Source of the DNA: Balanoglossus misakiensis
Lineage: Eukaryota > Animalia > Hemichordata
Length of the DNA: 64,000 nucleotides
Direction of reading: 5' to 3'
Assembly (NCBI GenBank): GCA_040954595.2
Contig: CM082582.2
Coordinates: forward strand, 3,952,303 to 4,016,302
Under the pieces are notes generated by a model, which made no database searches, was not told the DNA's origin, and was given only the letters and a program-made list of their open reading frames with translations. A program made the translations under genes and the position numbers. Below, piece by piece: positions 1 to 64,000 of the stretch (position 1 is its first letter; each line of letters starts with the position of its first letter).

Positions 1-498
1 TGCCACACAGAACTCTGCTATTTATTTTTGTATTAAATTCAGCTTTTTTGCATTTTGGGAAAGGTGTTCATTTTCTAGAGCAACAAGTCTCTTCATACAA
101 GTTCTCTTGCCTGTTCAGTGTGATAACAGTAAACATGTGTCCGACATTGTGACCTTTCACTGAATTGGAGTCAGTGACCTGAATGACCTGGTGGTCAATA
201 AATTAAACTGGTTTGTTTGTTGCAACGATTCAAAGAAGGGAGCCATTCTAGAGATTCACATTTAGAAAGGTTAATATAGAACAGATGTTTATAATATTTA
301 ATATGAATTTTCTGATATCTCTTCTATGCTGCTTTTTCATCTCCTCATTTGTATTCCTAGACAACTACATCAACTGTGTCTGCTTGTATCTCATTATTGA
401 ACAGATAATTTTGCTGAGATTAAATGACAAGTGTACAGGGCACTTGTTTTTGTACAGGGTGCATTTTAGATAAGGGAATTAGGACCTGTTGATCTTAA

Positions 499-590
499 CC
501 CTTTCACCCCCAGTTCCCTCTATACATGTAGAGGTTCCAACCTTACCATAGAAAACAATGGATTTTGACTGAACCATGAAGGTGAAAGGG
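499..590. mobile_element. piggyBac-like MITE (about 90 bp)
   Basis: TTAA on both sides (495-498, 591-594); CCCTTTCACC...GGTGAAAGGG terminal inverted repeats; further copies at 42319 and 58024. Confidence 0.8.
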
Positions 591-3038
591 TTAAAGGTCC
601 ACTATGTGCATCTGTAACTTATGACTATTTTTTCAGTGTTTTTAGCTACTATAGACAATAGTCTGTCTGTCCAGCTGCTTGATTGCCCATCTGCCTGACA
701 GCTTGTCTGTTCTTGTACTCACAACATTACATGTAGCTCTGATCATGTAATGCATTTATAATCATAAATGTACATGGAAAACGGAGCTACTGAGATTGTA
801 AGATAGATGAGACAAGACAGGTGCAACTCTTCCATGACTGATACGACTTTTTCTTACGAAGTTTAAAAAAGGTGAATTAATGTTGACCTTCTTGTATAAC
901 TGTGAACGTGTACAGTGTACCATGATGACAGGTTTTTGTGAATACTGTATTTGAATTTTGAAAAGTAGAAAGTTCAAAATAAATGTGATGAATAAAGAGA
1001 AGGTCAGAAACTCATATTGGAATGTTGATTAAACCAAACAGGACACGGAGTATTTACAATTGAAGTCAACTCATAAACATTCACTCGAGGACATTTTTGT
1101 TTTGGTGGTCAGAACATTTCCTGAAATGCCTTTTACTTCCTTCCTGATATCTGGATAATGCGTATGCTTTGTTGATATCGTCCATTTCTCCTGGCCTATC
1201 GTCCATTTCTGCTAGCCTCGGGATAGAAACTGAGAATGTTCTACTCTCCCAAATCTTGGCTTCTTTTTGTGATAATAATCAACTAATGGGAACATTTCAA
1301 GTATGATGTCATGATAGGAATTATTGTGCCCATGTGTTAGTCATATGCAACGCAGCTTTCTGTGTGATGTCTTCCGCACATATCTTCCGAAGAATTTATA
1401 GCGGAAGATATGTATGTAGTTATTTATTTTGTTTGTAGTTATGTTTCCTATGTTTATTAATGTGTAAGATTTTATTGACCCTGAAAGCATGCTTTGAGCA
1501 GAGTGAATTGTTTGTTGTATACCATAAGGGTGACCTTTTTTGTTTCAACTTCTATTTTTCTAAGCTTTTGACACGGTGGGTAGGTGGGGGTTGCTTTGAT
1601 AATTAAAATATATGATCCATGACATTGGTTCTGAACCATGCAATCTTGAAAAGCGAGGGGAGACTGGCGGGTCAGGAAACTGAACAGTGCCCTCTTGTGG
1701 TGAATAAATGTAATGTCTGTGTTATGATGGCAGAGACAATGATGAGACAAAAGCCATGAAAGATGCAGAGGTCATCATATATCATCAGTATTGTTTATAA
1801 CTAGAGACATGAGAATGAACACATCTATGGGGTGGTAATGTGTTTACCACATTGACTTTATTTTTGCAGACATTGAAATACTAGTGTCATAAGTTGTTGA
1901 CGTCACACCCTCACCATGGCAACGTTTCTGGTTGATATATAGAGTTGGATAAATTTAGACTGTGAACGCATGTTTTAATTCATCTTTTTCTGTGATTGGA
2001 AGTTATAACAGTGTCAGACATGACAGCATATTAAACCAATGAGCTAAAGCAAATTTTGCATCTTGTAAACATATGAAATTGAGTGTTCTTGAGTTACACA
2101 TCTATAACCCCAGGACACTGAGAAAGCTAAGTGCAGGAAGACCATTCCAGACAGTTTGACTAGTCGCTGACTCAGGACAGGGATTTGGAATCGGAATAGT
2201 CCAGTTATTATTCATATACTGTACGGTCGGATATCCATTTGTGTGATTCTATACCAACCAGAGGAATTCTGAGTTTGCTGTGGACATATGTGCTATACAC
2301 TGTATTGGTCTTTGTAAAAATATTACTGTCAGTAGTCGTATAGTGATTTGCAAAGCTACAAAATGGTTTTAATATTATCAGTGCAGTCCAGAATGAAATT
2401 GCATCAAGGTATTTTCTACATAAATTACGCTTCTATTTCTTTAAATGTCATTCTCATTCACAATAATGTCACTTTAATTAAGGGACTGCTACGAAATTAA
2501 GGCACTGTCATTTTGTCTTATGGGACAACATGGCTTTATCTCTGTGTCATCCTCACACCCAATATATTGACACGTTCACATCTTCATCACTGGCCTTTCT
2601 CAGTTTACAGGATGTTGACTTTCTCCATTTAGGCCAAAGTCCAAATGTTCTCCGTCTTAGTAAAGACATGTGTTGCCATCCATCACATTCTGATTTGCCA
2701 ACTTCTGACGTCTTGACTGTTTGTCCTTAGGTGTCATCAGGATATGACTGTAGACAGCAAAAAAAGTCAAGGCTCACAACCAGTAACTTTACCCAATGTC
2801 AGGGATAATTAGTACCATAAAGTATAATGAATTCTTTATGTGGCATGCATGCATGTAAAGTAAAACTTTCACTACACAGTAAAACCTGTCTATACCGAAC
2901 ACAAAAGGAAATGAAGAAATTGTTCAGTTTGTAGAGGTGTCTGGTTTATAGAGGTTCCTTTAACATGCGGATTCCACATTAGACAATGTTTGGTGTAGAT
3001 GGTTTTACTTTATATGTATCTCAATAGTGAGTTATGTA

Positions 3039-4303
3039 TGGGTGTCTCAAAACACATTGTGCGACAAGAAAGTGCTAGTCGCACTTTGAGGGAAATGCTA
3101 TCTGCGACCACTAGCACTTTGATTCTGCGACCACTAGCACTTTGATTCTGCGACCACTAGCACTTGCATTCTGCGACCACTAGCACTTTGATTCTGCGAC
3201 CACTAGCACTTGCATTCTACTACAAGATTTTTTATTGGTTGTGTAACTTATGTGCGCAATTAATACCCCATTGACAGTAACGAGGTGTGAACGATTCGAC
3301 AAGGCAACGTCAATGCCCGATGCTTTCCCGGCCGATCCCAAGTTCGTCACGTTGATAAGTGCGGCAGTCATTGATCGAGTTAACAAAGCAAATGCCCCGG
3401 CCGTTGCGTCGCCTTTCCGTACTGTTTGTACAAACATGCAACCACAACTGTACATGAAAAAACTAGCTGCGTATTGCTCTCAGACTAAAACATCAATGCA
3501 ATGAGAAAACGTTGATAAAACATTATTTATATAGACAGAATAAAGGAAAAAGTTTATTAACGTAAGTACTGTACTCGATCGTATCGGCATCTTTAACACG
3601 CAAAGGTCACGGGTTCATGTGGGCGCGCACAACACTTAACTGCACTCATGCTACAGAAATACACACAGTCGTTTTTCAACATAAAAATATTACCTTTATT
3701 TAGACATAAAACCGCTAAAGGCAAGTATACCGATCACGGAAGCAAGTAGTCAGATTCATCGAGCGATTCATCTGATGAGTGCAGCGCGACCTTGACCATA
3801 TTCTACGATGTCAAAGGTCAGGTCATTCAAAAATGGCGATTGTGTTGTCATCGCATCGCAAATGCGCATTTCGCGCTCGTTTAATAGCTAGTTTTACTCA
3901 GCTACAAAAATCGACAAACCAGAGTTCTTATTAAAGTCGGTGTAAAATCAGACTTGGATATGATCTAGTAGAAATGAAAGGTCAGTATTTAACCAAACGG
4001 AAATTACGTGGATCGTGTATTTTGTACATGACACGAGTACAACATATCAAGTTATCATCTTGAAAGAAAGTTGAATGTCGCGATACTTTCAAAACCCCTC
4101 GATCGATACGACTGTGCTTTTTGAAACTGGTTTTTATTCAAGCTTGTTGGTCGCAAATGATCACAGCGCACAATGCAAGTACCAGTGGTCGCAGAATCAA
4201 AGTGCTAGTGGTCGCAGAATCAAAGTGCTAGTGGTCGCAGATAGCATTTCCCTCAAAGTGCGACTAGCACTTTCTTGTCGCACAATGTGTTTTGAGACAC
4301 CCG
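3039..4303. mobile_element. Non-autonomous Tc1/mariner-like DNA transposon with long TIRs containing 23-bp tandem subrepeats
   Basis: TA at 3037-3038 and 4304-4305; near-perfect inverted repeat of over 110 bp (GGGTGTCTCAAAACACATTGTGCGAC...); 5 copies of TCTGCGACCACTAGCACTTTGAT on the left, about 3 inverted on the right; no transposase ORF. Confidence 0.88.
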
Positions 4304-6618
4304 TATATACCTGCAATAGTCTAGAATCCAGGCACACAAAAAACACACAAGTCTGGATTCTAGACTAGTATCTCAAATACTGACTGTGACATTATTATTT
4401 ATTCTGAGATATTTTCTTGATCACTTGAAAGATTAACTGTAATTTAAAAATCTTGTTAGTGCTTCTAGTCCTGAGAAGCAATCATTGAATTGCATCAGCC
4501 TTCATGACATGCGTGTAAACAGTGAGGTTGTGTATTTTGAAGGCCTAAAAATTGCACCAGTTATATGATATGCTTAGCCTGTAATCAGACTATGAATAGC
4601 AGAGAGAATATTGTTGCCGCCACGGCTGCCTGAGCAGTGCGTTAGTCTAAGAAGAAACACATGTAATCATGCCAGATTTAATTTTGTTATTAAAACTTTT
4701 GGAACAATTTCAAGGTTTCAGATGGATTCCAGCTATTTAATTTGGTCTTGCAAAATTTGTCACATTTTAATAAAGCAAATGAACAGAATAAGTTTTGCAA
4801 TGTCCATTATCAATTGTACTGCATGACTATACTGTAGTTTAGTGTAGACTGGAAATATGATTAGCATTATTTATCTGCAACAGGTAATCTTTTTGTAATA
4901 TTAAAGCTTGAACTCGGTGAATTTTTAAAAGTTTTAATAATTGTACTGTAATCTTATAGTGCCAGCATCTGCAATAAGTGATTCAAAGAGTTAGACTTCC
5001 ACACTGCACATAACAAGAATGCTTGGTATTTTTTCCACAACTTCATGACAAAACCTGAGTGGGCAGCTTTTTATTTCCACTTGACAGCACAGAACAGTTG
5101 TTGGGAACTCATTATGTTGTGTAGGTTGTGTATTTTGGAAAAACATATCCTTCATTGACCCCAAGTTTAGCCATTATCAGTCAACTGGCTTATGAAATAA
5201 TCCAAGACTTGAAAGTTTGAAATCAGGTGATTTTATAACAAAATATCTCAGTGAGTTGTCAGTTTTATGAACGTGTTATAATTTTTGTGCGTTGGAGTCA
5301 TCTCCGAGTCAGGTTATTGACTAAGACTTGTCCTTGGTAAGTGCAATCTGTGCTCTGTGGCGGAACACAAGGTTGGTCCAGGAATAGCTGATTATTAAAG
5401 GGAGGTCCAGGGCCCGCTGTTTCTGCTGTCAGTTGAGGAGTCGTCTGTACTATCAAGTTACACACACTTTGGAGGCCCTGCAAGTAGATACTGCATACTG
5501 CATCGTGTTTGGCATATTGAGTCAGTACAGTATTGGAGGCTTTGGTGTCACCATCTAACTTCTATTTTTTTGAAAATTCGGAATTGGGGATATGTAACGT
5601 CTTGTTTCTAAACTTGTGAGTGTATCTACCAGGGCCAAGATGAAGTTGATGACAAAAGGAACACGGTGGATAGGTATTTATTTTTTCTCCTGAAAGTGTT
5701 CTGTATTGTGGTGATAATGATGATGATGATGATGGTGGTATCAGTGTGTGCGTCACAGACAGCTGCCATTGCATATTATCCTACATTGACTTCGGTGTTC
5801 TGTTTGTATAGCGCTGTGTGTTGAGGTTCTTGGAAGGAAACCTTCACTTAAACAACATGAAAGTTTGAGTGAAGTTGATAACTTTAATTTAATCCAAGTT
5901 GAATCATTGTGACATTGCCAATATTTTTTTTAAATAACATGTTAATTTAAACGTGTCATTTCCATATAACCAAACTGTTCCTCTTTTTGTATTCTTTGCC
6001 ATATGTTTGTTGATTTAATGATGTCACAAATTAAGTGTAATTACATTCTTGTTCAGTGGAACTCCCTTAGCATGTGGTTTAGATGGTAATTACCACGCTT
6101 GGCAATTAACAGAGTGAACTTGACCTCATGTCATTGCTGGAAGGGCCAGCCATATTTGTCTTGACCTTTAGAAGTGAACTCAGTACGGTAGTTTTAGTTT
6201 TAATAAGGCCAAAGTTTTGCGTCCACTGAAAATGTAGGTGGCTAAACAGTTATATAACACACACAAAAATATAACACATAAAAACAGTTTGCCTTCATTG
6301 ACAGTTTTGTCATGCTCTATGCATGTTCCTATAGTGATTTGACATGGCCATTTTACATTGCCAATTGGTTCTATGGCTGTCATATGACTGCACAAAGAAG
6401 TATGTTGCTGCAATATGAAAATCATGGCTTATTTTTGTGACACAATATTGTCCATGAGCAAACTTTCCGAAGAAAACTTTGTGTGTGTTTTTCTCAACAA
6501 CCTCTGAAAACCTATGCACATGTAGACGCAAAACAAAGAATTTACTTACTTTGGTCTAATTGTGTCAATCAGGACTTACCAATATTTATGCACTTTTTTT
6601 CTGATTATTTTTTTACAG

Positions 6619-6686
6619 AAAAATTACTTTCATCCAGCGGCAGAGAACTGAGAAGAGCTTTATTTTCCCTTAAACAAATATTCCAA
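6619..6686 (+). CDS. FHOD3: FHOD core exon, GBD/FH3 ([23 protein letters not shown])
   Basis: ttttacag acceptor, gtaagt donor, 68 nt, phase 1-0. Confidence 0.95.
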
Positions 6687-9600
6687 GTAAGTAAATGAGT
6701 CTTTGTGTAAGAGATTTTAAAATTCAAGGGTCATATTGTTGAGGTTAGTATGATCATTATGGACAATGATCTGCCACAAACTGTATGGATCAGTTTGAAT
6801 ACTTTGAATACTGGCTTCTTCCTGTTGATGTTGAAATGAGTGTTTTGAGAAGATGATATGAATGTGTTCAGGATTTATGATGTTGATAGAAATGGGCATT
6901 AGATAAGTCTTTGTAGCAGATGCTTGGCCTTGTGAGAAACGTCTGTAGAAGTTGATCTTTCTACGTTTTGGAGTGTGGAAAAGTGATTCATCTTCCCGGT
7001 AGAATACTGGAAATGATGAGTGAATGGAATTGATTCAGCATATTAACATGTAGAGTATTGTCTGATTGGGACCGGACATCATAAAATTATATTTACAGGT
7101 ATTAAAAGTATTAAACTATGATGCTGTTTTCACATGTGTAGAGAATTCTCTGGAAAATTACATGTCAGTTTGAGAAGTTCGCACTGGGAAATCTTTCCTG
7201 AGATAAACATGAACATAACTTCACTGGTCTCACAGTTAAACCACAAAATTGTATATCTTTGGAATCAGGGATGTGTAAATAAATTGCTGGAGCAGGAAGA
7301 ATTTGGTTAGAGCAGATAGTTTAACACAGCAAAAATGCAGGACAAGTGGGTGGAAGTTTTGACCAACTACAGAGCTATTCTTAGCCATATACTTCTTTGA
7401 TTACAAAAGTCCGCTGTGCCATATCCCTGCACCACTACATGTACTTCATCAATTATTTTTATCTTTTGAATTGATTATCTTTACTTCCATGTTAGCAAAA
7501 ATGAAATTCTTTTCCCCGAATTAGATAAAAAAAATCAAAACTGGCAGAGTTCAGCTGTCTTACCAAGAGTCTTTATGATTTCTTCAGATTTCTGTGAACC
7601 GATTTCTGTAGTTCACAATTAAAGCCACAGTATTTCTCGTAGGGGCAAAATTTTGTTTGAAACGGCATCTATAATTTCTAAAAGTAGATGATAATTGATA
7701 CTGAATCGAACAGTCATCATCCCCAGCTCTGCTGATAAACTCATACAATTTACAATATAACGAGTGAAGAATGACTTTCTGTCCGGACAGAAAGTCACGT
7801 GAGTCAGGCTAATGTTGACACACGTGACTAGTGCGCATGCGCACTCAAATGTGAATCTATGCGGAAGAGGTTTGGTCGCCCCAAATCAAGCGACTCAGCG
7901 AAGAAATGCGCACTAATTCGGCGAAATTTTGGGAAGATAACTTTATGGGAGAAATCAGTCGATGGAACCAGATCAAATCCGAAAATGGTCTGACCATCAA
8001 AATGTCAAAGTGGCACGTTTGCTGATCGACATGTACAACATTTCCGTTGTAAACAAACCCGCGCATCATTTCAAGTGTTACGGGCGATATTTTCGGCTTG
8101 CATGTAGCTACAATTGCCCAAACCTTTCTTCTGTCTTCATTATGTAATATTCCATGATGAATGTACTGGAAAAACGGGCTTTTTTCGATGATGAAAAATG
8201 GATGCACACGAGAAATACTGGGGCTTTAATAATTGTTGTTCCAGTTAAATTATTCAGTGTGTCTGCTTCGTGAGTTTTTAGCCAATTCTTTTGTTTAGCC
8301 CGTATCAATTCAGGCTTGGTTTAATCAGCTTTTGTGTCCGAGACCGATGGGTATTATCATTAATGGTATAAATGTCTGGCATAGAAGATAATCAGTGTTT
8401 GATAAGAAGTCAAAACAGTTGCCGAGTTGAAACCTATATGTGCATTGTTTGTACATTTTGAACAAAAACATCCAAAAATCCAATTTTGATATTTTATATA
8501 TCGCAATCTGAGTTCAATTTGTAATCTAACTATTGACGTACTTTGGAGTTTGAATGTGTTTTATGAAACATTTTGTATGTACTTTATAGAACAATGTAAG
8601 TTGCTTTTAGACATCTCCAAACTGTTCTAAGTCATCAGTTTCAAAGTTTGTCAATCTCACAAAACCATTTGAAAGTGAGACAAAGGCACTATGCATAAAA
8701 TTTGGAATATTTGTACCCTGAAAGTGATGATATGCGGTGTGGTTGTATATTATTATGAGTCATCGCTCATCCATATGGGATGTTAACAGTCTCAGGTTTT
8801 GAACACACAGTGTGTCACAGTGGTAGATTTGTGGGTGTACATTCTTGGCTCTCACCAGACTACATCATGCCCTACCTCTCAGAGCTTCCTAAATTACATT
8901 CACTGAATAATATACTTTGAACTGTTTTGCCATATCATTTCATGTATTGGTTTCCTGCATTAGTCATCTGTGGACTGGTATTGCTGGTAAAGAAGAGAGA
9001 TTTAAACAGTGCAGAAGTTTCTTTCAGGAAGCAGTTTTTCTGCAATTATTAAACATTGATAAATTGTTCACCTAATAAAAATATGGTACATTTCCACAAG
9101 TACTGATGGTACATTAGAAATTATGAGAAGAACCATCAAGTATAAAACCAGAAAGAAAAGAAAATCTTGCCAGACCAAAGTTGATGTAGAATTATGAGAA
9201 CCAAAAGAATTGCTATATAATGGAAACAACAAAAACAAAACGGGAAATTTTTCCGAACAATAACATTTTGCGAAATTTGCGAGAGCCAAAAAAATGCGAA
9301 AATGAAATGTCGCATAAAAAAGTTTTTCGGAGATGATGCAGTTAGTGAAATATGAGACGTAAAAAGTAACAGTTGCCTCTTTTAATATCGGGAAAATTTC
9401 CTGTTGGGAAAATTTCCCGGTTAACATAATGTGTTATACAATTATGAAAAATTGATGCAGTGGATGTAACTCATTCCTGATGTATTTTGTTCAACAGGAT
9501 GACAAAGATCTGGTTCATGAATTCGTTAGTGCTGATGGACTGGCGTGCCTCATCAAAGTGGGTGCTGAAGCTGACCAAAATTATCAAAACTATATTCTTA

Positions 9601-12600
9601 GAGGTAAGTTGAGATGCACTTGCTGTCCCAAATTGTCAGTATACATAGCAGTGTGCTATTTATACTAGATTGTGTTCAGAAAATATTAGCCAACTTGGTG
9701 TAAAGTATTAACATGTACATGTATTGGAATAATCTGTCATGTAGTCAGTTTAACTGTTACACTTGTTTCAGTTACGGACACTACCTCAGTATGGGCCTTC
9801 CATCTTCAGGGATGTAGAAAATAACTGACAGCTGGCAAAACAAGTAGCTTTTACTTTAGCCAAAAAAATGTTGGCTGTGAAAACATCAATGGAAAATCTC
9901 TGTACATAACTTATAATCACTTATAATTGTAGTTTTACCAGCTTTATCAAATATTTCCTACATCAATACATTTTCTGTAAACTTTTGAATTTGCCTGTAT
10001 ATCTGACTATCACAAGACTTAGTAGAGTAATTCCAAAGGTTGCAGTCAGTGCCTTCATTTCTACAAAAAATGTAATTAAAACTATTTTATACATGTACTT
10101 CATATCTTGCAAAGGAGACACTGTAGAACTTGGCAAAATCAAAGTAACTGGAAGACTTCACTTGATCCGTCAATGTTATACATTTCCTGCAGTAGTCAAT
10201 GTTAGGTTTATTGAAACTATAAAATAAATGATAAAAGTTTTACATCAGCTATGCTGGTTGTTTCTATGCTTAAAACCAAATATCCATCCGTTTGAATTCT
10301 TTAGATGGAAAAAAATTACGGAAGTCAGGTACTTTATGTATAATGTCTGTAATACCCTAACACCCCTGTTTTGCTCTAATGGATCTGTCCATACCATAGA
10401 CACAGTGGGGTTGTACCAAATTATAGTGTTCAGCAATTTCACCTTTTCACCTTTGCGTTCCTTGCTCATTTGACCAGTGGTCATCTTTTGACATTTGAGA
10501 GGAGGTTAAAGGTTAAAGGGTATGGAGTCATGCACTAGAATTATCTGCAGCAGAGAAGTTTATTACAATCTAAGAATTTGAGCTACCCACAAAGTAACCG
10601 TTCTGAATGTGGAAATTTGTTTGAATTTGGTATTTTACAGTAAAACATCATATCCTAGCGTAGTAACAGTAAAACCAGTCTAAAACCAGTCTGAACCAAG
10701 ACTTGTTTCATCCATAAGATTTGCATTGCTTTGTCATTCCAGATGAAGTTCAGACAGGGCTTATGTGTATTACTGGATTCTAGACTAGTTTTCTAATGTG
10801 TGAAATTAATCCATATGTTTGTGCCAGAGAGACCACACATTACGATTGAACCAACATAATCACCCCAGAACTGACAAAAATTGGTCATATTTTATTGCCC
10901 ACGGTCAGAAATATCAAACTTCCATCATGTGCTGTCATCTGACAGACTGTCAGTAGTTGACACACTCCAGCAATAGTTTATCAAGATAAAATTTCATTGC
11001 AGCCAAGCAGTAGAGGTCAGTGTTGCAGCAAAGTGGTCATTGACACTCCAGCTTTTACTTGTAGCTAGGACTTTCACTGACTGACTCTGGTGCAGGATGA
11101 TATCCGGGAAGTGATCCATGACTAGTGTTAACTTGCACTCTCCAGTGTTAACTTGTACTGACCAGCGTTAACTAGTGCTGACTATTGATAACTAATGCGT
11201 GGATTTGCACTAGCCACTTTATCAATACCACCTATGCAATGACTATTTAGACTGTCGACAGTCCCTCGCGCCTAATGTGTATCGATTCGGCGTTTCGTGC
11301 GAGGCCCGTTAGGCCCGTATCTTTTATGGGCCGAAGGCCCGAGGGCGTGGCCCGAGGGACTGTTATACCTTGTTTCGCCCTCACACGGGCACTGTGGGAA
11401 AATGCCCCTGTAAAATGATTGACAGTTAATACGTCATAAACTCATTGACCAATCATATTGTCACGCGGTATCAATTTACGCCCCTATATGCAAATTGTAC
11501 TACGTCATTTTCTGCATGCATAATTAATATCAAGGCAAGGCTTACAAGCTATAACAGTCCCTCGGGCCTTACGGCCCTCGCACCACGAAATGCCGAATCG
11601 GGCCTTCGGCCCTCGCACGAAACGCCGAATCGATACACATTAGGCGCGAGGGACTGTCGACAGTCTATGACTATTGAATTGTACGGACTATATGTATACA
11701 CTAACTACATTGTACTGTTGACTTGTACCAGTCTTTGTAACTATTATTATACTGACTGTTATTAGCTTGTTCTGGCAAGTGATGACTGGTACTAGCTGGT
11801 ACTAGCAAGTGATGACCTACATGCATGTTGGCTGATGTTGACCAGTGCATTCTACACTGATTGGTGATGGCTTTGATTTACAACAACTGACAGTGACCGA
11901 CAATGACTTTTATTAACTGACAATGACCTGACCAACCGATGATTACTTTATCATTGATTTGTTGTGTTGACAGCTTTTCATGACTATGTAGCCGGCCTTG
12001 CATCCAGCCTGTGTTTTTGTGGCTCTGGCCAAGCTCTTAGGCAATAGATCCTAAGGGAGCTGGGGTGGGGGTGGTGTGATTCTATTTTATTGGGTGACCC
12101 CCAATGAATCCACTGCCCCCCCCCCCCCCCATGCCAAAGAAACTGACCAGTCCCTAAGTTAATGGCTGTTATGCTAGCTGGCTCTGATGCCAGTTGTAGC
12201 CAGTTCATTTGGGTGCAGTCAAAAAATGGCACGAACACATCACAACATATGTCTTCTGTGACTCACCAAAGGCATGTGATGTGGTCAACAGCTGTGACAC
12301 CCAGTGGAGGAGATTGAGAGAAGGAGTCAGTGTCTGGCTTAGATAAGTAGAAAAGCTCTGGCTGTAAAAATTTAATTGCCTGTAACACGATTGTCAACTG
12401 TTTTTGCACAAAATATCAAGTGAATGACATTGCAAAGTATCAAGGTCAGTTGAAAACAGAGAATCTAGGAATTTTATCCTTTGCCAGGGATGTCAAAGCA
12501 ATTTGTCAACAAAAATATTAAAGTTTTGTAAAGATTTGCATTTTACCATAATTTGCTAACGTGTTCATAACAACAGAGACCAGCAAAATCTGTCGACAAA

Positions 12601-15600
12601 AGTTGATCAGAATTTTCAGAAATGTGTTGTATATTTGAGATTGATGTAGTATTCACATGATAAATAACCAGATGGAAGACCAGCTGGACATATGGATTGA
12701 TTTTCCCCACATTTTGAATTGTACAGCCAGGCGACTGCATCTTGGACTGTACCATTCTCTGGTGGGATGGTTAGCGTCAGGGGTATCGTCATGAATTTTT
12801 TTAAAAAGGAAGATTTAAAAATGACTTTATTTAAAAACCAAAAATTGAATTTATTCACGAAACTAAATCACTTTTAAATAAATTCATAACCGTAACCCTA
12901 TCACTAACCCTAACCCCAGTGCTAACCTTGGCCAATGCAGAGTGGTAATGTCCAAGGTCTCGGCTCGTGTGGCAGTACAATTTACAACTTTGGCATATAG
13001 CACTCAATCCTTCTCAGATGTAATGTTGACATCTGATGCCACTTCACTGGTTTTCTCATCACCAAATAACACTTCTGCAGAAAAAAAAAAAGTTTTTGAA
13101 ACTGCTGAAGAGCTCTTTCACTTTAAACTACCAGCTCTTTTTATGAGATTATTTGCGCAGAAACACCCCTGTACTGAAATTCTTTCTAATGAGGTCACAG
13201 TCATTGATTTTAAGGGAAAATATTGGATTTAGAATTAAATTTCAACTAGCAGTTAAATTTATATTGCCAGCGTAAAATTTTGAATGGCTAGTGTGGGTCC
13301 TGTAATGGAATAAACAACAGCAACATTAAGATCAGTTTTGACTATAGTATTGGCACAAGTGTGTGCCCACTTGGCCACTAAAGGGGGAGGTCACCAGGGG
13401 TGGTTTTGTGTATATGTGTCCTGGGAGGTTGGTTAAAGCCAATAGAGGTCATTTGCACCAAACAAAAGTCACCCGTTTTGCTAAAATCAAAGAATAACTG
13501 AATTTGTAGGGCTTCAAAATAGTGCATTGTGGGGGAAAAAGCACCAAATCTGACCATGTGACCTGGTCTCAACCATTGATGTACAGGTCCGAAGCACTAT
13601 TGATTTCAATGGATGCAAACAATAGAGTGGGCCATTTAAAGGTCATCCGGTCAATAGTGCATTGCTTTTAAAAAAGATTTAAAACAGTCAAACAGGTTTA
13701 TGTCTAAAGCGTAATCTATGGTTGGTTGAATCTAACCCATAGGTCTCTTCTCTTAATCGACTACATGTACAAGACACATTGCATGTCCCTTTCTGGTTCA
13801 GCCTGACTGACACCACATCAAACATGACCCAATTGGGATATACCAAAGGTGAAAGATATTAGGTTTAACATCAGTTTGTCTTTGAATATACCGGGGTACA
13901 CACATGTCTTGTCAGTATCAACATAAAACTTAGTCACCCATTTTGCCAGTCAAGTTTGAGAACTGCCTGGCCTGACCTCAGTTGTGAGGGCAAGACTGCA
14001 AATCGAAATCACACATTTTATGATCTGGATAGCTGTGGCTTATATATGACCTGAAATCAAACTTTTCAGTTGTCATTGCTTCAGACTAGCACAGTGACAT
14101 CAATATTAAATTTCATGTAAAACATGTTTATGTAAAATATCTGAGTCTGGTCATTTGTGTTTTATATCATTCTACTGTACAATTGCAATGTAGTATTATA
14201 CCGGTAGTTGATCAAAATGGAGTTTTTCAGCCATGTACATCATTGATACATTTGATCTGAAGCAAGATGTAATGTCATACGATGTAGTGTAGTGTGATGT
14301 AGTGTCCATGGGCACTACTTTTTTGAAGTCACCTGTTTGACTCTAATCACCAGCAGTCAGTATGGCACCCTACCGGCGCCTGTTTCCATGGTGGTGCCAA
14401 TCCCAATGTCCAATTTAATTTACAGTGATAGAGAGTCAATGCGGTATCACTTCTGTATGATGTTTTGTAATCTGTTTTACTGTAGTGTGATTAGATTGGC
14501 TATACCAAAGGTCATTGTAGGTGAAGAGGTTGTAGCAATGCATATATCTCCTGCTAGAAATCTTTACCAATGTCACAGCATTCTTGTCACAGCATTCTTG
14601 CTGTGACAAAGCCATTAACATTATGATGTTTTTCCCCCTTGTTTTTCACAGCCCTGGGACAGGTGATGCTATATGTGGATGGTATGAATGGAGTTATTGA
14701 ACATAATGAAACAATACAATGGTTATATTCCCTGATAGCATCAAAAGTAAGTTTTATATTCCAAAATGTGTAAAATGAGATGAATACTATGTGTTCAAAT
14801 GTAATGAGCCAACTTTATACATACTGGTAAGTTCATGTGGAAAGATTGTCATTTTCTATAATTTGATTATTAAGATGGGGCACCGGTATCTTTTTGTCAA
14901 TTGTTATGAGCCTATACAGGGCAGAACACTCTGTTTTGAATGATACCGCTATGAATGTCTGATCAGAGGCTTGCAATTATCACTAGTTGAAAATGCACAT
15001 GATGGTGAGCACACTCCCTGTGTGGCTATGGCTATGCCACCTCCAACTTGGCCATAGCATCTGTCAGTGCTAGCGTGTGCATCCTGTAACCACAGTAACT
15101 CGATGGAACCTTATTTTGAATGACTTTTAAGTTGTTGATTCTATGTATATAAGGCTTTGAACCTTGTCGAGTCCTCTGCTAAACACCATTAATTAGATTT
15201 AAAGATTTAAAATGCAATTGCATTAATTGTACCAGTGCCAGTGTTGTAATATTGTGCTCTATCCTCTTCCTTTGTTTCAGTTTCGGTTAGTGGTGAAAAC
15301 GTCGCTGAAACTGCTTCTAGTTTTTGTAGAGTACACAGAATCCAACACACAGCTGTTACTTCAAGCAATACACATAGTTGATAAGAAACATGGTAAGTCG
15401 ACACATACAGTCAAGGTCCATGATAAGAACCCTGACAAAGTGTAACTTGTTTAATTGTCATTGTTTTCTAAGGGGAACATAACTGAAAATTAAAAAAAAA
15501 CACATCTTTCTAGGGGGAAACATACAATGTTTCTTTGATATTTGCTGCATTTATAACTATTACAGCCTTCATAAAACGGTTCTGTAGTTTATCATTTTTT

Positions 15601-18600
15601 TGCGTTTTAGAGTTTGTAACTTGAAAACAGAACAGGTATTACATGTACAATATATAAATTAATGAAGGCCTGAAGAAAAATACTACTAGCAATGGATTGC
15701 TATTGTGTAGTTTACTGGAAAAAAGTTATAAATTACAGGTGTTTGATATAGCTGGTTGCATGACAACCAAATGTGTCCAGTTGTGTGATATATTAAATGT
15801 CAATATATTATATGAATTGGTCTCTCAATATTTAGAGAGTACTTCATTGGAAAGGGCCATTTCCTGTAATATAGAACCATAAACCACTTATAGAGACATG
15901 AAGTTAGGGGTACTGGGAAACTTATGTTTGAATGAATTATGATCTTCTCACAAAATGTGTGGGAAACTCAGTTTTCACCCAATCACTGCCCCATTTTGTC
16001 AGCGTTGACATTAAATATACAGAAGATTAACTGACAAACACATGTTTGTATAAACACATTTGTTTTCTAAGTTCATGGTACAGTTAGTAGATTGGCTGCA
16101 GACAACCAATGCATCATTGGCTGCAGACAACCAGTGTATCGTTGTGTAATGTTATGTCACTCATGCATAATTACAATTTTCGGTCTGATTGGAAAAACAT
16201 CTAAGGCGAAGGGTTTTCATTTGAGGCTAGCTGAATAAAAAGAGCATTTTTTAATATTGAACAAATTTCAGTCCAGTGTGATGATTTTTTTTCCGTAACC
16301 CCTTTCACTTTGTGGAAGACACATTCAATGGTCATTGGACCAAAGTTCAGTGTTGATGCACGCATGCATGCAGGCCCTTTCTGACCTCTTCTACCGTGTG
16401 TCTGAATTACAGGTCATCCACCCTGGCATAATGTGCTGTTATTGCTGAAAGATGAAGGGCAGGACTCGGAAATCTTGGTGTATACCATGACACTTGTCAA
16501 TAAGGTGAGGCGTTTCTCCCATGATATGATGTGTACAGTTTTAAAGAAAGGTCGTTGTCAGTCATTGAGAAATAACAGCTGGAAAAGGAGTCGACGTAGA
16601 GCAAGACTTGGGTCTTCCGAAGACATCACTACCTGCTGTGAAGCACTAAAGGTTGTGGCCAGATCAGGATCTCTCTCAGATTACCATTAAAAAAACTACA
16701 TTTGCTGTGTTAGCCACAAATTCCAGACATGTCTGTGTTCATTCACAGACCTTGCCCTTTGGAACGTGACTCTGGTAGAAATCTTGGCACCATCAGAGAT
16801 GCTGTAGATCAGCTGTGTTTTGTCAAATCTGCAGTTTAATTGACAATGTGTTATTATTAGTCCTGGCGGATGAAGGATGGGGCTGATAGATTTAGGTCTG
16901 TGTGTGTGTACACACATGCATGTGTACATCCATCTGTCCCCAGCCATTACTCCCGTCAGATGCTTTGACCAATTTCAATAATATAAAGTTGCCTTGAGCA
17001 AAAATGAGGAGTGTTAAGACATTGGTTTTTTTAAGTCACCTAATACTTTTAAATGAAAACCTGCATGTATTACAGAACTTTAACGTAAAGACCAGCAACA
17101 GAATGAGTCAGTACAATGTATTTGCATTCAGATAACTTTTTGGTCTTTGTTTCTGTAAAATGCATATATCAACAGATGATGGCAAAATATCAAAGAAGTG
17201 TCTGGCATATATTATCTCCCATTTTGATAAAGGGTTTGGGTTGGCTGCTGAAATGCTGGGAATTGATGTAGCATGATTCACTTCATTCTGTGTCAAATCA
17301 CAGGAGTCAATAAACATCAACTGCTCTGAGTTAGAAGACTGATAGGATGAATGATAGGCATAAGGAACTGGTTGGGAACTTTATACCCGTCATTGTGGTT
17401 CTTATATATTAATAATAATGATGGAACCCTGCCCTGGCCAAGTGGTTTGTTAGAGCGCCCTCTGCAGTCATAACGAAGTCTTAATCCCTTCTGTCAGTTT
17501 CTCTGAACAGCAGGGCGTAACAGGGCTTGGAGAAGGATTATGTAAACAGTGTTACAGTTACAAGAAATGTTTAATGTTTCCAGGGATTACAGAGAAAGTG
17601 TTAAATTTTCTTATTGGTTTAATTTTTTGAGATGGTCACCTTTTCTGCCCATGTTTACTATAGATTTACTGAGACCTGCAGTCATACATACAGGTAGTTC
17701 TTTGCTGAGCAGTTTGTATTATTTCTTACAGACTTTAAATGCAATACCAGATCAAGACACATTTTATGATGTAACAGATTCACTAGAAGAACAGGGTATT
17801 GATAGAGTTCAGCAAAAGTACAGTAATATGAGGGGAGGTGATCCAGATGTCAAGGAACAGTTTCAAATTTATGAGGTAAGATTATTCCTTGCTATTTTGC
17901 AACTTGGTGTATTCTCTGATCATACAATTATCTTCAGTCTTTCAATCCTTATTCCTGTTATGCCTCATTGTCCCTTCATACTTGTATTGCAGTTTTCAAA
18001 TGAATTGCTTGGTATAAACAATGATAGTGGCATTAATATAAAACAAAAACAACAATTTCAATTAGATGGCGTAGATTTGGTTTTGAAGCATGCACTGTCA
18101 TGATTTACTATAACACGGGAAACTTCTCTAGAGCCCCCAAAATGTGAAAACAAAAAGTCGCGTAAAAATGTTTTTCGGAGATATTGATGCAGTTGGAGAA
18201 ATACGAGAACATGAAAATTAATCGTCACGCAACAGTTGCCTCTTTTGATATCGCAAAAATTTCCTGTCGCGAAAATTTCTCCTTTTCCAGTATTTTGTGT
18301 ACACATTAAATTCATTATGCCGGTCATCGTATGGCTCTGACTGGATCAGACTTGCGTCTGTTCTCATGAATGAAATTGAACAAATAGAAAATTCAGTGAA
18401 TTGTTGAACACATATTTGAATATCCTTGTACTCACACCGCCAAACTGGATGTTTTTTTAGGCTGCTCTGAAGCATGCAGATGGTGACATTGACATCCCAG
18501 TGGAACGACAAAAAGACCTCCGACAGCGGCAGAGATTGCAACCGGAAGAGAAGAGGAAAAGCAAGCGCAGCTCAATGAAAGTCTCAGAACCTTACAGAGT

Positions 18601-21600
18601 ACACAATGCAGTTAGAAACTTAAACAGCGGATTGAAAGTGATGGATGAACAAGAACCAGTACGGAACGCTACAAGGAGGAGGAGACGACAGAGGTAGGAT
18701 GTGATGGCTCAGTGTTCGGCATCAGAGCAATCTACACACTTGATGAGTGTCGAACAAAAAGTCAGCAAAATGAAAACATTGATGAGTACATTGTGCATCT
18801 ACAATGTGCATCTTAAGTTAGTTGAATAGAACACAACCCTGTATGATAAACCTCAACTCAACTGTCAATTTTGAATTTTTTTCCTAGCTGAAGAAAATTC
18901 AATCTACTGTAAAATGGGAAATTTGCAAACGATAAATTTTCGCGAAATACATAAGAGCAAAAATTACCGGAAGAATAAAAAGTCACGTAAAATGTTTTTC
19001 GGATATACATGTAACGATGCAGTGAAATACGAGAACACAGAAATTAATCCTCACATAACAGTTGCCGATGTAGATATCGCAAAAAATATCCTGTTGCGAA
19101 AATTTCCCGTTTTACAGGATATGATTTTTGGAATAATAGTTGACATGACAATGTAGACCTTGTTTTTTTGAGAGAAGTGTGTTGATCCGCCCTTTTCTTT
19201 TCTATTTTAAGAATTCTTTCAAGAAGATCACGCGCACAAGCAAATGACCATCACACGGTCTCTCTAACACTCCCTGTTTTCCTAACTGTGTTACAGAAGC
19301 AGGGCTTCTTCATCCGACCTGGAGACCTCCTTGGTCGTTTCACCAACAATCCCTCAAGCAACTATAGAAACAACAGTAACAGAAAAGCCAGTGGATCCAC
19401 CACCACCACCAAGCTCAGCAGAACGCAGAAATCCCAACATCTCAAATTTGATGGAAAGTTTCCGACAGAGGAAGGAACGGCTGCAGGCAGCTCGCAATCA
19501 AATCAGTCTGGAAGACTCACCATCATCTCGTCTCAATGGTTCCATCAGGACTCCACCTCAACAGCCTGTGCCAGTTCCTAGTAAGTGATACGTCACAGTC
19601 TTTCAGTTTTCAGATATGAGAACTTGCTCTCACTTCCAGGTTGCTACAAAATTTCCCGAGACCCAACATCCATGTTATGTATTCACAGACAAATATTGTG
19701 ATATCCATAGAAATTTCAGGTGAATGATATCCTTCAGTCTTCTCTAACGGCCACTTCAAAATCTTCAAGTTCAGTGTTTCCCATTGTGCATTTGAGTCGT
19801 TCTGTTTCGGCATACAAATGCACATTACCTTTCGCAGACTTGGCCGCCTATTAAGAAACATCGATCATGGCACCAAATTGACACAGTTGTAAAATAAAAG
19901 GTGTCAAGGTGTAGATATTATGACATGAATTGCATCAGAACCTTGACTTTGCCCTTCCATATGATTAAATCAAATGTTTGGTGTCGGGGTCTGCAAACTG
20001 CATCTTCAAAACTGTATAGTTAAGTTGTTTAGTTATTTGATATGGACACGGTGCTGACTAGATGATTTATGACAACTGAAGGTAGGTAATGTTAGGTAGC
20101 ATGACATTTACACACACTGTAGGTGTCCGTAGACTTCATATGTGAACTATCCCCTTGAGCTGTCTCCTTTTCTATCCTGTTGTAATGTATGTTATGTATC
20201 TGTTCTGTTGTACGCGTCCTGTTACTGCTTATCACACACATTGCTTTTACCAGTCTTAAATGAATTACTGTAACACCAGTCACATATAGTTACAGCTTTC
20301 CTCTGTGACTTCATTCATACACAGTACATTGGTCACAGTAAGTTCTCTGTGACACTCATGTGTCACAAATTTTGTCAATACAGTATCTGTCAGCCATCAG
20401 TGTTTATGGTTGGGTTATTGAAGTTTGTTATAACCTAACATCTCTGTCTTCGCCACAGAATATTTTCATATAAACCTCATCTGAGGAAAAATTCCTATTT
20501 GGCAAAAATGGAATTCCAAGCATTGCATATGGTTTGCCATTAACAATAGAATTCAAACTCTATTTTGTCAGCCCAACCTCTCATGCTTGTTGGCACCTGT
20601 GCTTGTGCATTTTTGTTATGGATATGACAGTTTGCCAACTTTCATGCTGTTAAGTTCAGTTAGATCTTTGGCATTCTTGTACCTGGTTCAGTGCTGACTA
20701 GATAGGAATGGCATACATGGACATGAACCTTGTATGTGTATATATTGCCATTATAATACTGAACAATGCTGACTTGTTCGCGATGTCAGTCATTTGTACT
20801 TTATTGTTTTTGACACAATGGAGGAAAGTCACACCAAGACTTCTGAATTATCCTATGCTTAATTCTTACATATAATCCCGTGATATCTGTCTTTGTTTGA
20901 CATAATCCTTTACAAATGTTTTTCGTGGAGCAGTGCAACTTCAAGCTGTAGGTTGATGACGTAGAACAGGGGTGATACTGTATGTATTTTTGATCTGTCC
21001 TGGTCTACGTCACACAGGTGGTGATATTGGGCCAGTTCATGTGATAAATTTCTGTGTTCAATACCAATGATAAAGTATTTTCCTGTTGCCATGAGCAGTC
21101 TCACATTTGCCTCTGTGTGTTGGTACAGTTAAACTTGTCTTTCACCTTTCCCCATTGTTTTACTGTGATCTGTGTATTTCCCGTTTATAATGTGATGACG
21201 TGTCTTGTGCATTTCCCTTTGATGTGATGGCGTGTCTGTTGCTGCTAGGTGTTGCTTTTGCTATCAATCATATTTCATCACACGTACCTTGCAACCATTA
21301 GATACAGATGATGACACAGTCACTGCTGAGGACGAAGCCATGTCAGTTGAACCGCAAACCACAGAAGATGTAGTTTCACCCGAAGAAGTAACGCACAGTC
21401 CTCAGCTATCAGGAAAAGGTGACTTAGAAACAGTTTTGGAACAGAAATCACACACAGCGTGTGATCCAATAGATGAAATTTCCTCTGAAGTACCACAGGA
21501 TGGAGACAGCAGCATTGTCGTGGGGAATTACAAAGCTGATAAGGATGAAACGCCATCATGTATTCGGGATGAGACTTGCAGCAGTCTGGTGGAGGAGAGT

Positions 21601-24600
21601 GTTGATGTAGTCTCGCAGTCTGTAGACCAGTCAGAAGTGAAAGGGGCTGAGGAGACCCTGGTATCTGATAGAGAAGTGGAGAGTGGGCCACGCACTGGTC
21701 TGGTGTCTGAAGATAGGTCACCATTAGATCACCAGAGAGATGAGAAAGACATGTCAGGGACAACAGAGGCTCCAGTTGATGGTTGTATTGAAGAAGCATT
21801 GTCTGCCGAGCAACCACCAGGCCTAACTTCAACTGCTGAAACTCAGCTTGAATTGGCGTCTGACCAACCATCTGATGATCAGAGTGTTGAGATCAACTTG
21901 TCAGGGACTCTAGAGATGTCACCTGCATGTGATAGTGTTGAATTAGTTTGTGAAGAGTTGCTGCAAGATGATGGGGTCTTGATAGGGATACCCACTGCTG
22001 ATGACAGTACTGTCAAAATACAGGAGATGTCAAGTTCAACACAACCAGCAGATTATGTATCACTAGATATCATGCACTCAGAGTGTCATGGTGAGAATAA
22101 TGATGAGGTGCAGACGTTGGATTCTCAAGATATTGCGGTAGAGTCCTCTGAAGGTGCTTTGGATGTTGAACAAGAATGTAAGAGTTTTGTGACAGGGGAA
22201 GGAACTGAAGGGGGTATAGTTTTAGCCAGTGGCGATGATGTCACTGGGACCAGTGGTGATGATGTCATTGAGACCAGTGGTGATGATGTCACTGGGACCT
22301 GTAAAGATGGTGTCATTGGGCCCAGTGGGGATGATGTCACTGTGACCAGTGGTGATGATGTCATTGCGACCAGTGGTGATGATGTCACTGTGACCTGTGA
22401 AGATGATGTCATTGGGACCAGTGGGGATGATGTCATTGCGAACAGTGGTGATGATGTCACTGTGACCAGTGGTGATGATGTCATTGGGACCGGTGGTGAT
22501 GATGTCACTGAAACCTGTGGTGATGATGTCACTGGAACCAGTGGTGATTATGTCACTGAAACCTGTGAAGATGATGTCACTGGAACCAGTGGCGATGATG
22601 TCACTGAGACCTGTCTTGATGTCAATGATGTCAGAAGTGGTGGTGACTTGGAGAAGTGTATTGATGAGATATCTGATAAAGATTCACCTGAAGACCTGGG
22701 AAAGCCAATGGAGCAGTCAGCTGCAATGAATGCCACAGTCTGTGAGGTGGCAGATGATGAAACAGAAACTGAACAAGAAGGCAGACATATTAAATCAGAT
22801 GTTACCATGGTTACAGACGAGTGGGATGTTAATAAAGATGGCGGTGATGATGATGTATTTGAGTGTGAGACTGGCACAGCTGATACAGGAGTAACAGATA
22901 ACAAAGATTTTAATGAAAGTGAGTAGTGTGCCAAGTAACAAAAGTGTGCAGTGAGTGTCTAAGCATTAGCTATGTAGAACTAACATAAACAGAGTTAAGT
23001 TTGAGTCTTTAGTTGTTGAAAGATTTGCCTGGAGTTGCTACTTACAGGGTTGGAGTGATTTTATTGAACTTTTAAAGGCCTGTGTAGTATTGATTTGTTT
23101 TCCAGTCAAAGCATGAAATGAAACAGAGAGTAGTACAAATCCAGTACCTCCAATGCATCTCATGCGATGCCGTCATGCATCTGGTCATCACAGGACGTCT
23201 TTTTTACTCTGTAACTAACTGTGGTGATACCTCATGTCTGGTGTTTTCTGTGTGCATTTTTATTTGCCATCTTGCATGACTAACGCATCTTTCAAGTTTA
23301 ATACAGTGAAAGCAGTCATTACAGACACCTCTCTATTAAGGACAGACTTTCTGTTCCCATAGGTGTCCTTAAAGGTATACGGTCACCAAGGGAAAATTAG
23401 CTGTAGTTACCATGGCAAATTGAGATCTAGCCAATCGCAGATTTTCAGTGGGTGGCACACGCGAAAAAAAGAGCGCCACCGTATGTTCTTTAGAACGCTC
23501 AAGTACGCCATTTCAGCCATATATGGGTACATGTATAAATATGAAAATTGGAGGTGACTGTATACCTTTAATAGACAGGTTTCACTGTACTTCATAATCT
23601 TTCAGCATGTCATTCACTTTCTTCTTCTTTTCATGGTTATTCACCTTTCCTTTATTTTATTTTGGTTACATTTCATTTCAAAGCTGATGATGAGACCTTT
23701 GATTTCTCATGGCTGTATGCTAGTACCTACTCAGATTCTATGCCCACATCATCTGAAGTAGATATAACCACTGAGAGTGAGTATTGGAATCTGACAACAA
23801 TGGTTTCTCCCATGCATGAAAAGCCAGTTTTGTAACTATGCATATCATTGTACATGAAGCATCATCAAAATTTAGCAATTCACCAACTCAAATTTATCAC
23901 TTTTGTTTCTTCAGTGCAAGAGTTGTACATTTGTAGGTTTCCTGCTCTTCTACATAATCATTGTACATACCATATGAACATATAGGTTACGGTTTTACTC
24001 CCTCAAAATTAAATGAACCATGTAGACTTTTTTGCAGTTTTGTTGTGATTATAAATTTATTTTTGTTAATTATAGTTTCCTTTATTTTCCCAGTTTGCTT
24101 TGTGTGATTCTAGCTTCAAGATCCAAAATCCAAAATTATTTCAAATCAACGGCAATAACCATTCACATTCCATTCCACACTTCTTTTGCTGATTCACAAC
24201 TGTTTGAGTTGAAGTTGCATTTTATTTTGTTTTGTTTTGCCTAGCTTTCTTTCTTTTGTTTGTTGTTTATATTGTTTTTAATTTGCCACTTTTATTTCAA
24301 AGATGACAGTTTGACATCTACAACTCCATCAAGCCTCATTGGAGACGTGCACCATGACACTACACCCCATCTTGACTCTCACCATTCAGGTATTCATAAC
24401 GCCTTTCACTTTTTCATTACATTTTCCATTTTCATCATCATCTCATAACATTTTCTATCAACCTCTGGTCTGTCCTGTCTGTGAAAATCCAAGAAATGCA
24501 TTGCTGGTAATACCTTCTTCATACTTTGTTCTTGTAGCAACTCCAGACAGACAAGTTTTTGCGAAAGATTTACGACAATATTGAGTCAATATTTTGTATT

Positions 24601-27600
24601 AAACTAAAACACTTTGGATATTTCATTGTAAAGTCAAACCTGTGTATAGTGGCCAGTCAAGGGACTCTCCTAACTGGCTTTTATAGACAGGTGGTTTTTT
24701 ATAGACAGTTCAATGAACGTTCATGTAAATTGCACAAGGACTGCAATAAAGTGGCCACTATATAGAGGTGGCCACTATCACAGGTTACATAGTTTTGCTG
24801 CATTCAACAATACATTATTGCTTTTATATTTTGAATACAAGATGAGGAAACACAGGCAATTACTGCATTAGATGATACAGATGAATTACTTATACCATCA
24901 TGGCTGCATACACAACCTGAATGTACTCTTGATAAACTTAAAGATGGCCGTCAACGTGAGTATTGTCAGCTGAGCAACCACCTCCCTAATTGACACAGGA
25001 TTTGCCGTGCAAGTGTTGTCATGACCATCAAACTAATTTCTTCCCTGAAGTTGTTCCCACTGAGTGATGTTTCCCTACATCCCTATATACCTCTCCTTTC
25101 CTTGCATTGCACTGCAGTCAAAAGTCAATACTATATACGTGTAGTATACCAGACTGCTTCCTTTATTCACACTGTCTTCTAAGAAGGCAGCATACATGCA
25201 TTATGTATTAAGCGCACAAACACAGTGAAACTGAATAAAACATATTTCCATCTCTGTATTTTTTGTGTTTCTATTAAAGACAGCACAGTGTGGGTTTTCT
25301 ATATCAGATGTACTGATGTACAGTCATATCTACTGTACATGTACCATACTTTCAAATGAGTGGGCATTGTTGCCATGATCTTTTGACTAACTACTAAAAT
25401 TGACTGCCATATGCAGTTGTTAGCATTACTGCAGGTGAAAAGTATTCAGGCAGTTTTTGATACTGCGGAGTTTGATCGTTGCATATCTGTCTTACCATTA
25501 AATGATTAAATCTTCGATTTAGGGTAAATGTTATGCATTCATTTTCAGTGTATAGCCAGTGACTGTTTGAAGCTGTAATTTGTGAAATAATCTGCAGTAT
25601 CGTAGTATGATCAGATGATAATGTACCAGTTTATTTTTTCATGGGGGGGGGGGGGGGGGTTATGAAAGGATCAAGCATTGGATGCTGGTACTTGTAGGAA
25701 TGTATGGTTTGGAGTTTGTGGGCTGACTTTCAGAGAGCAATGTACCGATAGCTCACATAGCTACACAGCTTTGTAGATCTGCATTCAATGTAAGCATAGT
25801 TTGATGTAACCTGAATACGAATACTGAATATGAAAAATCTACACTGTAAAGTGACACTATTTGAGAATGGGGTGCTGGTTCTTTGATCTTATATAAGGGG
25901 TGGAGTGCATGTTTTTTGAAACTGTATATGAATATGATGGGTGGATCTATGGAATACTTTTAGCAAGAATTTCAAGTGATATGCTGGTTGGTTGATACCG
26001 ACATTGAAACTTAGGGTGGAGTGAAGAATGCTAAAGTATGAATCTGGATATTGAGAAAACAGTGACGATATCAAGTGGTGATATCTGTTTGGAGTCAATA
26101 GATATGGTCGTACACTTGCTGTACATGGGATATTCTAGAACATGGTTTCCATCTTCAGAGGAAGAGTTGCCATTTTTGAGTTGAGAAAACTCTGACCTCC
26201 GTGTACTATTCCACTGCATTTTGTAATGTCATATGCAAACATAGTATGTTATGTCTACTTTATACAAAACACTTCCTCAATGTTCTGTGTAGTGACTTCA
26301 TTTACAGATTTAGCTTCTCATACGTGTGCGGTCAAATTGTGATCAAATTTGATTTTCACTGTGAGTGTTTGACCCAGTCTATCATTCTCATGTCTGTGGA
26401 TCAAACAAACCTTCTACATACAACTGAGGGCTGCTAGCAATTACATCATAGTCCACATTATCTTTGTTACCTCCTTGGCTCTTCAAAATCTTTTCCTACT
26501 CTTTTTGCTTTAACTACTTTCTAAATGTGTTCTTCTATACCTGTCTTCTAGTTATCTCAACAACAGTGGTTGAAGAAACGTTTGACCAAGATAACACTCA
26601 CAATGTCGCTGATGTTGTCTTTACTGCTAAACTTCCTTCAACATCACCTCCTCTGCGTAGTAAGTATCTCTCCTCTCTTCTCTTTGTTCCGTTGTCTCAT
26701 CTATTCCTATTCTCGACAGTCTGTTATCATCCCCATGGACTACCTAAATGGAATCCCCCATCCACGAATGACATGCACAACCTGGTGAATTCCATTGGCA
26801 GTAGTGGGGATGAAAGAGCGTTTTGTGTTGTTTACCCTTTTCACTCCCTGTATATAATGTCCATCTTCTGTTTTTGTTTTGAGTCAAATGTGTTCCTGCG
26901 TTGTAACCTAATCCTCTGCTGTTCTCCAATCTTTCTCTGACTCTTTCTTACTATTTCTTTCCTCAACTTGATTTCCTTTTTCCAAGGTGAAGAACCAAGC
27001 ACCTTTTCAAGCCCAGGGGACAACAATCAAGCTGCAACAGAAGGTACTAGAAATATGTGAACACCCTCGGGATTTTCTCTAACTTTTCACTTTCATTTCT
27101 TTTTTATCCTTTTATGTTCCACTCTACATTGTATTAAAGGGACAAAGTCTCTCTCTCGCTGCCCTTTTCCCATTAATTTTATTTGATACAAGACACTGTT
27201 TATATTATTCTACATCTGGATATATAGTGAATCAATGTTCAACCACACACAACTTCCATCCAACTTGTAGACACGAGAGTGAAAAAACTCGCCAAAATGA
27301 ATAATCGGTGTTTATTCATTTTGGCGAGATTTTTACTCTCATATTCTGCAAACGGGATAGAAGTTGTGTAGTCGAACGTTGATTCACTAAAAAATCGACA
27401 TGTAGAATAACATAAACGGTGTCTTTAATCAAATATAATTAATTAAAAAAATGCCTACGAGAGAGAGAGACTTTGTCCCTTTAAGTTTTAATTTTTCTCT
27501 TGCCTGCCATAATGTCAAGTATTCAGACATGACATTGATTTCACAAAATGATTCTGACACCACTGTATCACACAGAATGATCATTAATCCCCCCATCTGA

Positions 27601-30600
27601 TTATTTCATCCTACCTGACTTGCCAATTTTCAGTATTGTTTTATGCAAGAAGGCATGTCTTGGTAACACTCACTTGTACTTTCATGAGAGATTTCGTGAA
27701 GCAAACCCAATACTAACGAAATTGATATTGATGGAGAATGTTGGTACAATTTCCCCCCTTTTTAAAAACCCCCTTACTGGGAAAAAGTCTGCATGCATTG
27801 TTTTGATGCTTTTTTGTGTATTTTGTTGATTGCTTGAAAGCTGGATCTTGGCACTTCTTGTACATTGATGAAGGGGATATCAATGTGCCATATGAAGTGA
27901 ATGTCAAATTAGCCAATGACTGTTGTAGTCATAACTATATCGAGTGTGCTATGATTACAGTGTGTTCACTTGGCATGGAAACAGGAAAGATCATAGCGTG
28001 ACAGTTATAAATGTCATCATGGTACTAAACTTTGACTCTCCATTTTGTCTGGTTATTACCCGACTGATCAAACCAACAACAGCTAGGCACAGTTCACATT
28101 AACACAAGTATGTTTTAGCACACGGCTCTTTGCAGAGCATATTTGTCATAATGATAAACTTGAAAACATGTTCTTCATTTAAATGACTCATTTCAGAGTA
28201 CATTGTTCATTAAAATTTCCTTCATTACCTTTTTAATGAAACCTTTGTAATTATCATATATAAACTGAAACACAGTGAGATTGTTTTCAGCTATATTTTT
28301 TAAATTTTGAGTTGTGACTGTATGCATGTTTATCTTAAACTGGTAACTCGATCATCCATACTATATCTTAAAATTGCTGCATAAGTACCTTTAGAAAACA
28401 ATGAGAATCTTCTGTCAGACTCAGCGTGATACAAATTCTTTTTGGTAGACGTTATTGATCAGTTTCTCTGCTGCTACTTTTCTTGAAGCCAATAATAAAA
28501 TAAATGAGAAGAAATCTAAGAGTTCAGTCTCCAAAGATGACCAAGATGTCTTGCAGTTTCTTCGATTTGGAGTAACAGAATCTACACCTGAAATAAGTGA
28601 GTTCTGTTCAAAAATGGTCACTTGCACGGTGGAGACTATACAAAGTACACTTGGTGTATGAACTTCTTAACATAAATATACATAATTGTACAATGGTTGT
28701 ATTCTAAACATTTCATGTTAATCAGCCATAGGTAGATTAGGACAATATTAACTAAAACTAGAATAATGAAGTACCTGTATTAGTAATGCAAAATCATAGA
28801 TAAACCAATAAAAGCTTTGTGAACTAGATGAATGAACTAATGTACATCATAGATAAACTAACAAACCTCTATGAATGTTACAGTAAAGAGAAAATTGTAG
28901 TTCTCAGAACAAAATGGTTTTTAGAGGTGAAATAGTGTACAGCTTGATGGAGTAACTGTCAATATTATCACATTGAAAAGGAACGTTTCTGCACTATATT
29001 AGTGTTGAAGTGAAAATATGAGAAATAACATAGTTCTGTACTGGTACTCACAACCTATAATACTTTGAAGTATGCATGGTGATGATGTGAAAATTAATTG
29101 GTTTATCAGCATGAGTTGAAAAACCTTAGAAATGTGTTATAATGTAGCATGACATATAATACAGACCCCAAATCTGCATTTTGATAACAATAAAGCATTC
29201 ATAAGTTGTTATAACTTCTGAATCTGAAGGAATTTTTTCGCATATGTTTTGACATGTTACTCGATTTAAATCACAATCAAGGTTCCTCTTCAAGTTCAAC
29301 TCCGAGAAGTAATCTCACCCCGTCTGATGAAATCGTTGATCATTCCAATGTCGATGATAAGGGAGGTCATGTCCCTAGTGAGTAAATATTTCAAACATAC
29401 TTTCAGAAGTTGACTTATAACATGTTTTTTATTCTCTTCTTCATGTCATGTGCAGACACATCATGACATCATGAGACCGAACAAGTACATGTAATATAAA
29501 ACTCATTCCAGTATTTGTTATTATCTCTTCTTGCTCTATTGCATCTTTTGGTTGCTTTCAGTTGCAGCTAAAGGCTGTGGTTTTCACTTCAATTTCTGTA
29601 ACTCTGGACTTCTTGGCATCGTATCAAAACAAACCACCACTTGAGATAAACTACATGGAGTGCTACCAGAATTGATCGAAAATCCTTCATCAAAGTCTTG
29701 GTACTTGTTGCGGACTTTTTATCTCTTTCATTCCCTTGTTCTCATATCTCATCCCACTTTTTCTGTTTCTCTTCATTTCTTCTCCTTCACCTTCTGTCAC
29801 TCAAAGACCTCCGCGACATTAGTTTGGAACAAACAGGAAAGGAAATGAAAGACAGTCATTCCAGAGTAACATTAGATGATGACGTACCAAACCATGAGAA
29901 AAAAGACCTAACAATAACTGTAGTAGATGAAGACAGTAATTCACCCATGAGAAATTCACTTTCTGGAATGGCTACAAAAGACATTTCCTTGAGCAATAGA
30001 CTGAAAGACTTGCTCCCTTCTATCAGTATTGAAGATGAAGTTTTTGTTGATGATAAAAGTGAAACAGAATCTGAGGAACCTGAAAGTCGCAGGTTAAGAC
30101 TAAACTTTGTCAGTCTGAGAACAGTTACATTGAGTTCCTCAGGCAGTAGTCCTTCGACACCAACCGGTGCGCAGGAAATGCTTTTTCCCAGTGCAACAAA
30201 CACTGACCAGATCCACGCATCTTCTGATGATTGTCATACGCAAGACAAGAATACTGATGAGAGAAACTTTTCTATCAGGGAACAGTCTTATGAAAAAGAG
30301 GAGGGTTATAAAATGGATGGAAATGGATTTTCCGCACAGAAACATCCAACGGAAGACACAGATGACAGTGATGTTATGAAGCTTCTGTCCTGTGGGTTGG
30401 AGAACATTTCATCCATCGAGTCCGAAACGGCTATTCAAGATCAACCCGTATCCTCCACCACTTTGGAAGCTGAAGAAGCAGTACCTGAAAATGTTGTTAC
30501 TTTGAAATGGGAAAATAAAACCCCAGAGACTAGTTCAGATGCTAAAAAACATTCTAAAGATGAAAAGCGGATTACACCCAGAGCCAGTCGTTCAAGTCTA

Positions 30601-33600
30601 CGAGGTGTCAAACTACAATCTTCCAGGTCACAAAGTAGCGTTGAAGACTGCACTGAGCTTTTCTCAGAGAAATCGACTCCACAAGTCGATGCTGAAACGG
30701 AAGTCAGTACTAGAGATGAAGTAAGTCTGAATGATGCCAGCAAAGGCTATATCAAATACGCCACAGAAATTGTGGACCAGGAAACAGACGATAATGTTGC
30801 GAATATAGAAAAAACACGGACAATTTCAGTAGCTTTGGAAGAAGAAGTGGCCAGTGGCAATGAGCAAGAGAATGCCCTCAAGATCAAGCCAGCTGAGTTA
30901 CTGTATGAGCCAGTGTCTGTCAGTATTACTGGAGAAATGGGTTTGGAGGAAGCATTACTCATGGAAACCAGAAAGAAATTGAGGTGCATGTCATTCACTG
31001 AAGAGGAATTTGTTGAGGCAGAGATCAGCAAAGACGATGTAGATGGCTTTGAACATAAACAGATTAAAGTTGCCACTTCAACTGAAATGTACGAAAGATG
31101 TGATGTTGTCGGTGTTAAGATTGAAGTTATTCTCGAGCAACCTGTGGTGGTGTCCTCCGCAGAAGTGCCAATGGAAGTTGCGGAGTGGACAAAACTTGAT
31201 GTTTTGACGGCTGAAATTAAAGACGAGGCAGAACATCAGAGGAAAGAAGATAGGCGTCGAGAAACAGAGAGTGATGAGCAGAAAGGGACACAACTGAAAG
31301 ACTCGGACGATAAAACTACACAAGTGGAGTCTGGTAGAAAGTATAGACCATACAGCAGAAGATGGCAAGAGGAGGAAGAGGAGGAAGAAGACGTCATGAG
31401 TTTTCTCTCTCGGGGATTCTCAACAAGGAGGAGAAAGAGACTTGATGATGATGAAGAAGATGATGTCTTAAAGATGCTTTCACAAGGTGTAGCTGAAGCG
31501 TCCGTGACAGTAACCAAAGATGTTGAACCTCAAGACTCTGATCAAGATTATAAAGTTGTGTATGAGAAGGGTGATATTGAGAAGAGGGAAGAGGACACTG
31601 ATGAATCTGTTGTTGAATTTAAAGTTTTCCTCGGTGACGCGATAGAATCCGTAGAAGAGGAAGAAAGGGTTTATGAAACAGAATCAGAGAGTGGACAGGA
31701 GAAGGATGATGCCATTAAACAGAGGAGAGAGCTTGCCTCCGTTGATGCTCAAGATGTTGCGGAACAAGACGAGAGATTGTCGTATAAAAGCGATGATGAC
31801 GATGAGTCTACTAGCGTCCGTCTTGACTTCTACCAAGGTGGGGAGACCGATACATCCTTTTTGGAAACCGACAGCGAAGCTGCGTTTGCAGACGACGAAG
31901 AAGACGATGTAATGGCCTTTCTGTCCGGTGGCTTTTCGGCCTCTCGGAGGAGACGCCAGTTTTACAGAGCCCCGCAAGCAGATGATGAGGAAGAAGATAT
32001 CCTTAAATTCCTCTCAGAGGGTGTCACTGACACTGAAGTTACAGTATCGCTTCCCAGGGGTCGACATGAAGAGGAGAGCTTGGTTGATGTAAGTCATGAG
32101 GAGGTGAGGGTGGCACTTCCTTACAAAGAAAAAGTGGAAGTCAGCGAACAAGAGAGTGAGGATGACACTCTGAAAGGATCTTCAGATGAGGACTCCGATA
32201 CCACTCTTGAAATGGAAGAATACATCAATGACTATGATGAGGGAGAGTATGAAATTGAAGAGTTGCCACCAGAAGATGCCTTCATCAGACCGTTGAAGTT
32301 GGTCCTTTCAGAAGACAGGGAGGATGGCTACGACGAAAATGATGAAGTAGCGGAGTCGGTGTCTGACTCTGCAGATTTGTTGGTTGACAGACGACTCCAC
32401 ACCATCCCAGAAGAAGAGGAGGGAGAAGACGAGGATGTGCGAAGGTGGCAGTCAGAGGCTGATACTGCGTACGGGTCTGCTCCAGAATCAGAAGGCTCAT
32501 CTACAGATGACGACGATGTGAGGTTAGATCGAGGAAGTGAAACCCAAGGCAAGATTCTCCAAAGAAAGGTTGTTTCTTACAAATTAAAAGAACCAGAGGA
32601 GGAGGAAGAGGAAGAAGATGTGATGCAGTTTCTTTCAAGAGGTTTCAGTGGTGGTAGATCTCAGAGTAGGGTTGCCAAAGCAGCAGTGGAGGAGGATGAA
32701 GATGACATCATGGCATTACTGAGCAGAGGGTTTGCTGCAAGCGCCCCGGAGGAACCATCTGAAGACTTTCTGGAAGAACCGGAAAAAGATGTGGCATTGG
32801 AGAAAATTGTGCGCATCAGCTATCCAGAGGAAGAGGCTGAGGATTTGGATCGAGAACTTGAAACGAGTGACAGTGGTGAGTCGGTTGAAAGCAGTGGAGA
32901 GAGCGAGAGTGAAGAAGATCTTGAAAAGTTAGAGATCATCGAAGAAAGCGATATCACAGATACAGAGGTCGAAGAGGCTGTTTCCGAGGTTGATGATACA
33001 CCGTCAGGTTTTCGATACGGCAGATCGAGAAGATCCACCTGGGAAGATGATGAGGAAGAGTATGTGCCAAGAGTTGGAAGAAGGTCAAGATACTCTGATT
33101 ATTCCTACGAAGAATATGACAAAGAAGATGACATTATGGCCTTACTTTCTGGTGGTGATACAAGTCTCTCAGGGTCAATTACATCAGTGACAGATCTCTC
33201 AGAAGATGAACGGTTCATTTCTGAAGAGGAACCTGAAGTTTTCCTGTCGAGAGCACGAGAACTGGAGCTAATGGAAGAAAGATATTACGTACCTAACATA
33301 CTGGAAGAGTATGATTTGTACAGTGAGTGTGAACAGGCTGAAGTTTCTCTGTACAAGACTGAGGAATTTTTGGACAGACAGGTGTCCACTTTTGGTGTCG
33401 GTATTATCGGAAGAATCCCTGGAGATTTGGAAGAGAAAATTGAGGAACAGATTTTCAAGGACCGAGAAGAAGTGGTTCTAGAGATCATCGTTAAAGCGAA
33501 TGAATATTCAGAGTGCGATTATGCTCTAGAAATTCTCAGTTGGCTTTCAGTTGAAGAATGGCATAGTAAAGAAGCATCTGTTGTCGAGGTTGAGGATCAG

Positions 33601-36600
33601 CCCCTGGAGAGTGAAGTGATACTCGTCTCCGTGGAAGTGAGGGATGCGGGATTGGAAGCTCTGGCTGGTTATGCATTGTCAGAACCTGGATGGAAAGAAG
33701 TCTCCAGCAAGATCGAAGAAACAGCAGACCTACTAAAACATATGGTGGAACAGGGCGCATCTGCTCCCAGTGGTGCTGTGTCTACACCTGAAAGTGAGTC
33801 TGATGTGCATGTTCATTGGGCCTTTAACCGTGTGGTAGTAACAACAGTCGAAAGGCATGGCAAACAATTAACAACATGCAGGAAGTTACAACACTAGAAT
33901 TACACAAGATGATATGCATGACGTCATTCCAAATTCTAAGCTGCCACTGACTAACTAAGGAGTAATAGTCAATTGTACGGTCATTGATGAACCAAGATAT
34001 CCCAGAGGATTTCTAAACACACTATATTGAACAGTATACTAACGACTGTGATCGATCAATGATCCAATGCCGTAATATGATAATACATTAACTTTGTCAT
34101 GAACCAGTACTGGACGGAGGACTTCGAAGGAATGTGGAGTGAACTCTGTTTAGATCTGTTCTGCTGTTCATAAAGAAGATGTGTTACTCACACTTATGAA
34201 ATACTTCAATTTAATAATCTTCGCATGAGAAGACAAACTTCACTGACTTAAAGCATGCACGACGTGACAGTTATGTCTTTGTCTCTCTGCATCGCCAAAC
34301 TTCGTTACACCATTTTTCTTTCAAAGGTGATGCAACAGCAGCATCCATGAAAGATCTTTTCCATCATCTCGATGCGTTTAGTGAGTATTTCATTTCAGAA
34401 TTTTGAGTGTGCTGGGCATGGTTTGGGTACCTTAACATAGCATGCAGATGAGCTGTGTTCATCTCAAATAGAACACTTTTACTGGGTTTTATTCAGCAAT
34501 TGCTGCAGGTTCAGTCAGAAAAATATAATACTTTAACCCATGTAGGTGCATCTGGATTTACATTTGTAATTTCTACCATGGCTAACCTAGAGTTGAACTA
34601 ACCTAGTTCAACCTTGTGTTGGTTGAATCATAGACGGTATGGTTGAATCAAGCTCATAGTTATTGATTTACTTGACTATATGGAGCATGATAGAAAATGT
34701 TCACCATAAACCATTAGATCCCTCATACTGAATTATAATCTAATGTACATATTACTAAACAAAGATTGTGTAGACCATAGATGTATTGGCATTTTTCAAG
34801 TGTGTTTTATTCTTTGTACTGATATAATAAACACATGAACTAAGTGACATACTGAATCCAGAGGAATGGGCATTGCTGGTAACATTTAACCTGCATCTTT
34901 CCTTCACGTCTATAACACTTTTCCAATTCATCTTTTTTTCAACCCTCATACCTTTTTGGTCTCCTCTTTTTTGATGCTGTGTGTGTGTCTATCATCTTCC
35001 CCAATATAAGATACATTCTACCAACCGGCTACCTTAATGGCCAGTGTTACAGCCTATGCCCGTGAGTATCCAAAACCCCCCTTCAACCCATTTATTTTCT
35101 TTTCTTTCCAAATATTTCCAAATCCATCCATTGCATTGCCTTATCTTTGACTTTTTCTTGGGAATTGTGGCTTTTCTTCACAGTTGGGATATTTATGCCG
35201 GCTTTCTCAGCTGGTTTGTACATTGGTAATTGTCTGAGGCCGTCTTCCAAGACAGGTACTCAGAAAGGTTCTGTTGTACCCGTCATCTCATCTTCACCAA
35301 CTATTGAAGGTACAGCTTTGCTTTTAATTTTATGCATGTAGGCATTCTTAATTTAAGTTGAATATCCTTGAGGATCCACAATAAGAAATTCATTTGGTGA
35401 CCATCAATTCAAAGAGATAATCAGCCTGCTGGTTGTGTTTGGTCTCTACTTGCGTCACTGATGAGATAATAGTAGAATAATGGTAGATCATTATTTGGTG
35501 TGTACTCTCATAGTGATGACATAATATTAGAATAATGATAGAATATCATAAGCATAACACATGCACAATTGTAGACATCAAACTACTATGAATATGTATA
35601 TAAAAACCATAATTATTCCTGCAAGTTGACTGCTGTAATAATTTGACTATCCCAATATTTAAGGAAAAGTCATTTGTATTTCGACTCTAGAAATTTAACC
35701 ATGACCGAAAATTACAATTTCGTCACCTTTGAAAAATCAATACCAACTTCATCGGAATTTATTATGGAGAGGGCAGTGTGTCATGTACACTGATGTTTCA
35801 TTTCTCCCTAAGAACTTCCCTCGGATAAATGCGTGTGTCCAATCCACAAGATTGTACTTCCAGAAAATGCAGAGGTTATATCAGATGAAAGTGAGTACAG
35901 TGACTACAGCATGGTCTTTTAGACTAATAGAACTGACTCTTTGATATAACATGGTGTAGTTCATTGTACGGAATTGACAGAGTGATGTTGCATGGTGTGC
36001 TCATCAAATTTCTTTGGGGGAGAAAAACATTCACAACGTGAACTGTGTACTGTAGCCATTTCATGATGAGAGGACATGAAGCCTTTGAATTTGAGATTGG
36101 ATGGTGGTGTGACCAAAAGTAGGTAATCCATCAGCAGAAACCAGGAGATGGAATGGAACTTTTTGCTTCTTACGTTGTGATTGTGTCGATATACCATCTG
36201 TCTTAAATGCTGACTCGTCTCAGTTTCAATGGCCAACCAGTTTAGTATAACTTACAACTAATTCATTAACTTCTCTAGGGAACAGACATTTTTTATCCTT
36301 TTTTAGCATGATGTATTTTCTAATCAGGTAGTTTTGATCAATGATTGGTGTCAACTGAAGTCTTGATCTCTGTCGAGTACAGTACTATTATCTAAGTTAG
36401 GGTTGTGTGCTGTGGTTGATCCAGCATTACAATTATCTCAAAATCTTTTGAATTATGATGACAGGAAGTTGGATTTGAGAATCAGAGTATTCTTGCCATT
36501 TTAATTCAGCAGACTGTAAAAAGTTAAAAATCATGTTTCTTGGTGTCCTTGACAGGAAAGGTAGCATGCCCAATTACTTGACCAAATTAACATGTCTGAG

Positions 36601-39600
36601 TTGAAGTTGATAGACAGAACACAGCATAATTTTTAAATGACAGGTGTTCTGAAAATTTGATTAGTTTGGTTGCAAATTTCCAATTGTTCTGTAAAGAATC
36701 ATGACAGAACATCTTTATAACATGACACATTAATCGGTGCAGTGCTTTTGGTTTTCATAACAGTGTTATTTGGTATTAACTATTGAAACAAGAATTTTCG
36801 AATTGATTGCCCAATATTGACCCTTGATTTTGTACTTCTCTCCCTGACAAACAAAAATCCACAAATATTAGAAGGAAATAAATGTGAGAAAGAAAAAGAG
36901 GATCTTCAGATCGACAATAAAACAGGAGCACAACACGGTAATGATCAAAGCTCACATGTTGACCAAAACAGGAAAATTGCAAAAGGTACTCAGGAGAAAA
37001 AACTCAAAGGTACTTGTGTGAGTGGGTTTTGCACCAAGAAATCACACTATTCGTAATATATACTTTCTAAGGGATTACATACAGACTACAAATTAGAAAG
37101 ATTTGTACAGGGTATCTGTAATATATTCATCAAAGTTTTGCCATTCTGGCTGCCTTAAATAGGTTTTTACTTCATACTAGGGGGTCAAATCACATTAATA
37201 ACTGCATTCTGGGTAAAAGGTCGACAACTCACTGCAGTAAGAGAAAAAGAAGAAATGATATGTTAACTGTATTTCATGTCTTCTGTTGGTCAGACATTTC
37301 TGTCTATATAGTTAGCATATTAATTTCATAAAATTTTTTTCATATTTGATTTTAACAAAATTTCATGATAACCCAGTATCACTTTATCTTATGAACTTCC
37401 ATTTCTTAACCATGGCAAAAATCGGCCATCTTGAAATTGTGTCGACCATATGAGATTTTCATCACTCACCTAGGTAGCAAAAACATATTTAAGGTAGCGA
37501 GAATTACAGGGGTACCCAGTGATTATTTTATGAATCCCATGGAAAGTATATGTGTGATTTGTTTCACTGATACAGCACAGTGTGTTTTGTAACTTCAATA
37601 TGTCATCACGTTTCACTTAAGAAAATTTGTGGAGTGGTTTCCGTGATCCACGTCCTAATAACATTTCGAACCCCTTTAGTTGATCGTATCCGTCTTTCCT
37701 TTTCTTTCCTTCCCATTTCATTACCAAGGCGGTGAGGATTTGGATTTTCTTGAGCTGATAGAACAGGGTGATTCCCAGGTCTTTGACAGTGAGTAGAGTC
37801 TACACGCATGACATGGTTCATTTATATACTCCCCCCCCCCCAACATAGCATAAGCTAAATGTCCTGTTGTTCTAACCCTTTGTAGATAGTAATGCACCCA
37901 AAATGTATTCACATCCAAAAATTTCCACGTATATCTTATTAGGTGTATGTGCTTTTTAGGTAAAAATTTCCAAAATCTTTGTTTCATATATACCACACAT
38001 TATATTGATTCAGATCAGTACTTGACCTCAATATTTGATATGCACATTTGTACATGCAGAAGGAAAGACATAGATGAGCTGGCCAGATGAAACGTTGAAG
38101 TTGAATATTCGACTTAAAAAAGAGGACCGCAGTATGCATGTAGTTAAAATAAAATGAAATTAAGACATGCTTGGATGAATTCCTGTCATGTAATTCTCTT
38201 CCTTTCTTCCTGTCTTCAGAAGATGAAAAGTTTGTTACAGTCCCTGCTGGTAAGTTCATATCAGCGATAATTGTGCCCTTACCAGATTAATCCATTTGAA
38301 CAGGAATGCAAAAAAAAAAAAAAAATATTGCATCTTGTATAGAATTTTTTATACCAGGGTTCTTTCTTTAACATGCAAGGGTTTGCAAAGAAATATCAAT
38401 GCATTCTTCAAGTTTAAATTCTAGTTGATAATAGCAAGGCAGTGATAATGCATAATGATTGACATAAATAGAGATTTCTTGAGAAGAAACATTGATGACT
38501 TATATGACACTGACTTGTGACATCGTTGGATGCCTGTCAGTTTGTGTGGTGTAGCAATCTGTTATGTTTAAAACATGATGTAATGTGCTCATGTACCTCT
38601 TCCCTATGTGAAGGAAATGATGCATCTTCTAGAAAAACAATCAAGAGACTTGAACCTAAAGAAGATAGTAAGTTTGGATAATGTGCTTGCGTTTGCCGTG
38701 TTGCCTTGCTATGCTGTGATATACCTTTGGGTGCCATGTTCTGAATGGTCGCCTGGACTCTCACACCCACCACCCTCCCACCAATAGCAGTTTTTTGTTG
38801 TTGAAGTTTTTGATGTATACTCACTTCATAGTTTGTTCACTGAAAGGTCCACTATCTGTAACTTTTGGCTGTTTCTTCAGTATTTTTTATTTGATTTATA
38901 TAATAGGTTATCATTCACATGAGCTCAGGTACAGGTCCGGTTTGGGTATAGTATATTGCGAACTTGCACATATGTATTGATCACTTTTCGGCCGCTGCAC
39001 GACTATCAACCATGGTTTCTTGTTCATCTCCCAACATAGCTCACCTGTGCATGATCAACATTGTTGTATTATATTCAAGTCAGGACTTGAATACATTTAT
39101 GAACAATAGCAATGATTGGTACACATACACTTGACTTGTTTAGAAGCAGAAAACAGTGTGTTAGGATACTATATGGAGATGAACAAGAAAATGTATTTGA
39201 TTTGATACAAAAACACACACAAAATACTGAAAAAATAGCCAGAAGTTACAGGTAGTGGCCCTTTATCTGTTACCATGCAGGGATGTATAGATACACTTAA
39301 CATAGCCAGCAAAACAATTTAGGATGTAGGTTCTTGTATTGTTACCTGTGGATAACACTTTTGCAGATTTTCTGTTGAACTGATATACAGCCGTCTGTTT
39401 TTTTCAACCCACAGCTGATTGTTTTAGCTGGCTCATCTCCTACATCACTGTCATTATAGTGACCCATACACATAGCCACTTCCAGTTTTACCAATCCGTC
39501 TATCCCATGATCTCTGCGTAGTTTCACACCAACAAATTTCTGTGTCCACATTTATGTGGTTCGTGTATAGTCCATGTCAGTGATCTTAGTTTGGATCAGT

Positions 39601-42600
39601 GTTGGTGCCAAATGAAAGTCTCACTGTTTGGCAGTGCAATATGTAGCCCGGTACACTCCTGGATATATAACTGGTGGCGTAATTCTTCTAATATGACGCA
39701 GTCTTGTCAGTACTTGTCTGAGAAACTTCAGAATGTTCTGTAGCTATCTCACTGTATCATCAGCGTACAATAGCAGTCCAGACGCAACTTAACTAAAGTG
39801 GACTACAGCTGTCAGTGCTCAGCCAGGTTATGATCAGTTTTTAGAGTGCCAAGTCCATGCATGAAATCTTTCAAGTAGGTTTAAAGTTTATGCTGACCGG
39901 TCTGAGAGAAAACTTTCTTCTTTCTACAAAGGTGCCCTAGCTGCAACTATAAAACACTACAAACAACACAGATCAGAAGGAGACGAAAGTAAGCCTCTTT
40001 CCATCAGTTTTGAAGATTCCTTTTTTTCCCCTGTTGAGATTTCTTAGCTGTCTTCTTGTCGTTTGTGAATCTCATCTATCGTCTTCTTCCCTCCTCCTTC
40101 TCAAGGAGATTACAGACCATCTTATTTGAAGCAGAAACCAGCTGACTTAACAGCTGATGTTGGAAGTGAGTATTCCTTGTGGCTACAGGCAGCTTATGGC
40201 TCGGGTTTGCTATGTCTTCATGCCTAACAGATATCTAATGTATCATAATTATATCATCATATGCTGCAACAGCAAAGGAAACTGATTCATACAATGTAAA
40301 TGTAAATATAATAACGTATGCTGTCCTGATAAATGATATGCAAACTTCGACTCAATATTGCTTGTGGAGCTTGTTCTAGGTTTTGTTTTTCAGTGATGTC
40401 AACTTTTTGATATCTCTTCTTTCCTAAAGGTGATTTTGTTCAAGTACAGAAGGACTATTATAACATGCTGTCTGATACATATGTTCTTGCATCTTTGAGT
40501 CATGCTGGTAGTAAGTACTTGAATCTGCTGATAACCAAACGAAAACACTTGTGTGTAGTTTTCTTATTAACCCAGCATGGCTTTTCTGACTTGAAAGTGA
40601 TGTCGTGGAATTCTAGTTCGAGGCTTGATTACTCCCGGTGTATACAGTAGTTGTCATTTTGAAGATCTTTGTGTGTTTTTTGTCACACGTAGTACCGGTA
40701 GATCTTGCTTGGTGAATTGTGTCTGTCCATGGTTTTGCTGGGACATCATTTAGAGTGCCAGTGAGATTGCAGTGAAATGCATTTAAGCATGGTTTGCTAT
40801 CTTCAATTAATCGCCCGTTACCTGCCTTGTGCATCACAGAATGTACAGTGCACTGCTACTAAGTAACACCACTGTGTTTAGAGTGTAGTCTTCTCCCAGA
40901 ATCTAGCAATGGTACCACCACATCACAGTATACTTGCATACAGCACAGTGTTACGGTAGTACTGTGTCATCACAGTATACTTACAAATGTATATACAGCA
41001 CAGTGTTAATCCCATGTCATCACAGTATACTCAAAGGAGAGGTGCACGCTTCTGCACAATTCACCTGAAATCTTGTTACAAAGATTTACAGGCTACTGAC
41101 GAAGGGCCTATTGTTTGCCCGTGTAGAAATGCCAACCCTTACACCATCTGATTCCGGGCAAAGTCCATTTTGGACCTCTACAAAGAGACCTTGCAGTGAA
41201 AGGGTTAAAGACAGTACAAAGTTTAGATTGTGTGGATATGTGTTTGTAGCTGCCGTGTGTCTTAACACAACCCTGTTTGCATTCTAATATCACCTCACCT
41301 GTCCATACACATTTAGTTAATTGTTCAAAATCTCTTTCTATTCCAAGGTGACCGCTCAAAACAAAAGTCTGACTCTGCAACTCAAGAGAGTAAGTGACAA
41401 TCTCTATGCCCCCACCCCCACTGATATCTATTTTTTGTGTACTTTTAACATGGGTTTGGTTTGCTGTGTTCCCAGTTGCACTTTTCTGATGATTTTGCTT
41501 TGGTTTTTCAAGGAGAGACTAGTGCCAGGCAGAAGTCCACTACCTCTGACACACAAGAGAGTGAGTGATTTGACACCTGTTTGTTTTTTTTGCACGTTTG
41601 ACTATTTCCTGTTTCCTCTTTGCACCATCCTCTCTTCCACTACTTTCTCTTCCATCAAATCTTGATGAGTCTTCATTATCTTTCTCTACCTCAAGGGGAA
41701 CGTAAGTCTCCAAAAGTCAAGATAGACTCTGTCAATTCACCAGAGGGTAGGTTTCAGTTTTTGTGAAATTGCGTGATTGGCGTTCTTTCCACCATTTGAG
41801 TTGATGTATTCTTGCCCGTCAGATTTTACATTCATATATTGTTTATTTTTATCCTTAAAAGCTGAGCTTCCTGTTGGTCCAATTTGGCCCAAACAGAAAC
41901 CTGAAGATGGCGAAACTCCAGACTGTAAGTCCCTTCTTCGGATGAATCCCTCTCTGTCTTTGCTTTGGGGTTTCTTTTGATTTCTCTATCACTGCATGTC
42001 TGGTGTTGCAGTGTTTCCTCACTTGATCTTTCATCCTGTATCAGTAGGCAAGTCTTCAAAGAGACTGGCTGAAACCACTTCTTTCTCTGAAATCTTGCTC
42101 TGTGAGTAACCTCCACTACTTTTTCTGTCAACTTCTTCCTTCCATATTGACTCATTGTGGTCAACATTCTGGAGTGCATGCCGCATGCCTTTATTTTGTC
42201 TCCTACTTTTCCACTTAATTTTGGTTATTTTCCGGGATAGAACCAGTCTGGGCGTGACTGTCACACTTGGGTTCTGAATACATGGTCACCTGTTAATGCT
42301 GCATGTTCTGAGACTTAACCCCCTTTCACCACCATGGTTCAGTCCGAATCCACTTTTTTTGTCCATGGTAAGCTTGGACCTCTAAAGAGGGAACTGGGGG
42401 TGATAGGGTTAAACTATATTCACCACTAGGGTGGTTAAATACATTGGAGATATGTGTATAATTGATTGAAGTACTTTTTTGTTCTTGTAAAGCTGGAGAG
42501 AGTGACTCATTAGTGAGTGAGAGTGAGTCGGGCACTGATCCTTTCACTGACGAAGCATCAGATCATGGTTGGTATAACGACTATTTTATCTACCATGCTA

Positions 42601-45600
42601 CATACACACAATATTGACCGAAGCTATAATTGCTTCTTGGCTATGTTTCCATAACTAAGCTTGGATCGAAAGTGACAACTTTAACAATGTCTTAATGACT
42701 AAACAGCCATCACTTTGAGGGGTGTAGTCGTCTAAATAATGTATTTTGCAAATTGCATGTGCTCGACTCTGTTATAACATGTGGTCTATTACATGGCTTT
42801 TCCTTGGCCTGTGCTCTCCATGCTAACACCAGAAATCAGAATTAGGAAGTATCGAATATCTGGTCTTAACACACTTACCCTAGTTTCTTTCTTTGGAAAG
42901 AAGAAAACATTTTTGGAAGTGTCTGTTTGACTTGTAGTCAAGACAGACGAGTTCTGTAATGTTAACATTATACATACTCTAAATGGGTGCATGTTAGTAA
43001 TAATTGAACTTATGCATGCATGTTACAATTAGCGGCACCATTGTGTCTCTTTTTCTTCGTCTTATATTCCTGTCATTGCTGTTTCTGTTCTTGGAAAAAG
43101 TCTCCTGGCCAGAATGGTTTTCTCATAAAGCAGTCTCTTAAACACACTTGTAATATTCTTGGACTAGTCCTTTGTCACATGGCTTGCTAGTATATGCAAG
43201 TCAATGTGATGAAATATGAGCAGATATCTTAACTTTGTTGCATGATGACAGTTCATATGATGTAACACACTGATGGCTGCATCTGACTCAGTTGCTTAAT
43301 GCAGACTGATTTGTTCGTTTCTGTTGACAAACATACTTTACAAGCACAGGGTTTCATCCCCCTCAGCAATTGACATTTGACCCATTGTGCATGGGTCATG
43401 TGACTGTAATAGTTGATGTCACTATTTCCCTCAGGAAATAGACATAGCAACTGATAATGTCATGAATTTAAATTTTACTTTGCCTTGCCACTCATATACA
43501 AACTTTGGCATTTGTTTCCATGACACACACACACGTACCAAGTTGAATCTCTAACCTACAAGTTATGACCCTAACACCAATGTGTACTGTGACAGGATGT
43601 GAATGGACAAACCAGAAAATACAAAACTTGGGATGGTTGATTGCATCTCTCTGCTCATTGTGTTATTTGTCAGGTCTGTTTTTCTCATTACATTTCATTT
43701 CATTCATTTCATCTGTAGACTACTACATTAGAAGGAGATCACAAGATAAAGAAGAGAAAGTTGGTAAGTTTTGCATGATTGGTTACTGCTGTATCATTAC
43801 TATTAAAAGCAGAATCTGAATACATGTATAACCAAGTCCCTAACTTTCTGAGCACAATGAGCATAAAATGTTGAGTTGATTTACAAAATTTCTTCACCAC
43901 ATTTGGTTGGTTGACATTTGCACACAAAAAGTCTCAAGCAATTCCAAATCTGTCTTCAGTCTTCCTTTCCTGTGAAAACTTCTTTTTATCCGCTCTTAAC
44001 TACATTTCTGTCTGCATCTTTTGTTTCCGTCGCTCCTGTCCATTCCTCATTCTGTCTACTGAGTAGAGCATCCATCTGTTCAAGTAGATCCTTCAGGTTC
44101 TCATAGAAAAAGATCGAAACAGAGGAGATCCTCTCGCAGTAAGTGACATCCTTGCTTTCTAACGCTGTCAAGATCTGACTCCCTATTTTCTGCTAAACAT
44201 ATCAGATCATCCTGTAGCTGTGACTCTGGGAATATTCTTTTTATTGATATGTGGTTGGTCTAGTGGGTCTTAGTTACTGTACGTGCCATAGTTGATATCA
44301 GACACACAGAGTATGGCAGAGTTGTCATGACTGATGTTGGACATGAAACACTGTCTGAATTCTTTTTAAAGGGAAACATTCTAGATCTTCTGATGGATCT
44401 CGCGCACACAGACTGAGAACAAGCAGAAAGTCAGATATTGTTTTACCTGAGAGTGAGTTTACTGAGATGATTTGATTTTTTCAAATTTTTAATTGCTCGT
44501 GGCAACAGTGACTGCATCGGGCATTTATAGAGCATGTAGAAACCAGAGGTTTTTGGCTGCAATAGGTTAATCTGTTCCATTGGTTCTGCCAGTATTGAAC
44601 AAGCAATATATTCATTTGTGACTGTACTTGGCATCTTGGTCTTATGCTTGTACTGAATGGTTTCCCTTCATCTTCCTTGTATGAAAGGCAAGAGCTATCG
44701 GCGAAACAAGGCTAAGTTTGAAAAGAATAAGGCGGCATCTGATAACAGTGAGTCAGAATTAACAGTTTGAGCTTTGGTAACATTTTTGAGCATGCATTCG
44801 TTCAATTGCTGTGGAATGTCTGATAAAAATTGGCAGTTAGTCCGACTTTGTAGGTAACTGTTGCATGATGTTGTTGGGTAGAATTCAAATTGCACTGAGT
44901 AGATTGAAACTGTACTAACTATAAAGTTTTTTGAATTTGACAGCAACTTACTCTCTTAATGGCAATGTCACAATGTACAAGCCTGCACGCTTTTCTTAAA
45001 TTCTACACCCTCTGCGTTGTTTGGTGTCCTTTGTATCATTGCTGTGTTTTTCTTCCTAAACACCTGAAGGCCATTCGCCCCCATCTTCACCATCACCATC
45101 ACCACCACCTCAACACCACCAAACTTTATCCAAGTCCTACAGCTGGGTTGATGATTACTCACTTTCTGAGTCAAGTGACAGTAAGTCAACACCTAGAGCT
45201 CTTACTCACCATTCTCTCTTCTTTTCTGGGTTTTTCTTTCTTCACTGTTTCCTTCTGTCTTTCCTTCAATGTCTGTCATTCTTTCTTTAAGGTGACACAT
45301 CCCCAGAACGGATTGAACCGATGGAATTTGATCAGGGTAATTATACCAACCCCTCAAGCATGCATCAAATCTGTAACATGCTATGTGGTCTGGAAGTGCC
45401 AGATTGTACACTTCAATTTTGTCTCACAGGTCCAAGGTTTCTCATGATTTAATTTTAATCTCCAGGTACCCTTTGGGAGTGATTACTCCATTCATAACCC
45501 TTGTACTACAGAAATACAAATATTCTAACCAGCATGGCTAAGGTTTTAACTATTTGAACATCACATCAACAGTGTTTCCTCTAGAAAAAAATTCCCTCGC

Positions 45601-48600
45601 TCGGTCAAAACGAAAGTCTGCAACCGGTAGTCCTTCCATTTTAAGAAGCCTCAGATTATCACCATACTCATTGCCCAGTCGTTTTATATTGTGTTGTGAG
45701 TACGCGGTTTTGCACGTCCAGTTATGGCAACTGAATCCTTGCATGGTCTAAATTCTAACATTTCTGTTACAGGTCTCCGCATGAAGTCATGATTTGAAGT
45801 CTTGTTTTCCAGATATATAGCAATTGTGACATTGTCAGTCATATTTTTTAATTATAAACGTCTCTATATTCACTCTTTCAGATGATGAAAATGATCTGAT
45901 GTCATTGCTTGCTTCAGGTGATTCCCACAAATCAGCCCAAGAACAACAAAAAGGTAAGTCTTTAATATAAAATTTAGGGTTTTAAAAACCAATCATGATT
46001 TAAGATCAAAGGTAATATACGCCATTCCCAGCAGAAAGGGGTCTTATGGGAGTACAATACTTATGACCATAAGACCCCTTCCTGCTTGGGATGGCCCAAT
46101 TATATAAATTGTCGAAATTCTTCTGATTGGTCTAACAAAATATCGACCCATTTTCTTCAATATAAAAATTATCAACCAGTTTTATTTACATAATTGTATG
46201 TCATACCAATAGGAAATTTCTTCAAGTTTAAAGCTCCATTAGCTGTAACTTTACGCTGTGTTTTCAGTATTTTTGTTGTGTGTATCTACTGCAGTTTCTT
46301 TTTCAAATTCCTGATACATGATAAAGAATTGCCCAGAATTTATCTTTCCCTTTAAGACAAATCATATTCTGTTCATTACAGAAAGTTACAGTGCTAGGAT
46401 GAAGCAACAGAGGAGGAGTTATGGGAGATATGCTGACAGAGAAACAGAGATGAGACCAGTTCCTAAAGAAGGTGAGAAAAATTACCATTTGAGTGTGAGT
46501 TGTAACTTGTGCTAAGTATTAGCGTGGGAATCCAGCGACTATTTGAAATCATGCTTTTTGTGTCACTTGTGATCTGCATCGTTTCCATACTACAGCCAAA
46601 CCTGTGTTAGTGGCCACCTCTATATAGTACACACTTTGTTACAATCCCTGTGCAATCGATGTACACGTTGACTGGCCACTATAGACAGGTTTGAGAGTAT
46701 CGCAATTTTTCACATCATGATTGGCAGCAGAGCATACCTTTGTGTTTCGTTTATCCTGACTTTGTCACATTTGTTGATGGTAAAGGTTCCAGATCCCGAC
46801 AACAGAGAAGGAAAGACATATCACCAGCGGTAACAGATGATGATCCGGACAGTAAGTGTCCTCTAGGGCATTGTGACTGTTAGTTATATCACCATCTAAC
46901 ACTGTTACTTACACAGGCATGGAGTTCAAACCATTAATGTCAGTGGCATTTTGTCAACAGGTTCATATGCAGGGAAATACTAATAATTGGTTTTTGAGCT
47001 ATTTATTCTACAGTGCTTGAAATGGAGACCAGTATCTCATTCCTGTGTTAATGGCATATTAGTAAAAAATATAAAATATATTTTTGTGAATAATGCCGAT
47101 TAATACATAAAAGTTTGCAATGCACAGTATGTATAATACACCCATATTCCTTGAATCAGTGAATGCTTTGTTGACATGAGTGATTGCCCCTAGCTTGCAG
47201 CATGAACAGTAAAGGGACCTGAAAACCTTAACACATTTGTCAAACTGACAAACTTTCTTTCTTGAGCCCATATGAGTGAGCACTGCTATCGTATGTCCAA
47301 TATTACTTTTCATTAAAATGCATCCTTCATATGTAGATGCTTTTGCTTTCAACTTTCACTGTCACTTGATTTCTGATGATAACACTGGTTTTAATCCAAG
47401 TCGATGTGAGATATCGGTTATCTCTCCTATGATGCACAGTTTGTCGAAAATTACATTTTGAATGTTGTTTTTTGTGGTAGAGAAGAGTTCATGATTTGAT
47501 TTCATATCAGAATGTCACATCAAATTAACACAATGACGTTGATTTTAAGTACAGTACAATACTATGAAAATGCATAAATTCAAGATAAGAATCACAACAC
47601 AGTGCTTAAAACCATATATTGAGGGTTTGACATTTGGATTATAATCAGTGTTATATCACTTTAATTTATAGTGTGTTTCTTGTATGTGTCTGGCTTCAAA
47701 TGTTTGCCTTCTCTCTCTTGCAAAAGCTGTCACAGTTAAACTACGTCGTGTACGTAGAAGATCCCTTGAAGGAATGTCACCAGAAAGTAAGTTAGTTCAA
47801 GAATGCAATTGGTCAAGTTTTAAAGACTACTTCTATTTTTCAAACAATTTGAAAATTTAACATATTTGCATATTAAAGAGGAGAGTTTTGCATTTCTTGC
47901 CTCTTCAATAACTATTCAGGTTTGCTATTGCTCGATCTAACATGGTTACTCAGCTGTATCAAACAAACAAACAAACAAACAAACAAATAAATAAATAAAT
48001 AAACAAAGTATGCTTTGCAAATTATTTATTTTGCAGAGATGTTCAGTTTCTAGAATAATTGCATTATTGCCATGATATTATTAAACCTATTGAATGCCTA
48101 CAGTTGAAATGCTTTCATGATGAACATTAAAAAAATTGTATTATATCTAGAAAATCCTTTTCTAACATGAGCCACCCTCACATTTCCTACCCAATGATAT
48201 TAAACTAAAGAAAGGATCTCTAGACTTGATAGGAGGTGCTTGACCCTAACTCTTAGCCTTTCCCACTATCCCATAATCGAAGAGATATAGCATCTTCTCA
48301 TGTTTCATGTCATTTTGCTGTATTATGCAATAAACTGCATTTCTGGTATGCTAGGAGATGCGAGCATGAGTCAATCCAAAGCTAAAAGTGAACGCAAGTC
48401 GTCATCTGGGAAAGAGGCAACCCAGCGTAAGTAAAAAATAGTGGCTAAGTGAATGTGTACCCTTAGATGTGATGATCTCAACGTTTTTGTTGAAATTAAC
48501 TCTGGAATTTGCATGTATTTCTATTGACTGCCCACTCATCTGACAAACTATCTTTGTGTCAGTATTCTCATTAAGGTACAAACCAGAAAATCATCATCTC

Positions 48601-51600
48601 TGATGATAGAATCCATTGTCAAAAGCATGTTGTCTTGTACATTCTGACCAAACCACCAAATGCAGAATTTCGTGTAAATATTCCTACATCTAACAAATTC
48701 ATCAATGTGATTCCTCAGTTGGAAAGAAACTAAGTACATGTATTTACATTTGACGTTAACTTGTCCCTTTCAAAAACAATAAATTATAATTATAGCTTTC
48801 CTACAAAGTAGCAGCAGACTTTTGATTTGATCTGTACGAAACTCTGATTGAAATACTAGTAACCTTAGAGAAAATACTGTCACATGGTTTTATCACGTTT
48901 CCTTCTACTTGTGTCTTTCTTTCTTTCCTTCATTCTATCTTTCTCTTTATCTATCACGTTCCTTTCATGCACACTTTGCAATTGTGTGATCACTTTTCTC
49001 ACCTCTTTCTGTGCTGTGTGTGTAAACACTATCCTAGGCTACACTGAGTCTGAGAGTGCGGACAGTGAAACAGAAGTCACTGTTGTTTATACCCAAGGTG
49101 AGATCAAAGCGTTTCCAATATGTCACTCTACTCATACAAACCTGCCCATCATTCTTCTCCAAAATCCCATTGTCAATTTGTCTGGAATTATTCCCGTGTG
49201 CATGAAATTAAAACAAATTTTATGATTGTACTGTTAAACATACTGCATTGCAGTTCACAAGTAACAAAGTTCAAAAATAACTTTCTCAGTGAATTCAAGA
49301 AAACTGTGAAAGCCATTGTTGGCACTGATACTGTTCAAAATATCCCCAAATTCATATTTGACATAATTTAATCATAAAAGGAAATAAAGATATAACTAAA
49401 TACAATGTAGGTACTGTCTTTTCCAAGCTTTGTGCATGTATTAAGAACAGTTGACATAGGTAAGTGTTGTTTCAGTGGTTGATAAGTGTGTCTTCTTTCA
49501 TGTACTTATATTCTGGCCCAAAGTGTGATTTGATTCACACTGTCAGGCATCGTGGTTTCGAATAAAACCCATGAGAATATACTAGCGATTGAAAGATCTC
49601 AGAAAAGACTAGTCTATGGTATTTGCCACATGCCCAGATTGTGTGGAAATCAAGTACTTCACCTGGGCCAGTCTACATGCAGCTTGTAATCTGGTCAATT
49701 TTTAAACCTTTCCACTTTTCAACAGACAAAAGAACGCCAACAGATTACAATGCAAATGTGGCAGGTAAGTTGGGGTGCTGGCAATTCTCAAAAGCATGGC
49801 TCAAATATAAGTCTTTCCCCGATGTACGTTTGATATGGTGACGTAGAGTTACTCGGTCACAACCAGAATAACTAACTCGTGCTTGGACAATTTCTTCTCT
49901 AACCTGGGTCAAAGACAATGTATGGTACCGTGAAGTATGTTTTGCTGTCAATGATCCAAGATGGCCACCAGGCAATCATTTGTAATCAAGACTTTTTCAT
50001 GTTCAGAGCCATGACACATGCCTGAACAGATCTCATTCAAGCTTGGCATATAAGGACAATGTACTATTATGTACATATGCATGTCAATCTGTGTTTATAT
50101 GATATAAAGATCCAATATGGTGGTCTATTACAGCATGCTACCCAGCAGCCATTTTGTTGCAGTCAAGTTATCTCTCAAAACATGCTTGTTGTACACATTT
50201 GAACCTATGCGACTATCCAAGGTTTAATGTGATGTTCATGTCTGCTGTTGCAATGTTATGTTCCTTAACATGTCTAAGGGATAATGTACTACATGTATAT
50301 GTGCATGACAAATATTTGTCAATGATTGTTTTGTGACATGCTCAAATGTAGTACTAGGCTAATTAATACCTTATGAGAACAATTTTCAGAACCATGATGT
50401 CCTCCAGTTTTTATCTCACGGGGACCATGTCATTCCGACAATGACCTGTTCACTATCGCTTTGCTTTGCTCAAACGCAGGCAATGGATGGGCTTTGCATA
50501 GCCTGATCTTTACATGTAGACAAATCTGAGCATAACCAAAAGGTTCCCCTTGCTTGCTACAACTGCCATGATTAACAAACACTCACCACCATGGATGTTC
50601 CACCTGTACCTGAATAGCTGCCCAAGTCCAAGGTCATTTTTTTTTAATTTTCCTTTAGCCTGAGTCATCAGATTTGCTGAAGACGTCAGCATGATGATCT
50701 TATTTCTCATTTCATTTAAATCAGTGGCTGATTCCACCAATAACTTTACTACAGGACTGAGTTATTCTATTCTTGATGGAAACATGGCAGTCTTAAAACG
50801 TAGTTCATGTCCTAAACCCTGCCCTTAAAGTGGTGCCTTCAATACTTCCAATCCCATGGAAGTGTGGCCCACTACTAGGGAAATCATGGCAGTAACATTT
50901 CATGAATTACTCTAGTTGAATGTACCCCATCGCTTTTGCTACCTGCATCGTATCCTAGACCATGCCGACTGTCGCCGTGACAACAGGATTGCTTTCTTGT
51001 CTCTGTCAGAGCAGCGCATAACTTGCATGGCTGTTTCAACATCGGCTGTCAATCCAATGTATCCATTGCAGTGTCCTGACTGTATCTCTTCTGTCTCTGA
51101 CTGCTTTCTGTGTTTCTGCTAACATCTTTCTCTTCTTTTTCCTTCTGTGTATCTGTTATTCTGCTCACCCTCTCTTTGCTGTCTGTGTGTCTGTCTTATG
51201 TGGCTCTTCACATGAAGATGATTTAGAACCCACTGACGTGTTGTTTTACATTGACACAGCCGACTCCTATCCCGAGGATGGTAACACGCTTCCTTCACAC
51301 TCTTCTCTCATCCTTTCTTTCACTTTGTCTTTTCTCTCATTTGAAAACAAAAATCCACTGCATTGTCTGATCTGTTGTGTTATATTCTCTCTAAAGTTAA
51401 TTTTGAAGATCAATCTTCTCTGATGTCAGATGAGCAAGCCAGAAATCGCTCTTCAGGTACTTCCTCCCATTCTGCATGCAGCTAGGCTCTTGTCTTCTGT
51501 GGCATGAAGTCTCTTTTGGAATTTGGAAGCTACGTCTTTTTTGAAAATTAAAATTTTACGTTCAACTGTACTCTTGAAAATTGAATGTATTTAAAATTTT

Positions 51601-54600
51601 TCAACTCCTCATGCTACAAATTAGATTGGACACAAAGGTCTTTAGTCTTGAATAGCTTTTATAAACTTCCACCTCATCTGCCTGTATTCTCTCTCTCTTC
51701 TACAAAAGCCAAAGATCAAACCCTTGTTAAAAACAAAGGTGCCCTTCCAAATTTATGGTCGCCATCGACGCCAACAACTCACTACCCAGAAGACTGGCCA
51801 GAAGATTCCTTCGACATGCAGCTGGAACTGCAACAGAAACAACAACAGCAACTTCTTGAAGAAAACAAGATTCTGAAACAGAAAATGAAAGCTTTGACTT
51901 CGGCCCAGAAAGATCAACTGCAGTTGGTGCCCAAACAGTTACTGCAGCTGTCTCCAGAGGAACAGCTGCAGTTGGTGCCCAAGGAATTGTTGCAGTCACT
52001 TTCCGAGGACGAACTGCGCTTGCTGACCACTGGTCACTTGCAGTTGGTACCCAAGGAGATGTTGCAGGCCATCTCGGAAGACAAGTTGCAGTCGTTGTCC
52101 GAAGAAGAGATGCAGTTGGTTCCAAGGGAAGTGTTGGAGTCCATCCCCAAGGACAAACTACAGAAGACTGCAGAGTCCTCCTCTTCCAAATCCGATGTTC
52201 AGATCCCCTCGGAACTGATCTCACAGCTGCCTCCACAGATCATTGCCAAACTTCCCCCGCAGATCAAAAACAAAATAGATCCAGCGATTCTAGCCCAGCT
52301 ACCACCGCCAGAAATCTTAGAACAACTCCCGTCAACATCAGAGCTCGTCAAAGAACACATACACTTGCACTCCCAGCCAGTTCCTCCAAAGGTCAAGGGT
52401 CAACTGGACTACGACAAACTGCATTATCAAAAGCCATTGCCTCCAACACCAGAGAGTATTCCAGTGAAGTATATCTCTGATGAAAGAAGCGCCAAATATT
52501 ACAGTCCACTACCTCCCACTCCACCAAGCTCTCGGCAACACGCGCCTCTACCAGCAACTCCTGATATGTCAGCAACTGACAGTGACACTAGTGAACAACT
52601 GAACAGGCCAATCTATCAGCCGTCTGCAATGTTTGCTGCTACAGATGGGACTCCCTATCCCCAGTATCAATCACTCCAATCTGACGACACGGAGCGGACG
52701 ATACGAGGCCAATCCCCAGGCCAGTTGCCGCCGGTGATGAACTCTGGAAACACGGAACAGTCGACGCAGAACGTGGATGTCAGAGCTGTGCAGGGCCAGG
52801 TGCCTGTGGTCATGCCTGAAATCATTGTGGTCAACAGGCCCAATAGAAGATTAATTCCTGTCTCTGATGTTGAAGATGATGAAGCGGCGTCCAACCAACA
52901 AGGAGCAATTCTACCCAGAAATCTCCCCCTGCTGCCCAATACTCCAGCTCTTCTTCTACAAGGTATTTGTTGTCTTGCCAACAACGCTGCATGACCTGGG
53001 TGATGAAAAGCTACAAATAGGACTTTGTTGCATTGCAAAGTACTAACAATGCTCTCTATTCTGCTGCATGTAAATCAATAGAAGAGAGACAATCTGAATC
53101 ACCATCGTGGAGATGGTTTGTCTGTGCCAGAAACAAGTAGTGCTTTGTTTCAATTAATGCAGAAAATGAAGCCAGCATACTTGAATGCAAGAATCAAATG
53201 TATTTGTCACAGTCATACATTACAATGTAGTGTGATGCAATGTGACAAAATTTAACGTTCTACCATGCATGTGGTGCTGAGGCTGCCCACAGAATGTGAT
53301 GTACTGTGATGCATGTCCTCTTGTTGAAATGTGCCATTTTCTAATGATGCATGTGATACAAGCCAGATGAAGAAAATGTGATGTGATGCATTGTGAGAAA
53401 CTAGAGGGAGATGGCAACTTACAGTATGCAAAGAGGAAACCCCTTTCTACAGTACACATGGCAAGTTTTAAAGAAAGGACATACAATCATTAGTGCTTGG
53501 AAGAGCACTATTGGGAATATAAAAATAGCCATGTACTGTATGCATGCATGCATGGAAAGATGACAACTGCAGGCTTCATTCACTGCTTTGCATTTCGGGA
53601 AATAACTTTCATTGCACCTTGCAAGTATGTGCGAGTGGGACATATATTGAAACAATTCTCCCGCCTTCCTTCTCTCTCTCTTCTCTTTCCATCTCTGTCT
53701 CAGATCCTGAGTTAATGCAGCTTCCAAGACCTACTTTAGAAACATTACTTTATCTCTACAAAGGTACATTTTTTGTTTGTCTCATTGAATTTGTTGGCAT
53801 GTATTTGCTGTGGTGCAACTAGACTGTACAAGAATTGCCATCATGGTCAAGTGTGATCATTTTCTACAATTTGGTGTAGATAGTAGTGATGTCCATAACA
53901 GAACAAGGTAGTGAGACTTGTACATCCTTGTCCCTTGTAGAGCACCTCTCTACAGACAATACAAGCCTAATGCCCAATGAATACTCCACACCATTGAAAC
54001 TTACATGTACCTGTTCACATCTCTGAAATGAAAACTGAACAGCCTGTACAGTTTCAGTTCTGATGTAGATTCCCCCACCCTCTCCTCTCTTAGTATACAA
54101 TGTACATTGTACCTCTGCTAGCAACAGAAGATCAGTAGCCTTTATGGAACCCATCCTTTTGTTACGTACATTTCAACAGTTTGCCTGTCCATTCCAATAC
54201 TTCTACACAAAAGTACATTAGAGTACATGTGTCTTGGTTTTCTCTGGATTATGAGGATCTTTATACACTTTTCTGAAACTTAAAAATAAACTTAGTCATC
54301 CTTTAGAACAACCCCCATTCCCCATTTGTGTTTGCAACCGGCCATGTAAACATTGTATGTTGACTGATGAACTTTATGGATGGGCTTTGGATGGGTATAA
54401 TGATCAAGCTATCAAAGAATAAAAACATTACATGACTACATATTACATCAGATATGCTTTGTAAATTGATATGTGTTTTAATTTTGGCCATTAGAGTATC
54501 TGAGAGAGGAAGAATTGCCTGATTCAGAAGGTAGGTGGACTGTGGCCGTGGTCTTGCTATACTGCATTGCTGTGTACTTGCAGGATAGTCAAATAGTTAA

Positions 54601-57600
54601 TTGTGCCTGCGTTAGTACATGTAGTCATAATACATTAGAGACATTGAGAATGTCACTGACAGTAAGTATTGCACTAACAAGTCCCTTCGAATTCCTATCC
54701 AGCAGCGCAAGAGACTGATATTATTACTTCCACAGGTCATCCATTGCAATGGAATGTGCTTGTATGTCCACAAGGGACAGTGCCTTCATACACATTTTGT
54801 ATAACTAACATGACAATAAGTTTATTTTTAGGAAATGTTACAGCATGGCAACCGTATTTCACTATAGTGAAATAATGTATGATACTAAATCTTCTCCATT
54901 AAAAACAGCCATTAGAGTTGCAGCTCACAGGAATTGAATCCCTGCCAAACAAACGTCATTGCAAGTCTTTGTCTTTTTGATCCACAGCTTAATCTTCCCA
55001 GATCCCAGCATGCATTGCTTCAATCTCGCCTTCTGCACCAACCATATTCCCAGCATGCTTCATTCCAATCTTTTCTTGTCAAATTCTTCTATCTTCTCTG
55101 TGTGATTCTCTCTCTTTCTGTGTTGTTGGCTTTTCTCTTTTCTCTGATTTCACACTTCTTAGAAGAGCTAGAGGAAGAAGAAATTTCTGATATTCTCACT
55201 GAACTTGTCACCATGAAGAGTAAGTCTTTGCTCATCTCCTGGTTCTCTCATCTCTTTCGCTCGACGCACCTGCTCTCTCTCTGATACATATCACATGCTT
55301 TCTTCACCACACCTCACTATTTTAACTGTGGATTCATTTATTTTTAGTTCATGAAAACGGGGGGTACATCTACCATGTCAGTTTTTCACTCACCATCTCT
55401 CATATTTGCCGTACTTTGCAGAGTTGAACGTTGCAAGAGGACGGAATAGAAATCATTTGGAAGCACCGTCAGAGAAAGAGATTCAGAATGAAGGTGTGAA
55501 GGAGAAGGATTCATGCTCCATTTCTAGTTCCTCGTCAACCAATAGTAGTCTCCGAGATGAAGACAGGAAATCTCCATCACCTTCTTGTATATCATCTGCA
55601 TCAACTGCCTCCAGTGAGAGTACAGAGGGGTCATCATCATCATCATCATCTGGTATAAAGCAAATTTTTAAAAACTCTAGAACTTAGAAGTAACTTTTTA
55701 AAACCTTTATAAAGCAAATTTTTGAAATCTCTACAACCAAATTTTTGACAAGCGGGAACAAAAACTCTGTTTTCCTAACTGTTCCATTAGTATGCATCAG
55801 ATATTTTTGGCAATTTTGTGATAATTTTCATTTAATAGTTTGACATGCATACCTGCATCCTTTGTATGTATTAGCCAATCATTCCGTTGAGTGTCTGCAT
55901 GATGGAAGTGTAAACTGACAACAGAATGGGTGTTTTTTTTTCTCTCACTATAATAGTTGCTCCCTTTGTTATTTCAGCATTTACAAAAAGCATCAAGCCA
56001 TCTAGTGGAATGCAAGATCCCAGGAGACGACCCATCATGGAGACTGACTTGGAAGCACAGCTTGATAGACCAGACACGAAAGAAACAGAACAAGAAAGTC
56101 GTGCTGATGACTCAGAGGGCCAGTTATTATCCAACGACAAAAGACTATTCTTTTCAATGATGGGTGGTTCTAAGACGAAAAGTCAGGATGAAGATGAGAC
56201 AGAGCCCTCGAAAGAAGCTAGACCACTTCCCACAAGGAGGATTTCTCAGTGCCTGTCGGCTACAGACACCCTGGGGGATAGGATCGACAGCTTACAGAGC
56301 AGTTCTGCCGAAGTTACACGAACGGTTCAAGATAATTTAGACAATACCGGTGCAGTTGTGTCTGCGCACGAGAGATTGACTCAATCAAGCGGCGATGAGA
56401 GTAGTGCCAAGGGACCTGTTGGACCCACAGGGGACAAAAGTGGTGTTATTGGACAAGCAATGGAGGGACTTCAAAGTTCATCCAAGCCATCGGTTAGTAG
56501 TGCGGCCGAGCCAAGCAAGGCCGCTGCACCCGTTCAACCGAAGAGAGAGGTGGACGAACGCTGGGAACAGCTGATGAAATCTACAAATAGAGCACTGAAA
56601 ATTAAAGACCTGGATTTCACCGATCTTGCTCCCTCGGACGACGAGGATATTCTCGAACCCAAAGTAACGGCTGTTGAAGCTAACTTTGTGGGAATCCCCC
56701 CGCCCCCGCCCCCTCCCCCACCTTTGGGTGGCCCCCCTCCTCCCCCAATGCCTCCGCCGTTGTTTGGCATTCCCCCTCCCCCGCCGTTATTCGGACAGAC
56801 CACCATAGACGGAAGGGCACCACCACCCGGAATGCCACCCCCGCCCGGAATGGGACGAGGACCATCTGAAGGCACCCTCAAGAAATCCAAAAAGACACTC
56901 AGACTGTTCTGGAAGGAAGTCAGAAACAACGACTCCTTCGTGCCTCAGAAGGGTTCTAAAAAGACAATATGGAGCTCGTTAGATCCTGTCGATTTGGATA
57001 CCTCCAAACTTGAACATCTGTTTGAATCTAGAACCAAAGAACTTTCGTTTAAGGTGAGTGTTTTACAAACTCTCAGAATGTACTCCAGTCAAACCTGTGT
57101 TAGTGGTCACCTCTATATAGCAGCCACTTTGTTACAGTTCCTGTGCAATGTGCATGTGTAATAACTAACTTGTATATAAAGGCCATCTCTCTATAAAGTC
57201 AGTTTATTCTTAGTTATTTGGATGTGTTCCACTATCAGTGTATATGAGACTCTGTTTCTGGAAATACAAATCGATAGGATTGCCAGTAGAGAATGGCAGG
57301 TCATATGATAAATTGTGATGTACATTTGTTGACTGCGAAATTTTTATGATTCAAGTGTGAAGGTAGTGACAGTTTTCGTCAATGGAAAGATCACGTTTCA
57401 GGTGTTCGGAATTTGAAATTTAAAACAAATTGGCTAAAATTGACTCACGAACCTGAGTCACTACCTTAACAACATCTAGTGCGCGCAAACTTTGTACTCA
57501 AAATGTAGCTAATTTTGTCAGATGAATATTGAACTAGACGTACGTACGACGTAGGCTGAAAGGAGTTTGATGGAATTTTTGTTATGAATGTGTCAAAAAT

Positions 57601-60600
57601 ATGCACTCAAAAAAAATGTTACTGTGACCTCTGCTATATACTTACATCAAGTAGATTAGGTCCGTATATCTGAGAAAGATGTGTAGTAACACAAAATATC
57701 TCTTTGTTTTTGCAAACATCAGGATCATGCACAGGTAATGGTATAATACAAGTGTTGTGTGGCACAGAGAAGTATTGTTATCTTCTCAAACTTTTATCTT
57801 GCACCTTTTTTTGCTAAAATGATATCCTGCTTTAATTGTTAAAATTTCAATATATGACTCAGTATGTTCACTTGAAGAAATGAGATACAGGTTGTGTCAT
57901 TTTGAGAAATTGTGAAAATTTCAGTCAGTGCTAATATCTGTGATGTAAAGTGAAAATGGAAAGACTGTGTGACATTGAACAATTCTTCTGAATGAGTAGC
58001 GAAGCAAAGGATATTGACTTTAACCTTTCACCACCATGGTTCAGTCCAAAACTATTGTTTTCTATGGTAAGGTTGGACCTGTAAAGAGGGAACTGGGGGT
58101 GAAAGGGTTAAGTCTACACTACATCAGGGGTGTGCTGTATAAAAAATAGGTGTACCAAAGTGTGACCACAAGCAAGTTTTCCAACAACACTGGCCATAAA
58201 AATACAACTTCAGATTGTAAGAAAGAATTTACTACTTTCAAGTTAAAAATGGCCACCACCAGCAAATGGATTGACTCGTAGAATAATGGTACCAAAATTG
58301 ATCAGCTTAATACACAAGAAAATTAATTTGACATACACATGCCATTGTCGCAAAACCAACAGAATCTACTTGTGTCAGTAAACACATTGTAAGTCTCCTC
58401 TTCTCTCTGTGTGCTTTGTCACATGATTGCAAAATGGGAGGTAAAATTTCAAATAAACATATAAGTCTCTTAATTTGATCAACCAATCCATCTCCAATGA
58501 TTCAGATTGAAAAAATATTTTCAAAGGGCAATATGGCTAAAAGACTGGAATCTATAACAATGTCTGATTCTGAAGATGATGGTATCTGTGTGGTGTGTAT
58601 ATTTTAATTCTTTTGTCTCAATGTGCCATTATTCCTTTTGGAATATACATTTGATGTGATAGTTTTGTGTAGACTGTTCTTTTATATGTCACCATTTCAG
58701 TTTGTTAATGTTCATACATTAGAGTAGCACACTTAAAACAAACTACCCATCTGCCTTGAAAGGGCCAATGAGCGCAACCCAGCATTGTGCCAATAATAAT
58801 GTGCATAACACGAATAGCTGCTTCATCAGAAATCAAAATCCTAGTATTGAATTGTAGACTTATCAATAGCTCGGAGATTGACCGATACGCTGAATGTCTG
58901 TCATTGTCCATCCATCCATTTGTCAACAAATGACTTCCCAGAAACTGCCTTTAAAAAAATGCTTGACCAACTGCTCAGTCAGCTTTGATATTGAAGAATC
59001 AAAAATATCTTCACAAACATTTTCTGTGTATGTAATGTCAAATATCAAAACTCCACTCTATTGGCCGCTAGGTCACTTAAAGTGTCCTGCAAATTCAATG
59101 TTATAATTCAAACTTCTTGTCACACTATTTCATGCATAATCATGACTGGTCTTTCTGGGCATACCAGATGTCAGAGTTGTGCGATAATATATTTGGCTTT
59201 GGAAAATGTTTTCATGTACAGAACGGTTTCACTCATTTATTTCCATTGACACATTCTTGAAGTCAATATGAACCAAAATTCATCTATGCACTTTTTTCAT
59301 TCAGCACAAGGCGCTTTCATTAACTTCAGGCTGATGGGAAGTATTGTATATTACTGTTTATCAATAAATAATATCTGTACATTACCAGATCACAACCATC
59401 AATGAATTAACGCCACTTCATTTATTTTCATTTTCAGAAAATTGAAGAGGCAACGCAGAAGAAAGAAGTAACAGTCTTAGATACCAAGCGCTCCAATGCA
59501 ATTAATATTGGTATGACTGTATTACCCAGTATTAGGACCATTAAACCTGCCATCCTGAACATGGACAGTGTGGCCATGAACAGAGAAGCCATAGAGGTAG
59601 GGATAAGAGTAAGACTAGTTCAAAATCAGTAATTGGTAAACTTGAATGTGAATGTCTATTTTAGAGACCACATTGTAGGAGAAACAGAAGAAGAGAAACA
59701 GAGAAAAAACAATGGTACCAATTCAGGACTGTGACTGTTCATTTGTTAGGGACTGGTCAGTTTCTTGGGCCAGGGGGTGGGGGTGAATTCTATTTTGGGT
59801 ATATCAAATAGTGACTGACCCCCCCCCCCCCCCCATTGAACATGGAAAAGTGGGTGACCCCCTGGTGACATCCCCTCCCCCATCACCCAATTCCAAAACA
59901 GGGTGACCTCCCCCCTGACTCCACCGCCCCCGACCGAAGAAACTGACCGGTCCCTTATTAGCAGGTTTTCGTTGTAACTGTGTTCTTGTTATCGAGGTCC
60001 CACTGTATGTTATTTACCGGTATGTTACAGAAAATTCTAACAATGATGCCCACTGATGAAGAGAAAACCAAAATCAAGGAGGTATCAGTTGCCAATCCGG
60101 AGATCCCCTTAGGAACTGCAGAACAGTTTTTGAACATTTTAGGATCAATAAGTGAGCTCAAGGCGAGACTGAATCTGTGGATGTTTAAACTGGACTATGA
60201 CAGTATGGAACAGGTAAGTCTTAAGAATTTCTTCCCAGATGTGTTCAACAGAATAATACTGGGCAAACTCATTTCCTCCTTCCTATAGTTGCAGCTGGTG
60301 TTTGTTTGTTGATTTTGATAGTAGTGTCACTACACTTTAAGAAGGCATTGTATGAAAGCACATTTATGAATTTTTGTGTGAAATTCACATTTGATTTTAT
60401 CACCAGAAAATGTTATCATTTTCTTGGCAATGTATACTGTAAAGCAGGTTATTTTCGCGAGCAATAAATGTTCGCGAAATACGCGAGAGCCAAACAAAAC
60501 ATGAAAATAAGATGTCACGTAAAAACATTTTCGGAGATAACGATGTAGTTAAATGTGAGAACGCGAAAATTAATCCTCGTGTAACAGTTGTTTCTTTTGA

Positions 60601-63600
60601 TATCGCGAAAATTTCCTGTCGCGAAAATAACCTGTTTTACAGTATTTGACCGCAAGACATATAGACTCATGGTGTATGTTGTGTTCTACATTGTCATGTA
60701 GGAGGTGGCGGAACCTTTGATGGACTTGAAGCAAGGTATGGAAGATCTCAAAGAAAACAAAACCTTCCACAGAATACTGTCATTGCTTCTTGCTATTGGA
60801 AATTTCCTGAATGATGGCCAGTCCAAGGGATTCCATTTAGATTACTTGGCCAAGGTGCCTGAAGTGAAGGACACAGTCAGGAAACAGAGTCTCTTGTATC
60901 ATTTATGTATCATGATGATGGAGAAGTTTCCAGAGAGTAGCGACCTTTATTCAGAGGTTGGTCCCATCACACGATGCAGTAAGGTGAGTTGTCTTGGCAA
61001 CAGGTGGTGATGAGCCTTGGCATTTGTCAGACAATAGAGTGCATGTGGCAAAGCGTGAAAATTAAAAAAAATGTAAGGTAGTATTAAATTGGGCAACTTC
61101 ATGTCCCTTTAAAAGATTCAACAAATTGAGAAATCAAATTAATCCAGTCGAATGAGAAATGGAAACTTTATTACTTCTGTGCTGTTGTCTAAATGTATTT
61201 AGTATACCTCCAATACTGGTGAAATGATATCCCATGATATTACCAGTAGTCAAAATCTGTATCTATTTCTGTTCCATTCAAAGCATAATGAATATTGTTC
61301 TAAAATGGCAGAGTTCCAAGGTCTGTGTGAAACACATCTAAAATTCGTCTATGACTTTGATTTCAGGTTGACTTTGATCAAGTGTGTGAAAACCTTATCA
61401 CAATGGAAAAAAGGTGCAAAGAGTCGTGGGAATACCTGAAAGCAATAGTCAAACACGACAGTCATTCCGAGCTCAGATTTAGGTAAGTTGGAGAAGATTG
61501 CACAAGTTGTGTTCAAATGTGAAGCCTAGGACACAACTTCTACTTAATATTTTTCTTGTCCCTTTTTCATTCATTTCTTTTTGTCTTTTCTTTCAAGTTC
61601 TCCCACCATAATAGATGTAGCACTGAAACTCTTTCAATACATGACAATAATGTTCGATGAGGTATGAACAACAAAAAGACCCCCAATAATTTATGTTTAA
61701 TACTGAGTAAGCTGTAACTATTTGGGTCTTGTGGGGAGTTTCATGTCAAAGAGTTCAGTGAAGGAGTTCAAGGGTTGAAGGGCTCTTGACAATCGATGAA
61801 CTGACTACTTTATCATTGATTCATATATTCCCCTTCTATCCAGCTGCATTTTGCAACGTCAGAATTCACAATCAATGCTTTATCTCAGTTTTCTGTGTCT
61901 ACTGCAAAATTTGCTCATGGATTTCAGAAGTACATGTACATGTAGAAGGGGGGGGGGGTTGTCTGAAAAATTGCCAAAATTGATCTCCAATTCTCCCTGC
62001 CTTAAATAGGTTTTAAGCTACCTAAGTGAGTGATAAAAATCTCATATGTTCGACACAATTTCAAGATGGCCGATTTTTGCCATGTTTAAGAATTGGAAGT
62101 TCAAAAGCTAATTAAAAGTGATACTGGGTCATTCTGAAACTTTGTAACAGAAAAAATAACAAAATGTGAACAAAGTTGAACGAGTTTAATATGCTACCTA
62201 CAAAGACAGACATGTTTGACCAAAGGAAGTCATGAAATACAGCAAACATATCATTTCTTGTATCTCTTACTACAGTGGGTTGTCGACTTTTCGCCCAGAA
62301 TGCAATTTGACTTGACCCCCTAGCGCAAAGTGAAAACCTATTTAAGGCAGCCAGAATTCCTTCCACTGGTTGTATTACAGTTCTGCCTTAAACCATGCAG
62401 AGACTTCATATGGATAAGCTGTATAACACTTTTTGACAGTTGTTGTACTAACAAATGTCTTGATGTATATGACTGATAGATTGCAGGATTTCCTGGCTGA
62501 CTGTGCTGAAAGGATCATAGTTCTCAAGACTGTCCACAGAAGAGTGGTGAACAGATTTCACAAACTGCTGGCGTACATGGGCATGACGCCCTATGCCATC
62601 AAAGAAGTGAAAATCAGCCAGTTCTGTCGGATTATCAGTGAATTTGCCTTGGAATATAGAACAATACGCGAGAGAGCTCTTGAGATGCAGCGAAAGAAAG
62701 CAAATCAGAGAGAAAGAAACAAGACTAGGGGAAAACTTATTAGTGATGTAAGTCAAGTCAATCTAATGCACACTTTTCATTCAAAAATAGGACTATATGA
62801 GCACATAAAATGTACTTTACGTCTGCAACTGGAAATGTAATATGCTGAAAACAGATTACCATTTGTATATTTTCATTTTAAAATTTGACATTTGCATTAC
62901 TTTTGTCTTTTTTGCTGTGAAGTTTGACATTTGATAAATTATTGACACCTGACATTATTGTTTGAAATGACTGCCCACCTGCAATTGGTGACTTCAAAGT
63001 CCAGCTGGAAATTATAAATTTTACTATTCCGTATGGTTAGAAATGTTAATTGAACTGTCCACAAAATGTGAACATCTTTCTTACTGCCTGATTTCCAAAG
63101 TGTGGCCTGAGCGTAGAATAATGAAGAAGTGGGCTGACACTTTTGCGAAAGGATATGGTTACCAGCCCCGATTTCTGCTGCATGACCGAGAGAGACATTT
63201 CAAAAACACTGCTAACATTTCTAATTTCTCCTTCTTCTACTACAGACCAAGAATTTCAGTAAAGTGCAGGATAAGGATGAACATGATAAACTGAAGAAAT
63301 TACTGAAGAACACAGGCACAGCTCCTGGCGATGAACATTTGGGAAGAAGTAGGAGCAGACCTCTGGGTATGTCCAATCTGTGTCTGAACTCTCTCTTTCT
63401 CTTTCATGGTCATTGATCTGTGGAAAATATTGGGTCACAGCATGTATATGTTGATGTGGCCATCACATTTGCAAAGTAGGATGAATTCAGTCTCTGTATT
63501 GACATTTTCTATGGCACAGACATGACCATGAGCCTCTTAATGCCAAATTACTGACAATGTATTTCTTTAATATCAATTACATGATCTGGCCATGTTAACC

Positions 63601-64000
63601 CTCAACATCCAGGTGACGGGCAAACAACATGGTGGCATCCAGTAAAAGTTTGTTTGAGAATGTTTATACTTTAGAACCACCAGAAACGTAACATGTAACA
63701 GGCATGGTGCATCATCAGCATCATGGCGTTTCGTCTGCACAGTCGTTGTCTGCACCACGTTGCCCGTCACCTGGAAATCTGAATATCCATGTAACTGTAT
63801 CTGACTTGGTCTGATGTCATTTGATATCAAACAATACCTATCCATGTGCCTTCTGAGGCTGATGTGAACAGGCAATTATAAATATTGACATCAGAGATTT
63901 GAATTGTTTGTGGTTGTGTTGTCCAGGTTACCAGGCTGGTACAGCAGATGTGACTGATGCTGCGGATGAAATGATGGAACTGCTCGTCAAATCTGCCACC
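6619..64000 (+). CDS. FHOD3: FH1/FH2 domain-containing formin of the FHOD1/FHOD3 family; partial multi-exon gene span, 5' and 3' ends outside window
   Basis: Spliced exons give recognisable FHOD sequence: [33 protein letters not shown]...[27 protein letters not shown] (GBD/FH3), polyproline FH1, RLFWKEV...[14 protein letters not shown]...LLAIGNFLN...[11 protein letters not shown] (FH2), [15 protein letters not shown] (DAD). Frame is continuous across all core junctions. The symbol denotes the FHOD1/3 family, not strict 1:1 orthology. Confidence 0.96.
9236..9426. mobile_element. Degenerate copy of the 210-bp TIR MITE family (see 60437)
   Basis: CGGGAAATTTT...AATTTCCCG ends; shared internal TTTTCGGAGAT and AACAGTTG motifs. 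Confidence 0.7.
9498..9603 (+). CDS. FHOD3: FHOD core exon, GBD/FH3 ([35 protein letters not shown])
   Basis: caacag / gtaagt, 106 nt, phase 0-1. Confidence 0.96.
11248..11667. mobile_element. hAT-like MITE, 420 bp, apparently recent insertion
   Basis: 8-bp target-site duplication TGACTATT (11240-11247, 11668-11675); perfect TIR of about 57 bp starting TAGACTGTCGACAGTCCCTCGCGCC; CpG-rich. Confidence 0.92.
14652..14746 (+). CDS. FHOD3: FHOD core exon, FH3 ([32 protein letters not shown])
   Basis: tttttcacag / gtaagt, 95 nt, phase 1-0; absent from the ORF track. Confidence 0.96.
15281..15392 (+). CDS. FHOD3: FHOD core exon, FH3 ([37 protein letters not shown])
   Basis: tttgtttcag / gtaagt, 112 nt, phase 0-1. 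Confidence 0.96.
16413..16504 (+). CDS. FHOD3: FHOD core exon, FH3 ([30 protein letters not shown])
   Basis: ttacag / gtgagg, 92 nt, phase 1-0. Confidence 0.94.
17732..17875 (+). CDS. FHOD3: FHOD core exon, FH3 ([22 protein letters not shown]...KEQFQIYE)
   Basis: tttcttacag / gtaaga, 144 nt, phase 0-0. Confidence 0.96.
18108..18290. mobile_element. Copy of the 210-bp TIR MITE family
   Basis: Shares TTTTCGGAGATA...AAATTAATC...AACAGTTG...GATATCGC...TCGCGAAAAT with 18907 and 60437. Confidence 0.75.
18461..18693 (+). CDS. FHOD3: FHOD core exon, end of FH3 plus basic linker (AALKHADGD...TRRRRRQ)
   Basis: gtttttttag / gtagga, 233 nt, phase 0-2; AALKHADGD matches the FHOD ALxHEDGD motif. Confidence 0.9.
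18907..19117. mobile_element. Copy of the 210-bp TIR MITE family
   Basis: TACTGTAAAATGGGAAATTT ... AAATTTCCCGTTTTACAG inverted termini. Confidence 0.78.
19297..19580 (+). CDS. FHOD3: FHOD linker exon ([17 protein letters not shown]...PQQPVPVP); last exon before the phase-1 cassette array
   Basis: ctaac...ttacag / gtaagt, 284 nt, phase 2-1, restoring frame to the phase-1 FH1 exon. Confidence 0.88.
21302..22918 (+). CDS. FHOD3: Large acidic cassette exon (1617 nt, 539 codons) containing an SGDDVTGT repeat
   Basis: Inside ORF 21232-22926; ccattag acceptor, A|gtgagt donor just before the ORF stop; phase 1-1. Confidence 0.8.
22228..22611 (+). repeat. Coding minisatellite, 16 x 24 bp (AGTGGTGATGATGTCACTGGGACC-like), encoding (S/C)(G/E)DDV(T/I)xT
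   Basis: Direct 24-nt periodicity, in frame, no indels. Confidence 0.93.
23303..23588. mobile_element. Short TA-flanked MITE (CAGTGAAA...TTTCACTG) interrupted by a nested element
   Basis: TACAGTGAAA left end, TTTCACTGTA right end; internal TTAA is duplicated around the insert. Confidence 0.65.
23373..23567. mobile_element. Kolobok-like MITE nested in the element above
   Basis: TTAA at 23369-23372 and 23568-23571; TIR AGGTATACGGTCACC / GGTGACTGTATACCT. Confidence 0.8.
23684..23776 (+). CDS. Candidate cassette exon, 93 nt ([30 protein letters not shown])
   Basis: pyrimidine tract + AAG; A|gtgagt; 3n, phase 1-1, open. Confidence 0.7.
24303..24389 (+). CDS. Candidate cassette exon, 87 nt ([28 protein letters not shown])
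   Basis: T-rich tract + AAG; CAG|gtattc; 3n, phase 1-1. Confidence 0.6.
24629..24790. mobile_element. Interspersed MITE family (AGTCAAACCTGTG...TGGCCACT...ACAGGT); related pieces at about 46590-46695 and 57086-57200
   Basis: Shared CAAACCTGTGT(T/A)...AGTGG(C/T)CA and CCTCTATATAG...CACTTT...TGTGCAAT blocks, in both orientations. Confidence 0.62.
24842..24955 (+). CDS. Candidate cassette exon, 114 nt ([37 protein letters not shown])
   Basis: AAG; C|gtgagt; 3n, phase 1-1. Confidence 0.65.
26552..26659 (+). CDS. Candidate cassette exon, 108 nt ([35 protein letters not shown])
   Basis: long pyrimidine tract + TAG; A|gtaagt; 3n, phase 1-1. Confidence 0.68.
26987..27043 (+). CDS. Candidate cassette exon, 57 nt ([18 protein letters not shown])
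   Basis: very long pyrimidine tract + AAG; AAG|gtacta; 3n, phase 1-1. Confidence 0.62.
27138..27480. mobile_element. Kolobok-like fold-back MITE
   Basis: TTAA at 27134-27137 and 27481-27484; TIR AGGGACAAAGTCTCTCTCTC; the whole element is an imperfect palindrome centred near 27305. Confidence 0.85.
28489..28596 (+). CDS. Candidate cassette exon, 108 nt ([35 protein letters not shown])
   Basis: AAG; A|gtgagt; 3n, phase 1-1; carries the same motif as the giant exon. Confidence 0.75.
29282..29377 (+). CDS. Candidate cassette exon, 96 nt ([31 protein letters not shown])
   Basis: AAG with weak tract; A|gtgagt; 3n, phase 1-1. Confidence 0.58.
29807..33793 (+). CDS. FHOD3: Giant acidic cassette exon (3987 nt, 1329 codons), E/D/S-rich, with repeated D[VI][ML]x[FLM]LSxG motifs
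   Basis: Inside ORF 29698-33897, which lacks a credible ATG start; about 90-nt pyrimidine tract + AAG; A|gtgagt donor; phase 1-1. Confidence 0.85.
34327..34380 (+). CDS. Candidate cassette exon, 54 nt ([17 protein letters not shown])
   Basis: tract + AAG; A|gtgagt; 3n, phase 1-1. Confidence 0.65.
35011..35061 (+). CDS. Candidate cassette exon, 51 nt ([16 protein letters not shown])
   Basis: AAG; C|gtgagt; 3n, phase 1-1. Confidence 0.58.
35256..35309 (+). CDS. Candidate cassette exon, 54 nt ([17 protein letters not shown])
   Basis: CAG with weak tract; AAG|gtacag; 3n, phase 1-1. Confidence 0.4.
35813..35890 (+). CDS. Candidate cassette exon, 78 nt ([25 protein letters not shown])
   Basis: tract + AAG; A|gtgagt; 3n, phase 1-1. 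Confidence 0.65.
36872..37009 (+). CDS. Candidate cassette exon, 138 nt ([16 protein letters not shown]...GTQEKKLK)
   Basis: TAG with displaced tract; AAG|gtactt; purine-rich, 3n, phase 1-1. Confidence 0.45.
37143..37505. mobile_element. About 365-bp TIR element; inverted second copy at 61990-62358
   Basis: ATTCTGGCTGCCTTAAATAGGTTTT ... AAAACATATTTAAGGTAGCGAGAAT ends; internal blocks match the reverse complement of 61990-62358. Confidence 0.78.
37729..37788 (+). CDS. Candidate cassette exon, 60 nt ([19 protein letters not shown])
   Basis: strong tract + AAG; A|gtgagt; 3n, phase 1-1. Confidence 0.72.
38220..38249 (+). CDS. Candidate micro-exon, 30 nt (DEKFVTVPA); CAGAAG tandem acceptor
   Basis: strong tract + CAG; G|gtaagt; 3n, phase 1-1. 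Confidence 0.72.
38614..38667 (+). CDS. Candidate cassette exon, 54 nt ([17 protein letters not shown])
   Basis: AAG; A|gtaagt; 3n, phase 1-1. Confidence 0.6.
39932..39988 (+). CDS. Candidate cassette exon, 57 nt ([18 protein letters not shown])
   Basis: tract + AAG; A|gtaagc; 3n, phase 1-1. Confidence 0.6.
40106..40165 (+). CDS. Candidate cassette exon, 60 nt ([19 protein letters not shown])
   Basis: strong tract + AAG; A|gtgagt; 3n, phase 1-1. Confidence 0.7.
40430..40510 (+). CDS. Candidate cassette exon, 81 nt ([26 protein letters not shown])
   Basis: tract + AAG; A|gtaagt; 3n, phase 1-1. Confidence 0.65.
41348..41389 (+). CDS. Candidate micro-exon, 42 nt ([13 protein letters not shown])
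   Basis: tract + AAG; A|gtaagt; 3n, phase 1-1. Confidence 0.7.
41513..41560 (+). CDS. Candidate micro-exon, 48 nt ([15 protein letters not shown])
   Basis: tract + AAG; A|gtgagt; 3n, phase 1-1. Confidence 0.7.
41696..41746 (+). CDS. Candidate micro-exon, 51 nt ([16 protein letters not shown]); possible internal donor after 41701
   Basis: tract + AAG; G|gtaggt; 3n, phase 1-1. Confidence 0.65.
41862..41924 (+). CDS. Candidate cassette exon, 63 nt ([20 protein letters not shown])
   Basis: tract + AAG; T|gtaagt; 3n, phase 1-1. Confidence 0.68.
42048..42101 (+). CDS. Candidate cassette exon, 54 nt (57 nt from 42045) ([17 protein letters not shown])
   Basis: tract + CAGTAG tandem acceptor; T|gtgagt; 3n, phase 1-1. 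Confidence 0.65.
42319..42408. mobile_element. piggyBac-like MITE copy, opposite orientation to 499-590
   Basis: TTAA flanks; CCC...GGG ends; ACCATGGTTCAGTCC...GAGGGAACTGGGGGTG core. Confidence 0.78.
42493..42567 (+). CDS. Candidate cassette exon, 75 nt ([24 protein letters not shown]); alternative in-phase donor after 42522
   Basis: tract + AAG; G|gttggt or A|gtgagt; 3n, phase 1-1. Confidence 0.62.
43719..43763 (+). CDS. Candidate micro-exon, 45 nt ([14 protein letters not shown])
   Basis: tract + TAG; G|gtaagt followed closely by TGCATG; 3n, phase 1-1. Confidence 0.75.
44067..44138 (+). CDS. Candidate cassette exon, 72 nt ([23 protein letters not shown])
   Basis: long tract + TAG; A|gtaagt; 3n, phase 1-1. 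Confidence 0.65.
44372..44452 (+). CDS. Candidate cassette exon, 81 nt ([26 protein letters not shown])
   Basis: AAG; A|gtgagt; 3n, phase 1-1. Confidence 0.62.
44688..44747 (+). CDS. Candidate cassette exon, 60 nt ([19 protein letters not shown])
   Basis: tract + AAG; A|gtgagt; 3n, phase 1-1. Confidence 0.68.
45070..45180 (+). CDS. Candidate cassette exon, 111 nt ([36 protein letters not shown])
   Basis: tract + AAG; A|gtaagt; 3n, phase 1-1. Confidence 0.68.
45292..45336 (+). CDS. Candidate micro-exon, 45 nt ([14 protein letters not shown])
   Basis: very long tract + AAG; G|gtaatt; 3n, phase 1-1. Confidence 0.68.
45585..45695 (+). CDS. Candidate cassette exon, 111 nt ([36 protein letters not shown])
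   Basis: TAG (alternative in-phase CAG 12 nt upstream); T|gtgagt; 3n, phase 1-1. Confidence 0.5.
45882..45953 (+). CDS. Candidate cassette exon, 72 nt ([23 protein letters not shown])
   Basis: tract + CAG; AAG|gtaagt; 3n, phase 1-1; carries the repeated motif. Confidence 0.82.
46382..46471 (+). CDS. Candidate cassette exon, 90 nt ([29 protein letters not shown])
   Basis: ttacag; AAG|gtgaga; 3n, phase 1-1. Confidence 0.75.
46786..46851 (+). CDS. Candidate cassette exon, 66 nt ([21 protein letters not shown])
   Basis: AAG; A|gtaagt; 3n, phase 1-1. Confidence 0.62.
47727..47786 (+). CDS. Candidate cassette exon, 60 nt ([19 protein letters not shown])
   Basis: tract + AAG; A|gtaagt; 3n, phase 1-1. 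Confidence 0.7.
47961..48007. repeat. (AAAC)n(AAAT)n microsatellite
   Basis: Direct tetranucleotide repeat. Confidence 0.9.
48355..48426 (+). CDS. Candidate cassette exon, 72 nt ([23 protein letters not shown])
   Basis: TAG; C|gtaagt; 3n, phase 1-1. Confidence 0.65.
49038..49097 (+). CDS. Candidate cassette exon, 60 nt ([19 protein letters not shown])
   Basis: over 100-nt pyrimidine-rich tract + TAG; AAG|gtgaga; 3n, phase 1-1. Confidence 0.72.
49726..49764 (+). CDS. Candidate micro-exon, 39 nt ([12 protein letters not shown])
   Basis: tract + CAG; CAG|gtaagt; 3n, phase 1-1. Confidence 0.75.
51218..51280 (+). CDS. Candidate cassette exon, 63 nt ([20 protein letters not shown])
   Basis: over 120-nt pyrimidine-rich tract + AAG; G|gtaaca; 3n, phase 1-1. 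Confidence 0.62.
51430..51456 (+). CDS. Candidate micro-exon, 27 nt (EQARNRSS)
   Basis: CAG; CAG|gtactt followed by TGCATG; 3n, phase 1-1. Confidence 0.5.
51709..52962 (+). CDS. FHOD3: Large Q/L/P-rich cassette exon (1254 nt, 418 codons) with LQLVPKE repeats and PLPPTP motifs
   Basis: Inside ORF 51585-52994; tract + AAG; AAG|gtattt; phase 1-1. Confidence 0.8.
53704..53763 (+). CDS. Candidate cassette exon, 60 nt ([19 protein letters not shown])
   Basis: strong CT tract + CAG; AAG|gtacat; 3n, phase 1-1. Confidence 0.68.
54495..54530 (+). CDS. Candidate micro-exon, 36 nt ([11 protein letters not shown])
   Basis: TAG; AAG|gtaggt; 3n, phase 1-1. Confidence 0.65.
55163..55219 (+). CDS. Candidate cassette exon, 57 nt ([18 protein letters not shown])
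   Basis: very long tract + TAG; A|gtaagt; 3n, phase 1-1. Confidence 0.75.
55422..55652 (+). CDS. FHOD3: Ser-rich exon, 231 nt ([10 protein letters not shown]...SSSSSTNSS...SSSSSSS); cassette or constitutive
   Basis: tttgcag; G|gtataa; 3n, phase 1-1. Confidence 0.72.
55978..57053 (+). CDS. FHOD3: FHOD core exon: pre-FH1 region ([11 protein letters not shown]), polyproline FH1 and start of FH2 (RLFWKEV...[11 protein letters not shown])
   Basis: atttcag / AAG|gtgagt, phase 1-0; an in-phase alternative acceptor at 55957 is possible. Confidence 0.95.
58024..58107. mobile_element. piggyBac-like MITE copy
   Basis: TTAA flanks; same core as 42319 and the reverse complement of 499-590. Confidence 0.8.
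59438..59596 (+). CDS. FHOD3: FHOD core exon, FH2 ([30 protein letters not shown]...NREAIE)
   Basis: ttttcag / gtaggg, 159 nt, phase 0-0; absent from the ORF track. Confidence 0.96.
59746..59957. mobile_element. TIR element with G/C runs; related degenerate copy at about 12050-12156
   Basis: AGGGACTGGTCAGTTTCTT ... AAGAAACTGACCGGTCCCT inverted termini. Confidence 0.7.
60031..60213 (+). CDS. FHOD3: FHOD core exon, FH2 ([17 protein letters not shown]...KLDYDSMEQ)
   Basis: ttacag / gtaagt, 183 nt, phase 0-0. Confidence 0.96.
60437..60642. mobile_element. About 210-bp TA-flanked TIR MITE; best-preserved of four copies
   Basis: TA|CTGTAAAGCAGGTTATTTTCGCGA ... TCGCGAAAATAACCTGTTTTACAG|TA. Confidence 0.85.
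60702..60983 (+). CDS. FHOD3: FHOD core exon, FH2 ([12 protein letters not shown]...[11 protein letters not shown]...ITRCSK)
   Basis: tgtag / gtgagt, 282 nt, phase 0-0. Confidence 0.96.
61367..61482 (+). CDS. FHOD3: FHOD core exon, FH2 ([31 protein letters not shown]...)
   Basis: tttcag / gtaagt, 116 nt, phase 0-2. Confidence 0.95.
61990..62358. mobile_element. About 365-bp TIR element, inverted relative to 37143-37505
   Basis: ATTCTCCCTGCCTTAAATAGGTTTT ... AAAACCTATTTAAGGCAGCCAGAAT. Confidence 0.78.
62480..62747 (+). CDS. FHOD3: FHOD core exon, end of FH2 ([26 protein letters not shown]...[13 protein letters not shown])
   Basis: gatag / gtaagt, 268 nt, phase 2-0. Confidence 0.95.
63246..63366 (+). 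CDS. FHOD3: FHOD core exon, post-FH2 tail ([21 protein letters not shown]...RSRSRPL)
   Basis: tract + tacag / gtatgt, 121 nt, phase 0-1. Confidence 0.88.
63927..64000 (+). CDS. FHOD3: FHOD core exon containing the DAD ([18 protein letters not shown]), truncated by window end
   Basis: gtccag acceptor, phase 1; matches the FHOD DAD core DEIMDxxVKSAT. Confidence 0.93.

Follow-up and report, generated by a model that had tools for sequence, protein, structure and literature searches.

About 45 frame-symmetric, candidate optional exons in the FH3-FH1 linker of an acorn-worm FHOD formin gene

Does the long interval between the FH3 and FH1 exons of an acorn-worm FHOD gene hold an array of optional exons, and how might they be used? 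The window, the whole 64,000-nt stretch of Balanoglossus misakiensis DNA analysed here, encodes an acorn-worm-like FHOD formin, with exons ~65-92% identical to FH3 and FH2 pieces of the Glandiceps FHOD. Pfam domains were called on the Glandiceps protein and the window exons were matched to those pieces, giving the FHOD order of FH3 (PF24959), FH1 polyproline and FH2 (PF02181). The 16 core exons, from 6619 to the window end, were translated free of stops and proved to be of mixed phase, as the original prediction had stated. The last upstream core exon, at the end of the FH3-proximal region, lies at 19297-19580 (plus strand, phase 2-1), and the exon with the polyproline and the start of FH2 lies at 55978-57053 (plus strand, phase 1-0); translation agreed with the claim that the linker is bounded by phase 1 on both sides. 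A DAD-core-like stretch was found at the window end, and the positions of the GBD and the C-terminal polybasic tail fall outside the window.

Using splice-site scans and reading by eye, we listed 45 well-defined AG..GT segments in the linker between 21302 and 55652, all on the plus strand and totalling 9,894 nt. The earlier count of 47 segments and 10,029 nt stands for the 45 firm ones; two weak extra candidates would bring the list to 47 and ~10,030 nt, close to the earlier total but not an exact match. All 45 were multiples of three, in phase 1 at both ends and stop-free, and the pyrimidine-tract score was positive in 36, which agrees with the description of mostly tract-bearing symmetric cassettes. 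The expectation that nearly any subset stays in frame also held, since a stop was created at only 6 of 1,081 ordered junctions, all from #24 (41862-41924, 63 nt, AAG acceptor), the sole segment with a final T. The model including every segment was open across 4,435 codons. The shortest intron in the array was 111 nt.

The original prediction had proposed blind scoring of AG/GT pairs against controls as a check. In our scan, the acceptor was picked by tract score alone, ignoring frame and the -3 base, at donor and acceptor scores of 3.5 and 2. In the array, 26 of 35 pairs were multiples of three, compared to 6/37 in four pooled control regions (Fisher p = 1e-6), and 21/35 were also open in phase 1, compared to 2/37 (Fisher p = 5e-7); such open pairs numbered 21 in phase 1, 12 in phase 0 and 1 in phase 2 (n = 35). 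With the least stringent of the six threshold pairs, the excess was smaller and still present (36/80 multiples of three and 18/80 open, compared to 20/61 and 5/61 on the minus strand). Furthermore, at least 12 open codons lay upstream of 37 of 41 GTRAGT sites in phase 1 (p = 2e-8), as opposed to 26/41 in phase 0 and 8/41 in phase 2, and this donor-only test was flat across phases in three controls. These results confirm the array. Segments recovered blind include, with AAG acceptors unless given otherwise, #2 (23684-23776, 93 nt; no homologue), #7 (28489-28596, 108 nt), #10 (34327-34380, 54 nt), #22 (41513-41560, 48 nt), #23 (41696-41746, 51 nt), #26 (43719-43763, 45 nt, TAG), #27 (44067-44138, 72 nt, TAG or GAG at 44064; also in another scan) and #29 (44688-44747, 60 nt). 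The other scans gave #11 (35011-35061, 51 nt, AAG), #12 (35256-35309, 54 nt; weak, acceptor uncertain), #14 (36875-37009, 135 nt; weak, A-rich acceptor), #28 (44372-44452, 81 nt, AAG), #36 (48355-48426, 72 nt, TAG; weak tract), #39 (51218-51280, 63 nt, AAG) and #40 (51397-51456, 60 nt, AAG).

Alignment to related species, another proposed check, showed that about half of the segments are conserved in order. Nineteen of the 45 individually matched the linker of Glandiceps model X1, with their order fully preserved (Kendall tau 1.0, p = 2e-17), the top identities being 19/19 for #42 (53704-53763, 60 nt, CAG) and 24/25 for #20 (40430-40510, 81 nt, AAG; 22/24 to P0222, the model of a second relative). 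With AAG acceptors unless noted, Glandiceps matches were also found for #15 (37729-37788, 60 nt), #16 (38220-38249, 30 nt, CAG), #17 (38614-38667, 54 nt; 14/17), #19 (40106-40165, 60 nt; 18/19), #31 (45292-45336, 45 nt; 12/14), #35 (47727-47786, 60 nt; 15/19), #38 (49726-49764, 39 nt, CAG), #44 (55163-55219, 57 nt, TAG; 13/18) and the large #41 (51709-52962, 1254 nt; 185/370), which has Leu/Gln helical repeats and a Pro-rich part. Both Glandiceps and P0222 matched #13 (35813-35890, 78 nt), #18 (39932-39988, 57 nt), #30 (45070-45180, 111 nt) and #34 (46786-46851, 66 nt), all with AAG acceptors. P0222 adds the giant acidic #9 (29807-33793, 3987 nt, AAG; 408/1117), #25 (42493-42567, 75 nt, AAG, in-frame alternative donor at 42522; 13/18) and, marginally, the blind-scan segment #5 (26552-26659, 108 nt, TAG; anchored p = 0.008). 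Three P0222 matches were left uncounted: those to #7 and #15 broke the order, and the anchored one to #40 overlapped other exons. In the relatives' models the segments form FHOD coding exons that connect to FH1/FH2, which bears out their assignment to FHOD.

No significant homologue was found for 23 of the 45 segments in the Glandiceps and P0222 comparisons, and the anchored tests reached p = 0.02 in only 3 of 48 cases, one of them apparently by chance. No homologue was found for #1 (21302-22918, TAG), a giant acidic segment of 1,617 nt with an internal 24-nt tandem repeat, or for #6 (26987-27043, 57 nt, AAG), and none was significant for #3 (24303-24389, 87 nt, AAG) or #4 (24842-24955, 114 nt, AAG). 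Positional matches of #33 (46382-46471, 90 nt, CAG) and #43 (54495-54530, 36 nt, TAG) were not significant, and #37 (49038-49097, 60 nt, TAG; weak tract) had an anchored match at p = 0.05. The list also holds #8 (29282-29377, 96 nt, AAG; weak tract) and #32 (45882-45953, 72 nt, CAG). The weakest calls were made on frame and donor: the #1 acceptor, #8, #12, #14, #36, #37 and the two extras, at 45585-45695 (111 nt) and 53884-53910 (27 nt, on frame only). About 6-10 individual calls might still be selection artefacts.

The relatives' gene models retain differing subsets of the array. Compared to Glandiceps X1, X3 is shorter by two long deletions, of 141 and 341 residues. Sequence corresponding to #13-20 and to #22-30 is gone from it and #21 (41348-41389, 42 nt, AAG) is kept alone, with ends at predicted exon borders; this shortest model looks more block-wise than free. 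In P0222, #13 runs to #18 and #34 runs to #45. The direct splice from 19580 to 55978, which could yield a normal-sized FHOD, occurs in none of the four acorn-worm-like gene models. All four, as well as both crinoids, have segment #45 (55422-55652, 231 nt, CAG), which is therefore probably constitutive. In echinoderms, too, FHOD isoforms are annotated with a giant linker that contains many optional blocks, in agreement with the claim that a giant isoform is possible: among 15 isoforms listed for each, Apostichopus showed 13 patterns of 5 linker blocks and Anneissia 10 patterns of 8. Their optional blocks showed no collinear homology to the array segments. The RefSeq X isoforms are computed, and distant combinations in them are possibly chained rather than observed; a segment missing from a relative's model may reflect exon loss instead of skipping.

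The splice signals of the array are distinctive. AAG acceptors were found in 30 of the 45 segments as opposed to none of the 16 core exons (p = 2e-6), in 13 of the 19 homology-supported segments (0/16 in the core, p = 2e-5) and in 14 of 21 in the blind-scan set; the array acceptors are systematically weaker than those of the core exons. Misplaced acceptors were rejected as the source of this bias: no other AG lay within 20 nt upstream in 42/45, and #19, #20, #31 and #35 have Glandiceps-conserved residues before the next CAG. The donor -1 base was other than G in 26 segments, all with GTRAG, and over all 45 this bias was not significant against the core exons (p = 0.07). RBFOX bound downstream of an exon activates it, and the (U)GCAUG excess typical of RBFOX-activated exons was found here: GCATG occurred 26 times at 7-150 nt downstream, compared to 7.3 +/- 2.6 in shuffles (3.6-fold), spread over 19 segments, with 26 having none. 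CTAAC was also raised downstream (12, compared to 4.8 in shuffles), and the reverse-complement control CATGC mildly so (13 and 7.6). No downstream motif excess was observed after core exons. Fly Rbfox1 is reported to control a Fhos exon (PMC8742874). Recursive splicing, with GT directly after AG, was rejected, since 9/45 segments and 3/16 core exons start with GT. Neural microexons are at most 27 nt long with a UGC enhancer near the acceptor; this programme was rejected as well, with 0/45 segments in that range and TGC near acceptors at 14.5/kb against an intron background of 15-17/kb.

We therefore favour, at a probability of roughly 60%, the reading that the ~45 in-frame phase-1 segments are optional exons, skipped by default and switched on by RBFOX-type factors, which lengthen a disordered targeting linker. 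The weakness of the AAG acceptors makes default skipping probable, and RBFOX-type factors on GCAUG just downstream would switch segments on, partly in blocks and partly singly. Inclusion would extend the FH3-to-FH2 span from <1,500 to ~4,000 residues, adding an acidic, likely disordered chain in which a short amphipathic helix motif would occur between 0 and 10 times. Different tissues, probably muscle, could thus likely make short-to-giant versions of the protein; free combination of the segments is an inference. By analogy with the vertebrate cardiac FHOD3 insert, which occupies the same linker, the likely job would be to set the formin's docking site in muscle (or neurons) and its reach, leaving catalysis unchanged.

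A less probable reading, which still deserves serious weight, is that the exons are optional but switched as a few coordinated blocks, the symmetry recording stepwise exon gain and not a combinatorial code. Symmetric exons are the kind that a gene can acquire harmlessly, the models for Glandiceps number only three, and just two long deletions separate X1 from X3. Similarly, mouse Fhod3 exons 11 and 12 are described as spliced out together (PMC3324543). However, X3 retains the lone 14-codon #21 between two skipped blocks, and echinoderm models leave out individual blocks, 14-35 residues long, in numerous combinations. Block switching could yield, for example, a giant muscle form, a short form and one or two of medium length. 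More tentatively, the AAG acceptor may itself be a regulatory code, in which a splicing state tolerating A at -3, together with RBFOX/QKI, would open dozens of exons and tune motif valency. Such a state would be tissue-specific and might open the exons at once or in graded fashion; with an ambulacrarian-wide, helical, undescribed motif on a tether of up to 3,300 residues, it would act as a dial that sets length and valency for muscle actin assembly.

It is improbable that #1-12, the 5' part of the array with two giant exons, belong to other transcripts, either FH2-less and ending in #1 or #9 or FH3-less from an internal promoter. None of the Glandiceps models contains #1-12, P0222 starts in array-type sequence without FH3, in #1 and #9 the reading frame extends beyond the donor and meets stops at ~22924 and ~33895, and an alternative short C-terminus is reported for fly Fhos (PMC8742874). 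However, the P0222 model leads from #9 to #13 and further to FH2, #1 and #9 end in phase-1 GTGAGT donors with no A(A/T)TAAA in the introns directly after, and in echinoderm models the giant motif-rich linker sits between FH3 and FH2. Still less credible is a gene that simply encodes a giant FHOD with every segment constitutive: the uninterrupted all-in frame and the presence of #45 in every relative checked would fit, but exact exon-sized deletions separate the relatives' models and the acceptors are weaker than those of the core. Some calls among the 45 score poorly at their splice sites and lack a homologue, but a selection artefact of the by-eye search is refuted for the array as a whole by the blind tests (p = 1e-6 or lower) and the collinear conservation.

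The optional-exon reading has its closest counterpart in vertebrates, where FHOD1/3 muscle inserts lie in the same disordered FH3-FH1 linker and the cardiac insert is reported to bind cMyBP-C (PMC10192571) and to set sarcomere localisation (PMC3324543, PMC10192571), mouse Fhod3 exons 11-12 being heart-specific and required for localisation (PMC3324543). The family, the linker and the optional in-frame exons are shared, whereas vertebrate FHOD3 has a few exons encoding ~175 residues, compared to ~45 exons and 3,300 residues in the acorn worm, and the helix motif was absent from those vertebrate FHOD3s that were checked. If the favoured reading is true, the small insert that FHOD3, in humans a cardiomyopathy gene, carries in muscle would be a remnant or a parallel of a far larger tunable linker in the chordates' sister group. 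The titin PEVK/I-band has many short in-frame exons encoding a charged low-complexity region, and skipping keeps the frame (PMC11578113). The predicted likeness to PEVK holds for the many symmetric exons and the charged product without folded domains; it fails for the repeats, since PEVK exons are copies of one unit forming a spring, whereas the array segments are mutually unrelated, individually conserved and part of an actin-assembly protein. Their pairwise DNA similarity was at background, with #21-23 weakly above. CD44 likewise has a run of variable exons, unrelated to one another and optional without loss of frame, which encode stalk sequence and are included in blocks and combinations, but they number about ten and the stalk is extracellular, in a protein that is not cytoskeletal. 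Dscam also has tens of alternative exons in one gene; a Dscam-type mutually exclusive cluster was rejected, since the segments did not arise as copies of each other and Glandiceps X1 combines at least 19 of them. Selector/docking repeats were not seen in the 20 largest direct-repeat families (of at least 60) or in the 25 longest inverted pairs (of 282). Drosophila long Fhos and decapod giant FHODs are also enlarged by low-complexity sequence, but N-terminal to FH3 (in the fly from an alternative promoter) rather than in the linker; the fly extension is described as a localisation cue for flight muscle (PMC5061545). With their FH3-to-FH2 span of 627-660, the Cherax and Penaeus FHODs were rejected as support for a giant linker. 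The span here, with all segments in, is 4,039 residues, compared to at most 1,054 in 108 measurable non-ambulacrarian FHODs (a set restricted to proteins of up to 2,000 residues).

Frame-symmetric arrays in muscle genes are already known, so the concept itself is not new. Among the literature matches listed, no paper dealt with such an exon array, an AAG cassette signature or an ambulacrarian FHOD, and the scale in a formin, the AAG signature and the motif were likewise without a precedent there. Newly seen here are the AAG acceptor bias, the downstream GCATG enrichment and the helix motif common to echinoderms. The locus offers one compact case of how weak AAG acceptors and RBFOX sites may set exon inclusion.

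The array product is 35% E+S+D. None of the three large exons had a Pfam family above cut-off, PDB gave no match to part of #9, and the Atlas search no usable match for part of #9. The short acidic-hydrophobic helix motif occurs in 10 copies (shuffled mean 0.005), hydrophobic at positions 1, 2, 4 and 5, with G at 8 and no D at 3. The DAD core is given as phi-M-D-x-L-phi-x-x-phi followed by a polybasic region (PMC12858348). A DAD mimic was rejected, since D at 3 is missing and basic runs follow only some copies. WH2 is an amphipathic helix that ends in G and leads into an LKK-type segment; the copies agree with it in helix spacing but lack that segment and have an acidic flank, and with no Pfam match to WH2 at E 1 this was also rejected. 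No copies were found in 119 of 120 first-search FHODs, the exception being Glandiceps, while P0222 and three echinoderms have 9, 7, 5 and 3. The array points to a repeated, conserved short motif with a putative binding role, eight of its copies in #9 and one each in #7 and #32.

The exon at 55978-57053 retrieved FHOD formins in a protein search, and its top match was a model from the acorn worm Glandiceps talaboti (54% identity; runner-up, 42%). The 16 core exons, joined in mixed phases, can be read for 1,137 codons without a stop, and both of those bordering the 36-kb gap (one ending at 19580, the next starting at 55978) are in phase 1 at the gap side. Built from core exons only, the model has an FH3-to-FH2 span of 741 residues, inside the range of 433 to 1,054 found for those first-search FHODs in which it was measurable (n = 108); inclusion of every segment of the linker array (21302-55652) brings it to 4,039. 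Every AG/GT pair was scored with the frame and the -3 base ignored. Within 19.6-55.9 kb, the stricter setting gave 35 pairs, of which 26 had lengths divisible by three (3n) and 21 were also open in phase 1, compared with 6/37 and 2/37 in the pooled four control regions (p = 1e-6 and 5e-7, respectively). The pattern picked out by eye in the original prediction was thus recovered by blind scoring, and the excess was smaller yet persistent under looser settings. In a donor-only test, a long open phase-1 frame lay 5' of 37 of 41 GTRAGT sites, against 26 and 8 for the other phases. The curated list holds 45 segments (#1 to #45; 9,894 nt), and totals close to the 47 exons originally proposed were reached only with two weak extra segments. 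The claim that nearly any subset would remain in frame held, as a stop formed at only 6 of 1,081 ordered junctions, all six arising from a single segment with a terminal T. The segments are almost certainly real coding phase-1 exons.

Three FHOD models of 2,459, 2,383 and 1,977 residues exist for Glandiceps, and 19 of the 45 segments individually matched the linker of its model X1 when compared with shuffles, with the order perfectly kept. Some matches were nearly identical (#42, 19/19; #20, 24/25; #19, 18/19), and #41 scored 789, with a p value limited by the number of shuffles (30). Part of the Glandiceps linker, searched without a profile against 1.84 billion representatives, gave a single match, P0222, the FHOD model of a further relative. 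P0222 includes the 4-kb exon #9 (408 of 1,117 aligned residues identical), #25 and, marginally, #5. Homology therefore covers 21 segments solidly and one marginally; the other 23, among them most of #1-12, are based on splice signals and frame. #45 and the helix motif described below excepted, the echinoderm linker blocks were not collinear homologues of the window segments. P0222 itself lacks GBD/FH3 and starts N-terminally in array-type sequence; either the model is split, or the isoform has no FH3 and would evade autoinhibition.

The gene models of relatives provided the evidence on optional inclusion. Two stretches of X1 are missing from Glandiceps X3, residues 472-612 (corresponding to #13-20) and 623-963 (#22-30); X3 retains the 14-codon #21, and its deletion ends coincide with predicted exon borders. 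In P0222, #13 is followed by #18, and #34 by #45, where Glandiceps has #15-17 and #35-44; skipping, loss or mis-annotation could each explain these jumps. A length-limited search for FHODs of 3,461-5,000 residues yielded six clusters. The added length lay in the linker in three echinoderm giants (FH3-to-FH2 span, 3,168-3,611) and was N-terminal in the two measurable decapod giants. Among the members listed, Apostichopus (15 of 16) showed 13 patterns over five linker blocks and Anneissia (15 of 19) 10 patterns over eight. Judging from these models, segment inclusion is very probably optional. None of the gene models compared skipped the whole array and #45 was present in every one, so the direct 19580-to-55978 splice of the original prediction is possible but undocumented. 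That a few coordinated blocks are chosen, instead of a mixture of blocks and single exons, is less likely. Our preferred reading (probability about 0.6) combines mixed block and single-exon choice with weak-acceptor plus RBFOX control and a targeting role. The decapod FHOD models P0146-P0148, P0197 and P0216 (4,200-4,700 residues) are labelled 'serine-rich adhesin' or 'uncharacterized', and their N-terminal extension of 3,100-3,600 residues resembles an enlarged version of the fly long isoform.

AAG acceptors were found at 30/45 segments, 13/19 Glandiceps-supported segments and 14/21 blind hits, but at 0/16 core exons; they predominated across #2-#35, and the final four segments had CAG or TAG. 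The donor -1 base was not G in 26/45 segments versus 4/15 core exons (p = 0.07) and in 12/19 supported segments (p = 0.045), and every segment donor without this G had GTRAG. GCATG occurred 26 times within 7-150 nt downstream of segments versus 7.3 expected (300 dinucleotide shuffles, none reaching 26), with its peak in the first 50 nt. The excess was much weaker upstream (9 versus 4.8), and there was none after core exons (3 versus 2.3). CTAAC was raised downstream of segments (12 versus 4.8), and the control CATGC was mildly raised too (13 versus 7.6). RBFOX sites downstream of an exon activate its inclusion, CTAAC is the QKI core, and QKI, according to a preprint, reportedly acts at weak donors. 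Weak sites would make skipping of the array exons the default, and tissue-specific activation would switch inclusion on. (U)GCAUG is the RBFOX binding site in vertebrates and flies, and a Fhos exon is under fly Rbfox1 control (PMC8742874).

The array peptide is acidic and of low complexity (E, S and D, 35%; net charge -123 in #1 and -216 in #9), with no Pfam families above the cut-off. A 24-nt tandem repeat at 22226-22624, inside #1, encodes an acidic unit of eight residues about 17 times over. In the helix motif, acidic residues precede a stretch with hydrophobic residues at positions 1, 2, 4 and 5 and a Gly at position 8. The array has 10 copies, against a mean of 0.005 in shuffles: eight in #9, one in #7 and one in #32. 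Because the pattern was written post hoc from these copies, the counts describe rather than test, and the test is absence elsewhere. There were nine copies in P0222, 7, 5 and 3 in three echinoderms, one in Glandiceps X1, and none in the remaining 119 first-search FHODs and three decapods. An HMM built on the window copies gave the same distribution, except for none in Antedon. The motif matched neither a full WH2 nor the DAD core as given in PMC12858348; the passages of PMC5047451 examined for DAD and WH2 usage contain nothing about the FHOD linker. In #41, a Leu/Gln-rich helical repeat at 51895-52159 (spacing, 24-72 nt) is shared with Glandiceps and had no Pfam families above the cut-off.

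The FHOD1 and FHOD3 muscle inserts sit in the same linker, and localisation is determined by the cardiac insert, which binds cMyBP-C (PMC10192571, PMC3324543); the N-terminal extension of the fly long Fhos isoform is a localisation cue (PMC5061545), and symmetric-exon skipping in titin PEVK preserves the frame (PMC11578113). The array would function like these systems. However, it is not built of repeat units as titin PEVK is, its segments are not mutually exclusive, and it is not a microexon set. No published description of such an array was found among the top-ranked literature matches.

In-frame alternative donors at 37767, 42522, 45917, 55493 and 55613, within #15, #25, #32 and #45, would give extra length variants. 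Segments #21, #22 and #23 (41348-41746) are weakly alike, and their sequences suggest a possible local exon duplication. Nested inverted repeats at 27134-27484, in the intron after #6, with 24-nt perfect outer arms and several inner arms, resemble a small non-autonomous transposon. Two copies of a dispersed repeat lie 22 kb apart in opposite orientation (24634-24786 and 46599-46694), and other short inverted pairs occur at 38843-39265 and 37143-37504. Two intronic elements picked out by eye, at about 3030-4300 and at 11250-11670, are likely transposon remnants; their ends are long inverted sequences, and short tandem repeats lie between them.

Follow-up and report, generated by a model that had tools for sequence, protein, structure and literature searches.

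The base at position −3 of a splice acceptor is usually seen as a minor modifier of strength; ordinary cassette exons follow C/T-AG, and AAG usually makes up a few percent of acceptors genome-wide. What does it mean when AAG precedes most of the cassette exons of a single gene? The window, a 64,000-nucleotide stretch of DNA from the acorn worm Balanoglossus misakiensis, holds an FHOD formin gene, with FH3_FHOD1-3, FH1 and FH2 in that order. The core exons joined without cassettes give an open frame from FH3 through FH1 to FH2 and match the Ptychodera flava proteins XP_0705740xx exon by exon, and the nearest proteins are those of P. flava, Glandiceps and Saccoglossus. On the P. flava orthologue Pfam recognised FH2, FH3_FHOD1-3 and Formin_GBD_N, and one exon of the window was also recognised as FH2.

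The 47 cassette candidates sit between FH3 and FH1, in three blocks (Table 1). All are phase 1-1 except the exon starting at 27841, which may be degenerate; its end is approximate because a clear phase-1 donor is absent. The smallest cassette is 30 nt, 11 of 46 are no longer than 51 nt and three exceed 1 kb; all together would encode up to about 3250 low-complexity residues. Pfam assigned no domain to any of the three large cassettes, a 216-aa cassette stretch of P. flava matched only a Saccoglossus protein among 1.84 billion representatives, and protein searches with cassette sequence found no relatives outside hemichordates.

Table 1. Core exons and cassette candidates of the FHOD gene, in window coordinates. 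"Backed" means that the junctions of relatives support the exon start.
Feature	Position	Strand	Acceptor	Remarks
5′ core, eight exons, FH3 region	6619..19580	+	7 CAG, 1 TAG	
5′ core exon starts	6619, 9498, 14652, 15281, 16413, 17732, 18461, 19297	+		
Block A, 13 cassettes	21302..35309	+	10 AAG, 2 TAG, 1 CAG	
Acidic exon, 1617 nt	21302..22918	+	TAG	24-nt tandem repeat 22226–22611; orthologous match not found
Cassette	23684..23776	+	AAG	without homology support
Cassette	24303..24389	+	AAG	without homology support
Cassette	24842..24955	+	AAG	without homology support
Cassette	26552..26659	+	TAG	backed
Cassette	26987..27043	+	AAG	backed
Cassette	27841..27957 (end approximate)	+	AAG	backed; phase-1 donor not clear
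Candidate cassette	28537..28596	+	AAG	poor tract, AGs upstream; alternative AAG start 28489
Cassette	29282..29377	+	AAG	backed (gapped alignment)
Giant acidic exon, 3987 nt	29807..33793	+	AAG	AG-free zone 109 nt; 53% identity with P. flava
Cassette	34327..34380	+	AAG	preferred over in-frame CAGs at +12, +15
Cassette	35011..35061	+	AAG	AG-free zone 145 nt; backed
Cassette	35184..35309	+	CAG	with exon 35011 encodes conserved hydrophobic stretch
Block B, 24 cassettes	35813..46851	+	17 AAG, 4 TAG, 3 CAG	
Cassette	35813..35890	+	AAG	backed
Candidate cassette	36872..37009	+	TAG	without homology support
Cassette	37729..37788	+	AAG	backed (gapped alignment)
Cassette, 30 nt	38220..38249	+	CAG	NAGNAG with distal AAG; junction alignment
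Cassette	38614..38667	+	AAG	orthologue skipped in 2/15 P. flava isoforms
Cassette	39932..39988	+	AAG	preferred over in-frame TAG at +9
Cassette	40106..40165	+	AAG	orthologue skipped in 2/15 P. flava isoforms
Cassette	40430..40510	+	AAG	P. flava peptide identical; present in Glandiceps, Saccoglossus too
Weak candidate	41084..41122	+	AAG	poor donor; without homology support
Cassette	41348..41389	+	AAG	backed
Cassette	41513..41560	+	AAG	3′ end like 41348; possible duplicate
Cassette	41696..41746	+	AAG	backed
Cassette	41862..41924	+	AAG	preferred over in-frame CAG upstream at −39
Cassette	42048..42101	+	TAG	CAG-TAG tandem; junction alignment
Cassette	42493..42567	+	AAG	backed
Cassette	43719..43763	+	TAG	backed
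Cassette	44088..44138	+	TAG	by homology; further in-frame AGs at 44064, 44067, 44085
Cassette	44372..44452	+	AAG	backed
Cassette	44688..44747	+	AAG	orthologue included in only 1/15 P. flava isoforms
Cassette	45070..45180	+	AAG	backed (gapped alignment)
Cassette	45292..45336	+	AAG	preferred over in-frame CAG at +15
Cassette	45882..45953	+	CAG	junction alignment
Cassette	46382..46471	+	CAG	junction alignment
Cassette	46786..46851	+	AAG	backed (gapped alignment)
Block C, 10 cassettes	47727..55219	+	4 AAG, 4 TAG, 2 CAG	
Cassette	47727..47786	+	AAG	preferred over in-frame CAG at +9
Candidate cassette	48355..48426	+	TAG	without significant homology
Candidate cassette	49038..49097	+	TAG	AG-free zone 165 nt; without significant homology
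Cassette	49726..49764	+	CAG	Glandiceps match
Candidate cassette	51218..51280	+	AAG	AG-free zone 144 nt; without homology support
Candidate cassette	51397..51456	+	AAG	AG-free zone 118 nt; without homology support
Cassette, 1254 nt	51709..52962	+	AAG	opening residues of the exon align with Glandiceps
Cassette	53704..53763	+	CAG	junction alignment
Cassette	54495..54530	+	TAG	junction alignment
Cassette	55163..55219	+	TAG	junction alignment
3′ core, nine exons: FH1, FH2, start of DAD region	55422..64000	+	7 CAG, 2 TAG	
3′ core exon starts	55422, 55978, 59438, 60031, 60702, 61367, 62480, 63246, 63927	+		

The cassette acceptors comprise 31 AAG, 10 TAG and 6 CAG, with no GAG (AAG 30/46 if 27841 is left out), whereas the 17 core acceptors are 14 CAG and 3 TAG (31/47 vs 0/17, Fisher p = 1.0e-6). 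The original prediction had counted 28 AAG among 47 cassettes and none among 16 core exons; the majority held with a higher count, the core was again free of AAG, and the four acceptors it quoted sit where claimed, before exon starts 23684, 26987, 29807 and 51709. An A precedes 31–34% of intronic background AGs under six filter settings (about 32%), and the cassette share is higher (binomial p = 1.9e-6). The AAG excess in the array is real and far beyond chance. Around the AAG sites, A or C stands at −4 in 25/31, G at +1 in 16/31 vs 3/16 YAG cassettes (p = 0.06), and GT begins 8/31 of the exons vs 0/16 YAG cassettes (p = 0.04) and 3/17 core exons. T at −5 is less frequent in cassettes than in the core (18/47 vs 14/17, p = 0.004), and A at −9 to −4 is slightly raised (0.24 vs 0.20).

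We asked if the excess could be an artefact of how the exons were ascertained, which junction alignments and a blind scan both reject. Orthologous peptides share exon boundaries in the RefSeq models of three other hemichordates, which bears out the earlier argument that the candidates are not random hits. When exon boundaries were aligned to relatives' annotated proteins, 34 exons were testable (23 AAG, 6 TAG, 5 CAG), and AAG was the best start in all 23 AAG exons. An in-frame CAG or TAG competitor existed for 12 of these and lost every time, so use of a nearby CAG/TAG acceptor is excluded for them. For exon 44088, acceptor 44067 was replaced as homology favours 44088; both are TAG. Inside the array, a blind scan on donor score, pyrimidine tract and open frame returned 27 candidates of phase 1, of which 18 are AAG and 24 belong to the 47 listed; the + strand beyond the array gave two and the entire − strand seven, with one AAG in each. 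Against a null of 60 shuffles, homology support was not found for 11 weak candidates (21302, 23684, 24303, 24842, 28537, 36872, 41084, 48355, 49038, 51218 and 51397); exon 28537 matches only a repeated motif. Five FHOD-like metagenome loci were uninformative on the array. Just one of them extends 10 kb upstream; it is a bird-like FHOD3, and its 38-nt AAG…GT stretch was not taken as evidence since the peptide is absent from the compared proteins.

AAG acceptors had been said to follow unusually long pyrimidine tracts. This is true of the array as a whole, where tracts are longer than in the core (p = 0.008) and the median AG-free zone is 51 nt vs 38 nt (p = 0.013), but it is not special to AAG exons, which do not differ from YAG cassettes in tract (p = 0.25) or AG-free zone (p = 0.89). 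No further AG occurs within 20 nt upstream of 30/31 AAG sites. Zones of at least 100 nt, as in the distant-branch-point exons of PMC1431707, are present in only 8/46 cassettes; by a simple YTRAY pattern, branch-point distances of AAG and core exons were not separated (medians 38 and 36.5). Donors have G at −1 in 18/46 cassettes vs 12/16 core exons (p = 0.02; AAG exons 8/30), and GTRAG(T/C) is present in 27 of the 28 cassette donors that lack this G.

Candidate regulator motifs flank the cassettes. Upstream, PTB-type UCUU/UCUCU reaches 3.1 vs 1.0 per 100 nt (p = 0.002). Downstream, GCATG occurs 31 times vs 8.8 in dinucleotide shuffles and CTAAC, strand-specifically, 16 times vs 6.1, numbers that 0/300 shuffles reach in either case; they rank 4th and 6th of all 5-mers, and the rest of the top six consist of pyrimidines only. 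GCATG amounts to 3.9 per kb vs 1.65 per kb in deep intron, full TGCATG is enriched only 1.8-fold (p = 0.02), and CATGC, its reverse complement on the other strand, shows a mild excess as well (reached by 14/300 shuffles). At exon level the differences from the core are weak (GCATG 22/46 vs 3/16, p = 0.07; CTAAC 15/46 vs 3/16, p = 0.36). UG-rich CELF motifs were not enriched downstream (TGTGT 2.65 vs 3.15 per kb background), nor was TGC in a coarse window at −150 to −4 (16.6 vs 15.7 per kb).

Inclusion was compared across 20 protein models of relatives, among them 15 of the 41 P. flava isoforms. The isoforms differ in the cassettes they use, which agrees with the proposal that these are alternatively spliced. 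All 15 P. flava isoforms lack block C and carry most of blocks A and B, whereas Glandiceps X1 and X3 skip block A and largely contain block C, X1 also including much of block B. At least 10 exons vary individually among P. flava isoforms. The original prediction had one trans-acting factor switching the array as a group; the cassettes do share candidate motifs, but switching as one group is only partly borne out, as sub-blocks and single exons vary separately. Default skipping of the array is something we infer: whole-array skipping was seen in 0/20 models, and a search of 626–2000-aa proteins found no short P. flava isoform.

We consider it reasonably probable that AAG has been selected as a weak but usable acceptor, with the exons included only where the splicing activators of a tissue act; motifs and FHOD biology point to muscle as probably that tissue. 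Skipping in most cells would result from weak donors, from PTB-like factors bound to the UC tracts and from the poor contact that U2AF35 makes with AAG. In the activating tissue, Rbfox at GCAUG and a QKI/STAR protein at CUAAC would act from the downstream intron, and the spliceosome would then assemble on the long tract and use the first AG encountered, the AG-free zone leaving AAG no competitor. Blocks and single exons would likely be tuned independently, and the added residues would target or tether the formin, like the heart-specific exons of mammalian Fhod3. Acceptor strength follows the order CAG > TAG > AAG > GAG (PMC2018619); AAG would be the weakest acceptor that still works, which would explain both the excess of A and the absence of GAG. 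Ordinary human cassette exons retain C/T at −3 (PMC4317169), so weakness by design alone does not predict 66% AAG. The A might be a positive address instead, preferred by a second-step factor or by a U2AF small subunit whose form is tissue-specific (a paralogue, an isoform or a modified state), which would turn these exons on. AAG at twice the neutral rate and the further common traits of these sites at −4 and +1 speak for this, and an ATR exon switch by S34Y U2AF1 depends on the −3 A (PMC4317169). We regard such an address as unlikely, since that precedent is a cancer mutant, 16 YAG cassettes with the same tracts and motifs are interleaved, and block C has AAG in just 4/10 cassettes.

Rbfox and PTB act in neurons as well, and the array could belong to a neural programme (eMIC/Srrm234-type or PTB/Rbfox neural) with the AAG logic unchanged. 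Neural microexons of the eMIC/SRRM4 type are defined as at most 27 nt, a length that even the smallest cassette exceeds. The 11 exons of 51 nt or less, and the long AG-free zones, UCUC tracts and weak donors described for fly eMIC exons (PMC8797185), lend this reading something, but the three exons above 1 kb and the lack of TGC enrichment in the coarse window do not fit, CTAAC downstream is described as a muscle-type motif (PMC1950531), and long FHOD forms are described as working in muscle in mouse (PMC3324543) and fly (PMC5061545); we think it improbable. A lineage-wide or neutral origin, in which acceptors with long tracts need no pyrimidine at −3 and drift freely, AAG being common in alternative exons of this organism and not selected in this gene, is given equally little weight. 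The 17 core exons bound AAG in this gene's core only to below about 16%, which leaves room for it, but drift predicts about 32% A and 10–17% G, and we found 66% A and no G. It is very improbable that the AAG excess is a relic without present function, left by repeated duplication of a single founder exon or by AAG|GT proto-splice sites. The pair 41348/41513 is 84% alike over 25 nt and initial GT is confined among cassettes to AAG exons, but GT also begins core exons, a blastn comparison of 46 exons and their flanks, all against all, yielded only four short matches, three of them in tracts, and the cassette peptides are mutually unrelated, which largely rejects descent of the array by duplication. 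Several peptides are kept as far as Saccoglossus, a span in which a base not under selection would have had time to drift.

AAG in two thirds of some 47 exons, above the neutral rate, indicates selection on the −3 base. One gene with 31 AAG and 16 YAG cassettes is a dense natural set in which AAG may be brake or address. That the −3 base belongs to a tissue splicing code of hemichordates, perhaps of other deuterostomes too, read by a dedicated or modified factor, is a slim prospect. The motifs suggest that the PTB/Rbfox/QKI exon code of vertebrate muscle is used in hemichordates too, and the array suggests that hemichordate FHOD formins form giant modular isoforms of 3000–4500 residues. A literature search found no description of an array with a majority of AAG acceptors; PMC9984181 and bioRxiv 2024.09.17.613571 do not mention AAG acceptors, and PMC1557818 gives no −3 frequency.

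Among known systems, vertebrate muscle-enriched exons are described as carrying upstream UCUU/CUCUCU and downstream GCAUG and CUAAC (PMC1950531). The array shares the first two and has CUAAC in excess over shuffles, if weakly so against the core. It differs in lacking downstream CELF enrichment, in placing about 47 exons in one gene and in its richness in AAG, which that paper does not mention. Drosophila eMIC exons, repressed by U2af38, share long AG-free zones, UC-rich tracts and weak donors with the array, whose exons are larger and show no UGC enrichment in the coarse window; PMC8797185 makes no mention of AAG. In human exons activated by U2AF35 depletion, AG-free zones are reported to be long and A to be enriched at −3 to −9 (PMC4402522). 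In the array, too, tracts and AG-free zones are longer, A is common at −3 and U is scarcer near the AG, although A is only slightly enriched at −9 to −4; the human pattern is reported as a statistical trend across exons of many genes, whereas AAG is the majority within one gene here. Within the FHOD family, muscle-specific extra sequence that lacks known domains is described as setting sarcomere localisation in both mouse Fhod3 (PMC3324543) and the long Drosophila Fhos (PMC5061545). The fly form arises from alternative promoters and an N-terminal extension and mouse Fhod3 relies on two heart-specific exons, 11 and 12, required for that localisation, whereas the acorn worm has about 47 internal cassettes encoding up to about 3250 aa.

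The sole gene of the window, on the plus strand, is an FHOD-family formin. Its FH1 exon matched Glandiceps talaboti best among protein entries of 626-2000 aa (54%), and a Ptychodera flava protein could be aligned exon by exon over the entire window (67% for the FH1 exon). Matches to the giant exon starting at 29807 were limited to P. flava (53%), Glandiceps and Saccoglossus kowalevskii. The matches point to an enteropneust near P. flava but distinct from it. When spliced without cassettes, the 17 core exons gave a single open FH3-FH1-FH2 frame. Between the FH3 and FH1 parts we curated 46 phase 1-1 cassette exons (19580-55422; 30 to 3987 nt, 9762 nt in total), and including all of them gave a stop-free 4468 aa inside the window. 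The additional, 47th candidate, 27841 (exons are named by start coordinate), has a homologous start and an unclear donor. At 27841-27960, P. flava shares the exon start and the peptide, and the expected end has no good phase-1 donor; an assembly indel may be responsible, or the exon may be degenerating. P. flava exons of 18 and 22 aa, at 42567-43719 and 27043-27841, have no counterpart in the curated map.

AAG acceptors are usually a few percent of the total in animals. The original prediction that the cassettes favor AAG was borne out: the 47 cassette acceptors comprised 31 AAG, 10 TAG, 6 CAG and no GAG, versus 14 CAG and 3 TAG in the 17 core exons (Fisher p=1.0e-6 for the AAG excess). Because A precedes only 31-34% of non-acceptor intronic AGs, regardless of tract filter, the AAG share of the array exceeds the level expected without selection (p=1.9e-6). 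Of the 27 phase-1 candidates that a blind scan found within the array, 18 have AAG and 24 are on the curated list; the scan returned two candidates on the plus strand outside the array and seven on the entire minus strand. Eight AAG acceptors read AAG/GT (e.g. 26986, 34326, 40429, 41347 and 45291), five of them as AAG/GTGA. This start is more frequent than in cassettes with CAG or TAG (YAG; 8 of 31 vs 0 of 16, p=0.04), and the donor-like sequence suggests a possible decoy U1 site or a role in recursive splicing.

We then asked which acceptor is used. RefSeq protein models draw on RNA-seq, and in place of reads we aligned spliced junction peptides to the relatives' models, which made 34 of the 47 exons testable. 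The AAG start scored highest in all 23 AAG exons tested (16 ungapped, 7 gapped); the proteins are silent on the relatives' -3 base. An in-frame CAG or TAG rival lay within -75 to +45 in 12 of these exons, and AAG was preferred in 12/12, so use of the neighboring YAG sites was rejected for these exons; three exons had AAG or GAG rivals only, and eight were rival-free. The same alignments moved one TAG acceptor from 44067 to 44088. Outside the junction set, the Glandiceps alignment of 51709 (AAG) begins at residue one, and orthologous support for the other seven AAG candidates was not found in the relatives' proteins.

The array shares further signals. AG-free zones (median 51 vs 38 nt, p=0.013) and pyrimidine tracts (p=0.008) were longer in cassettes than in core exons, equally so for AAG and YAG cassettes; the long tracts originally ascribed to AAG exons are thus a property of the whole array. 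At 30/31 AAG sites no AG occurred in the 20 nt upstream. T at -5 was reduced (18/47 vs 14/17, p=0.004), as was G at donor -1 (18/46 vs 12/16, p=0.02), the latter more so in AAG than in YAG cassettes (8/30 vs 10/16, p=0.03); 27 of 28 non-G donors carried GTRAG(T/C). Upstream UCUU/UCUCU reached threefold the core-intron level (p=0.002). Downstream (+7 to +200), GCATG ranked 4th and CTAAC 6th among all 5-mers, with 31 vs 8.8 and 16 vs 6.1 occurrences in dinucleotide shuffles, above all 300. The exon-level contrast with the core was weak (GCATG p=0.07, CTAAC p=0.36, either motif p=0.048). CATGC rose mildly downstream, and UG-rich motifs were not enriched there.

Alternative use was evident in 20 models from relatives, including 15 of the 41 P. 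flava isoforms. Among these 15, orthologues of 27841, 38614, 40106, 41513, 42048, 43719, 44372, 44688, 45070 and 46786 varied singly, and block C was missing from all. Glandiceps X1 skips block A and has much of B plus C; X3 retains C plus a little of B, and block A material is found in a separate Glandiceps model. The pair of Saccoglossus models is set apart by 35011/35184 and some of block C. None of the 20 models, which may be incomplete, skipped the whole array. These patterns argue for regulation by blocks with single-exon tuning: of the original prediction, alternative exons with common signals stand, and a single switch for all exons is not supported in that form.

From this anatomy and alternative use we infer that PTB-like proteins acting through the UC tracts would repress the exons, together with weak donors and an AAG that U2AF35 contacts poorly, that Rbfox- and QKI-type proteins would activate them from downstream, and that AAG would be chosen as the first AG beyond the tract. 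AAG is a weak but usable acceptor in the reported order CAG > TAG > AAG > GAG (excerpts of PMC2018619; PMC11802449), and in human exons activated by U2AF35 depletion the AG-free zones are described as long, with A at positions -3 to -9 (PMC4402522). This mechanism alone would not predict so strong a preference for A, since human cassette exons keep C or T at -3 as the norm. In a less likely alternative, A at -3 would be read positively, as it can be by mutant U2AF1 (both in the portion of PMC4317169 consulted).

Adjacent cassettes 35011-35061 and 35184-35309 encode the protein's most hydrophobic stretch (19-residue Kyte-Doolittle mean 1.54 in the window, 1.82 in P. flava, 1.95 in Saccoglossus and 2.31 in Glandiceps). 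It is missing from one Saccoglossus model and could provide the formin with an optional membrane anchor through splicing. An acidic-(V/I)(M/L)x(F/L)LxxG motif, often with basic residues after it, recurs in 29807-33793 (seven copies; P. flava 7, Saccoglossus 9, Glandiceps 5) and in 28537 and 45882. It loosely resembles the C-terminal DAD segment of the same gene (DEMMELL plus a basic stretch), and we guess at a decoy-DAD or actin-binding role. The best-conserved cassette, 40430-40510, has 26 residues identical in P. flava, is clearly retained in Glandiceps and Saccoglossus, and likely encodes a binding motif; the corresponding P. flava protein region had no Pfam match. The 23-nt units and the GC-rich stretch are probably non-autonomous transposon remnants in introns.

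Array blocks and repeats in the window
Feature	Position	Strand	Remark
Block A	21302-35309	+	AAG at 10/13 acceptors
Block B	35813-46851	+	AAG at 17/24 acceptors
Block C	47727-55219	+	AAG at 4/10 acceptors
24-nt tandem repeat, 16 copies	22226-22611		coding, within 1617-nt exon
23-nt tandem units	3101-3218 and 4177-4241		mutually opposite orientation
GC-rich stretch	near 11250-11680		palindromic by eye

A full-text search of a largely open-access literature found no description of an AAG-majority cassette array or of hemichordate FHOD splicing. The candidate trio of upstream UC and downstream GCATG and CTAAC is that reported for vertebrate muscle exons (in the text available from PMC1950531). Mouse Fhod3 exons 11-12 are described as heart-specific and required for sarcomere localization (PMC3324543, in part), and long Fhos isoforms as required in fly flight muscle; the fly forms are made from other promoters (PMC5061545, in part), whereas the array here consists of internal cassettes.
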